A stretch of 42,013 nt of DNA from an uncultured Pirellulales bacterium (GTDB lineage: Bacteria > Planctomycetota > Phycisphaerae > Sedimentisphaerales > Anaerobacaceae), in assembly GCA_964348055.1 (NCBI GenBank), contig CAYGBH010000001.1:1-42013 (forward strand). The letters are read 5' to 3'. This document shows, one piece after another, positions 1-42,013 of this stretch. The notes under the pieces were generated by a model. It saw only the letters and a program-made list of their open reading frames with translations, was not told the origin of the DNA and searched no databases. A program made the position numbers and the translations under genes. Positions within the stretch are counted from its first letter, which is position 1. The number at the start of each line of letters is the position of its first letter.

Positions 1-1
1 T

Positions 2-1954
2 ACAAAAATGCTTGTTAACGGCCGAGCGGTCAAGCTTCGCGGCGTCTGTCGTCACGAGGCCCATCCCCTGCGCGGACGCAGCTTGACGCCGGAAGTCTGG
101 CGCCGGGATGCGGAAATGATCAAGGCCATGAACTGCAACTTTGTGCGTACATCGCATTATCCGCCAGCCGATGTCTTTCTGAAGCACTGTGACGAACTGG
201 GCCTTTTTGTAGAACTGGAGGCGCCCATCTGCTGGGAACGAGAATACGACCCCAATGTCGTGGAAGCCTATCTCCAGGGCACACATGAGACCGTGGTCCA
301 GGGCTATAATCATCCAAGTGTTATCTTCTGGTCGCTGGGAAATGAATCCAACTGGAATCCGGGCTTTACAGATACACATAATCTCGTGCGTAAGCTGGAT
401 CCCTATCGGCCCGTGATTTTCCATAGTGCCCGTTTGTCTAATGACGACCCCTTATGCGACCTTACCAATGTCCATTATCCGGGCTTGAGCGGACCTCAGG
501 ACCATGCTTCAGTAACCCGTCCTGTCCTCTTTGGGGAATACTGTCACCTGGGCCGCATCAATCGCCAGGAAAAGATTACAGACCCTGGCCTGCGAGACTA
601 TTTCGGTTTTGACTTTGCCGAGATGTGGGACCGGATGTACAATTCGAAAAACGTCGTGGGCGGGGCTATCTGGTGCGGGACCGATGAAGTGTTCTTCTTT
701 GAAGGTACAGAGCACGGTTACGGCTACTGGGGTCCCATCGACGGTTGGCGCCGGGAAAAACCCGAGTACTGGAACATCAAGAAGAGCTATTCACCGATTC
801 GCATTCGAAAGAAGTTCGTGGACATGCCGGCATCCGGCCAACTGGTAACCGTGGATGTGGAAAACCGTTTCGACTTTGCTAATCTCAATGAAATGGACTG
901 CCGGTGGAGCTGTGGTGCTCAGTCAGGTTTTCTTTCACCTGATATTCCGGCCCGGAGCACCGGCACCTTAACGATTCCGGTCACGCGGCAGGACCTAACC
1001 GAAAAGGAGATCGAATTAACCTTCTGTGACCCCACCGGCCTCCTGGTGGACCGCTTTCGTCTGGCCATAGGTCCGCCTGTGCGCCCGGTCTTAACACTGG
1101 CGTCCAAGACCCGGCCTTTGACGCTTACCAGTACCAATACAAGACTCATCATTACCGGAGACAATTTTGCTTGGGAAATCGATAAGAAGACCGCCATGCT
1201 CCTACAAGGCCGATTCGGCGGACAACCGCTCGTAATTGGCGGCCCCTATCTGGATGTGACACCTTTCAAAGTGGGAACCGCCAAACTTACCGGCGAAGCG
1301 ATGCCTTCTTACAATGTGTTTGCGACCCAGTGGAAGGCCACCAACGTGACAACTGCCCGGGAAAACGAGGCCGCGACGATCACGGCCGCCGGAACGTTTG
1401 ATGTGTGTGAGGGAATATTTACATATCGCTTTAACCGCCAAGGCCAGATGATCTTGTCGTACGACTTCACTTACAACAAAGCCGAGAAGATGCGTGAGAT
1501 CGGCTTGGGATTTGATGTCGCCAAGTCCTTTGATAGATTGTTATGGCAACGTAATGCCCAATGGACCACCTACCCGGCCGGTCATATCGGTCGTCCGATG
1601 GGCCAGGCCCGTCCTTATCGCGATGCCAGTTGGCCCGCCGCCGTCAAGTTTGGCCGGCCAGTCTGGCTCTGGGCGATGGACGGCACGGAGCAGGGGGTAA
1701 ATGATTTCCGCGGCACGAAACGGAATATCTACTGGTCCGGCTTAACAGATGACCAAGGCATGGGCGTGTTTGTACATGCCGATGGCACCCAACATCACCG
1801 TTGTTATGTAAATGGTGACTCCATTCGGTTGCTAGTGACGGATTACTGTGGCGCCGGCAATCGCCGTCGGGCGTCCAGCATGTTCAGAGAAATCAAGCCG
1901 GGCTATCGTCTGACCGGAACAGTCACCTTGGAATTAGGAGTTTATCAACCGTGA
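2..1954 (+). CDS. Glycoside hydrolase family 2 (beta-galactosidase/beta-glucuronidase-like), N-terminus cut off by the window edge
   Basis: The frame is open from nt 2 (T-K precede the first Met at 8), so the gene starts upstream of the window. GH2 TIM-barrel signatures are present: 'NCNFVRTSHYPP' and 'NHPSVIFWSLGNES' (acid/base Glu region). About 400 aa of C-terminal domains follow. Confidence 0.9.
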   Translation, partial: TKMLVNGRAVKLRGVCRHEAHPLRGRSLTPEVWRRDAEMIKAMNCNFVRTSHYPPADVFLKHCDELGLFVELEAPICWEREYDPNVVEAYLQGTHETVVQGYNHPSVIFWSLGNESNWNPGFTDTHNLVRKLDPYRPVIFHSARLSNDDPLCDLTNVHYPGLSGPQDHASVTRPVLFGEYCHLGRINRQEKITDPGLRDYFGFDFAEMWDRMYNSKNVVGGAIWCGTDEVFFFEGTEHGYGYWGPIDGWRREKPEYWNIKKSYSPIRIRKKFVDMPASGQLVTVDVENRFDFANLNEMDCRWSCGAQSGFLSPDIPARSTGTLTIPVTRQDLTEKEIELTFCDPTGLLVDRFRLAIGPPVRPVLTLASKTRPLTLTSTNTRLIITGDNFAWEIDKKTAMLLQGRFGGQPLVIGGPYLDVTPFKVGTAKLTGEAMPSYNVFATQWKATNVTTARENEAATITAAGTFDVCEGIFTYRFNRQGQMILSYDFTYNKAEKMREIGLGFDVAKSFDRLLWQRNAQWTTYPAGHIGRPMGQARPYRDASWPAAVKFGRPVWLWAMDGTEQGVNDFRGTKRNIYWSGLTDDQGMGVFVHADGTQHHRCYVNGDSIRLLVTDYCGAGNRRRASSMFREIKPGYRLTGTVTLELGVYQP

Positions 1955-2175
1955 AACTTGAACATCGTTTCCCGTCAGCATAAGTGACACATGATGAGGC
2001 TAAGAAACGGCGGACGATTCCAGAAGAGCAGACCCCACAGCAGAGGCAATCGAAGAGTAGGGAACATGAACGCCGGCCATTGAAAACATTACCATTTTTC
2101 TTGGTTTTTGTAACCATTTGACAATAAAGAGCTTATGGAGCGAGATTTTTTCGAATTGGGAGATAAAGAGTTGTT

Positions 2176-2208
2176 GAGTTGTAGGTGAGTTGTAGGTGAG
2201 TTGTAGGC
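2176..2208. repeat. Tandem 11-bp direct repeat, 3 copies (gagttgtaggt x2, then gagttgtaggc), preceded by a degenerate partial copy (gagttgtt)
   Basis: Read directly: 2176-2186, 2187-2197, 2198-2208. It lies in the non-coding stretch between the GH2 stop and the FGE-like fragment. Confidence 0.85.
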
Positions 2209-2321
2209 TTTCAAGTTGCGAAAATGGGGTCATTTTGGGGATGCTTCATGCGCGGCCCAGTACGCCGAAAGGTCGGTGGGACTGGTCCGAGGAATTTTGG
2301 CAAGGAAGGAGGTCGTCTTGA

Positions 2322-2504
2322 AGTAACCGCTACACTTTTGCATTCTGGCTGTTTAGCTTCTGTTTCATCAAGCGACCCAAAGAAGGAAAACGCCAATTGC
2401 TTTCACCCGATCTTCGTATCGCACATACGCCGCCCAATACTTGGGGACTTTATGATATGCATAGAAACATCGAGGAATGGTGCATGGGCTGGTATGGACC
2501 ATAA
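2322..2504 (+). pseudogene. Decayed fragment of a formylglycine-generating-enzyme (FGE/SUMF1-type sulfatase-modifying) domain gene
   Basis: The frame starting at 2322 reads '...TPPNTWGLYDMHRNIEEWCMGWYGP*'. This closely resembles the conserved FGE-sulfatase core 'PN.(F/W)GLYDMHGNVWEWC.DWY'. The frame is only 60 codons long, bounded by stops at 2319-2321 and 2502-2504, with no start codon or N-terminal domain. A weak continuation ('GPG...VRG...LFRPSHQ') is seen in another frame downstream. Confidence 0.4.
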
Positions 2505-2730
2505 CCGTTTGTTGGATAAGGTCCCGGGATTTGTGATGTCAGAGGCATAGACCTTGCCGGCTCTATGGTCGGCAACAGACAGGATCTTTTTCGACCTTCT
2601 CATCAATACCATCCTCTCGCTGTCCGACCTTTAGGGCTATCTCCTGTCCAGACTGGTCAGTTCCCCTTTCTTGCCGAGGCAAAGCTGCCATCCACAAACG
2701 CTGAATTCAATATAATGACGAAACTTAGGA

Positions 2731-3837
2731 TCAATATCCCTGAATATCCAGATTTGTGAGCCCTGCATCCTTTGCCCACTTGATGGCCTCAGCATATTCT
2801 TCGCGGGTTATCCTACGGGAAATCTCTGGATACTCAAATGCTTTATACATCGGCCTGTACTGCGACATAATGTTAAGATAAGTATCTTCGGGGAGGTTTT
2901 GAGCTATCCATTCAATCACCTTCTTTGTTCCAGCAACTCTATTTGGCATAACTAAATGACGTATCATCAACCCTCTATACATGAGACCATCACTGGCAGC
3001 TTTTGCTACTCCCACCTGACGGTGCATTTCGAGGAGAGCTGCTTTGGTAATTTCTGGATAGGTCTCTGCAGCCGATGAGTATTTTGCTGCCATTTTACCA
3101 TCCGAGTACTTGAAGTCAGGCAGGTAAATATCGACGATGCCATCGAGCTTTTTCAATATCTCCACGCGCTCCCATCCGCAGGTATTGTACACCAGAGGAA
3201 GTCGCAAACCTTTGCCTGCGGCAATATCAACTGCAAGAACAATATGCGGAGAGTAATGGGTCGGTGTAACAAAATTGATGTTAGGGCATCCCCTTTCTTG
3301 AAGGCTGAGCATCATCTCTGCCATATTTTCAATGCTTCGGGGATATCCTTGTCCTCCCTGGCTGATTTCCCAGTTTATGCAAAAGACGCATCTTAGCCCG
3401 CAATTGGTCAAAAATATGGTTCCGGAACCTCCTTTGCCCACAAGAGGTTCTTCCTCTCCGAAATGCGGGTGATATGCGGAAATCTCTAATTGGGAAGTAG
3501 CCTGGCAGAACCCCTTATTCCCTGCAAGTTTATTGACGCCACACTTTCTGGGGCAAAGCTTACAACTTTTCATTATGTTCCATAGCTCTTCTCCTCTTTT
3601 CTTCAACTCTCCACTTCTGTGTAGTCTCGAATAAGGGGGCTCGAAATCCGGATCAATCCCAGCTTTTACTCCAACTATAATCTGCTCTTTCTTATGAGGG
3701 TCACGGATTTCAAGCGGGGATATTGGTTTTTCCCTTTTTTTGCATCCCTGGCAAAAGGAGATAAAAGCAGAGCTTAACCCTGAGATTGCCAAATCAAAAC
3801 ATGATTTAATGAATTTTCTTCTCGATTGTTGCTTCAT
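2731..3837 (-). CDS. PflX-type (COG1313-like) radical SAM protein with a twin-arginine (Tat) type N-terminal leader
   Basis: It has the radical SAM cluster motif 'CGLRCVFC' within 'GSGTIFLTNCGLRCVFCINWEIS'. An upstream Cys-rich motif 'CKLCPRKCGVNKLAGNKGFC' is typical of PflX-like activase homologs. The listed ORF start at 3858 is TTG; the ATG at 3837 gives 'MKQQSRRKFIKSCFDLAISGLSSAFISF', where 'SRRKFIK' matches the Tat consensus S/T-R-R-x-F-L-K. Confidence 0.85.
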   Translation of the reverse strand: MKQQSRRKFIKSCFDLAISGLSSAFISFCQGCKKREKPISPLEIRDPHKKEQIIVGVKAGIDPDFEPPYSRLHRSGELKKRGEELWNIMKSCKLCPRKCGVNKLAGNKGFCQATSQLEISAYHPHFGEEEPLVGKGGSGTIFLTNCGLRCVFCINWEISQGGQGYPRSIENMAEMMLSLQERGCPNINFVTPTHYSPHIVLAVDIAAGKGLRLPLVYNTCGWERVEILKKLDGIVDIYLPDFKYSDGKMAAKYSSAAETYPEITKAALLEMHRQVGVAKAASDGLMYRGLMIRHLVMPNRVAGTKKVIEWIAQNLPEDTYLNIMSQYRPMYKAFEYPEISRRITREEYAEAIKWAKDAGLTNLDIQGY

Positions 3838-4594
3838 TTTGAGCTTAGCCCTACCCAATCAATCCCGGACACTCGCGGAACAGTGCGACGGTGTGGTCTG
3901 ATCCATCTCAAGCTTCTGCCCTTGCCCTGAGCATTCGGGTCCGTCGCATCCGTTGCGCTATCCTCCGCCCAGACCAGGAGGTAGTGTATCACAATCTAAG
4001 TGTCTTGGCAATAGGGAAGTCAGAAGAGCCATTTTCTCAAACCCACACTGAAGTTTCTTAAACAGGCGGTTCTTGATTATCCATATAAAAGCCCCTGCGC
4101 TGCGGAGGGAGAGGAAAAAGCGAGATATCGCGCAGGAGCTTGATGACTAAGGTTACGTGTCAATTATAATCCTTTTAGCCTGTTGGATCAAGTTCTTTTG
4201 CAAATATTTGGTCCACTGCATGCCACAAAATCGTATCAACATTCGTATATACTTTGTTTGTCGGACTTGGCGAGGCGTGCTCTAATATTGTGAACGAGAT
4301 TGCAACGGCACTTATGAAGAACTCAAAGTCAAATACTAAAACCTCTGTTGCTATAAATTTTTTGAGGCATCCTGTTACGACACATCAGCCAACGTTCATA
4401 GCTTCTCTGGACAGCTTTTCGGATTCACGATACAATTATAATGGACATTCTGAATCTGCCAATGCAACCCATTAAGACCGAAAGGAGCAATAATGAGAGA
4501 TACACAAGAACCAAGCCGTGGCAATCGAGAGACAAGCCTCTCCGGCACCAGCGATATGGAATCGATTGCAGCTTCGGCATGGACCTTCTTGAAA

Positions 4595-6100
4595 ATGGAA
4601 TGGCGAAGTGTCCTGCGCATATTTCTGGGACTCCTGATCACTTTGACATGGAGCAATTCCACTTTTGCTCAGATTGCCATCGATGGGCGCTATTGGAAAT
4701 ATGATGGCCAGCGCGTACTGTTGCTCGGCGGTTGGAATCACGGGCATAATCCGTTTATCGATCATGACACTGACAACGACAAAGATAATAAAGGTGTGAG
4801 TACCGCCGCACAAATTAAAAACGCCATGGATGAGTTAGTAGCCGCAGGTGGGAACTATCTTCGGTGTGTACTCGATCCGGGGATGGCAGCCGGAATACAG
4901 GGATTTGACTTCTGCGCTAATACAGGTACTCAGTACGACCTAAACACAATGACCGGCCCATTCTGGACGCGTCTGGAGATGTTTATAGCCGAAGCCAATA
5001 ATCGGAATGTCATTGTTCAGATAGAACTCTGGGACAGATTTGATTTGATCGATGGCAGTTGGGGATCCTGGCCTGTGAGTCCATGGAATCCGAAAAACAA
5101 CATTAACTATACGAGGGAATCGTCGGGCCTAGCAACATCGTACCGCTCATTCAGCGACCATCCCTTCATTCAGGGAGTGCCAGGACATCCAAAATATGAG
5201 AATGCATCAGGCTCCAGGAAGCAGAAGTATGACTTGGTCCGAAGTTTTCAGGACAAATTTGTTAACAGATTACTCTCAATTACGCTGGGTTACAACAACG
5301 TGCTCTATTGCATGAATAATGAAACGCATGAAGATCCAGCATGGGGACAGTACTGGATGAACTTCATTGAAGGCAAAGCAAGGGCCCAAGGCAAGAGTGT
5401 GTCAACTACAGATATGTTTAATGATGTCTACAGGGCAGAAAGCTCTCGAGGCCTTACTTATCAGCTAAGCCATCGAGGCAAATACGGCTATGTCGATGCG
5501 TCTCAGGCCAACAGCAGGCACGCGGACGAAGCACATTGGAACAAAGTAAAATGGATGGCCGACGCGGCCAGGGACACGGATCCCCCGTATCTGCTGCATA
5601 TGACGAAAATATATGGAAATGATATTGCCTTAGACAGCAAACCTTGGAGCAGATTCAAGCCGGGAGATACTGACAACGCGATCGAAGAATGGTGGCGCAA
5701 TCTGATAGCCGGCGTGGCCGGAGTGAGGTTTCATCGTCCTACCTCAGGGATAGGTTTGTACGCTGCGGCGAAGAACTGCATTATTGCAACGAGGAAGACC
5801 GAAACCAAGGTGAAGTTTTGGGACGTCGAGCCCAGGCTGGATCTGCTGACAGACCGGCAGTTGGATGAGGCTTACTTAGCGGCCGATCCGGGGAAGGCTT
5901 ATATCCTCTATTTCACAAAGAATGGCGGCGGGTCAGTCGGTTTGAAGTTGGACAGTTATCCAGATACGACGTTTGGACTTCGCTGGGTCAATATCGGCAC
6001 AGGTAACTGGGGATCAACCGCAACCATATCCGGCGGAAGCACGGTCACCATTAACCGCCCAAATGGTTCTTCGCATTGGGTCGCGACAATCGTCAGGTGA
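4595..6100 (+). CDS. Secreted putative glycoside hydrolase (TIM-barrel, GH5-clan/DUF4038-like) with a C-terminal beta-sandwich domain
   Basis: The ORF is 4493..6100. The Met at 4595 starts a good signal peptide, 'MEWRSVLRIFLGLLITLTWSNSTFAQ'. 'NVLYCMNNETHED' is a candidate NE acid/base motif. The C-terminus 'AYILYFTKNGGGSVGLKLD...LRWVNIGTGNWGS' resembles the collagen-binding-like tail of DUF4038/GH140-type proteins, as I recall it. Family assignment is tentative. Confidence 0.7.
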   Translation: MEWRSVLRIFLGLLITLTWSNSTFAQIAIDGRYWKYDGQRVLLLGGWNHGHNPFIDHDTDNDKDNKGVSTAAQIKNAMDELVAAGGNYLRCVLDPGMAAGIQGFDFCANTGTQYDLNTMTGPFWTRLEMFIAEANNRNVIVQIELWDRFDLIDGSWGSWPVSPWNPKNNINYTRESSGLATSYRSFSDHPFIQGVPGHPKYENASGSRKQKYDLVRSFQDKFVNRLLSITLGYNNVLYCMNNETHEDPAWGQYWMNFIEGKARAQGKSVSTTDMFNDVYRAESSRGLTYQLSHRGKYGYVDASQANSRHADEAHWNKVKWMADAARDTDPPYLLHMTKIYGNDIALDSKPWSRFKPGDTDNAIEEWWRNLIAGVAGVRFHRPTSGIGLYAAAKNCIIATRKTETKVKFWDVEPRLDLLTDRQLDEAYLAADPGKAYILYFTKNGGGSVGLKLDSYPDTTFGLRWVNIGTGNWGSTATISGGSTVTINRPNGSSHWVATIVR

Positions 6101-6501
6101 AAAACCAAGAAAAGGGAATACGCCAACGACCGAACAAGTACACACGCAATCCCGTCTGCATACCAAGCCAACGTTCGGAACTATAGGCGCTCTATGATGC
6201 TGGAATTCCAAACAACGACATTCCGACAGCCGAGTAGATGCAATGTCACACTGAGTCTTACAGGGAAGGTACGCCCAGCGAGGTGGGATCAATTGCAGGA
6301 TGGTTGTATTTGTCGACTAACGAGAAGAGTCCAAGTTTGCGGAGTGCCCGGTGCGGATATTACATGATGTTATATCTCCGAAGACTCAATTCCGGCCATA
6401 AAGTGTCTTGTCATGCGGACCTTCGCATGATACAGTACAATCACTCCTGTGGAAATGTCAGGAATTTGGCGAATTTGTATCTTTTCTTCCGGGAAGACAA
6501 G

Positions 6502-8058
6502 ATGAACAGAAGACAGTTTTTGAAATCCACAGCGGCTACAGCGACGGCCTTATTTGCCAGCTGCGCAGTGGACGAAAATGCAATAAATAATCGAACTGGC
6601 AAGAAGCTCGCCGGTTCAAGACCTAACATCGTATTCATTCTCAGCGACGACATGGGCTGGGCTGAACCCGGCTTCAATGGTGGCAACCCCGAACTCACCT
6701 GCAATATTGACCGGCTTGCATCTGATGGTCTTAGGCTCACCCAGTTCTACACCCACTCTGTCTGCGCGCCTACCCGCGGCGCCTTTTTGACAGGTCGCTA
6801 TGCCTTCCGCAACTGGATGGACTGGCGCAGCGAAGACTTCGGCAAACCCAGCTATCTCGAAAAGCTCGGCCTGACTCTTGCCCACAACGACGAGGGTGTC
6901 CCCACTCGTCGTATCCATGCTCTCGACGCAAACGAACGGACCATCGCTGAAGCCCTCAAGGAAGCGGGCTACTTCACCGCAATCATCGGGAAATGGCATG
7001 CAGGCGAATGGCTGAAGGAACACCTGCCGATGCAGCAGGGCTTCATGCACCAATACGGCCACTACGCCTGGGGCATCGACTATTATGACAAAATGATCCC
7101 GCACAACGCACCGGCGCGTTTTGTCGTGTACGACTGGCACCGAAATGAACAACCAATCCAGGAGGAGGGCTATACCACCGACCTTATCTCCGCGGAAGCT
7201 GAGCGTCTCATCGCCAAACAGAGTAAGGAGCAGCCGTTTTTCCTCTACATACCGTTCAATGCCGTTCACGGGCCAATCGATCGGGTTCCCCGATACACAG
7301 ACAAATACACCGCTCGTGAAGCCGCCCTGAAGTGTTTCGATGACGCCCTTGGACGCATCATGGCTGCACTGAAAAAACACGGCTTTGCCGACAGCACCTT
7401 GCTTGTCTTCACCAACGACAATGGCGGCCTTACCGAGGAGATGAACAAACCTTATCGCGGCACAAAGAACACCACGTTCGAAGGTGGAGTACGCGTGCCT
7501 TGCATCATTCGCTGGCCGGGGCATACTCAGCCCGGCACCGTCAACGACGGAATGATGTTCATTGCCGATTTCTTCACGACCTTCATCACCATCGCGGGGG
7601 GCCGCCACGAGCAGGAACTCCCTGTCGACAGTCTCGATATGACCGGCATGCTCTTCCGTGGTGAGCCTAGTCCACGCGATGAAATCGTCTTTGAAGTCAC
7701 TGGCAGCGTCCGCATCCCTACCATCCGCAAGGGTGACTATAAACTCATGGGAAAACTCCTTTACAACATCAAGACAGACCCCTACGAGACGACCAACATC
7801 GCCGCCCAGCATCCGGACATTGTCAAACGGCTTCGCGCCCGCCTTTTGGAAGTCGATGCCGAGCGTCCGCCGCTGGGAGACAAGCCGCTCCTGATGAAAC
7901 CGCCGCTGCCTTACGTCTATGGAATCGAAGAGAATGAGACCCCGCCCGATTGGTTGAAAGAAGCCGTAGACAGAATCCGCGCCACGCAGCCGAAGGAATG
8001 GGCTCCTGGAGAGACGCCGTGGCCGCAGGCCCCAAAGGCTCCGCTCGGAAGCCTGTAA
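6502..8058 (+). CDS. Cys-type sulfatase (arylsulfatase family) with a Tat leader and a lipobox-like site
   Basis: It carries the sulfatase signature 'SVCAPTRGAFLTGRY' (C-x-P-x-R; Cys codon at 6763-6765) and the metal-site motif 'NIVFILSDDMGW'. The ORF is open from 6238, but the ATG at 6502 gives 'MNRRQFLKSTAATATALFASCAV' (RRxFLK Tat motif, then FASC). Confidence 0.93.
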   Translation: MNRRQFLKSTAATATALFASCAVDENAINNRTGKKLAGSRPNIVFILSDDMGWAEPGFNGGNPELTCNIDRLASDGLRLTQFYTHSVCAPTRGAFLTGRYAFRNWMDWRSEDFGKPSYLEKLGLTLAHNDEGVPTRRIHALDANERTIAEALKEAGYFTAIIGKWHAGEWLKEHLPMQQGFMHQYGHYAWGIDYYDKMIPHNAPARFVVYDWHRNEQPIQEEGYTTDLISAEAERLIAKQSKEQPFFLYIPFNAVHGPIDRVPRYTDKYTAREAALKCFDDALGRIMAALKKHGFADSTLLVFTNDNGGLTEEMNKPYRGTKNTTFEGGVRVPCIIRWPGHTQPGTVNDGMMFIADFFTTFITIAGGRHEQELPVDSLDMTGMLFRGEPSPRDEIVFEVTGSVRIPTIRKGDYKLMGKLLYNIKTDPYETTNIAAQHPDIVKRLRARLLEVDAERPPLGDKPLLMKPPLPYVYGIEENETPPDWLKEAVDRIRATQPKEWAPGETPWPQAPKAPLGSL

Positions 8059-8905
8059 ATAAAACAACACCCTGCTAATCCAACAACGTCACTAAAGGAA
8101 CCGGGCCGGACATTGAATCCTAAGTTTGCTGAAACCTTTTTTGAAAAACACATTTTCCGTCGAAAATCTAATATTTTATGCCTTCACAACTCATTAAATC
8201 CGACATCTGTGGAGTCAGATCGGAGACATGAATATATCGAAGAATATTGACATTTTGCAACTTTATGGGAAGGGTGACATGTGATACAAATCGTGTAAGA
8301 TTTGTGCAAGAGTTTTTGAAGAACAAGCTTACAATTTTTACAGGCGACCTACAGGTTATGTTCACGCCCTCTTCCTTATTATGACCGCAAGACTATCGCA
8401 TTACTCGTGTGTCAACGGTTGGGACGTTCCAAGGCCACTACTGACAAAAGGGTCTGCCATGAGCCACTATCCATAAACAAAAGGTGCTGGATAGAGTCAC
8501 TGCGGGACTTTCTGCAGAGGGACGACCGTCAATCTGTAAATGTGATGATTGTCTAGCGGTGCAAAAGCAACCATTCCGACCATATCTGAAATTCAGGGCC
8601 GGAAATAATAGTTTGATTTGAATCTGCCAAAAACCTATACTGGTCTCTAAATAGACTACCTGTGCGTCTTTGAGCAAGTCTGCTTTTTGGCATTTTGAGC
8701 AACCTATAAGGACGGAGTTGAAGCACTCCATCCTAACTATAGCACGAGCAGACTCGACGTTTGCGTCTCAGCGCTATTTCTATTTAAGATGAGAAACGGC
8801 TGACGTTTTGCGGATACGCGAGATCGCGGCAAGGACAAGGCAATGAAGAAGCCGCACTGCGATCATACAATGAATTGATAAAGAGTCCTGATGGGAGAAA
8901 ATTTT

Positions 8906-10621
8906 ATGAAAATGGCAAGTCACCATTTCTGTTGCTGGATTGTAACAATTGTGGTCGCGTTTTCGGTCGACACAGCAGTTATGGCAGGCAGCGCCGCGCC
9001 GCGACATCCTCAGGTAGGTAAACCGTTCACGCCAGCAGACATCGATTACGCTAATCCCGTGTATGAAACCTCGTTTGAGGATGAGGCGGTGCTGCACGAC
9101 TGGCGGCTCGAAGGCGGCAAGCGAATGAGCATCATCGACGGCAAACTGGTGCTGCAAAGCCAGCCAACTTCGGACGACCGGAATCACCTGGTCTGCTGGC
9201 TAACGAAGGAAGTTCCGGCCGATTTCCTGCTTGAGTTCACGGTCCGACCACAGGATCGCAAGCAAGGATTGAATATTGTTTTTTTCAATGCCCGCGGCCT
9301 CAATGGCAAGAGCATTTTCGATCAGTCTTTGCAGAAACGCAACGGCATCTTCAAGCAGTACCACAGCGGCGATCTAAAAAACTATCACGTTTCATATTGG
9401 GCGGCGGAGCGAGGCTTCTCAAACCTGCGCAAGAATCGAGGTTTTCACCTGGTATCATCGGGCAATGACTATATCGTTGCGGGTGATCCGGATGCGTTTC
9501 AAACGGTTCATATCTACAAACATGGCGGAAAGATACGCATGATGGTCGACGGCTTGGTAGCGCTTGCATTTGATGACGATGGGGAAAAGTTTGGGCCCGT
9601 TCACGAGCACTCCGGCTGGATCGGCCTGAGACAGATGGGACACACATTGCGCTGTGAGTATGAACATCTCAAGATATACAGACTGCTGCCGGCCAGCCGT
9701 GCCAGGATTGCTGAGGAGCTTGAGGTTGCGATTTGGCCCGGCGTTGCTCCCGGTTCGGTCGGTAGCACACTCAAGGAAGAGTACAGTGACCGAACGGTCA
9801 CTGATGGTACGGATACGATCCGTGACCGGTCGGTACGCGGTGTGACCAGACCGACGCTGAGGGTTTATCTGCCGGATCAACGCAAGGCCACTGGGGTCGC
9901 GGTTGTTATCTGTCCGGGCGGCGGGTTCAATCACCTGGCAATCGACAAGGAAGGCCATGACGTGGCGCGCTGGCTGCGCTCACACGGCATCGCGGGCGCC
10001 GTCGTCAAATACCGATTGCCGGACCCGGATGTTCAATTGTACGTGTCCAACGGGTCGATTCCTGATATGCAGCGCGCGATCCGTATGGTGCGCTATAACG
10101 CAGGCAAGTGGAATATTAATCCGAAGCAAATCGGCGTGATGGGATTTTCGGCAGGCGGATATCTGGCCGCTGCTGCCGGGGTGCTGTTCGACCGAGGCGA
10201 TCCAAAAGCGGATGACCCGATCGGCCGCGTCAGTTGCCGGCCTGATTTCATCGCGCCCATCTATCCGCTCGTGTCGCTCAAGCTCCTTGGTAATCGGCGC
10301 GCGGGGCTCTTGGAGCAGATGCTGGGCCGGAACCCGAACGACGAACTGGTCAGCGAGTACTCGCTCGAGACAAGAGTCACCTCACAAACGCCGCCGACGT
10401 TTCTGGTCCATGCGCATGACGACGGTTTGTCGGTCGAGCACAGTATTCGCTTCTATCTTGCTTTGCGAAAGGCCGATGTGCCCGCTGAACTGCACGTGTA
10501 TTCAAAGGGTGGACACGGTTTCGGTATGCGTCAACGCGGCCAGCCGGTCTCAACATGGCGCCAGCGGTGGCTTGAATGGATGCAGGCCGAAGGATTTCTT
10601 CTGCAATCAACGCATCGGTAA
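8906..10621 (+). CDS. Secreted fusion protein: YesU-like DUF1961 (concanavalin-like) domain plus alpha/beta-hydrolase carbohydrate esterase
   Basis: The N-terminal half matches my recollection of B. subtilis YesU/DUF1961 ('DWRLEGG', 'YHSGDLKNYHVSYW', 'NLRKNRGFHL', 'GLRQM'). The C-terminal half has 'VVICPGGGF', the nucleophile elbow 'GFSAGG' and 'HAHDDGLSVEHS...GGHGF'. Possible starts are 8891 and 8906; 8906 is preceded by GGGAGA with 7-nt spacing and begins the signal peptide 'MKMASHHFCCWIVTIVVAFSVDTAVMA'. Confidence 0.85.
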   Translation: MKMASHHFCCWIVTIVVAFSVDTAVMAGSAAPRHPQVGKPFTPADIDYANPVYETSFEDEAVLHDWRLEGGKRMSIIDGKLVLQSQPTSDDRNHLVCWLTKEVPADFLLEFTVRPQDRKQGLNIVFFNARGLNGKSIFDQSLQKRNGIFKQYHSGDLKNYHVSYWAAERGFSNLRKNRGFHLVSSGNDYIVAGDPDAFQTVHIYKHGGKIRMMVDGLVALAFDDDGEKFGPVHEHSGWIGLRQMGHTLRCEYEHLKIYRLLPASRARIAEELEVAIWPGVAPGSVGSTLKEEYSDRTVTDGTDTIRDRSVRGVTRPTLRVYLPDQRKATGVAVVICPGGGFNHLAIDKEGHDVARWLRSHGIAGAVVKYRLPDPDVQLYVSNGSIPDMQRAIRMVRYNAGKWNINPKQIGVMGFSAGGYLAAAAGVLFDRGDPKADDPIGRVSCRPDFIAPIYPLVSLKLLGNRRAGLLEQMLGRNPNDELVSEYSLETRVTSQTPPTFLVHAHDDGLSVEHSIRFYLALRKADVPAELHVYSKGGHGFGMRQRGQPVSTWRQRWLEWMQAEGFLLQSTHR

Positions 10622-10700
10622 CAACTGATATTGGATTAAGGCAAGTACAGATTTATCTTAAGAGTAAAAAGTTCGATGAAGACTGCATGAAAGGTTGATT

Positions 10701-13214
10701 ATGAAAAACTCTATCGGTGTCATAATGCTGCAATTGTTGATTATCGGGGGACAAGGGCTTGGGCGGTCTGTACACATCGGTTCCGAAGCCATTGTACCAG
10801 AGAATCTCCGCAGTCACTACAGCCGGTACGTAAACTGGCGGCCAGCGGACGGCGAGATGGTTCGGTTAAATCCTCCACGGATGAGTTGGCCCTATTGGCC
10901 GGATGGGCCTAATAATTTCCGCGATGCCTTGCATTTGTTTACTCTTCAGATATCGTCGAATCCGGATTGCTCGAATCCTGTTGTAAACGTCACCTGCCCT
11001 TACAATTTCTACAACACCCTACCGGCCTTAATCAAAGGCCCGACCCAGGAGCAGAATCGCTGGTACTGGCGCGTAGGTTATGACGTTGGACCCGGCCGGG
11101 TAAAGTGGAGCAACATCCGTTCGTTCATCATCGCGGAGGATGCGACGGCCTGGGACCGTTCAGCATTAGCCGACCTCCATCTGGCCCGGCTCGGGCATCC
11201 TCGCATCCTATTCAATGCCGGGAATATAAATCGCATTCGTCAATTGGCCCAAACAGACGGCGGTTCCAAAGCTGCTCTACGTTATATGCGTCTTCAGGCG
11301 GACCAGATCATGCAAAAGCGTTGGTGGAGCAGCTTTCCTGCAACTGATCGCGCAACCCAACCGGCGCAGGAGTTTTATACCATCGCCCGCGATTTGGCGA
11401 TGGTATGTTTTGTTTGGCGAATGACCGGTGATGACCGGTATGCCGGCGTAAAATCTCGTGCCGTAACCTGGGCGAGCTACCCACCTGGTGGGCGGGCCTC
11501 ACCAGAAGGCTTGGGAGGCGATGGGAACGAAGACGCCACTCAAGGAAATGAGTTCCTGGCCCTGCTGTTCGACTGGCTCTATCCTGACCTTACTTCGACA
11601 GAACGACAGATCATGATTGGCTCTCTCGAATGGCGCATCAATCACATTATGAATGACTTTTCCTGGAAGAACAAAAACCGCAAAGACAAAGAAACTGGCC
11701 AGCCCCTGGTAAGGGCCGGTGGGATGTCCGGGATGCTTGATAGTCACGGTTACGAAGCCGCCATGGACACCGCAGTATGCGGTCTGGCGCTTTACGAACA
11801 CAGCCAGATTGGGCGTGAATGGTTCGACCTAATCCTCAATTATTTAATCGGCGTGACTTGCGGACACGGCTTCGACGAGGCATGGAATGAAGGCGCCGGC
11901 TACGGCACCTCAAAATGCAAATGGTTGATGAATGCCACAATGTATTTTGACACGTCACTGCCTCAAGCCCACCTTGGACGCAATCCCTACTATACACGAA
12001 TTGGCGAATTCTTCCGCCGCATCATTCCGGTCGGTATGGGCCATCATGCCTGGGGCAACCAGGCAAATGCTTCCCAGCGCAATCACCTAGCGCACTTTCG
12101 CCAATTCGCCTACTTAACTGGTGACGGCCGTTTCCTGCTGAATTGGCAGCAATACGGCGGCGAAGAGTTCTCCACATTCCGTCCCTGGATCGAGTACGTA
12201 CTGCCTGCGTACTATGATGAGCCCGAGCCCGAGCCCGAAAACGATACCGTTGGTTTGTTTCCCATCGCCGGTTGGGTCATGGCCGCCACCGGTCCTCCGA
12301 GCTTACGCTCGACCTACGAGAACGGCCTGGGTATTATCTTTCAGTGTCGGCCTCGCGGCGGTTACGGCCACTCATTTAATTCCGACGGGTCTTTCCAACT
12401 GCATGCTTACGGGCAAATGCTGAATCACGGCGGTGGAAGTTCGGCCAATCGTGATGCCTATGCGTTCCACACTATGAGTCATAACACAATCCTGGTGGAC
12501 GGCCTGGGTCAGGCGCAACCGCCAACCGGCCAACTCTATCCTACGTACGGGCGCGTCGTCGCCTTTTCCCGCGGCGAAGATTACGTCTATTTCGCCGGTG
12601 ACGCCACCCGTTGCTATCCTCGCGCGCCGGGCAAGTATTCGCGATGGTCGCTGCCCTTGGACGATGTATATCAGAAGAGAGCCTTGCCCTATCTGGATTA
12701 TTTCATCCGGCATGTCCTTTTTCTGCGCGGCCGATATTTCGTAATCTATGACGACCTGAGCTGCTCTGTAGCCGCCACCTATACCTGGCTATATCATATT
12801 GTACCGCAAGAGCCGTTTGACTTTGATGAAAGCACCTTTACAATTGATTATGCCGTCGGCGACGTGAAGGTGCGCCTGCGACATTTGGCCCATCCAGGAG
12901 GACTCAACCTTGACGACCGTATTGGGACCGAAGCTTTTGTGAATCCGTTTACCGGCGAAGATTATCGTCAATGGCGAAGAGGTGATATCCTCTGCGCACA
13001 TAACCTGTGGATTAGTAATACCGTTCCTGCCCAGCAGTGGCGTTTTCTTGCGGTTGTATATCCTGCACGGCCGGGAGAGATGGTCGCTGCTATTGAACGT
13101 CTCGATGATTTCACCGTCCGCGTGGCCGATGAAGTCATCAGTTTCAACCCGAATTCGCCGTACGCGCGGGACGCGGATTTTGTTGTGGATGTACCGGCGA
13201 TACGTCCAGAATAA
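10701..13214 (+). CDS. Secreted DUF4962 / heparinase II/III-like polysaccharide lyase
   Basis: The N-terminal DUF4962-like region reads 'LNPPRMSWPYWPDG...LFTLQISSNPDCSNP'. 'HPRILFNAGNINRIRQL' is typical of alginate-lyase/heparinase II/III N-domains. The C-terminal 'HSFNSDGSFQLHAYGQML...HTMSHNTILVDG' is the heparinase II/III-like motif. The listed start at 10695 is TTG; the ATG at 10701 follows an AAGG Shine-Dalgarno-like site. Confidence 0.85.
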   Translation: MKNSIGVIMLQLLIIGGQGLGRSVHIGSEAIVPENLRSHYSRYVNWRPADGEMVRLNPPRMSWPYWPDGPNNFRDALHLFTLQISSNPDCSNPVVNVTCPYNFYNTLPALIKGPTQEQNRWYWRVGYDVGPGRVKWSNIRSFIIAEDATAWDRSALADLHLARLGHPRILFNAGNINRIRQLAQTDGGSKAALRYMRLQADQIMQKRWWSSFPATDRATQPAQEFYTIARDLAMVCFVWRMTGDDRYAGVKSRAVTWASYPPGGRASPEGLGGDGNEDATQGNEFLALLFDWLYPDLTSTERQIMIGSLEWRINHIMNDFSWKNKNRKDKETGQPLVRAGGMSGMLDSHGYEAAMDTAVCGLALYEHSQIGREWFDLILNYLIGVTCGHGFDEAWNEGAGYGTSKCKWLMNATMYFDTSLPQAHLGRNPYYTRIGEFFRRIIPVGMGHHAWGNQANASQRNHLAHFRQFAYLTGDGRFLLNWQQYGGEEFSTFRPWIEYVLPAYYDEPEPEPENDTVGLFPIAGWVMAATGPPSLRSTYENGLGIIFQCRPRGGYGHSFNSDGSFQLHAYGQMLNHGGGSSANRDAYAFHTMSHNTILVDGLGQAQPPTGQLYPTYGRVVAFSRGEDYVYFAGDATRCYPRAPGKYSRWSLPLDDVYQKRALPYLDYFIRHVLFLRGRYFVIYDDLSCSVAATYTWLYHIVPQEPFDFDESTFTIDYAVGDVKVRLRHLAHPGGLNLDDRIGTEAFVNPFTGEDYRQWRRGDILCAHNLWISNTVPAQQWRFLAVVYPARPGEMVAAIERLDDFTVRVADEVISFNPNSPYARDADFVVDVPAIRPE

Positions 13215-13403
13215 AACCTTTGTACAGAGAGAATCGTGGAAGTTGATTCAGGAAGGCCGCACAGTTGTCAATGAACTTAAACTGACGCGCAGCCAGCTGA
13301 CACCTCCGGGCAATTGAAACCACTCATTCAGAGAGGTATAAATCGAAGACTTGAAGCGGAGTTGAAAAAATGAAAGACTTGATCATGAATTATGTGAAAG
13401 GGA

Positions 13404-16400
13404 ATGGATAAGATGAAACAAGACCTGCTCAGTATACTCGTAATATCGCTGTTGATTTTGGCTTCGAATTCGTTCCTTGAAGCTCAAGGCCTGCCCGCCG
13501 TACGAGACTCTGGGCAGGCGGGCCAATCCAGCCGGGAAATTCTGGAGCAAACCGGCGTCAAGGGTGGACTGATTGTCCATATTGATTGTGGCGACGGCCG
13601 GCTGACGGCCGCCTTGCGGGACAATGAACGGTATATCGTTCACGGCTTAGATACCGACACGAAGGATATCGAAACCGCCCGCCGACATATTCAATCGCTC
13701 GGCGTTTACGGCCCCGTGTCCGTCCAGCTCTGGAATGGGGCGATCCTTCCTTACGCCGACAACCTAGCCAGCCTTGTGGTTGTGGATAAGCCCAAACGCG
13801 TTCCCATGAACGAAATCATGCGTGTGCTGCGACCGCTGGGAGTAGCTTATGTCAAGTCGGGCGGCAAATGGATAAAAATAACCAAGCCCTGGCCTGACGA
13901 TATCGACGAGTGGACGCACTGGCAGCATTCCGCCGATGGCAATGCAGTTGCGCGCGACAAGGTAGTCGACTCCCCTCGTCGCATCCAGTGGGTTGCTGAG
14001 CCGATTTGGCAGCGCCATCATAATACGGTACCGAGCACCAGCGCCATGGTTTCTTCCCGAGGCCGGATGTTCATTATCCAGGATGAGGCACAGACCAGCG
14101 CGAATTCGGGGCAACTGCCTGATAAATGGTTCCTGGTGGCACGGGATGCCTTTAGCGGAGTTCTGCTGTGGAAAAGGCCCATCAAGGAATGGGGGTGGAA
14201 AGCCTGGAATACCGCCTGGGAGGGACGTTTTAATCAGCCGCCGCAGTTGCCCAAGCGTCTCGTCGCTGCCGGAGATCGCGTCTACGTCGCTTTGGGATTC
14301 AGTGCTCCGGTTTCTGAAATCGATGCCGCCACGGGCAAGGTTCTAAGGATTCTCAAGGGCACAGAGCGCACCGATGAGATTATCCATCAGGACGGTAAAC
14401 TCGTCCTGTCGATAGGCCATGAAGCCCCCAAACCGAGCGAAGATAGAAAGGAGGCCGTCAGAAGGAGTGTCTGCGTAATAGACTTGGAGTCAGGGAAGAA
14501 AATCTGGGAGAAGGGAGCATACTCCGGGCTTCAGGCAAAGACCGATAGTGCCGAGCCGTTTGGGCGTCTGGAACTGATCGCTAGCAAGAAGCAGGTGTTT
14601 CTGATGGATCAAAGTGCAATCGTGAGCCTGGATCTGCGCACAGGCCGGCAGAACTGGCGGATTGCTCGTCCTAAGGCCAAGGAATACTTGATAACCAGTT
14701 ATTTCATCCGCTATAGCGACCAATGTGTGCTTGTATACCAGGATGGTGTGATTCTGCTGGCACAGCCCACTTGGGAACCTCAGAGGGGTTGGCACAGCTT
14801 CCCCGGTACCCTGTACGCCTACAGTGCTGCCCAAGGCAAACTGCTCTGGAAGCACCCTTACGGCGGGTGGGCTCACAACTGGCAACCTGATGTGTTTGTG
14901 GTCGACGGCACGGTTTGGATTCACGAGTATACGGTTGTCGAGGATAGCGACTGGAGGACGGGACACCGCCTGGACAAATCAAACATCGACTACTTTCTCA
15001 TCGGCCTTGATCTGCAGACCGGCAAAATCAAACGAAGATTCTCCACTAATAAGACACTCCAAACCGATCACCACCATCGCTGTTACCGCGCAAAGGCGAC
15101 AGAGCGGTTTTTCATAGCTTCACGTCGCGGGGCGGAATTCATCAACTATGAGACCGGGCATAACAGCCTCAACCACTGGGCTCGCGGTGCCTGTCTGCAC
15201 GGATTTGTGCCCTGCAATGGTATGCTCTACCTGACTCCACACCCATGCACATGCTATCTCGATGCCAAACTCAACGGCTACTACGCATTGGCCCCCAAAT
15301 CGGACCGCGTCGCTTCGGCGCAGACAACCGACAGTGCAGCCTTCGAACTCGGTCCAGCATATTGGCAAGCATACGCCGGCAACGGCAAGGCAACAAATGG
15401 GAATGACTGGCCGACCTTCCGTCACGACGCCTCCCGCAGTGGCTCGACGAAAGCTTCTGTGTCACACAACCTCAAGTTATTCTGGGAAGCTGCTGTGGGC
15501 GGAAAACTCACCCCGCCGGTTGTCGCCGGGGGCAGGGCCTTCGTCGCGTCGATTGACGAGCACAGGGTTGTTGCACTGAACGAAAGCAACGGCAGGCAGG
15601 TTTGGGACTTCACCGCAGGAGGACGCGTTGATACGCCCCCGACCATCTACAAGGGCTTGGTGTTGTTTGGATCCGCAGACGGTTGGGTGTATTGCCTGCG
15701 TGAATCGGACGGCCGGCTTGTGTGGCGCCGACGACTGGCACCGGAAGCACGTCTGATCGGAGCTCGCGACCAGCTGGAATCAGCCTGGCCCGTCCACGGC
15801 AGCATCCTGGTCAAAGACGGCATCGCCTACGCGGCTGCCGGGAGATCTTCATATCTGGATTCGGGGATATTCCTATACGAGTTGGACCCGGTGACCGGCA
15901 AGATCCTCAAGAAACGGACCCTTTACAGCCCCGATCCCGAAACCGACGAGATGATCCCGCCGAATATATTTGTCGACAGAAAAACCCTTCAAGGCACGAA
16001 ATCCGACATCCTGGTGAGTGCCGGCTCAGGCATTTTCATGCGCCGCGAAAGAGTATTTGGCGACGACACAAATCCCATGCCTTATCTCTTTGCTGGTGGT
16101 GGATTTCGCGATGAGAACTGGTTCAATCGCGTGAGCTGGGAGGTAGGCCCGGTAGGGAGGTCCCAGCTTTTGGTGTTCACCGGTAATAAAGCTTACGGAG
16201 TTCAAGCGTATCTGGGCAAAAACCTGGGAAAAAGCTTTCAGCGTGGGAACAAGGGCCACAGACTGTGGGCAGGAGAGTGGAATTTGGCCCCGATAAGCGA
16301 TTCAGATTCCAAAGGGACCCCCAAACGCATTCTTTCGCGTTTTGGGAACCCCTTAAATAAGGTCAAGGAACTCTGGTTAGAGAATGTGTCGGTACGCTTC

Positions 16401-16664
16401 AATTCTTTAGCAGCCGCCGGTGAAATCCTCTTTGCCGCCGGGGCGATTGACACCATTGACCCGGCAGATCCTCTTGCCCCGTTTGAAGGACGTGCCGACT
16501 CTAAGCTGTGGGCGGTTAACGGCAAAGACGGACGGAAGCTGAGTGAATACCACCTGGAAGGTTCTCCGGTCTACGACGGAATGGCTGTTACCGAGGGACG
16601 CGTATTCGTGGCAATGAAGACCGGTAAGGTGATCTGTTTTGAGTCAAGTCAACCGGAGAGATAA
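13404..16664 (+). CDS. Large secreted protein: class I SAM-methyltransferase-like domain followed by PQQ-type (BamB-like) beta-propeller repeats
   Basis: The signal peptide is 'MDKMKQDLLSILVISLLILASNSFLEAQ'. The MTase-like block reads 'GGLIVHIDCGDGRLTAAL...HGLDTD...LPYADNLASLVVV...EIMRVLRPLGVAYV'. Propeller hallmarks include 'DWPTFRHDASRSGST' and repeated 'DG.V..L....G...W' units. Confidence 0.8.
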   Translation: MDKMKQDLLSILVISLLILASNSFLEAQGLPAVRDSGQAGQSSREILEQTGVKGGLIVHIDCGDGRLTAALRDNERYIVHGLDTDTKDIETARRHIQSLGVYGPVSVQLWNGAILPYADNLASLVVVDKPKRVPMNEIMRVLRPLGVAYVKSGGKWIKITKPWPDDIDEWTHWQHSADGNAVARDKVVDSPRRIQWVAEPIWQRHHNTVPSTSAMVSSRGRMFIIQDEAQTSANSGQLPDKWFLVARDAFSGVLLWKRPIKEWGWKAWNTAWEGRFNQPPQLPKRLVAAGDRVYVALGFSAPVSEIDAATGKVLRILKGTERTDEIIHQDGKLVLSIGHEAPKPSEDRKEAVRRSVCVIDLESGKKIWEKGAYSGLQAKTDSAEPFGRLELIASKKQVFLMDQSAIVSLDLRTGRQNWRIARPKAKEYLITSYFIRYSDQCVLVYQDGVILLAQPTWEPQRGWHSFPGTLYAYSAAQGKLLWKHPYGGWAHNWQPDVFVVDGTVWIHEYTVVEDSDWRTGHRLDKSNIDYFLIGLDLQTGKIKRRFSTNKTLQTDHHHRCYRAKATERFFIASRRGAEFINYETGHNSLNHWARGACLHGFVPCNGMLYLTPHPCTCYLDAKLNGYYALAPKSDRVASAQTTDSAAFELGPAYWQAYAGNGKATNGNDWPTFRHDASRSGSTKASVSHNLKLFWEAAVGGKLTPPVVAGGRAFVASIDEHRVVALNESNGRQVWDFTAGGRVDTPPTIYKGLVLFGSADGWVYCLRESDGRLVWRRRLAPEARLIGARDQLESAWPVHGSILVKDGIAYAAAGRSSYLDSGIFLYELDPVTGKILKKRTLYSPDPETDEMIPPNIFVDRKTLQGTKSDILVSAGSGIFMRRERVFGDDTNPMPYLFAGGGFRDENWFNRVSWEVGPVGRSQLLVFTGNKAYGVQAYLGKNLGKSFQRGNKGHRLWAGEWNLAPISDSDSKGTPKRILSRFGNPLNKVKELWLENVSVRFNSLAAAGEILFAAGAIDTIDPADPLAPFEGRADSKLWAVNGKDGRKLSEYHLEGSPVYDGMAVTEGRVFVAMKTGKVICFESSQPER

Positions 16665-16673
16665 GAGATGTCA

Positions 16674-16693
16674 TGCAGGTAGCCGAACCTGCA
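16674..16693 (+). terminator. Candidate terminator hairpin at the convergent junction (no T-tract)
   Basis: It is tgcaggt-agccga-acctgca: a perfect 7-bp stem with a 6-nt loop, starting 10 nt after the stop at 16664. It is followed by GC-rich gcagc repeats rather than a U-run, so it is not a canonical intrinsic terminator. Confidence 0.3.
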
Positions 16694-16727
16694 GCAGCGC
16701 CTGCAGCGAGCAGCGAAAAGGCACAGA

Positions 16728-16991
16728 TTAATGCCTCGAGAACAAATGGCAGCGATTACAAACTGTCTTCATAGGCGATTTTTTCTTTGAGAATAATGCA
16801 CGGGCACTTTGGTAATACTCATTATTCCATATTTCAGAGAAATCCATGTGTATCAAATCACCAAAAATGTCCTGGCTTTCCAAGCTGGACGTCGATGATT
16901 CAAATCCCTTTGCCCACTTTTTTGTATCTTCATTGTAGCCGATAGCTTTTAAAGAATCGTTTGTGCCTTTTTTTCTCTCGATTTTGGCCAC
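16728..16991 (-). pseudogene. C-terminal remnant of a radical SAM/SPASM-domain gene (a fourth paralog of the three intact ones in the operon)
   Basis: The translation '...SSLESQDIFGDLIHMDFSEIWNNEYYQSARALF...CNRCHLF' aligns with the C-terminus of ORF 27147..28469 ('PCCAMGESFGNLLDSNFEDIWNNRKFLLLRRTV...CRDCYL'). The CC pair is replaced by SS, there is no radical SAM core, and the only 'start' is GTG. Confidence 0.55.
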
Positions 16992-16999
16992 AGTCAGTG

Positions 17000-17034
17000 T
17001 TTTGTGTAATATTTTGTGTAATATTTTGTGTAAC
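17000..17034. repeat. Tandem 12-bp direct repeat, about 2.9 copies (ttttgtgtaata)
   Basis: Read directly: 17000-17011, 17012-17023, 17024-17034 (last copy ttttgtgtaac). It lies in the AT-rich spacer between the SPASM remnant and the last operon gene. Confidence 0.85.
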
Positions 17035-17216
17035 TTTTGCTGGAGATGTACACCTATAAGCGCTGGCAGCTTCGTTAATTTTATTTTTGCTTTTTATAGT
17101 TTCGATCGGACCTTTTACCTTGGAGGTGTTAAAAATATAACCGAGTTTTACTACAACTTCTAACCTTAAACACCAGTCTGAATATCAGGGTACAGAATAG
17201 CTCTTGGAATAATGTT

Positions 17217-18833
17217 TTAGCCCAAATATCCTAAATTTTTTAAATGCCTTTCTACTTCCTTTTTTTCTTCTTCGTCCAAAGCAGATTTTTTTAAAGATAT
17301 GCTTTCCTTTGCTCTTTCAAAATTGATTTTGTTGTTTTCAAGAAAGTCACGCTTAATTATCTCAGTCAGGACACGGCCGTCAACATCCTCTGGAATTGGC
17401 AATCCCATAAGATAAAGTATTGTGGGCATGATATCGTAGATATCAGCATTAATTCTTTTGCAGTTGAAACAATTTCCGTAAGCGATGAATAATCCCTTCT
17501 CGTCATGATCTCCTGTTTTGTATTTGTTTCCCAATCTGTTTTCACCCACTATAACGGTTTCCAGCGATTCGTTGATTGAATATCCCTCATTCATAATGAC
17601 TAATAAATCGGGTCTGCCCTCACTGCATTCGTCTGAATATATCAATTCGCCTTTGTAAACTGCTTTCACTATGTTTTTGCCCGTTTCAGGGTCCTTCACC
17701 TCAAGCAGTTTCTTCTCAATTAAGTCACATAATTTGTTGTAATCTTTCTGTTCTACAATTCCATCAGGTTCCCTACCTTTCAAGTTCACAGATATTATGC
17801 CATAGCCTTGTAATGAGAAAGCTTTGGTTTTTCTGTGAACAAAATCACCTTCTTTGACACCTTCAGACGGAAATGTTCTCCTAACGAGGTTTATGAGGGG
17901 AATTGGAACATGTTTTTTTAACTTTGCCCATCCTGTTTTTTTTATGATTCTTCGGATGTTAGCCACTGATATATTTAGCTTGGCCAAACTATTCTTAATT
18001 TTATAGTTGTGCCGAGATTCCAACAATCCAGATACTTTAAGAAATGTGTTGATATAAAAGCTCTTTTTAGCTTCCATGAAGCCATGATCAGAAACAATAA
18101 ATAAAACAGTCTCATCATCAAATCTTTTCAAAATATTCCCCAAAATTTCATCCAGCCATTGGTAATACTTTACGCATTCACGATCCATTGAAATGACTTC
18201 GTCCCAGAGGAAATGTTGAAGTCTATCCGGGCCAGTGAATACGAGGAAAAATAAATTCCAGGGATGATTCTCAAGCATATACTCCATCAAGTTTCTTTGG
18301 ACCTCAGTAATCTCGAAGATTTTCTTTAATAATAGATTCATGTCAGTTGAGTACGCGTATTCATCTGTGTCCACGTCAATTTGGTAATTCGGAATGAGCT
18401 CTAAGAGTCTCTTTTTTTCCTCATTAGGGTAAACAAATTCAGCGTTTAGACTTGGTGTCATCAGACCTGAGATCATAATACCGTTAACTTCATCGGGAGG
18501 ATAAGCAAAGGGTGCATTAGCAATTACTACTTTTTTCCCATGTCTGCTTAAAACATACCACACCGGCTCCGCATAAGGGGATGTATTTTTGGTAATGATT
18601 TCGGCCTTGTAGCCTTTTCTTCTCCTGAACTCATAAACACCGTGTTTACCAGGATTCTTTCCTGTAACCAATGAGGTCCAGGCTAAAGGGGATGAAGGCG
18701 GAATAGTAGAACGTAAAATCCCGTGTGTGCCACTGGTTATAACCTTTTTGAAATTCGGCAGTAGGTCCGCCCTAATATAAGGTTCAACGATACGGAGCGT
18801 CATGCCATCCAAGCCTAGTAGAAAAGTTTTCAT
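17217..18833 (-). CDS. Cytoplasmic alkaline-phosphatase-superfamily enzyme (type I phosphodiesterase/nucleotide pyrophosphatase-like, COG3379-like)
   Basis: 'LLGLDGMTLRIVEPYI...LPNFKKV...STIPPSSPLAWTSLVTGKNPGKHGV' is the AP-superfamily metal/nucleophile region. 'FIVSDHGF' and 'TGDHDEKG' are distal metal-ligand motifs. There is no signal peptide. The ATG at 18833 is preceded by GAGGGAG with 7-nt spacing; the listed start is 18857. Confidence 0.8.
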   Translation of the reverse strand: MKTFLLGLDGMTLRIVEPYIRADLLPNFKKVITSGTHGILRSTIPPSSPLAWTSLVTGKNPGKHGVYEFRRRKGYKAEIITKNTSPYAEPVWYVLSRHGKKVVIANAPFAYPPDEVNGIMISGLMTPSLNAEFVYPNEEKKRLLELIPNYQIDVDTDEYAYSTDMNLLLKKIFEITEVQRNLMEYMLENHPWNLFFLVFTGPDRLQHFLWDEVISMDRECVKYYQWLDEILGNILKRFDDETVLFIVSDHGFMEAKKSFYINTFLKVSGLLESRHNYKIKNSLAKLNISVANIRRIIKKTGWAKLKKHVPIPLINLVRRTFPSEGVKEGDFVHRKTKAFSLQGYGIISVNLKGREPDGIVEQKDYNKLCDLIEKKLLEVKDPETGKNIVKAVYKGELIYSDECSEGRPDLLVIMNEGYSINESLETVIVGENRLGNKYKTGDHDEKGLFIAYGNCFNCKRINADIYDIMPTILYLMGLPIPEDVDGRVLTEIIKRDFLENNKINFERAKESISLKKSALDEEEKKEVERHLKNLGYLG

Positions 18834-18911
18834 AATATCTCCCTCAAACACGTGCATTTCTCTATATGCTTAACCCATTTCATATCCAATCAAATACGGT
18901 CATTTCTGATT

Positions 18912-20165
18912 TCATGTCCTAATGCAATTACTTTTTTGCTTGAGTGATCTGAAATCCGAGCAAATTCTGCAGGTATTGCATGGTTGTGGCAGTTGTTCCA
19001 ATGGCATTCTTGATCTACCTAAGAAAAAACTGCGGATAGATTTGAACTTGCCTATATTCCATTGCTCTGTTAACTCCATACTGACACTATTTTGGGGACT
19101 CACAAAAATATCTGCATCTCTGAAACTGGCACAACACGGGTAAACACCACCATCGCAAGTTATAAAAAATGAATTCCATATCTCGTTACATCTTATATCC
19201 CTTCTTTTTTCCCATCTCAATTCTTTTAGATTAAACAATTCTGCCGTTGCTATCCTCCCCGTTTTGTAGAACCCCCCCATTACGGCCGGAGCAAACAGCA
19301 CTTCATCAGCCCCAACAGCCAGTGCTCTTTGCTTAAATAACTCGATTTCGTGCCAATTGTGGTCAAATACAGTGAACTTTGCCGTAATCCAAGGAAAATT
19401 CAGCTCTCTTTTTTTCCTTTCACTTGAAATTCTCTGTATGTTTTCAAACACAAGCTCGACATCACCTCCAATACGGTACTTCTCATATACCTCCTGTGTC
19501 GCACCGTCACAGGAGACAATTAACCTGTGCAATCCAGCATCAACGATTTTTCGCGCCAGTTTGTCATCTCTTATATTCAGGTTGCTGTGAATCAACGTCC
19601 ACAATCCCTTTTCCGTTGCATAAGCACAGGCAGCATAGAAACTATCATTTAGCAATGGCTCACCCCATTGCAAAAAGCCTATTTGAATAGAGCGCTTGGC
19701 AACCTTGTCAACTACACGCTTAATAGTCGGCAGTTCAGCCTTCGACATTTTTCGCGACGAGGGATGCCTCAAGCCTGTTATGCATCCGGGACATCGCAGA
19801 TTGCAGATATTGCTAATATCCATGTTCACAAAGAAGGGGGCATAGTGAACTGCTTCCACCCTATTGTGCTCGACTAGATATATGATATAATTCACGAGTT
19901 TTAAAATGCAGTGAGGCTGCGAAATAAAATTTCTATACCTAAGCAAATAGTATTTATCAAAAAGTCGAGAAACTTTCTTTACTAAACACTTGACCGTTGA
20001 GCTCAGAAAAAACGGCCTCATGTAATTTGGGAATGCTACACTCAACATCTGCTTGTGCAGATTCGACCCCTTTATGCTCTGAGGATCATATTTCGGAGGC
20101 GAGATTCCAGGTTCATATATCTGTGAACACGATTGGCCACGATTTTCCATTCTTCTCTTTTTCAT
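18912..20165 (-). CDS. Radical SAM / SPASM-domain protein with an N-terminal extension of about 110 aa
   Basis: The cluster motif is 'CNLRCPGC', with 'GEPLLN' downstream. The C-terminal auxiliary-cluster region reads 'CNEIWNSFFITCDGGVYPCC...CNTCRIC'. Its ATG lies 3 nt after the wzx stop, suggesting translational coupling. Confidence 0.88.
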   Translation of the reverse strand: MKKRRMENRGQSCSQIYEPGISPPKYDPQSIKGSNLHKQMLSVAFPNYMRPFFLSSTVKCLVKKVSRLFDKYYLLRYRNFISQPHCILKLVNYIIYLVEHNRVEAVHYAPFFVNMDISNICNLRCPGCITGLRHPSSRKMSKAELPTIKRVVDKVAKRSIQIGFLQWGEPLLNDSFYAACAYATEKGLWTLIHSNLNIRDDKLARKIVDAGLHRLIVSCDGATQEVYEKYRIGGDVELVFENIQRISSERKKRELNFPWITAKFTVFDHNWHEIELFKQRALAVGADEVLFAPAVMGGFYKTGRIATAELFNLKELRWEKRRDIRCNEIWNSFFITCDGGVYPCCASFRDADIFVSPQNSVSMELTEQWNIGKFKSIRSFFLGRSRMPLEQLPQPCNTCRICSDFRSLKQKSNCIRT

Positions 20166-20168
20166 GCT

Positions 20169-21704
20169 TTAGGCTTTTTTCATTATCTTTAGGAATTTCA
20201 TTCTAAATACTTCAACTATAAACCTATCTTCATTGTCTATGCCCCATCTACAAATCGACAGCACATATACAGCCAGAAATAATGGAACATAGATTAAAAT
20301 TCCTTGTATGGTTTCCAGATTACGTACTGCGATTCTTGTGAAAAGGCCCACGCCAAATGCTACCATGCCAAAGAATGTGGGTGTAAGGAATTTTGCGTTA
20401 TATGGATGTATTTTCCACAGCAGATATACCTCCATCAGCATTACTAAGTTGAAAACGATGATTGATGTACCGCTGGCCATAGCCGCCCCTGCCATTCCAT
20501 AGCGGGGGATAAAGATACCGTTCAGGAAGATGTTGAGTAGGAAGATACCGATCGTATTATACGTCATAAGATACTGCTTGCCTGACATCCCAAGCATAAA
20601 TCCAGCTGGTCCTGCTGCAGCATTTACGAACTGTGCAAACGCCAGAATTACCAGAGGAATCCACCCTATTACGAATTCTCGGCCGAAAATAGCCATTATC
20701 TCTTTCGGCATCAATGCTATTAGGAAGAATACTGGAAAACTCATTGTGTATACCCATTTTGTTACAGTCTTGAACAAGATTTCAAGTTTATGCTTTTCTT
20801 TTCTATTATATAGGTCAGAAATTATGGGTGCGAAAATAACATTGAAAGAAACCAGTATCATACTTGTAAGCAAGGCAGATCTCATGGCGACATTATAAAT
20901 ACCGACATTTTCAGAAGTTTTGAAATACCCCAGCATTAAGGTATCGGTCCAAATAATAAGGTAGTTCAAAAAACTAACAATTAACAGTGGAATTGAAAAC
21001 CTGAGCAGTTTGCCGACCTCCAGGACGGCCCGTACATGTACAATGTCAGGAAAGACTTTTCCAACAAAGTAGATTGAAAGAATGGAGGTCAGAAAAACTG
21101 ATATTACGTAAGCAAATACTATTCCCCTCAGCCCAAAGCCCAGCAGGAAAAAAAATACTGCTAAAAGCAAATTCGATAAAGGGAGAAATATGCACTGCCC
21201 AAGAGTCCTGTAATGCATTACCTTGAAACCACAGGTTGAGGATATACCGATTAGGAGCAACGATAAAAACGGCAAAGACAGAGACAAGAGTTTAATAACA
21301 TTTTCTATTTCAGGTTTATCAAAAATTCGTGTAAACAGAGATCCTGCTATCAAATATAATATGAACGCGATAACAGTGCTCACGACAAAAGAGTATTTCA
21401 GTGACTCTACAATTACACCTTTAACCCTCCCTTTGTCGTTAATACCATTATAAAGTGCAACATATCTAATAACACCATTCTCAAGACCCATTCTGCAAAT
21501 CATCCCAGTAACGCCGACAACAGTTAACCCCAGCACTAACAGACCAAGGGACTCCGCCCCCAATAACCTCGCCACTGTTATTATATAAAGATACTTCACA
21601 AGACTTTCCACAGCCTGTCCGACAAAAGTAATGCCCGCCCCCTCTGCAATACTGGTTAGTTCACTCTTGTGAAGTTTGGATTTATCTGCTTGGTTTATGA
21701 ACAT
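20169..21704 (-). CDS. wzx: Wzx-type polysaccharide/oligosaccharide flippase (MOP superfamily)
   Basis: It is a polytopic membrane protein of about 510 aa with many hydrophobic segments and the typical N-terminus 'SIAEGAGITFVGQAVESLVKYLYIITVARLLG'. The listed start at 21707 is TTG; the ATG is at 21704. Confidence 0.85.
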   Translation of the reverse strand: MFINQADKSKLHKSELTSIAEGAGITFVGQAVESLVKYLYIITVARLLGAESLGLLVLGLTVVGVTGMICRMGLENGVIRYVALYNGINDKGRVKGVIVESLKYSFVVSTVIAFILYLIAGSLFTRIFDKPEIENVIKLLSLSLPFLSLLLIGISSTCGFKVMHYRTLGQCIFLPLSNLLLAVFFFLLGFGLRGIVFAYVISVFLTSILSIYFVGKVFPDIVHVRAVLEVGKLLRFSIPLLIVSFLNYLIIWTDTLMLGYFKTSENVGIYNVAMRSALLTSMILVSFNVIFAPIISDLYNRKEKHKLEILFKTVTKWVYTMSFPVFFLIALMPKEIMAIFGREFVIGWIPLVILAFAQFVNAAAGPAGFMLGMSGKQYLMTYNTIGIFLLNIFLNGIFIPRYGMAGAAMASGTSIIVFNLVMLMEVYLLWKIHPYNAKFLTPTFFGMVAFGVGLFTRIAVRNLETIQGILIYVPLFLAVYVLSICRWGIDNEDRFIVEVFRMKFLKIMKKA

Positions 21705-21765
21705 CAACTTTTTGACGAACTAAATGAAATTGCATAATTCCGATGCCACTGCACCACCATATCGC

Positions 21766-21860
21766 GTCATCCTGAGCCATAGGCGAAGGATCTGGGTAGC
21801 GAGCATAATGCAACGTTGCTCTCATCCGATGGCCAGATGCTTCATTTCGTTCAGCATGAC
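21766..21860. repeat. 95-bp imperfect palindromic element (REP/MITE-like) in the wzy-wzx spacer
   Basis: The left arm is gtcatcctgagccataggcgaaggatctg (21766-21794). The right arm is cagatgcttcatttcgttcagcatgac (21834-21860), whose reverse complement is gtcatgctgaacgaaatgaagcatctg. An inner stem gagca...tgctc is also present. The termini resemble the 'GTCATCCTGAGC...GAAGGATC' palindromic repeats I recall from many environmental genomes (from memory, not checked). Confidence 0.6.
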
Positions 21861-21908
21861 AATTTTGCTCAGGTAATAACCCATTTCTGGCCTCATTTTC
21901 GTGCAATT

Positions 21909-23429
21909 TCATTTAGTTTCAGAAGGGATACTTTGAGCCTGATCTCTTGACATCTGGCGCAAAGACATGCAAATTCCGATGTATACCCAGAGCTGGGCAT
22001 ATGGGACAAGTTCTCTGCACAGTGGATTGGTCAATCCATCAAGCAGATAGCCAAAAAGTCCGGTCAAAATGGCAAGAGCTAATCCCCGAATCAATGGATC
22101 TGGACATTTCCGCAACGTCCAGCATTTAAACATTGCCAGCAGTATAGGGCCATAGAATCCAATCATGCCGAACAGGCCTATCTCGGAAACAAGATAGAGA
22201 AACAAATTGTGAACAACAAATGTTGTCTTGGAACGGTCATCCCAATTGTGTACGATCACATCAGGTTCTTCCAGCGCATAACTGTAATTTCCTGAGCCAT
22301 ACCCGAAGAAGAAATTTTGATGCCAAATACCCAGCGCTGTCCGGTTCATAGCAAATCGTAATGTCAGAAGTTCTGAGGGGGATTTAACAAAACGGACAAT
22401 AAGATATTCATAGACTCGCGGATAGGAAATACTCACGATGACGAATAACACTATGGCAATGAACAGTGCTTTTGTTTGCTTCCAGGAAAAGATGATAATC
22501 CCCAATGCGAAAACCGATGAAATACCGAAGCTGCACCAGCCGGACCGTGAGAACGTTACAATAAGTCCGCCGATACCTATAATGAGAATTATCGCGAGAG
22601 CGAGTCTAATCTTTAGCTTCCAATGCCGCATCATCATCAGAACGAAGGGAACTGGTAGAATCATACTGAAATACTCTCCCAGTACGTGAGGATCAATAGT
22701 AGTTCCCTCTGCCCTAATCTGCTCGACTATTCCAGGTGTTTTCTTTTGCACTCCAATTTCAGTATCTATTCTTGATGATGATTTGCCCTTGGTTCTGCCA
22801 ATACCTACGTTACCGGTACTTCGTTCGAAAAGGGCAAGGGAGCTTTCAAGCATGATAGCAAATAGCAGCAGTATGATAATCCACTTAAGATGACTGCGTT
22901 TAACTTTGTGCGCGATGAAATAATAGAGCATGACATGTTTGATATTATGTATAATATCAAACACACCCACTAATTTATCAGGGGCTCCGAGCAAAGACAT
23001 AGCCTGTGAGAAGATTAAGAGCAGAATAAAGAAATCGATTTTTCGAAGTTTGGGAAGCGGCTCTTTTCGTACAATAAACACTTGGCCGAACCAGATCAGA
23101 TAAGCCATCAAGAGCATCACTTCTTTCAGTCCCATGCTAAAGCCTGGCATCACGGCATACGGTATATCCTGTTTGAAAAGAACCTTCCCAAATATAGAAA
23201 AGGGAATATTAAATACCATTGCCAAAACAAGAATATCTACAATATAAGATATCCCTATCATGGACACGGAAAGGAATAAAAGTCCCACAGCAAGGGCTAA
23301 GGTAAAGCGGAATTCCAGTTGCGTTATTTTCCAGCACACCAGGGAAAATAATGCAGCGACAAACGCTGTTACCCAGTACTTAGTTTGAAAAACGCTGTCT
23401 AAAACGCGCATCGTCAATAAAAGGGGCAC
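21909..23429 (-). CDS. O-antigen polymerase/ligase family membrane protein (Wzy_C domain), probably the Wzy polymerase
   Basis: It is a 506-aa polytopic membrane protein with the 'TFSRSGW' motif before a hydrophilic loop, typical of the O-antigen ligase/polymerase family. Its position beside wzx and a Wzz-like gene favours Wzy. The start is uncertain: GTG at 23429 or ATG at 23411. Confidence 0.75.
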   Translation of the reverse strand: MPLLLTMRVLDSVFQTKYWVTAFVAALFSLVCWKITQLEFRFTLALAVGLLFLSVSMIGISYIVDILVLAMVFNIPFSIFGKVLFKQDIPYAVMPGFSMGLKEVMLLMAYLIWFGQVFIVRKEPLPKLRKIDFFILLLIFSQAMSLLGAPDKLVGVFDIIHNIKHVMLYYFIAHKVKRSHLKWIIILLLFAIMLESSLALFERSTGNVGIGRTKGKSSSRIDTEIGVQKKTPGIVEQIRAEGTTIDPHVLGEYFSMILPVPFVLMMMRHWKLKIRLALAIILIIGIGGLIVTFSRSGWCSFGISSVFALGIIIFSWKQTKALFIAIVLFVIVSISYPRVYEYLIVRFVKSPSELLTLRFAMNRTALGIWHQNFFFGYGSGNYSYALEEPDVIVHNWDDRSKTTFVVHNLFLYLVSEIGLFGMIGFYGPILLAMFKCWTLRKCPDPLIRGLALAILTGLFGYLLDGLTNPLCRELVPYAQLWVYIGICMSLRQMSRDQAQSIPSETK

Positions 23430-23470
23430 TTCAGCAGATTAGGGGATCTCTGTTTGTGATCAACAGTACT

Positions 23471-24523
23471 TTACTGAAAAAGTCTTCTTTTTTGAAAAAA
23501 AATGGAAGGGAATTTTTTGGCTGAAAAGATAATCTTAGCATCCTTTGTCGAGGTGGTGCCGGGAAAGAAGGCTACGTGTGTGTACCAAAATTCCGGAGGA
23601 AGGTCAATTTTCCTGCGTTCACTTCCGTCGGGTCGGATAGTATATAGTTGAGCAAGGGTTTTCGACTTCTTGAACTTTTCCGGGTTGAAATGCCAGAAGA
23701 CCAACAACTTGCCGTCAGGTGACCATTCAGCAACGCCTTCGACGACATTTGGCGGTGATAAATCGTTTTCCTCACTCGTTTTTAGATCAACAACAACGAG
23801 ATGCCATTCGCCCTTTTTGATATTCCGAAATATGGCGACTTTGGACTTGTCAAGTGACAACTTGGGATCATTCTCCCCTTCTGAGCCACGCGGTGGTGAG
23901 GTTATCCGTTTTAGATTCTTTCCATCGATATCCATAGTATAGATTGAGCGAGTTGGGAATTTCTTTGTCCACGCCGGAAAAACCAGCAAATCTCCAACCA
24001 TATGGGGATCTGTAGGGAAACATCCCTTGGGTACTGGAAGCCGGCGTTTCTTTTTTGTTTTGACATCTATTATGAAAAGTCCTGGCTTTCTGTCAGGTGT
24101 ATCTGTGGAGATGTATAAAATCCCTTTGTCGTCGCTTGTCCAGTAAGGATTTCCGTTGATGACGCCTTTTTTAGCCGGAGTAAGGACCTGAAGCTCCGAA
24201 CCATCGATACGGCACACCACAATCTCTGTATTATCATATCCGTTTGATTCCATGGCCACACCACTGCGTCCAATTGTGTTGAAACGCATGAATGCGATCC
24301 ATTTGTGGTCATTCGATACCTTGGCATGGTTTATCTCTCGCGTTGGATCTCTTATGATTTCCTTGATATTCTTTCCGTCTAAAGTGGAAGTTAAAACAGC
24401 AAAATACTCTGGAGCGAATGGACTCTTGGCTTTTGGCCTTTCCGGACCGGACATCGCAACAGTACAACCTGCAATAATATAGATAATTCCTATGACCAAG
24501 ACAGGAAATCTTAACGTTTTCAT
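23471..24523 (-). CDS. TolB-like (PD40/WD40-like) beta-propeller lipoprotein
   Basis: The lipoprotein signal is 'MKTLRFPVLVIGIIYIIAGC' (lipobox IAGC). PD40-like repeats are present ('VSNDHKWIAFMRF', 'PYWTSDDKGILYIS', 'WSPDGKLLVFW', 'IRPDGSERRKI'). A strong AAAGGAG lies 8 nt before the ATG. Confidence 0.8.
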   Translation of the reverse strand: MKTLRFPVLVIGIIYIIAGCTVAMSGPERPKAKSPFAPEYFAVLTSTLDGKNIKEIIRDPTREINHAKVSNDHKWIAFMRFNTIGRSGVAMESNGYDNTEIVVCRIDGSELQVLTPAKKGVINGNPYWTSDDKGILYISTDTPDRKPGLFIIDVKTKKKRRLPVPKGCFPTDPHMVGDLLVFPAWTKKFPTRSIYTMDIDGKNLKRITSPPRGSEGENDPKLSLDKSKVAIFRNIKKGEWHLVVVDLKTSEENDLSPPNVVEGVAEWSPDGKLLVFWHFNPEKFKKSKTLAQLYTIRPDGSERRKIDLPPEFWYTHVAFFPGTTSTKDAKIIFSAKKFPSIFFQKRRLFQ

Positions 24524-24630
24524 AATCTTACTCCTTTATTGATAAGTTGATATTCAAACCACAAGCAGTTTAGAGTTTACCATTTCACAGTCTCAAACGT
24601 ATAAAGTTGTCCCTAAGACCTCTGATAGAT

Positions 24631-26094
24631 TTAACTTCCGGGCCTATTAGCATCGCCCATGGGGCCTTTCCTAAGTGCCTGACACTTCTTTAAAGCCCAG
24701 GGTAAATCTATATAGACCACTTTAAGGCCTTTTATAATTGTTGTAAAGCACTTTATCAAACCAAAAATGGGACGATTTCTACAAAAATAACCACTTCCAG
24801 ACGGATCTATAAGCATCGTATATTTCGCGGCTGCAATATTATATAAACATGGGATACTTATTGGAGATACAATCAGGTCCCTTCTATTAAAAATAGTCAA
24901 AAGGCAAAGGAGCAACTGAGGCAAATGAAAATACAAATACTCATGCATACGAGCAGATATATTCATATTATCTCTGTCGGCTCGTACGTGGATTTCCTCC
25001 CAGCGAATTTGTTTAAAATACTTTTGAAAGGTTTTTTTTACTTCCGCTTTCTGGTGTTCATCCGAGATCATATTGAAAATAACACGTGGATTCTTCGGGA
25101 GTCTTTCCGAAAGTCTTCGACATATCTGATCAATTCCCCTCGATTCGATATCCATTGGCCATGACGAGAAATCCTTTTTCGAGAAATCTCCTGCCAGGAA
25201 GTCCTTTATGCCTTCCACATATGCGCGCCCAAAGTTAGGCCGAAGTGTGAAATTCTCAAAAGCAGTTTTAAGATAACTCATTTTAATCAGATAGCGGACG
25301 CCGACAACGGAGTTTTCAGGATTATAACAAAGATTGAACAGAAGAGCACTACGAATCCTATCGTGAAGTATATAAGGAAAGTTGAAGTCTTGTTTAATCT
25401 TGGCCCAGTTACGGTGCCACACCCTTGATTTAGCATGACAGCATATTCGGTAGTCGTTTCTCAGCATTCTTGTACTCCATTCGGTGTCTCCCCAGTAAAG
25501 CCAAAGACGTTCATCCCACAGCCCCAACTTGCGGTACAAGTCGGCTCTCGTGAGCGAAGAACAGCCGGGACTCAGCTCCACGTCGTACACAGCACCAGCA
25601 TTGTTATCGGACGGAATATGATAAACAACATTGGCGGTTTTCCAATCAATATTAAGACCAACGGTCACCAATTGATCTCTATTTTCGGGCTCATACACTG
25701 CCGAACCCACTGCCGCAATATCTGGATTTTTTTCAGCAGTTTCGACAAGGGGCATCAATGTATCAGAGTCGATCTGGACGTCACTATCCAATAGCCATAA
25801 ATATTTATATTGACGGTCACTTTCCAAAGCAGCCTTAATGGCCTTGTTAAAACCGGTTGCAATCCCAAGATTTTTGCTCGTCGTTGTAAGATTCACACTC
25901 GGAAATTGGTTTCTGACACATTCAACCGTGCCATCAGTAGAACCGCTATCCACCAGAAAAATATCAAGCAACTTAGGCGGGTAGTTAACTTGATTGATCT
26001 GAGAAAGCAGTGTCAACAATGGGCCACATCTGTTTTGGGTAACAGAAACAACTGCTATCGTAGGTAATTTATATGGGGATTGTTGTCTTTGCAT
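24631..26094 (-). CDS. Family 2 glycosyltransferase with a long C-terminal extension
   Basis: GT2 motifs are 'IAVVSVTQNR', 'FLVDSGSTDGT' and 'LLDSDVQI' (DxD). About 200 extra C-terminal residues have no motif I recognise. The listed start at 26109 is GTG; the ATG at 26094 is preceded by AGGTGA. Confidence 0.85.
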   Translation of the reverse strand: MQRQQSPYKLPTIAVVSVTQNRCGPLLTLLSQINQVNYPPKLLDIFLVDSGSTDGTVECVRNQFPSVNLTTTSKNLGIATGFNKAIKAALESDRQYKYLWLLDSDVQIDSDTLMPLVETAEKNPDIAAVGSAVYEPENRDQLVTVGLNIDWKTANVVYHIPSDNNAGAVYDVELSPGCSSLTRADLYRKLGLWDERLWLYWGDTEWSTRMLRNDYRICCHAKSRVWHRNWAKIKQDFNFPYILHDRIRSALLFNLCYNPENSVVGVRYLIKMSYLKTAFENFTLRPNFGRAYVEGIKDFLAGDFSKKDFSSWPMDIESRGIDQICRRLSERLPKNPRVIFNMISDEHQKAEVKKTFQKYFKQIRWEEIHVRADRDNMNISARMHEYLYFHLPQLLLCLLTIFNRRDLIVSPISIPCLYNIAAAKYTMLIDPSGSGYFCRNRPIFGLIKCFTTIIKGLKVVYIDLPWALKKCQALRKGPMGDANRPGS

Positions 26095-26157
26095 AGATTT
26101 GAAATTCACCTAAAGGACTGTTATTTTGATCTGTTAAAGAAGGGAAAAACTTATAAC

Positions 26158-27117
26158 TCAAAACGCACCATGTTGGGCAACAACTCTCCAAACAGTCAAG
26201 AATAGAATCTTAAAGTCGAGTGCAACTGATTTCTTATCCACGTATTCCAGATCATACTCTACGGTTTTCTTAAAGGTTAATCTGCCTCTACCGTTAATCT
26301 GGGGCAACCCTGTTATACCGGGTTTGACCGTAAATTTTCGCATTTGGTCGGCGCGGTAATTGGTGAGCATTTCCGGGATTTCCGGCCTGGGGCCCACAAG
26401 TCTCATGTCACCAGTCAAGACGTTCAAAAAATTAGGTAGCTCATCCAGCGTGGACTTTCGCAGCCACTTTCCTGCTTTTGTGACGCGTGGGTCGTGTCGT
26501 ATCTTAAAAGTAATCTGTTCGATTTCCTCTTTGGTATAATTATAATCGTATAGCTCAGGAAACCTCTGTTTTGCATCTGCGTACATGGTCCTGAATTTTA
26601 CGAACCAAAATGTCTTTGGTACCCAGTAGGACTTCTCGAAGGAAAAATTGGGATCGACAATTTCGTACCTGGGATCATTGAAGATTTTTCTTCCCCGTAC
26701 TTTGCGGCTTCTTGAGAGCCTTCGTTGGAAGAACAAGGCCGGACCGGGTGAATCAAGTTTAATAATCAGCGCCACCACCAACATAATTGGCAAGGAAAGT
26801 ATTATTGCTATAGCACTGACAATGACTTCACAGGCTCGATATATTATTCTTCGTGCTATCTCACTGCGAGACAATGACGATCCATATCCTTCTTCGGCCG
26901 GGATGCAGAATATTTTTCTCTGTTCGGCTTCAGTCTTGGGCTTGCAGGTATTGTTTACATCTCGTTTGTGCTTTTTAGCTTGACTGATCTTCAGGCCCTT
27001 CCCCTTCAATACGCTAAAATTATCGGTGCTCGTTGCCATATGTTGTTTCTTGGCAGAACTATAGGAATTGTTCACAATATTTTTACGAAGTTTCACAGGT
27101 ATTTTTCCTCCAATCAA
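26158..27117 (-). CDS. Polyprenyl-phosphate phosphoglycosyl transferase (bacterial sugar transferase family, PglC/WbaP C-terminal-domain type), the initiating enzyme
   Basis: Family motifs are 'SPGPALFFQRR', 'KFRTM', 'DPRVTKAGKWLRKSTLDELPNFLNVLTGDMRLVGPRPE' and 'KPGITGLPQING'. The start is uncertain: TTG at 27117 or ATG at 27039. Confidence 0.9.
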   Translation of the reverse strand: MIGGKIPVKLRKNIVNNSYSSAKKQHMATSTDNFSVLKGKGLKISQAKKHKRDVNNTCKPKTEAEQRKIFCIPAEEGYGSSLSRSEIARRIIYRACEVIVSAIAIILSLPIMLVVALIIKLDSPGPALFFQRRLSRSRKVRGRKIFNDPRYEIVDPNFSFEKSYWVPKTFWFVKFRTMYADAKQRFPELYDYNYTKEEIEQITFKIRHDPRVTKAGKWLRKSTLDELPNFLNVLTGDMRLVGPRPEIPEMLTNYRADQMRKFTVKPGITGLPQINGRGRLTFKKTVEYDLEYVDKKSVALDFKILFLTVWRVVAQHGAF

Positions 27118-27146
27118 GAAACGGAAGCAATCCTATAGAAACGCAA

Positions 27147-28469
27147 CTAAACGTATTCCAGCAGAAACTTGATTGTTCTTCTGGTCGTATTTACAAAACC
27201 GAGGTTAACAAAAGACCTTATAAACATGGACAAGGCAGTCCTGAAAGGCAAATGTATGTTTTTGTTGCGTAAATAGCAATCTCTGCATTCAATGAATGCT
27301 GGATTCTTACTATTGACAGTTCTTCTCAAAAGTAGAAATTTCCTGTTATTCCATATATCCTCAAAATTACTGTCTAAAAGATTGCCAAAGCTTTCGCCCA
27401 TTGCACAACATGGTCTGACCTGTCCATCGTAGGTGACATACATTGTCTGCCATGGTTCGTAGCAGACTTTCACTTTGGAAGAGTTTGTACTCTTTTTCTT
27501 ATTAGCCTCTCCACTGGCGCGAGTTTCACCATTATCGGATTGCTCGCCATCGGTTGTTCCGTCAGTTCTTGTGATTAGAGCAATCAGGTCTTGGACACTT
27601 CTCGAATCGCTATCCCCATCAAAGAGGCTTTTTAGGGCTATAGCACCGCACTTTGCCTGTTCTTGTTTCTTCTTTTCTATAAGTTCGTTAAGATTCTGCA
27701 GGGCCAGCGGAACATCAAGTTTGGGAAAATACGGTGGTGCGATCAGGTTCACACGGCATTGATTTGCTACCTTCCTTGATTCCTTCAGGAGCTGAGTTAC
27801 TGTATTTCTATCATAGTAATATAGACACTCTTTAACAGCCCCTGAATCCGGAGGCGAGAAGTTCTGCACTGCTATTTCCTTGATGCCTATTTTAGCCAAG
27901 ATTCTTATCATTTCAGGCAACTCGTGTATGTTGCGGCGCATTGCTACGAAATTTACTCGCATGAAGGGCTTGTTACTTCGCTCCCGGATCTTTATCTCGT
28001 GCAGAGCTCCAATATTTTCCAATACCTCTGAGAACTTTGCACCAACTCTTATAGCTTCGAAGGTCTGTTTGGTTCCGCCATCTATGGAAAATGTGACCTG
28101 ATCGAGTTGCAGGGCAACAAGCCGCTCAGCGATTTGTTTGGTGATCAGTGTTCCATTAGTTATGATATCTACAAAGATGTTCGATTTTTTGAGATATTCT
28201 AATTTAGCCAAAAATGTCTTGTTCAGAAAGGGCTCGCCAAAGCCAACCTCATGTATAATCCTGGCGCAGGAAAACACAGGTTTGGTACGCTCAAAGATAT
28301 TATCTTTCATAATTCCGCCATAGATTACTTTACTGTGTGTACACGTTATACAACGCAAATTACAGCTTAATGACACCTCGACAAAAACCTTCCAAGGTTT
28401 GGTCAAGACTGTGGGCCTCATAAATCTCTTCTCAAAAAAATTGACAAGCATGTTGGCTTTTTTATGCAC
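27147..28469 (-). CDS. Radical SAM / SPASM-domain protein
   Basis: The cluster motif is 'CNLRCITC', with 'GFGEPFLN' downstream. The SPASM-like tail reads 'CYEPWQTMYVTYDGQVRPCCAMGESFGNL...CRDCYL'. A low-complexity acidic/Ser-Thr linker of about 70 aa ('DGDSDSRS...TDGTTDGEQSDNGETRASGEANKKKSTNSS') separates core and tail. The start is GTG at 28469 or ATG at 28451. Confidence 0.88.
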   Translation of the reverse strand: MHKKANMLVNFFEKRFMRPTVLTKPWKVFVEVSLSCNLRCITCTHSKVIYGGIMKDNIFERTKPVFSCARIIHEVGFGEPFLNKTFLAKLEYLKKSNIFVDIITNGTLITKQIAERLVALQLDQVTFSIDGGTKQTFEAIRVGAKFSEVLENIGALHEIKIRERSNKPFMRVNFVAMRRNIHELPEMIRILAKIGIKEIAVQNFSPPDSGAVKECLYYYDRNTVTQLLKESRKVANQCRVNLIAPPYFPKLDVPLALQNLNELIEKKKQEQAKCGAIALKSLFDGDSDSRSVQDLIALITRTDGTTDGEQSDNGETRASGEANKKKSTNSSKVKVCYEPWQTMYVTYDGQVRPCCAMGESFGNLLDSNFEDIWNNRKFLLLRRTVNSKNPAFIECRDCYLRNKNIHLPFRTALSMFIRSFVNLGFVNTTRRTIKFLLEYV

Positions 28470-28613
28470 AACAAATCCCTTAGAGTTTATCCTTTTGCAA
28501 GAAAAGACGGATTGATGGTTGTGTATCTGAAATATCCTTTTTCAGGAGATGAACATCACAAAGCGGAATAAACCGGCTTCTTCCTTTTTGGGCACGTATA
28601 ATGTCATCCGTCC

Positions 28614-29840
28614 TTATACATCTTTGAAACGTAGCAAATCCTTTACTATCTTGGTCCTTTTTATCCCCCCGATATTTCCCGTTCCCTTAAGGCTCAACAG
28701 GTTATGAAGGACCAGATTTCTCACAGCGTAATTGCAACTGTAACACTCACACCCTGGTATCGATTGCACCCCATGTTTTGGCAATTCTTTGCACTTCCGG
28801 CGGAATTGGCGATAGCTTGGGCCTTTCCAGATATCCCGAAAAGTCTGAGTTGTGAGATTTCCCAGAGGGAGAGCACATTGGCAGCAGCCCTGTACTGATC
28901 CATCACTTGTTATGAGAGCAAAAAACCAAGGCAAATAACAGGGGACATGGCTGTAAATCGTTAAACTGGCAGTGTGATAATCTTCGCGTTGGATAGGAAG
29001 AGCTTGTCTCAAATCTAAATTTGTTCTTATTCCCAGACGCAACGCCTCGGCTCGAGCATCTTCTAAAGCAGTCTCTAGAGCATCGGAGTCACGAATAGCA
29101 TAATCACAACAAACATCATGCTCCATGGACTGTTTGAAGTACACAGCATCCAAACCTATTCGTTTTGCGTGCTGGACCGCTAACTTCACTTCGGCTAAAT
29201 TCTGCTGAAGCAGAACAAAACCATAAAAAATATAGGGCAGTTGTTTCTTAGACTGTCGGCGGAGGTCAACTAAAGCCCTGGCACCATCCAGGATCTTTTC
29301 AAAATCACCATTATGGCGAATATTGGATATCTTTCGATGGGTTTCTGTGCTCGCAGCATTTATACTGAGACGAATGGTCCGAACACCTAATTCCACCAAA
29401 GTTTTAGCCATTTCACGACTCAGCAAAACACCGTTGGTGTATAAGATTACCTCTAAACCATTTTGTCGAAAGGTCTCAACAAGTCGGGTAAATTTAGGGT
29501 GCAGAAGTGGCTCACCTCTACCGATCAGTTCAACATTCAAAGTACCCATATGGGCCAAATCAGTGGCTAGTTGTTCAGCCATTTCCAAGGGCATGAACTT
29601 AGTGCTTGGTACCGCTGGGCCCTTGTAAGGCTCAGATAAGCTGCCGTGGTCTCTGCAAAATATACATTTGTAGTTGCATGTATAAACCGGCTCGATTTGT
29701 GCGTAAAGCGGGCCAGCAAAAGTGTTCGATTTAGTCATCGCACCCAGACCCACTCGGAACATAGTAGTCAACCGGCGGGTGTGGCGCCGGAGCCTGCTTA
29801 GGCCCGAAGAAGAATCATACTTAACACTAATTTTAGACAT
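28614..29840 (-). CDS. Radical SAM / SPASM-domain protein
   Basis: The cluster motif is 'CNYKCIFC', with 'GRGEPLLH' downstream. The SPASM-like tail reads 'CYLPWFFALITSDGSVQGCCQCALPLGNL...CECYSCNY'. Confidence 0.88.
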   Translation of the reverse strand: MSKISVKYDSSSGLSRLRRHTRRLTTMFRVGLGAMTKSNTFAGPLYAQIEPVYTCNYKCIFCRDHGSLSEPYKGPAVPSTKFMPLEMAEQLATDLAHMGTLNVELIGRGEPLLHPKFTRLVETFRQNGLEVILYTNGVLLSREMAKTLVELGVRTIRLSINAASTETHRKISNIRHNGDFEKILDGARALVDLRRQSKKQLPYIFYGFVLLQQNLAEVKLAVQHAKRIGLDAVYFKQSMEHDVCCDYAIRDSDALETALEDARAEALRLGIRTNLDLRQALPIQREDYHTASLTIYSHVPCYLPWFFALITSDGSVQGCCQCALPLGNLTTQTFRDIWKGPSYRQFRRKCKELPKHGVQSIPGCECYSCNYAVRNLVLHNLLSLKGTGNIGGIKRTKIVKDLLRFKDV

Positions 29841-29918
29841 GTCAGGATCATACTTGCGAACTGCAGGGTAGAAACTGCCTTTTCAGGTAAGATTATGGAT
29901 TAGGAAGTTTGACAAGAT

Positions 29919-31037
29919 TTACCATTTAGCCTCGTAGATTTTCTCATAGGCGCTGACCGTTTGAATCGCGGCATCTTCCCATCTGAATTCAAGGGCACGA
30001 GCAAGTCCTCTGCGTATCATTTGCTCTCGAAGCTTTCGGTCTGTGAGACACTTGAAGATTCCCTCCGCCATATCTTCATCGCGATGTGGTTCTGCCAGCA
30101 GAGCTGCATCTCCAACCACCTCAGGAACTGAAGTAGCGTTCGATGCCACAACCGGTGTGCCGCAAGCCATCGCCTCTAACGGAGGTAGCCCGAATCCTTC
30201 AGAAAATGATGGAAACACAAAAACATCGGCACCACTATAAAAAAAACGCAATTCGTGGTGTGGATACCAATCTACAAACACTATATGGTCTGAAACCTTC
30301 AGTTTATTCACCAAATCGAAAATCTCCTTGTGATAGACACCTTTTTCCCCAAGCAGAACCAGCTTATGTTCGATTTTAGACTCATTCAAAAGGATGTGGT
30401 AGGCACGTATCAAACCTTCCACATTCTTTCGTTTAGTGAGTGTACCTAAGAAGAGAATATAAGGTCCTTCTATACCGGCAGCTCTGAGAAAGTCGTTTAG
30501 CAATTCCTTGTCGTCGACAGGTTTCATTTCATCCCCAACCGCAGGCCGGATAATGAAGATGCGCTCCGGATCAAAGGCGAACCGGTCAATAATCTTGGCT
30601 TTTATATACTCGGTGTTACAAAAAACGGCGGAGGCGTTTTTCATTGCTCTATTTATTAAATATAAGAGCCTCCAGCGCATAAGCGGTGGATAGAATGTTG
30701 GATCAGAATACTGACTCCAGCATACCATCGAAGCTATGAATCTGCAGGGAACAATCGGTGGGGCGACAAATGTCGCATGGAGAAGGTCAACGGGCCGTCT
30801 TTTTAATTCGAGAGTCAAACCAACAGAAATGGCAAGCCACTTGCCAGAAGGTTTGATGGTTTTTGTTTGAAAATTGTTGCCATCCAGCCTCAGCCCCTGA
30901 GTACTCTCTGGTCTTATGCCGTATATGGTGTATGTGTTCTTGTGGTCGTATTTAGATATAGTCTCTATGACTCTTTTGTCAAATATGGAGGGCCCCCCGG
31001 TGGTGGATAGAGGACTGGAGAAATAGCCGATGTGCAT
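29919..31037 (-). CDS. Family 4 glycosyltransferase (GT-B, Glycos_transf_1)
   Basis: It has the canonical '[27 protein letters not shown]' (E-x7-E) motif. Its ATG lies 3 nt after the upstream GT2 stop. Confidence 0.92.
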
Positions 31038-31040
31038 CTG

Positions 31041-32063
31041 TTAACTCTCTTCTATTACGTTTTCTGCGATAGTACCTATTGTGTTTGTACGTTGTTTATT
31101 TTTAAGAGCTTTGTAACCTTTCCTCATGTGATAGTGAATCGTTCCACGGAACGTAATTCCATTGGCAAAGAGGCGGGCAATACGATTCGTTTCTGCACTT
31201 TGAAGAATCGGCAGCCAAAAGTGATCGACGGAGAATTTGTTGAATAAGAACTTCCGGCCGACTTCACGGGGAAGCATTTGCATAAAGGCCTTTAGACCTG
31301 CTTGAAGAGAGCAGTAATGGTACAACGGAAAAATGAATGATTTTGGTATGTTCTCGCTGAGCATATCAAAGTTAAGACCTCTTTCATATGCCCGCCGGCA
31401 GGCGCTTGTCAACGTCTCAGGATGATAATGGTATGCCAGTGCATGCTCACTGTAGATAGTTCTGAGCCCTTTCTGTCTCAACCTGTAGCCGAGCTCGATG
31501 TCTTCGTGAGCAGCACATCTACTTTCTTTGTATAGACCGTTGCTTATGAGAAAGTTTTTCTTCACAGAAATATTGCAGGCAAAAAAGAAAATACTATCCA
31601 GTTCACGTTTCCCCTCGAAACGGTAGTACATAAACGGGTCCCAGTATTTGTGCATAACCGTGGTGGGCAATTCCTTCGATTGAAGAACCTTACCCAACAC
31701 TGCAATATTTTCCGCCGGGTATTCCCTGTGCATTTTGAAGTGTTGTTCCAAAAGCTGCTCGCTGGCCCAAATGTCGTCGGCCATCAGGAGAACCAAATCG
31801 CTGCGTGCCTCTTTGATTCCCCGGTTTTGTGTATAGCCTGGCCCCCGGTTCTTATGACGAAAGTAGCGTAGTTCATAAGGCGACGACGACACAAACGCTG
31901 CCATCATCTTCTGAGTGTCATCGGGAGATCCATCGTCTACAACCAACACCTCAAAATCCGAATGATAAATTGACTGCTTGGTGAGCTTTTCCAGCGTTAT
32001 TCTTAATGTGTCACAGCGGTTAAACGTTGCTATTACTACGCTCAACGCGGGTGCGGTTGCCAT
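31041..32063 (-). CDS. Family 2 glycosyltransferase
   Basis: GT2 motifs are 'LSVVIATFNRCDTL', 'VLVVDDGSPDDT' and 'LLMADDIW'. The listed start at 32078 is TTG; the ATG at 32063 is preceded by GGGGA. Confidence 0.9.
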   Translation of the reverse strand: MATAPALSVVIATFNRCDTLRITLEKLTKQSIYHSDFEVLVVDDGSPDDTQKMMAAFVSSSPYELRYFRHKNRGPGYTQNRGIKEARSDLVLLMADDIWASEQLLEQHFKMHREYPAENIAVLGKVLQSKELPTTVMHKYWDPFMYYRFEGKRELDSIFFFACNISVKKNFLISNGLYKESRCAAHEDIELGYRLRQKGLRTIYSEHALAYHYHPETLTSACRRAYERGLNFDMLSENIPKSFIFPLYHYCSLQAGLKAFMQMLPREVGRKFLFNKFSVDHFWLPILQSAETNRIARLFANGITFRGTIHYHMRKGYKALKNKQRTNTIGTIAENVIEES

Positions 32064-32164
32064 CTGATGGATCCCCAATGAGTTTTATTGTTTTCCCTAT
32101 CTAGAATATCGTTCCGAAACCTCTTCTTGGACAATCTATTTGTTCGAAAGTGCGGTCACCGGCA

Positions 32165-33703
32165 TTATGAAAGGTCATATCCGTACTCCCGGCCCCAAAA
32201 GATATTTATGTATTTCTTGCTTACATAATGGCTGATATCTTTTCGTCTTAAATCCAGGTCAATTTTGAGGTCCCTCTCCTGAAATAATTTTTCTACTTTG
32301 CCGGTTTCCCATTTGTCATCGCTCAAAGACCAGAATTCATCGACCTGAGCTTTATATACTTCGGCGGCAGGATTATCGAGATTCGCGTTCAACAACCAAC
32401 GAAAAAGAACACGTATCTTTTTCAATTCCAGAGAAGGTAAGAACTCATCTTTAAATACCGAACCGCCACGAAAAGAGCCGACCTGGTCCCATTTGCTTTC
32501 ATCGATCATACCTTTGCGAATACATTCATGATACAATTCACTGCCTGGATAAGGGTTAAATGTCGAAAGCCACACTATATATGGCTTAATACGAGCATTC
32601 AAATGGATAGTCTCCATCATGTCTTCTATACTTTCTCCTGGTATTCCGATCATATTAAACGACTGAGGCTTCAAACCGTATCGTTGGGCAATACTGAAAA
32701 CTTTCATTAGCAGCTCATTACTGATATTCTTTTTCAGGACATTCTTGCGAACTGATTCATTACCAACCTCAATGCCCATTTTCACTACTTTACAACCGGA
32801 TTCCTTGAGTTGGCTGGCAACTCTTTCATTGAATAGCAATGCTTGACTGGTGCATGTATAGGGCAGTCCGATTTCATTTTTGTACCGAACAACAAACTCA
32901 TCAAGCCACTGTCCCTCCCGTGCCATAACATCATCCACAAACGTAAATCCCTTAATGTTCGTATACTTTATTTTCAACTCCTTTAACATTTTGATGGTGG
33001 CGTCCACACTTCTACGGCGTAGCATCTCTTTCTTCCTGAGAACATGCCCCTTGAAGGTTTGGATATCTTTGCTGTATTGGTTGAACAAAGGCTCGTTGAA
33101 ACAGAAACTGCACCTGTAGGGACATCCCCTGGTCACGATCACCTCGGCCCAGCCGCTTCTTGTTTCGACGATGCTGGAGTAGTCGAACACCTCGTGATCT
33201 TCAAAGGGCAAGCTGTCCAGATCTTTCACCCAGCTTAGCAGCGGCTCGCGAACTATCTTTCCATTCTTTCTGAAAAGAAGATTTGGAATTCCATCGAAGG
33301 ATTTTCCGGATTCGATACGATGAACCACTTCGGGCAGTACCTCATCTCCCTCACCTCTGCAGACAATATCGACCCAGGGTTCGGCGATTACTTTCTCCGG
33401 ATCGGCCGTAGGATGATGACCACCTACGATGATCGGGATCTTAAACTCCTTCTTTATCGATTTTCCAACTTGACGAGCAAAATACCACTGATTCGTAGTC
33501 ACTGAAAGGCAGATAAGCCCGGGTTGTAACCTACTGATATCATTATTAATCCGATCAAGATCGAGGGTGTAATCAAGTTCCGGTGAGATGTGAATAAGCC
33601 TCGTTTGATGACCTCCTCGCTTGAGAATGGCAGACAAAATGCCTATCCCCGCAGAATAACCCACTTCAGAACTGACCTCTGTATAAATAAACAAAACCTT
33701 CAT
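32165..33703 (-). CDS. B12-binding-domain radical SAM protein (class B-like; putative methyltransferase or other cobalamin-dependent radical enzyme)
   Basis: The N-terminal Rossmann-like B12-binding domain is indicated by 'MKVLFIY...', 'ICLSVTT' and 'IPIIVGGHHPT'. It is followed by 'VIVTRGCPYRCSFCFN' (CX3CX2C). Confidence 0.85.
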   Translation of the reverse strand: MKVLFIYTEVSSEVGYSAGIGILSAILKRGGHQTRLIHISPELDYTLDLDRINNDISRLQPGLICLSVTTNQWYFARQVGKSIKKEFKIPIIVGGHHPTADPEKVIAEPWVDIVCRGEGDEVLPEVVHRIESGKSFDGIPNLLFRKNGKIVREPLLSWVKDLDSLPFEDHEVFDYSSIVETRSGWAEVIVTRGCPYRCSFCFNEPLFNQYSKDIQTFKGHVLRKKEMLRRRSVDATIKMLKELKIKYTNIKGFTFVDDVMAREGQWLDEFVVRYKNEIGLPYTCTSQALLFNERVASQLKESGCKVVKMGIEVGNESVRKNVLKKNISNELLMKVFSIAQRYGLKPQSFNMIGIPGESIEDMMETIHLNARIKPYIVWLSTFNPYPGSELYHECIRKGMIDESKWDQVGSFRGGSVFKDEFLPSLELKKIRVLFRWLLNANLDNPAAEVYKAQVDEFWSLSDDKWETGKVEKLFQERDLKIDLDLRRKDISHYVSKKYINIFWGREYGYDLS

Positions 33704-33796
33704 TGCTCGCCCTTGATTTCTGCATTACTCACGAGTACGTCAGCAGTCGAACTCACTATTTCAAAACTCAGTATTCACGATGTTTTAGCATTTACA

Positions 33797-35122
33797 CTAT
33801 CTGTCCGATTGCCCGGGCTCACATTGGGCCTGCAATTTGTGAAGGACCTCCTCACCGACTTTTTTGCCGCTTAAGATGGCTTCGTCAGACCAAAGATATT
33901 CCCAAGCCCCATAACGACCACAGGGATAAATATTAAGACTATTGAGGTACTTATGGATTTTCTTGACCGCATCTATTCGGTGGTGGTCGTAGATCACGTA
34001 TGCGTACTTCAGATAGTGTACATCTTTGAATGATATGTGATGCTCGGGCTTTATGACGCCTACCTTTATAAGGTCGTTGTGAACTTTCTTTAGAAGCTCG
34101 TTTCTTTCAGGCGGATTCTTTCTGTCATACACCACCTCGGCCTGGATAGAGCTGGTTCCTTCCGGGTTCAGGCCGTCACAGAAATTATTTGGGAAACCTA
34201 TTCGGAAAAATGAAATTTCCTTCTCCGGAAAATGAATCCAGTGCTTGTCAGTGATATTCGGGCGGTCAACACCTATGTTAACAATCGCAATTGAATTGAA
34301 AGATAACCGATCTGCGGCCTCCCGGATTTCAGTCGGTACATGGAACAGTAGTTCAATAAAATCCGGCAGGGGTAGTGTTGTGATGAGATTATCATATTCC
34401 ACGACCTTCCCACCACTATTGAAAAAAACCTTCTTCTCTTCAGTATCTATGGCGGAGACCTTCATACCGTAATGAATGTTCTCAATTTTCGCGGCTATGG
34501 CTTGTGGAAGACCGGCGAATCCTGTTCCACATTCTGATGGATATTGAAAGCGTGCATTGGGCCCAAGGTAACTTGGCGCATCGAAAAATGCTCCCTTCAA
34601 AACCTCCGCAGCACTTGGCTGAGGAACACGTGCGTCCGTCCATTCATAGGTCATCTGTTTTGGAGATACCCCCCAGAACTTTTCCGCGTACGGTATCAGG
34701 AACGTCTTCGCAAATCCCTTGCCGAAGCTTTGAATCGCCCATTCTTTATAGTTTCTGGCGATGGAGTTCCTTTTGCGTTTGAGGAAACCCAATACGCAGC
34801 GAATTCTGAGCAACAGTGGAAGATGAGATGTGTTGATTTGAAATGGATAGTTAGTATATGTACCGTAGCTGTAAATCCATGCCCGCCGTTGATTGCTAAC
34901 TAATTTGACGGTCAACTCCCTCATCAATTTATGAAACAGCGGATCTTTGCTGTGCAAGACATGGAGTCCGAAATCAAATACAAAACCGTCCTTACACATG
35001 GAATCGGCGGTGCCTCCCGGCCTGTTTCTTTGCTCATAGATGGGAAATCCGGAATAATAGGCCGCCGCTAATCCTGCCAAACCACCTCCCAAAATAATTG
35101 TTTTGTTATCGTTCTCTGCCAT
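33797..35122 (-). CDS. FAD/NAD(P)-binding flavoprotein, UDP-galactopyranose-mutase-like / amine-oxidase-fold
   Basis: The dinucleotide-binding motif is 'IILGGGLAGLAAAYYSG'. 'GLHVLHSKDP', 'YAEKFWG' and the C-terminal 'PCGRYGAWEYLWSDEAILSG' parallel E. coli Glf segments ('GAHIFHTNDK', 'YTEKQWG', 'GGRLAEYKYYDMHQVIS') as I recall them. The specific activity is unproven. Confidence 0.75.
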   Translation of the reverse strand: MAENDNKTIILGGGLAGLAAAYYSGFPIYEQRNRPGGTADSMCKDGFVFDFGLHVLHSKDPLFHKLMRELTVKLVSNQRRAWIYSYGTYTNYPFQINTSHLPLLLRIRCVLGFLKRKRNSIARNYKEWAIQSFGKGFAKTFLIPYAEKFWGVSPKQMTYEWTDARVPQPSAAEVLKGAFFDAPSYLGPNARFQYPSECGTGFAGLPQAIAAKIENIHYGMKVSAIDTEEKKVFFNSGGKVVEYDNLITTLPLPDFIELLFHVPTEIREAADRLSFNSIAIVNIGVDRPNITDKHWIHFPEKEISFFRIGFPNNFCDGLNPEGTSSIQAEVVYDRKNPPERNELLKKVHNDLIKVGVIKPEHHISFKDVHYLKYAYVIYDHHRIDAVKKIHKYLNSLNIYPCGRYGAWEYLWSDEAILSGKKVGEEVLHKLQAQCEPGQSDR

Positions 35123-35125
35123 CTG

Positions 35126-35260
35126 TCAAAAACCAGCCTTCCTTAACAAGTAGAATATAAAGATCGACAAAATTGCACCCCACGCGGCGATAATCAGATA
35201 CCGGATTAAGGCTGGCAAGTGTTTGCGTTTCCTCGTTTTTTTTGATGCTTTATTCGTCAT
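35126..35260 (-). CDS. Small (44 aa) single-pass membrane protein, below the ORF-track length cutoff
   Basis: My manual translation is MTNKASKKTRKRKHLPALIRYLIIAAWGAILSIFIFYLLRKAGF*. The ATG at 35260 starts 2 nt after the Wzz-like stop (35263-35265). Its TGA ends 3 nt before the flavoprotein ATG (35122). The N-terminus is strongly basic and is followed by one hydrophobic helix. It fills an otherwise empty 140-nt gap exactly. Confidence 0.5.
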   Translation of the reverse strand: MTNKASKKTRKRKHLPALIRYLIIAAWGAILSIFIFYLLRKAGF

Positions 35261-35262
35261 GA

Positions 35263-36615
35263 TTACGGCTCTTTTACAGTTTCTGGAGAGTGTGTTCGAC
35301 GTCCCTTCACACCCATTGATTTAAAGAAAATTCTGATATTAAAAAATGCAAAAACATATACCAAGCCGACAGACAAGAACAGGCTTAAGAAGGCTGTCAA
35401 ACCAACATGATAGGCCTTGATGGGCTGGACCGGTTTGCTGGGAACCACTGCGTTGTGAAGCACTCTAATTTCGCTCTGGGTTGTAGTTGCTTGTCCGAGC
35501 GCTTCGACATAAAAATCGTTCAAATGGTTGTATTCACGAGTACATGCTTCGATTCTCATATTAAGATTCTTAATCTTTCTATCGAGGGACGGCAATTTAT
35601 CGAGCCTTGCCTTCAAATCCTTAATCGAAGTCGTTATGAATTCACTTCTTTTCAGTAGAGATTCTAAGTCAATTTCCTTGAAAAGTATCTCTGATTCCAT
35701 CTTTTTTATGTCTTCAGGATGGATATAACTCTTGGATTTCTTTTCCGCCGCCAATCGCAGTTCTGTAACTTCTTTTCGCTTTTCTTCAATCTGTGCCTTA
35801 AGTCTAATTATCTCCAGTTCCAATTCGTAAAGGCTGTTTACCCCTTTGGTTGTTTCTTCCGGGACAGAAACAACTTTGTTTTGCACGAGCAAGGCTTCCA
35901 ATTCGGTACGAAGCTTTTCTATTTCTATTTCTTTTTCATTCAGTTGTTCCCTTAACTGGCGGTATTTGTCCTCGGCAGGATTTTTTTCCTGATCTTTTAA
36001 CCAGTTAACCAGGATTTGGCCGGCTGTATCCACAATCGTGGCTGCTCTCTCGGGGTATTTGTCCTTAATCACCAGATAGTAAATATAAGAATCTTTAGTG
36101 GCCTTGAGCTTTAAGCCCTTCCTAAGTCCTTTGATAGCCCTAACCAGGGGTTCCTCTTCTATGACGCGACCGTGTTTCAGTATTGATCTAAGATTTGAAA
36201 GTTGTTCCTTAGCAAAATCTTTTGTCTGCTGGAACCAACGTTTGTACCATAGCGAATCATAGACGGTTACCTCTTCCTTGTCCAGGCCGAGTTCATTCAC
36301 GACGGGCTTAAGGATTACTTCACTTCTTAGTATATCCTGTAGAGTTTGGATGATAACCTTAAACGGAGGAGTGGGAGCTGGGGCACCGAATGTTTCTGTA
36401 TCTTTTTGTCTGAGCAGGCTTGTTTCCAGGGGACGATAGAATATAGGCACACCGGTCTCGTATTTCTCGGAGAAGACATAGGTAAGAGCCAGCGAGCACA
36501 GACAAGCGGACAGGCAGAAGACTAAAACGAACGACTTTTGCTGCATCAGAATAGTCACGTACTTGCGGAAGTCTATATTGAACAGGTACTTGAATGGGTC
36601 TCTTTGTTCAGACAT
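35263..36615 (-). CDS. Wzz/GumC-like polysaccharide co-polymerase (chain-length determinant), with no kinase domain
   Basis: The N-terminal TM is 'FVLVFCLSACLCSLALTYVF' and the C-terminal TM is 'GLTAFLSLFLSVGLVYVFAFF'. Between them lies a long periplasmic region rich in coiled coil ('LREQLNEKEIEIEKLRTELEAL...'). No Walker A/B or Tyr-rich tail is present. Confidence 0.8.
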   Translation of the reverse strand: MSEQRDPFKYLFNIDFRKYVTILMQQKSFVLVFCLSACLCSLALTYVFSEKYETGVPIFYRPLETSLLRQKDTETFGAPAPTPPFKVIIQTLQDILRSEVILKPVVNELGLDKEEVTVYDSLWYKRWFQQTKDFAKEQLSNLRSILKHGRVIEEEPLVRAIKGLRKGLKLKATKDSYIYYLVIKDKYPERAATIVDTAGQILVNWLKDQEKNPAEDKYRQLREQLNEKEIEIEKLRTELEALLVQNKVVSVPEETTKGVNSLYELELEIIRLKAQIEEKRKEVTELRLAAEKKSKSYIHPEDIKKMESEILFKEIDLESLLKRSEFITTSIKDLKARLDKLPSLDRKIKNLNMRIEACTREYNHLNDFYVEALGQATTTQSEIRVLHNAVVPSKPVQPIKAYHVGLTAFLSLFLSVGLVYVFAFFNIRIFFKSMGVKGRRTHSPETVKEP

Positions 36616-36660
36616 GTCAAAACACCCTAAGTTTTTTGATAAAATCCTTTTTGAGCCTGG

Positions 36661-38220
36661 TCAGGCTGCCGGCACATCCTTTACTTTAATATGCTTTCTC
36701 TTCTTCAACACGATGCTCAGAAGCTTTCGAGTATCGGAAAGCTTGGCATGGCCGATACGTTCGACCTTTGTGCTCTCTACACCCCTTAAGATGTTAAATA
36801 TCGTTGAAAACAACCGCCATGGCCTACACAGGTAGCTGATAAAGAAAAACTGCAGATAGCCCCATCTGCGCCACCTGGCTATTCTCTTCGGTGAAACTCC
36901 CTCAATCCAGGACGCTGCTCGGGAAAGATCTGACATATATAAAAGATCGGAAAAGAACTTATCCGTCAGCTCAACTTTCCCCTGCTCCATTAACATATAA
37001 AACAGCTTCGAGCCCGGCAGAGCTGTAAATGTACAGATACTTATCTCATGAACACCTATCCAGGCAAGTTTCCTCATGAACTTGAAGGATTTTCTGATAT
37101 CAGCAATCGTGTCATGGGGGAAGCCTATGGCAAAAAAGGCACAGACAACAAAACCCTTCTTTATAAGCCGTCTGGAACCTTCCACAATATCATTCAGGTC
37201 CAAATCCTTTTCAATCAGACTTAAAGTCTTTGGGCAGCCACTCTCAGGCGCAAACGCGACATTGGAACAACCGCTGGCCTTGAGCTTGTCGATTACTTCG
37301 TCATCGAAGATCTCGGACCTTGTTCCGTTGGGCATTTGCCATGTTATTTTCAGACCTCGTTTTAAAACCTCGTCAGCAAACTCGATAGCCCATGACCTAT
37401 CAAATATCATGGTGAGGTCTTCGAAGTGGAAATCATCGATACCGTACAATTTGTACCAGTGCTCCATCTCATCGACTACATTCTTAGGTGATCTGCTACG
37501 CCACTTTGGCAACCACATTTTGGGAGCTGTACAAAACGTGCAAGTATAAGGACATCCCCTGGTGGCGATCATCTGCAGGCATCTTCCTCGCGAAGCGCCG
37601 TGAGGGCTTCTTGCCTGGATATAATTTTCGATTGGCAGCAGGTCGTAGGCCGGAAACGGTAAAATGTCCAGATCCTCGATCAAATCCGTCAGTTGTTTCT
37701 CTTTGACAACAGGTTTGCCGTCATGCATATAGGCAATACCACTGAGGTCATCTGTACTCTGCTTCTTTTCAAGTCGTTCGACAAGTTTTAGAAATGTTAT
37801 TTCCCCCTCCCCGAGAACCACATAATCTATGGTCCCATGCGAAAGGATAAAATCAGGAATTGCGGTCTGGTTGATACCACCAGTGACAATTGGGATCTTG
37901 GGGAATTTTTCCTTTATCATACGAGTGAGTTTGCGAACCACAGGCCAGGCGTGGGAAAACAGATTTGTGACTCCGATGACATCCAAACCGTCGGGTATCC
38001 GGTCCAATATTTCCGGCAGAGTAAGACCGCGAAGCGTGGCTTCTCCATCTTTGGTGAAGATATCAACTCCTGATCCGAGGGCATCGATGAATTGAACGTT
38101 ATGCCCATGTTTACGAAGATATGCTGCTATGTAAGCAGCTCCGATCGGCGGGACTACACCACTGGCAATCTGAGTCACCCTGTACACTTGTGGTGGATTG
38201 ATTAAAAGTACGTTTGCCAT
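36661..38220 (-). CDS. B12-binding-domain radical SAM protein (class B-like), second copy
   Basis: The B12-binding-like N-domain is indicated by 'MANVLLINPP...', 'VIGVTNLF' and 'IPIVTGGINQT'. It is followed by 'MIATRGCPYTCTFCTAP' (CX3CX2C). A strong GGAGGAG lies 11 nt upstream of the ATG. Confidence 0.85.
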   Translation of the reverse strand: MANVLLINPPQVYRVTQIASGVVPPIGAAYIAAYLRKHGHNVQFIDALGSGVDIFTKDGEATLRGLTLPEILDRIPDGLDVIGVTNLFSHAWPVVRKLTRMIKEKFPKIPIVTGGINQTAIPDFILSHGTIDYVVLGEGEITFLKLVERLEKKQSTDDLSGIAYMHDGKPVVKEKQLTDLIEDLDILPFPAYDLLPIENYIQARSPHGASRGRCLQMIATRGCPYTCTFCTAPKMWLPKWRSRSPKNVVDEMEHWYKLYGIDDFHFEDLTMIFDRSWAIEFADEVLKRGLKITWQMPNGTRSEIFDDEVIDKLKASGCSNVAFAPESGCPKTLSLIEKDLDLNDIVEGSRRLIKKGFVVCAFFAIGFPHDTIADIRKSFKFMRKLAWIGVHEISICTFTALPGSKLFYMLMEQGKVELTDKFFSDLLYMSDLSRAASWIEGVSPKRIARWRRWGYLQFFFISYLCRPWRLFSTIFNILRGVESTKVERIGHAKLSDTRKLLSIVLKKRKHIKVKDVPAA

Positions 38221-38241
38221 ATTAACCTCATCTCCTCCGAG

Positions 38242-39189
38242 TTATGTTGTACTAATTTCAGACGTTTTTAACTCTTTATAATACTTGATGATCTCATTAA
38301 TTTTGTCACTCAATTTTGCCTTAGGGTGGTAGCCCAGGTTATTCTGAGCCCGATTTATATTAGCAACAGAGTATCGTAGCTCTCCGGGCTGAGCATCACC
38401 ATGCACAGGTTGAATTTTGGGATCGATCCTGTCACAAAGCAACTTGGCGATATAATTAACAGATATCTTCACACCGGTCCCAATATTAAAAATACCCCGA
38501 GGTATCGTCGATTTCATAGATAAAATATTCGCAGTGACAATGTCGCTTACGTGTGTGAAGTCGCGCTGTTGTTGACCATTGCCAAAAATTACAGGAGCTT
38601 TTCTATCAAGAAGGTTATTTATAAAGATGGTTATGACTCCTACATATGGGGTAAAGGCCTGACCCGTTCCATAAGTATTAAAGTAACGAAGCACATGGCA
38701 ATCTATATTAGTGTACTCTGAAAACTGCAGACAATACTTTTCACTCGCTAATTTCGAGACTCCATATGGAGAAATGGGTTCTGTTCTATAATCCTCCGCA
38801 ATTGGTTCGGGCGCGGGACAGTCGGCATAAACAGCCATTGAAGACGCAAAGATAATTTTTTTCACTGTGCTATTGAGACAACATCTGAGGAGATTAACCG
38901 TTCCCATAAGGTTATTTTCTGCATCATCATAAAATCCATCTACCGAGGAGCGAATACTTACTCTGGCGGCCTCATGAAAGATAATGTCCACTCCCTTGAG
39001 CGCCTTTAGAATGTCGTCCCGGCATCGCACATCTCCGTGAATGAATTTCGCACCTTCGGGAACATTTTCAATCTTTCCGACTGAAAGGTTGTCTATAATG
39101 ACGACTTCCATCGCCTCTTTTAAAAGTGTCCGCGCAAGATGGGAGCCAATAAATCCGGCACCCCCTGTCACTAACGCTCTTTCATACAT
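38242..39189 (-). CDS. NAD-dependent nucleotide-sugar epimerase/dehydratase (extended SDR, GalE-like)
   Basis: The Rossmann motif is 'LVTGGAGFIGSHL'. The catalytic elements are 'ASSMAVY' and 'YGVSKLASE' (YxxxK). Confidence 0.9.
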   Translation of the reverse strand: MYERALVTGGAGFIGSHLARTLLKEAMEVVIIDNLSVGKIENVPEGAKFIHGDVRCRDDILKALKGVDIIFHEAARVSIRSSVDGFYDDAENNLMGTVNLLRCCLNSTVKKIIFASSMAVYADCPAPEPIAEDYRTEPISPYGVSKLASEKYCLQFSEYTNIDCHVLRYFNTYGTGQAFTPYVGVITIFINNLLDRKAPVIFGNGQQQRDFTHVSDIVTANILSMKSTIPRGIFNIGTGVKISVNYIAKLLCDRIDPKIQPVHGDAQPGELRYSVANINRAQNNLGYHPKAKLSDKINEIIKYYKELKTSEISTT

Positions 39190-39281
39190 AACTTGTTACT
39201 TTCTACATTGATCTTAAGACTTTGTTTTGCTTCGTTCTTTGTGTTTCTCATGGAGCAATCAGCCCTATTGTTAGGCTGCGT

Positions 39282-40244
39282 TTACAAAATATCAAGTGGT
39301 GTTTTTTCCTGTATGAATTGCCGGCAGTCGATTTGATGCTCGGGTGCTACAATAAAGCGATCGATGTCCTCAGTTGATGTGACTACCGTATAAGGGAAAA
39401 TCACCGTATTGATTATCTTGATAGGGTGCTGGATAACTGCGCCGACACCCACAACCGAATTTTCGATCTTTGCCCCAGAATGAATGTCAGTCGAATCACC
39501 GATTAAGGTCTTTTTGCCAAGCCTTTTTAGCTGGTGAAGATTACAGGTCAGAACGTCAGCAGGGAAGGTGACGTTCATATCCCACTTGACGACATCAGCA
39601 ATTAGAACGGGGAATTCGTCTTCAATGACAATCTGAATGGTATCGGTGATTTCGTACTCATCTCTCATAGCTGTCCTTGGCGTGCGCCTTATGGCATCGA
39701 ACACATGCTGATCAAAGAGGTATAAACCACATCCTTTTATTTTGGTGGTGGTATGGCGAGGTTTTTCTATAACTCTTTTTGCCTTGTTATCATCACCGAG
39801 CAATACCGTGAAATTTCGCTTGATAACTTCCGGGTTCTCTTCGTATTTGACGGCAAGAACCACACTTGCATTGTTGGCAATCATTTTTTCTTTCATACTT
39901 CTCAAATCTTCGGTGACGAAGAAGACATCCCCCAGAGATAGGAGGAAAGGAGAAGATATGTACGATTCCAGCTTTCCCAATGCGTGCGCTATGCCTAGTG
40001 TTTCTTTTTGCTCGACATATCTGATCTTTACCCCTAGATAGCGTCCGTCCCCCAAAGCCTGTGCGATTTCGTGTCCAAGGTGACCTATGACAATTATGAT
40101 CTCCTCTATATCCAGTTCCTTCATCATCTCGATTTGGTAGTGAAGCAATGGCTTGTTGCAAATGGGCAATATCGGCTTGGGATAACGCGTACTGAAAGGC
40201 TCCATTCTTGTGCCTTTGCCCGCCGCTAGGATTACTCCAATCAT
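39282..40244 (-). CDS. Sugar-1-phosphate nucleotidylyltransferase with a C-terminal left-handed beta-helix-like region
   Basis: The NTP-transferase motif is 'GVILAAGKGTRMEPFSTRYPKPILPICNKPLL', followed by 'LGIAHAL'. The C-terminus has hexapeptide-like repeats ('IHSGAKIENSVVGVGAVIQ'). The listed start at 40256 is TTG; the ATG is at 40244. Confidence 0.88.
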   Translation of the reverse strand: MIGVILAAGKGTRMEPFSTRYPKPILPICNKPLLHYQIEMMKELDIEEIIIVIGHLGHEIAQALGDGRYLGVKIRYVEQKETLGIAHALGKLESYISSPFLLSLGDVFFVTEDLRSMKEKMIANNASVVLAVKYEENPEVIKRNFTVLLGDDNKAKRVIEKPRHTTTKIKGCGLYLFDQHVFDAIRRTPRTAMRDEYEITDTIQIVIEDEFPVLIADVVKWDMNVTFPADVLTCNLHQLKRLGKKTLIGDSTDIHSGAKIENSVVGVGAVIQHPIKIINTVIFPYTVVTSTEDIDRFIVAPEHQIDCRQFIQEKTPLDIL

Positions 40245-40268
40245 TTGATACTTCAACCTTGTCTGTTA

Positions 40269-41003
40269 TTAAAGTTTATTTATGACCTTTTTTCGATAAA
40301 GTCTGAGTTTAAATTTCAGGTAGAAAAGGAAACAAAGCATCTCAAAGCCTGTTCTAAAAACTCTGAGCTTTGTTTCGCCGCCTTCTCTGGCATGATGTTT
40401 TATTCCCATTTCTCCCACTTTATACCCCTGGGCTTTCAGGCGTATCATGATCTCCGTTGGCGTGGGCCATGCCCGTGCTTCGATGCGCATACTCCTAATA
40501 GCATCTCCCTTGAAGACCTTCAAAGCGCAATTAGTGTCCTTCTGGTTAAGCCAGAACATTATCCTGACTATGAGATTCAAAACCCGGTCCGCAAAGACCC
40601 GAATAAACTTGTCTTCTTTCCGGATCCTGTAGCCGGTTACTACATCGAGGTTTTCTTTTTGCAGTTTCTCGAGCATGGGGGCATAATCAGCCAGATCGAA
40701 TTGACCGTCCGAGTCCAACATAACCACATACTCACCTCTGGTGGCATATATGGCACTAAACAGAGCGTTGCCGTAACCACTGGGCTGCGGTGCATGGACC
40801 ACTGTAAGGTTTGTGTGCTCTGTGCCTAAACGCTCCAGAATCTCGAGAGTTTTGTCGTTACTGCCGCCGTCTCCCAGCACAACCTCATGGGAGATGCCAT
40901 TTTTCTTCAGGACTTCAAACCAGTATCTGATGATTTCCTCTATGACCTGTTCTTCGTTATAGACAGGAGCCACCACAGATAGAGAAACGGAATTCTTTTC
41001 CAT
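40269..41003 (-). CDS. GT2 glycosyltransferase, probably a polyprenyl-phosphate sugar synthase (DPM1/GtrB/ArnC-like), copy 2 of a tandem pair
   Basis: GT2 motifs are 'LSVVAPVYNEE', 'GDGGSNDKT' and 'MLDSDGQFD'. The C-terminus has a hydrophobic/amphipathic tail 'FEMLCFLFYLKFKL'. The listed start at 41042 is TTG, overlapping the upstream stop. The ATG at 41003 aligns with the paralog's N-terminus. Confidence 0.8.
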   Translation of the reverse strand: MEKNSVSLSVVAPVYNEEQVIEEIIRYWFEVLKKNGISHEVVLGDGGSNDKTLEILERLGTEHTNLTVVHAPQPSGYGNALFSAIYATRGEYVVMLDSDGQFDLADYAPMLEKLQKENLDVVTGYRIRKEDKFIRVFADRVLNLIVRIMFWLNQKDTNCALKVFKGDAIRSMRIEARAWPTPTEIMIRLKAQGYKVGEMGIKHHAREGGETKLRVFRTGFEMLCFLFYLKFKLRLYRKKVINKL

Positions 41004-41038
41004 AATTGATACGTGACCATCAAAAGATGATGATGAAA

Positions 41039-41788
41039 TCAAAAATCATTAATGACCCTGGTTCTTTTCAGAAAAAGTTTCAATCGCAGGTAAAGAAGAA
41101 ACAGGAGCATATCCCATCCGGTCCGAATCAGTCTCAGATGAGACTGTCCACCGGTCCTTTCTTTGTGGTTAATGCCGACCTCACCTATTCGAGCACCCTG
41201 TCCCTGCAGTCGCAGGAGAATTTCGGTTGGCGTTGGGTAGAACCTTGCCTCGATCGTTATATTTCTGATTAAATCCCCTTTGAAAAGCTTCAGGGCACAG
41301 TTTGTGTCTTTGTACTTCAGACCAAAGAGTACCCTGACAATGATATTTAAAAACCGGTCTGCTAAAATTCTCAGGAATGTGTCTTTTTTTCCCATTCGAT
41401 AGCCCGTCACCGTGTCATAGTTGTTCTTAAGACATTCCTGTAGAAGCGGCAGATAATCTGAAAGTTCGAATTGGCCGTCAGAATCTATCGTAACAACGTA
41501 TTGACCACGGCTGGCGTAAATAGCCTTGAAAAGGGCATCCCCATACCCGCCGTTTTGCTTCGAGTGGACTGCCCGAAGATTCGGAAACTCTTCCGCAAGT
41601 TGTTCCAGGATCTGTTTTGTTCCGTCGGTGCTGCCGTCATTGCCAATCACTATTTCGGTGGCATGTTCACACTTCTCCAGGACCTTTTCCCAATTTCGGA
41701 TGACCGCATCAATGTTTTCTTCCTCATTATAGGCCGGCGCTACCACGGATAGGAATATGTCACTGTTTGTCTTGTCCGGTCCCTTCAT
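41039..41788 (-). CDS. GT2 glycosyltransferase, probably a polyprenyl-phosphate sugar synthase (DPM1/GtrB/ArnC-like), copy 1 of a tandem pair
   Basis: GT2 motifs are 'LSVVAPAYNEE', 'GNDGSTDGT' and 'TIDSDGQFE', with the tail 'WDMLLFLLYLRLKL'. By eye it is roughly half identical to the downstream copy along its full length. Confidence 0.8.
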   Translation of the reverse strand: MKGPDKTNSDIFLSVVAPAYNEEENIDAVIRNWEKVLEKCEHATEIVIGNDGSTDGTKQILEQLAEEFPNLRAVHSKQNGGYGDALFKAIYASRGQYVVTIDSDGQFELSDYLPLLQECLKNNYDTVTGYRMGKKDTFLRILADRFLNIIVRVLFGLKYKDTNCALKLFKGDLIRNITIEARFYPTPTEILLRLQGQGARIGEVGINHKERTGGQSHLRLIRTGWDMLLFLLYLRLKLFLKRTRVINDF

Positions 41789-41804
41789 GGAACAACATTA
41801 ACCT

Positions 41805-42013
41805 TTATGATGTTTTTACCTTTTGTTTTTTCATATAGGAGAACGAATGCAATCCTAACATAATAAGTGGGATAATTTTCATCTTCTGGGTCCTGATCTT
41901 ACTGTAAACAAAACTCAGCTTGAAAATAAGATGAAATATAGCATTTTTAGGTAGCCTGATGATGCATCGCACCACGAACAGGGGCATTCTCAATTGGGCG
42001 AACACCTGCATCA
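41805..42013 (-). CDS. 3' end of an unidentified gene running off the window edge (hydrophobic, possibly a membrane protein)
   Basis: The frame is open to the window end. The C-terminal 68 codons are hydrophobic/basic ('PLFVVRCIIRL...IIPLIMLGLHSF'). The stop lies 16 nt before the next operon gene. I recognise no family motif. Confidence 0.35.
   Translation of the reverse strand, partial: MQVFAQLRMPLFVVRCIIRLPKNAIFHLIFKLSFVYSKIRTQKMKIIPLIMLGLHSFSYMKKQKVKTS

Follow-up and report, generated by a model that had tools for sequence, protein, structure and literature searches.

Gene content of the operon

The window analyzed here, a stretch of 42,013 nucleotides, carries a real and conserved Wzx/Wzy surface-polysaccharide operon of an uncultured Planctomycetota-type anaerobe. 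The operon spans positions 16728-42013 on the minus strand, to which all gene coordinates below refer, and has a low GC content (~42%). The gaps between its genes range from -4 to 201 nt, and 225 nt separate the AP-superfamily gene from the downstream SPASM remnant. Pfam assignments made gene by gene speak for a complete pathway, and all the genes listed in the first-pass annotation were recovered at their positions, on the minus strand and with the expected domain content.

Close to the right edge lies GT2_a1 (41039..41788; PF00535), which had been labeled as a polyprenyl-phosphate glycosyltransferase; its best solved relatives, ArnC (E=2e-17), GtrB and DPMS, agree with that type, and the gene is kept in every syntenic relative. 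Its paralogue GT2_a2 (40269..41042; 57% identity), also a GT2, overlaps it by 4 nt. These genes are followed by a sugar-1-phosphate nucleotidyltransferase (NTase; 39282..40256; PF00483, NTP_transferase) with a C-terminal left-handed beta-helix, whose RmlA-long and archaeal GlmU-like NCBIfam matches all fell below cutoff, and by a GalE-like SDR epimerase (38242..39189; PF01370; 174 bits to TIGR01179 galE versus a cutoff of 262). The UGM-like flavoprotein (33797..35122; Pfam Amino_oxidase) is a relative of the eukaryote-type UDP-galactopyranose mutases. It matched the Aspergillus fumigatus UGM (E=3e-36) and, over its full length (residues 7-421), the Trypanosoma cruzi enzyme 4dsg (E=1.4e-45), which bears out its earlier label. 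Directly upstream, orf44 (35126..35260) encodes a basic protein of 44 aa with one hydrophobic helix and no Pfam match; it occupies the same position in L002, L016 and L017 (95-98% identity) and in L008 and L018 (49-53%).

The remaining conventional genes are those of repeat-unit assembly and export. A Wzz-like polysaccharide co-polymerase (35263..36615), conserved in position among the relatives, scored just under the GNVR cutoff (27.5 versus 27.7 bits) and below that of Wzz (19.7 versus 25.5); it lacks a kinase domain, and its match to the XrtA chain-length-determinant model was sub-threshold. The repeat-unit glycosyltransferase GT2_b (31041..32078; PF00535) and GT4 (29919..31037; PF00534) form a diverged cassette. 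The initiating enzyme, a phosphoglycosyl transferase (PGT; 26158..27117), matched Bac_transf (PF02397; 183 bits) and, below the cutoff of 296, EPS_sugtrans (231 bits), and GT2_c (24631..26109; PF00535), with a C-terminal extension of ~250 aa, gave weak matches to rhamnosyltransferase and GlfT1 models. A beta-propeller lipoprotein (23471..24523), weakly TolB/PD40-like (PD40, 21.3 bits; TolB, 51 versus a cutoff of 343), is conserved in L008 with 53% identity. It is followed by a Wzy-like polymerase or ligase (21909..23429; Wzy_C PF04932, 47.4 bits versus a cutoff of 31.7) and a Wzx flippase of the MOP superfamily (20169..21707; Polysacc_synt PF01943, PF13440, MatE). The palindromic element reported between these two genes (21718..21918) is real, with perfect 17-nt inverted arms (21718-21734 and 21902-21918) around 167 nt; it occurs once in the window and has an RNA fold z-score of -2.4. 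The end of an independent Logan contig, L001, falls within this element.

Sugar-tailoring genes had been described as absent from the locus. This held for aminotransferase, acetyltransferase and SN2 methyltransferase domains, none of which was found in the operon by Pfam. By homology, however, the NTase, the GalE-like epimerase and the UGM-like mutase form a coherent, conventional predicted NDP-Galf supply line, and therefore not all sugar chemistry is missing.

Radical SAM enzymes of the locus

Five genes of the operon encode intact radical SAM (rSAM) enzymes: A, B and C are of the SPASM/twitch type, and D and E have a B12 domain. Their five CX3CX2C motifs read exactly as quoted previously. 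With pairwise identities of only 22-26%, these enzymes represent five distinct subfamilies rather than recent duplicates. The gene at the right edge, formerly regarded as a partial gene of unknown kind, is in fact the C terminus of a sixth rSAM, rSAM_F (41805..42013), of which ~69 codons remain before truncation by the window edge. The independent assembly L015 carries a longer fragment of 273 aa with a PF04055 match (E=7e-14), and the L008 orthologue (60% identity; L018, 66%) is full length with B12-binding and Radical_SAM domains, which places rSAM_F in the B12 class by orthology. The locus therefore has at least six intact rSAMs plus one remnant.

rSAM_A (18912..20165; PF04055+PF13186; CNLRCPGC) has an N-terminal extension of ~110 aa and eight C-terminal cysteines. 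Homologues that share 43-57% identity with it carry the names Phycisphaerae, Sedimentisphaerales or Planctomycetes. rSAM_B (27147..28469; PF04055+PF13186; CNLRCITC) lies next to the PGT gene. The earlier description of it as a SPASM-rSAM holds at the level of the Pfam match; however, only five C-terminal cysteines are conserved among 11 orthologues, indicating a twitch-like protein with a single auxiliary cluster rather than a full 7-Cys SPASM. Its structural model was of low confidence (pLDDT 66). rSAM_C (28614..29840; PF04055+PF13186; CNYKCIFC) has eight C-terminal cysteines and belongs to a rare orthogroup, with three representative clusters of ≥46% identity among 1.84e9.

Among the B12-binding enzymes (PF02310+PF04055), rSAM_D (32165..33703; CPYRCSFC) shares 32% identity with rSAM_F and had HpnJ as its best NCBIfam match (127 bits versus a cutoff of 578), the family against which rSAM_F also scores best. 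For rSAM_E (36661..38220; CPYTCTFC) the best match was the Sden_1168 P-methyltransferase (208 bits versus 575), and an AF2 model (pLDDT 86.7) retrieved MgmA, TsrM, AprD4, OxsB, TokK and CysS as the top Foldseek matches. All rSAMs of the locus scored below the curated NCBIfam cutoffs, and no known function unrelated to the glycan emerged on that basis.

Beyond rSAM_A, the operon continues with an AP-superfamily enzyme (17217..18857; PF01663, Phosphodiest, 142 bits) of the type I phosphodiesterase/nucleotide pyrophosphatase family, with no predicted membrane anchor and no solved relative found by sequence. The last element, an 87-aa open reading frame (16728..16991), had been called a decayed rSAM copy and is a true remnant of a seventh rSAM, scoring above the Pfam cutoff (PF13186, 26.4 versus 21.5 bits). 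It preserves the SPASM-domain tail (CxxC) alone, which shares 31% identity with the corresponding part of rSAM_B and as much as 42% with other SPASM proteins.

Conservation and cassette variation

An assembly chimera within the operon is excluded, because its gene order is reproduced in independent assemblies (L001+L015) and in five related contigs. In L008 and L018 the order is F-GT2-GT2-NTase-Epim-E-Wzz-orf44-UGM-GT2-GT4-PGT-GT2-TolB-like; L016 keeps it apart from rSAM_F, which has shrunk to a 41-aa remnant, and L002 and L017 show synteny for the parts covered by their contigs. The contigs of close relatives stop before the positions of rSAM_A and the AP-superfamily enzyme, a homologue of which (28%) is located in L016 at the other end of the locus. 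As in the window, an rSAM_E orthologue stands between the epimerase and Wzz genes of L016 and L002 (91%), L017 (80%), L018 (71%) and L008 (64%). rSAM_E and rSAM_F are thus conserved core genes of this locus family, co-occurring with glycan genes down to 64% identity, in line with the first reading of the locus.

The other rSAM genes vary. rSAM_C and rSAM_D are accessory genes, present as clean gene-sized indels on either side of GT2_b-GT4: at rSAM_C, ~1.46 kb of the window is matched by 111 bp in L016, and ~1.8 kb by 87 bp at rSAM_D, which is absent at its position in L002, L016, L008 and L018. The intervening GT2_b-GT4 cassette has a nucleotide identity of only 64-71% to L002 and L016, versus 86-91% for the flanks, a pattern that resembles serotype variation. 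Between GT4 and PGT, rSAM_B is present in L002 (88%) and L016 (87%) and absent from L008 and L018.

Association of the rSAM families with glycan genes

Glycan clusters are a frequent setting for A, B, C and E homologues in unrelated lineages. rSAM_B orthologues (41-44%) lie in GT-rich/LPS-core clusters adjoining PMT_2 GT-C genes (L003, L004), an rSAM_A homologue (47%) sits inside a Wzz/Wzy/epimerase cluster (L014), and an rSAM_C-like gene (32%) starts 4 nt downstream of a GT4 gene (L028). An Omnitrophica NDP-sugar/NeuB cluster (L012) holds an rSAM_E homologue (42%) and two further rSAMs; L023 belongs here in part. The association is not universal, since homologues of E (60%, L011), A (46%, L013) and B (40%, L006) have no glycan context.

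The strongest functional link to glycans comes from apparent fusions among the top 150 relatives of rSAM_C. P0369 (35% identity) seems to join Bac_transf, ferredoxin, methyltransferase and rSAM/SPASM modules, P0428 and P0489 different types of GT2 with rSAM/SPASM, and P0368 and P0366 an E-like or D-like B12-rSAM with two to three C-like modules. These fusions come from protein sequences and may reflect stop-codon read-through by a gene caller; even so, they would still record tight adjacency.

Proposed pathway and alternatives

Taken as a whole, the explanation that we favor, somewhat on the probable side, is a horizontally mobile, serotype-variable, Wzx/Wzy-dependent operon whose rSAMs are integral glycan tailoring enzymes. 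Judging from domain content and homology, the NTase, epimerase and mutase would supply an NDP-hexose and probably NDP-galactofuranose; the PGT would begin the repeat unit on polyprenyl phosphate, and GT2_b, GT4 and GT2_c would extend it. The unit would then be flipped by Wzx and polymerized by Wzy, with chain length set by the Wzz-like protein, and the two ArnC/GtrB-like enzymes would provide polyprenyl-P-monosaccharides for side-branch decoration.

The rSAMs, at least six in number, probably participate in this assembly. We infer, purely, that they C-methylate, epimerize, oxidize or deoxygenate sugars. As cytoplasmic Fe-S enzymes they would act on sugar carbons, more likely in polyprenyl-diphosphate-linked than in nucleotide-linked intermediates. 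The core enzymes F and E and the accessory D may perform class-B-type chemistry, most likely C-methylation of unactivated sugar carbons, or alternatively an HpnJ/OxsB/AprD4-like rearrangement or dehydration. B and C, near PGT, and A, near Wzx, may carry out BtrN/DesII/BlsE-like chemistry, that is, two-electron oxidation, epimerization, decarboxylation or deoxygenation.

The substrate could be other than a sugar. By sequence, the solved proteins nearest to these enzymes are mostly rSAMs that act on carbohydrates: AprD4 for D and E, BlsE and BtrN for B and C, and DesII among the matches of A. However, the resemblance to AprD4, BtrN, BlsE, DesII and class-B methylases is weak in both sequence and fold and does not tell sugar, peptide and lipid substrates apart. 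Lipid chemistry is possible, because the E-like gene of L023 (34%) abuts mevalonate-pathway genes and HpnJ is the best-scoring family for both D and F. Fold searches returned the peptide-modifying enzymes SkfB, SuiB and anSME as readily as sugar-modifying ones; no RiPP, cofactor or defense hallmarks were found at the locus, and the RiPP, sulfatase-maturase and defense readings of these enzymes found no support. If the rSAMs are indeed glycan tailoring enzymes, they would jointly stand in for the missing set of aminotransferases, acyl-transferases and methyl-transferases, and structural (antigenic) variants would arise from the gain or loss of B, C and D and the exchange of GT2_b-GT4 alleles.

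Comparison with other rSAM-bearing loci

The number of rSAMs had been judged far beyond that of known loci. The count stands, with at least six intact genes, but the implied uniqueness went too far: uncultured anaerobes repeatedly carry glycan loci with several rSAMs, and this one is therefore not unique. Besides the three rSAMs of L012, L018 has three B12-rSAMs, L023 three rSAMs next to genes for a GT2 and an epimerase, and L025 four, with a DegT aminotransferase as the only sugar-type neighbor. The Campylobacter jejuni HS:19 capsule locus contains a single annotated rSAM gene of unstudied function (PMC8743553). In Azospirillum lipoferum, a single annotated B12-rSAM (27%), its function likewise unstudied, lies in a nonulosonic-acid cluster (neuC/rfbC/flippase).

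The operon encodes a Wzx/Wzy-type glycan assembly scaffold

The G+C content is approximately 54% at 1 to 16.6 kb (plus-strand genes) and approximately 42% at 16.7 to 42 kb, where every gene lies on the minus strand; the 12-point drop falls near 16.7 kb, where gene ends converge. Pfam bore out the gene list of the first-pass annotation almost word for word. The minus-strand operon starts with two GT2 glycosyltransferases, a sugar-1-phosphate nucleotidyltransferase, a GalE-like epimerase, and a B12-domain radical SAM gene (rSAM_E), followed by a Wzz/GNVR-like gene, a 44-amino-acid open reading frame (orf44), a flavoprotein, a second B12-domain radical SAM gene (rSAM_D), a GT2 (GT2_b), and a GT4. 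Next come two SPASM/twitch radical SAM genes (rSAM_C and rSAM_B), a Bac_transf phosphoglycosyl transferase (PGT), another GT2 (GT2_c), and a weakly matched TolB/PD40-like lipoprotein, and the operon ends with Wzy_C, Wzx, a third SPASM/twitch gene (rSAM_A), and an alkaline phosphatase (AP)-superfamily enzyme (17217 to 18857). The gaps, previously put at 3 to about 200 nt, measured -4 to 201 nt within the operon, which keeps the upper end of that range and lowers the other.

The initiating PGT matched PF02397 (Bac_transf) with 183 bits (cutoff, 27), the Wzx flippase of the MOP family matched PF01943 and PF13440 with 80 and 72 bits, respectively, and the Wzy-type polymerase matched PF04932 (Wzy_C) with 47.4 bits (cutoff, 31.7). 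The Wzz-like protein stayed slightly under both cutoffs (GNVR, 27.5 versus 27.7 bits; Wzz, 19.7 versus 25.5 bits). No outer membrane exporter gene was found by Pfam within the window; a Wza-type Poly_export gene starts the operon in a related contig, L008. Overall, the Wzx/Wzy scaffold of the operon is essentially established.

The label “polyprenyl-P type” given earlier to the tandem GT2 genes agrees with their closest solved relatives, the polyprenyl-phosphate glycosyltransferases ArnC, GtrB, and DPMS. Likewise, the gene called UGM-like (33797 to 35122) matched a eukaryote-type UDP-galactopyranose mutase (UGM; 4dsg) over its full length (E = 1.4e-45, residues 7 to 421). It reached only 23 bits (cutoff, 304) with the bacterial-type model TIGR00031, suggesting that it is of the eukaryote-like type. 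By full-length similarity to characterized UGMs, the flavoprotein is a putative UDP-galactopyranose mutase relative. Together, the nucleotidyltransferase, epimerase, and mutase are read as a conventional supply line for NDP-Glc, NDP-Gal, and NDP-Galf.

In every case, the UGM-like gene is immediately preceded by orf44 (35126 to 35260, minus strand), whose basic product has one hydrophobic helix and no family match; this product is 95 to 98% identical in close relatives and 49 to 53% identical in L008 and L018. From the Wzy stop to the Wzx start (21718 to 21918), 17-nt perfect inverted repeats surround 167 nt of GC-richer sequence. We found a single copy of this palindromic element in the window, and the RNA hairpin predicted for it is modestly stabler than shuffled sequences (z = -2.4). 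An independent Logan contig (L001) ends inside it, a hint that a repeated or MITE-like element may be present at other sites of the genome. The spacer that separates the AP-superfamily gene from a SPASM remnant contains a perfect 12-nt tandem repeat, TTTTGTGTAATA, in 2.8 copies (17000 to 17033). Across the window, there was no Rfam hit, riboswitches included, and no tRNA, and promoter-like and terminator-like sites showed no excess over shuffled controls.

The locus holds at least six intact radical SAM genes

The five CX3CX2C motifs are exactly as previously quoted, and rSAM_A to rSAM_E each exceed the PF04055 cutoff with the motif intact. Their pairwise identities of 22 to 26% indicate distinct subfamilies without recent duplication. 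A sixth enzyme, rSAM_F, was recognized at the right edge of the window, where the “partial unknown gene” at 41805 to 42013 turned out to encode a radical SAM C terminus (PF04055, E = 7e-14) once extended with the Logan contig L015, which reaches 822 bp past that edge. The fragment scores 52.8 bits with PF04055, and its motif region falls outside the recovered part; its ortholog in L008 is a full-length B12-binding and radical SAM protein, and rSAM_F is 32% identical to rSAM_D. The decayed copy at 16728 to 16991, an 87-amino-acid open reading frame, exceeds the Pfam SPASM cutoff and hence is a genuine remnant of another radical SAM gene. In total, the locus contains at least six intact radical SAM genes and one remnant.

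The SPASM domain (PF13186; cutoff, 21.5 bits) was matched by rSAM_A, rSAM_B, and rSAM_C with 29.9, 50.7, and 43.3 bits, respectively. In rSAM_B, whose database gene call uses a later ATG rather than the GTG start and gives 419 amino acids, five C-terminal cysteines are conserved across 11 orthologs, a twitch-like arrangement short of the seven-cysteine SPASM motif. Their spacing, C-x17-CC-x39-CxxC, presumably resembles the ligand spacing of the single-auxiliary-cluster “twitch” of BtrN. Both rSAM_A and rSAM_C carry eight C-terminal cysteines, with a spacing that is noncanonical relative to the seven-cysteine motif. The B12-binding domain (PF02310) was matched by rSAM_D with 62.6 bits and by rSAM_E with 69.1 bits.

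The radical SAM enzymes score under all curated families tested

The first-pass annotation had allowed that these enzymes might turn out to have a known function unrelated to the glycan. None of them reached the cutoff of a curated NCBIfam radical SAM family (those tested were anSME, PqqE, MftC, NirJ/Ahb, W-cofactor maturase, HpnJ, BchE, PhpK/Sden_1168, AprD4, BlsE, and others), the best scores relative to the cutoffs being 86/380 bits for rSAM_A, 150/380 for rSAM_B, 109/380 for rSAM_C, 127/578 for rSAM_D, 208/575 for rSAM_E, and 133/578 for the rSAM_F ortholog. Known cofactor maturases were rejected, with the W-cofactor, PQQ, mycofactocin, heme d1/Ahb, MoaA, and BchE models far under cutoff. 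A defense system was also rejected; PADLOC gave only a generic radical SAM core similarity to pVip (30 to 57 bits, N-terminal half), and the NCBIfam viperin model gave 26 to 49 bits (cutoff, 180).

By sequence, the nearest solved structures are mostly carbohydrate-acting radical SAM enzymes: AprD4 for rSAM_D (E = 1e-13) and rSAM_E (E = 9e-17), BlsE and BtrN for rSAM_B and rSAM_C, and DesII among the matches of rSAM_A, whose best solved relative is GDGT-MAS (7tol). Although BtrN, DesII, BlsE, and AprD4 are the closest by sequence, identity in the fold alignments is only approximately 12 to 22%, and the scores are far under the curated AprD4 and BlsE cutoffs. Moreover, those antibiotic-pathway enzymes belong to secondary-metabolite clusters, whereas the ones studied here belong to a surface-glycan assembly line.

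An N-terminal B12-binding domain followed by a radical SAM core is shared by rSAM_D and rSAM_E with GenK, Fom3, TokK, TsrM, CysS, and MgmA, and rSAM_F shares this domain pair with class B methyltransferases through its L008 ortholog. The high-confidence model of rSAM_E superposes on MgmA, TsrM, TokK, and CysS with query-normalized TM-scores of 0.57 to 0.63, but it fits the nonmethylating AprD4, OxsB, BchE, and HpnJ type equally well and thus reflects the whole class B fold without discriminating within it. In domain content and, for rSAM_E, modeled fold, rSAM_D and rSAM_E are predicted to be of class B. For rSAM_B, fold matches of a low-confidence model mix sugar and peptide enzymes.

In the hopanoid pathway of HpnI and HpnJ, GlcNAc is first transferred to a lipid by a GT2, and the B12-radical SAM enzyme HpnJ then contracts the sugar ring. 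The window also has a B12-domain radical SAM gene beside a GT2 making a lipid-linked sugar, and HpnJ is the top NCBIfam match of rSAM_D and rSAM_F; however, their 127 to 133 bits against a cutoff of 578 indicate that they are not members of that family. The window differs from this pathway in having no hopanoid genes, and the lipid would be polyprenyl phosphate.

Radical SAM genes vary around a glycosyltransferase cassette

Two Logan contigs from the same run (ERR2564004), L001 and L015, were assembled independently and tile approximately 20 kb of the operon at 99.7 to 100% protein identity. Five further contigs share the order F-GT2-GT2-nucleotidyltransferase-epimerase-E-Wzz-orf44-UGM-GT2-GT4-PGT-GT2-TolB-like, each over the part covered, with rSAM_E identities of approximately 91% (L002 and L016), 80% (L017), 71% (L018), and 64% (L008). 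An assembly chimera, which had been considered a threat to the reading of the locus, was therefore rejected within the operon: the independent tiling contigs and the five related contigs reproduce its gene order.

All five relatives have rSAM_E. We found rSAM_F in L008 and in L018, where a second B12-radical SAM gene lies beside it, and as a 41-amino-acid remnant in L016 (6287 to 6409). While rSAM_B is present in L002 and L016 and absent in L008 and L018, rSAM_C and rSAM_D occur in the window only, among the window and the five relatives over the parts covered. Nucleotide alignment with L016 placed rSAM_D in an indel of approximately 1.8 kb versus 87 bp and rSAM_C in an indel of approximately 1.46 kb versus 111 bp. 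These two indels bracket the GT2_b-GT4 segment, which is 64 to 71% identical within flanks that are 86 to 91% identical. Such clean indels around a diverged glycosyltransferase segment suggest that rSAM_C and rSAM_D are tied to glycosyltransferase specificity. Mosaic exchange and the gain or loss of accessory tailoring genes are how O-antigen and capsule loci diversify. In addition, the SPASM remnant at the 3' end of the operon and the rSAM_F remnant of L016 suggest a rapid turnover of the radical enzyme complement. In L016, a 28% identical AP-superfamily homolog was observed at the other end of the locus, the upstream one (L016:6-1142); AP-superfamily enzymes hence recur in the locus family, though not adjoining rSAM_A.

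Related radical SAM genes neighbor or apparently fuse with glycan genes elsewhere

Orthologs of rSAM_B (41 to 44%) lie in GT-rich or LPS-core clusters, adjoining PMT_2 GT-C genes (L003 and L004), and an rSAM_A homolog (47%) lies among Glycos_transf_4, Wzz-GNVR, Wzy_C, methyltransferase, and epimerase genes (L014). Only 4 nt separate a C-like gene from the GT4 that precedes it, and a further radical SAM gene is close by (L028). For rSAM_E, a homolog from Omnitrophica (42%) is one of three radical SAM genes in a large NDP-sugar/NeuB/CMP-transferase cluster (L012), and a B12-radical SAM gene of Azospirillum lipoferum 4B (AZOLI_RS29460, plasmid AZO_p6; 27% identity) sits in a neuC/flippase/rfbC cluster. 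The proposed co-occurrence with glycan genes thus held in part: it is supported by the E/F synteny and by L003, L004, L012, L014, and L028, but not by L006/L007, L011, and L013, where homologs of rSAM_B (40%), rSAM_E (60%), and rSAM_A (46%), respectively, have no glycan neighbors. As for close cultured relatives, a search of a plasmid collection gave only homologs of at most 33% identity.

Two distant E-like genes of 34 to 35% identity, both from one metagenome, were also observed. The one at L023:4034-17746 (34%) has mevalonate genes on one side and a GT2, an epimerase, and two radical SAM genes on the other; the one at L025:9995-21307 is accompanied by three further radical SAM genes and by genes for a DegT aminotransferase and a JmjC/cupin hydroxylase.

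An exhaustive search of 1.84 billion representative proteins gave only three close representatives of rSAM_C (at least 46% identity). Database proteins related to rSAM_C include apparent fusions. P0369 is predicted to combine a Bac_transf PGT, a ferredoxin, a methyltransferase, and a radical SAM/SPASM enzyme (CNYRCQFC) that is 35% identical to rSAM_C across the enzyme. P0428, among the further matches, is a predicted GT2-radical SAM/SPASM fusion, P0489 is predicted to carry a GT2 of another type, and in P0366 and P0368 an E-like or D-like B12-radical SAM module is predicted to be fused to two or three C-like modules. These five sequences are continuous, with no junk linkers. The apparent fusions may be read-through artifacts; immediate gene adjacency would stand even so. 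Giant predicted proteins of 990 to 1,930 amino acids with two to four tandem radical SAM/SPASM modules were also seen (P0364 to P0368 and P0370), two of them with an N-terminal B12-radical SAM module, and may be true multi-radical SAM megaenzymes or gene-calling read-through.

Proposed pathway and alternative explanations

Functional coupling of the radical SAM enzymes to the Wzx/Wzy scaffold is well supported, and we consider it reasonably probable that the operon runs a Wzx/Wzy pathway in which these enzymes tailor the sugar carbons of the glycan. The repeat unit would be built on polyprenyl phosphate by the PGT, GT2_b, GT4, and GT2_c from NDP-hexose and NDP-Galf donors, while the ArnC-like GT2 pair would supply side-branch sugars as polyprenyl-P-monosaccharides. 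The cytoplasmic radical SAM enzymes would act on nucleotide-linked or polyprenyl-PP-linked intermediates, the latter being suggested by the apparent fusions and by the adjacency of rSAM_C, rSAM_B, and the PGT. As to substrates and reaction types, we infer from sequence relationships that rSAM_F, rSAM_E, and rSAM_D would perform class B chemistry, most likely C-methylation or, alternatively, a rearrangement like those of HpnJ, OxsB, or AprD4, and that rSAM_B, rSAM_C, and rSAM_A might catalyze BtrN/DesII/BlsE-like oxidation, epimerization, decarboxylation, or deoxygenation. The overall interpretation of the locus in the first-pass annotation is, in this sense, partly supported.

The radical SAM enzymes might instead modify a lipid (the polyprenyl carrier, a membrane lipid, or an anchor lipid) on which the glycan is then displayed, by methylation, cyclization, or C-C coupling as in HpnP/HpnR, ladderane-associated B12-radical SAM enzymes, and Tes/GDGT-MAS. 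HpnJ as the best NCBIfam match of rSAM_D and rSAM_F, prominent matches to “lipid biosynthesis B12-binding/radical SAM” models, and GDGT-MAS as the best solved relative of rSAM_A would fit such a role, as would the HMG-CoA reductase, mevalonate kinase, and decarboxylase genes adjoining the E-like gene of L023 and a phospholipid methyltransferase in the C-like neighborhood of L028. However, all the cited matches are far under curated cutoffs, and HpnJ itself acts on the sugar portion of a glycolipid. We regard a lipid substrate as unlikely, given also that the apparent fusion partners are PGT and GT2 catalytic domains rather than prenyl or lipid synthases, that rSAM_C and rSAM_D covary with glycosyltransferase alleles, pointing to glycan structure, and that Pfam found no lipid-synthesis gene in the operon.

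Most characterized SPASM enzymes modify peptides or proteins, and the SPASM/twitch enzymes could be maturases embedded by chance, either as anSME-like activators of the AP enzyme or the flank sulfatases or as part of RiPP biosynthesis. Their fold matches include SkfB, SuiB, CteB, and anSME, a distant B12-radical SAM homolog lies in a genuine RiPP cluster of Clostridium estertheticum (L030), rSAM_A lies 54 nt from the AP-superfamily gene, and there is a sulfatase at 6238 to 8058. Nevertheless, this adjacency is kept in neither of the two rSAM_A homologs examined (L013 and L014), which leaves a role of rSAM_A as AP-enzyme maturase unsupported, and the AP gene is assigned to PF01663 rather than to the sulfatases (PF00884); PF01663 members normally use a Ser/Thr nucleophile and need no radical maturation. 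The anSME and RiPP models are all far under cutoff for rSAM_A, rSAM_B, and rSAM_C. A RiPP cluster was rejected: Pfam found an RRE/PqqD domain (PF05402) in none of the radical SAM proteins, the gaps hold no plausible precursor, no credible small open reading frame neighbors the SPASM genes, and the operon has neither a peptidase nor an ABC exporter. The one conserved small protein, the hydrophobic membrane-type orf44, lies by the UGM-like gene, away from the SPASM genes. Taken together, a maturase function appears quite improbable. It is more improbable still that some of the radical SAM genes are unrelated or decaying passengers without a glycan role, gathered in a recombination-prone low-GC island. 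Decay is indeed visible in the SPASM remnant and in the rSAM_F remnant of L016, rSAM_B, rSAM_C, and rSAM_D are dispensable in relatives, and homologs occur outside glycan loci (L006, L011, and L013). Yet the six genes in the window are intact and tightly spaced, with complete cluster motifs in rSAM_A to rSAM_E; rSAM_E and rSAM_F are retained across relatives in which rSAM_E is 91% to as little as 64% identical; polysaccharide loci normally diversify by acquiring and losing accessory tailoring genes; and the apparent fusion proteins argue for functional coupling.

Relation to known loci and implications

Like the Salmonella O-antigen, Escherichia coli colanic acid, and group 1 capsule loci, the operon has a PGT, glycosyltransferases, Wzx, Wzy_C, and a putative Wzz-like copolymerase. 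In G+C content it likewise stands out as a low-GC island, and its central glycosyltransferase cassette is mosaic, as in Wzx/Wzy O-antigen, capsule, and exopolysaccharide loci, with the Wza-type exporter upstream in the relative L008. It differs from them in its at least six radical SAM genes and in lacking the tailoring genes for aminotransferases, acetyltransferases, and SN2-methyltransferases that are usual there.

No characterized radical SAM enzyme with an assigned role in a Wzx/Wzy surface-glycan locus was found in full-text searches, which covered a minority of subscription-journal papers; what turned up were mentions at the level of annotation. In the Campylobacter jejuni HS:19 capsule locus, a “radical SAM metalloprotein” (CjjRM3420_1449) is annotated (PMC8743553), and an Omnitrophota preprint describes the co-occurrence of PF04055 with sugar metabolism domains. 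As in the window, the C. jejuni gene and the Azospirillum AZO_p6 gene lie inside surface-polysaccharide clusters; unlike those of the window, they are single, uncharacterized, and distant genes, without the six-enzyme complement or the combination of B12 and SPASM types. The implied uniqueness of the locus is overstated, in view of multi-radical SAM loci elsewhere, namely, L012 (three, in a sugar cluster), L018 (three B12-radical SAM genes, in the same locus family as the window), L023 (three, beside a GT2 and an epimerase), and L025 (four, with the DegT aminotransferase as the only sugar-type neighbor). Similar loci are common in metagenomes, and the scaffold is ordinary; its unusually large, uncharacterized radical enzyme complement belongs to a wider, unstudied phenomenon.

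We put forward, as a tentative and rather doubtful proposal, that uncultured anaerobes widely carry “radical glycan assembly lines,” an unrecognized class of which this locus would be a representative. In such a class, twitch/SPASM and B12-radical SAM enzymes, fused in some lineages to PGT or GT2 domains, would act directly on polyprenyl-diphosphate-linked sugars and install modifications such as C-methyl branches, keto, deoxy, or carbocyclic sugars, or C-C cross-links, with radical SAM cassettes switching the serotype. To our knowledge, no modifications of this kind are known in bacterial surface polysaccharides.

If the enzymes do tailor the glycan, radical sugar chemistry would extend from antibiotic pathways into cell surface polysaccharide assembly, and sugar structures unseen so far in O-antigens and capsules would be predicted. 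The complement would then comprise several new radical SAM functional families, that of rSAM_E having thousands of unnamed members in many phyla, and would explain how surface antigens diversify in strict anaerobes without the PLP-, acyl-CoA-, and SN2-methyl-dependent toolkit. The apparent PGT-methyltransferase-radical SAM and GT2-radical SAM fusions yield testable enzyme-substrate hypotheses, with a polyprenyl-PP-sugar as the substrate; together with the cassette evidence, they make a long-ignored role of radical SAM enzymes in glycan loci directly testable. For work in a cultured, genetically tractable organism, the Azospirillum plasmid cluster is a starting point.

High-GC flank and host

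The high-GC flank (1 to 16664, plus strand) encodes a GH2 protein, a TAT-signal sulfatase, a DUF1961-esterase fusion, and a DUF4962/heparinase II/III-like protein and is a predicted polysaccharide degradation neighborhood. A 1,086-amino-acid protein in the flank has a methyltransferase-like N terminus and PQQ/BamB-type beta-propellers. Clustering at 90% identity places the sulfatase in a group of 172 members named by NCBI as Planctomycetota, and those homologs of rSAM_A that carry names come from Phycisphaerae, Sedimentisphaerales, and Planctomycetes. Judged from these gene contents and affiliations, the most likely host is a planctomycete that lives anaerobically and degrades polysaccharides. 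The flank also contains, in a patch of lower GC content, a seventh intact radical SAM open reading frame (2731 to 3858, minus strand) that is not part of the operon. Its product, which had no NCBIfam match and no PDB sequence match, is PflX-like (CGLRCVFC). It has a Cys-rich motif at the N terminus and what looks like a leader of the twin-arginine type, RRKFIKS, which is odd for a cytoplasmic Fe-S enzyme.
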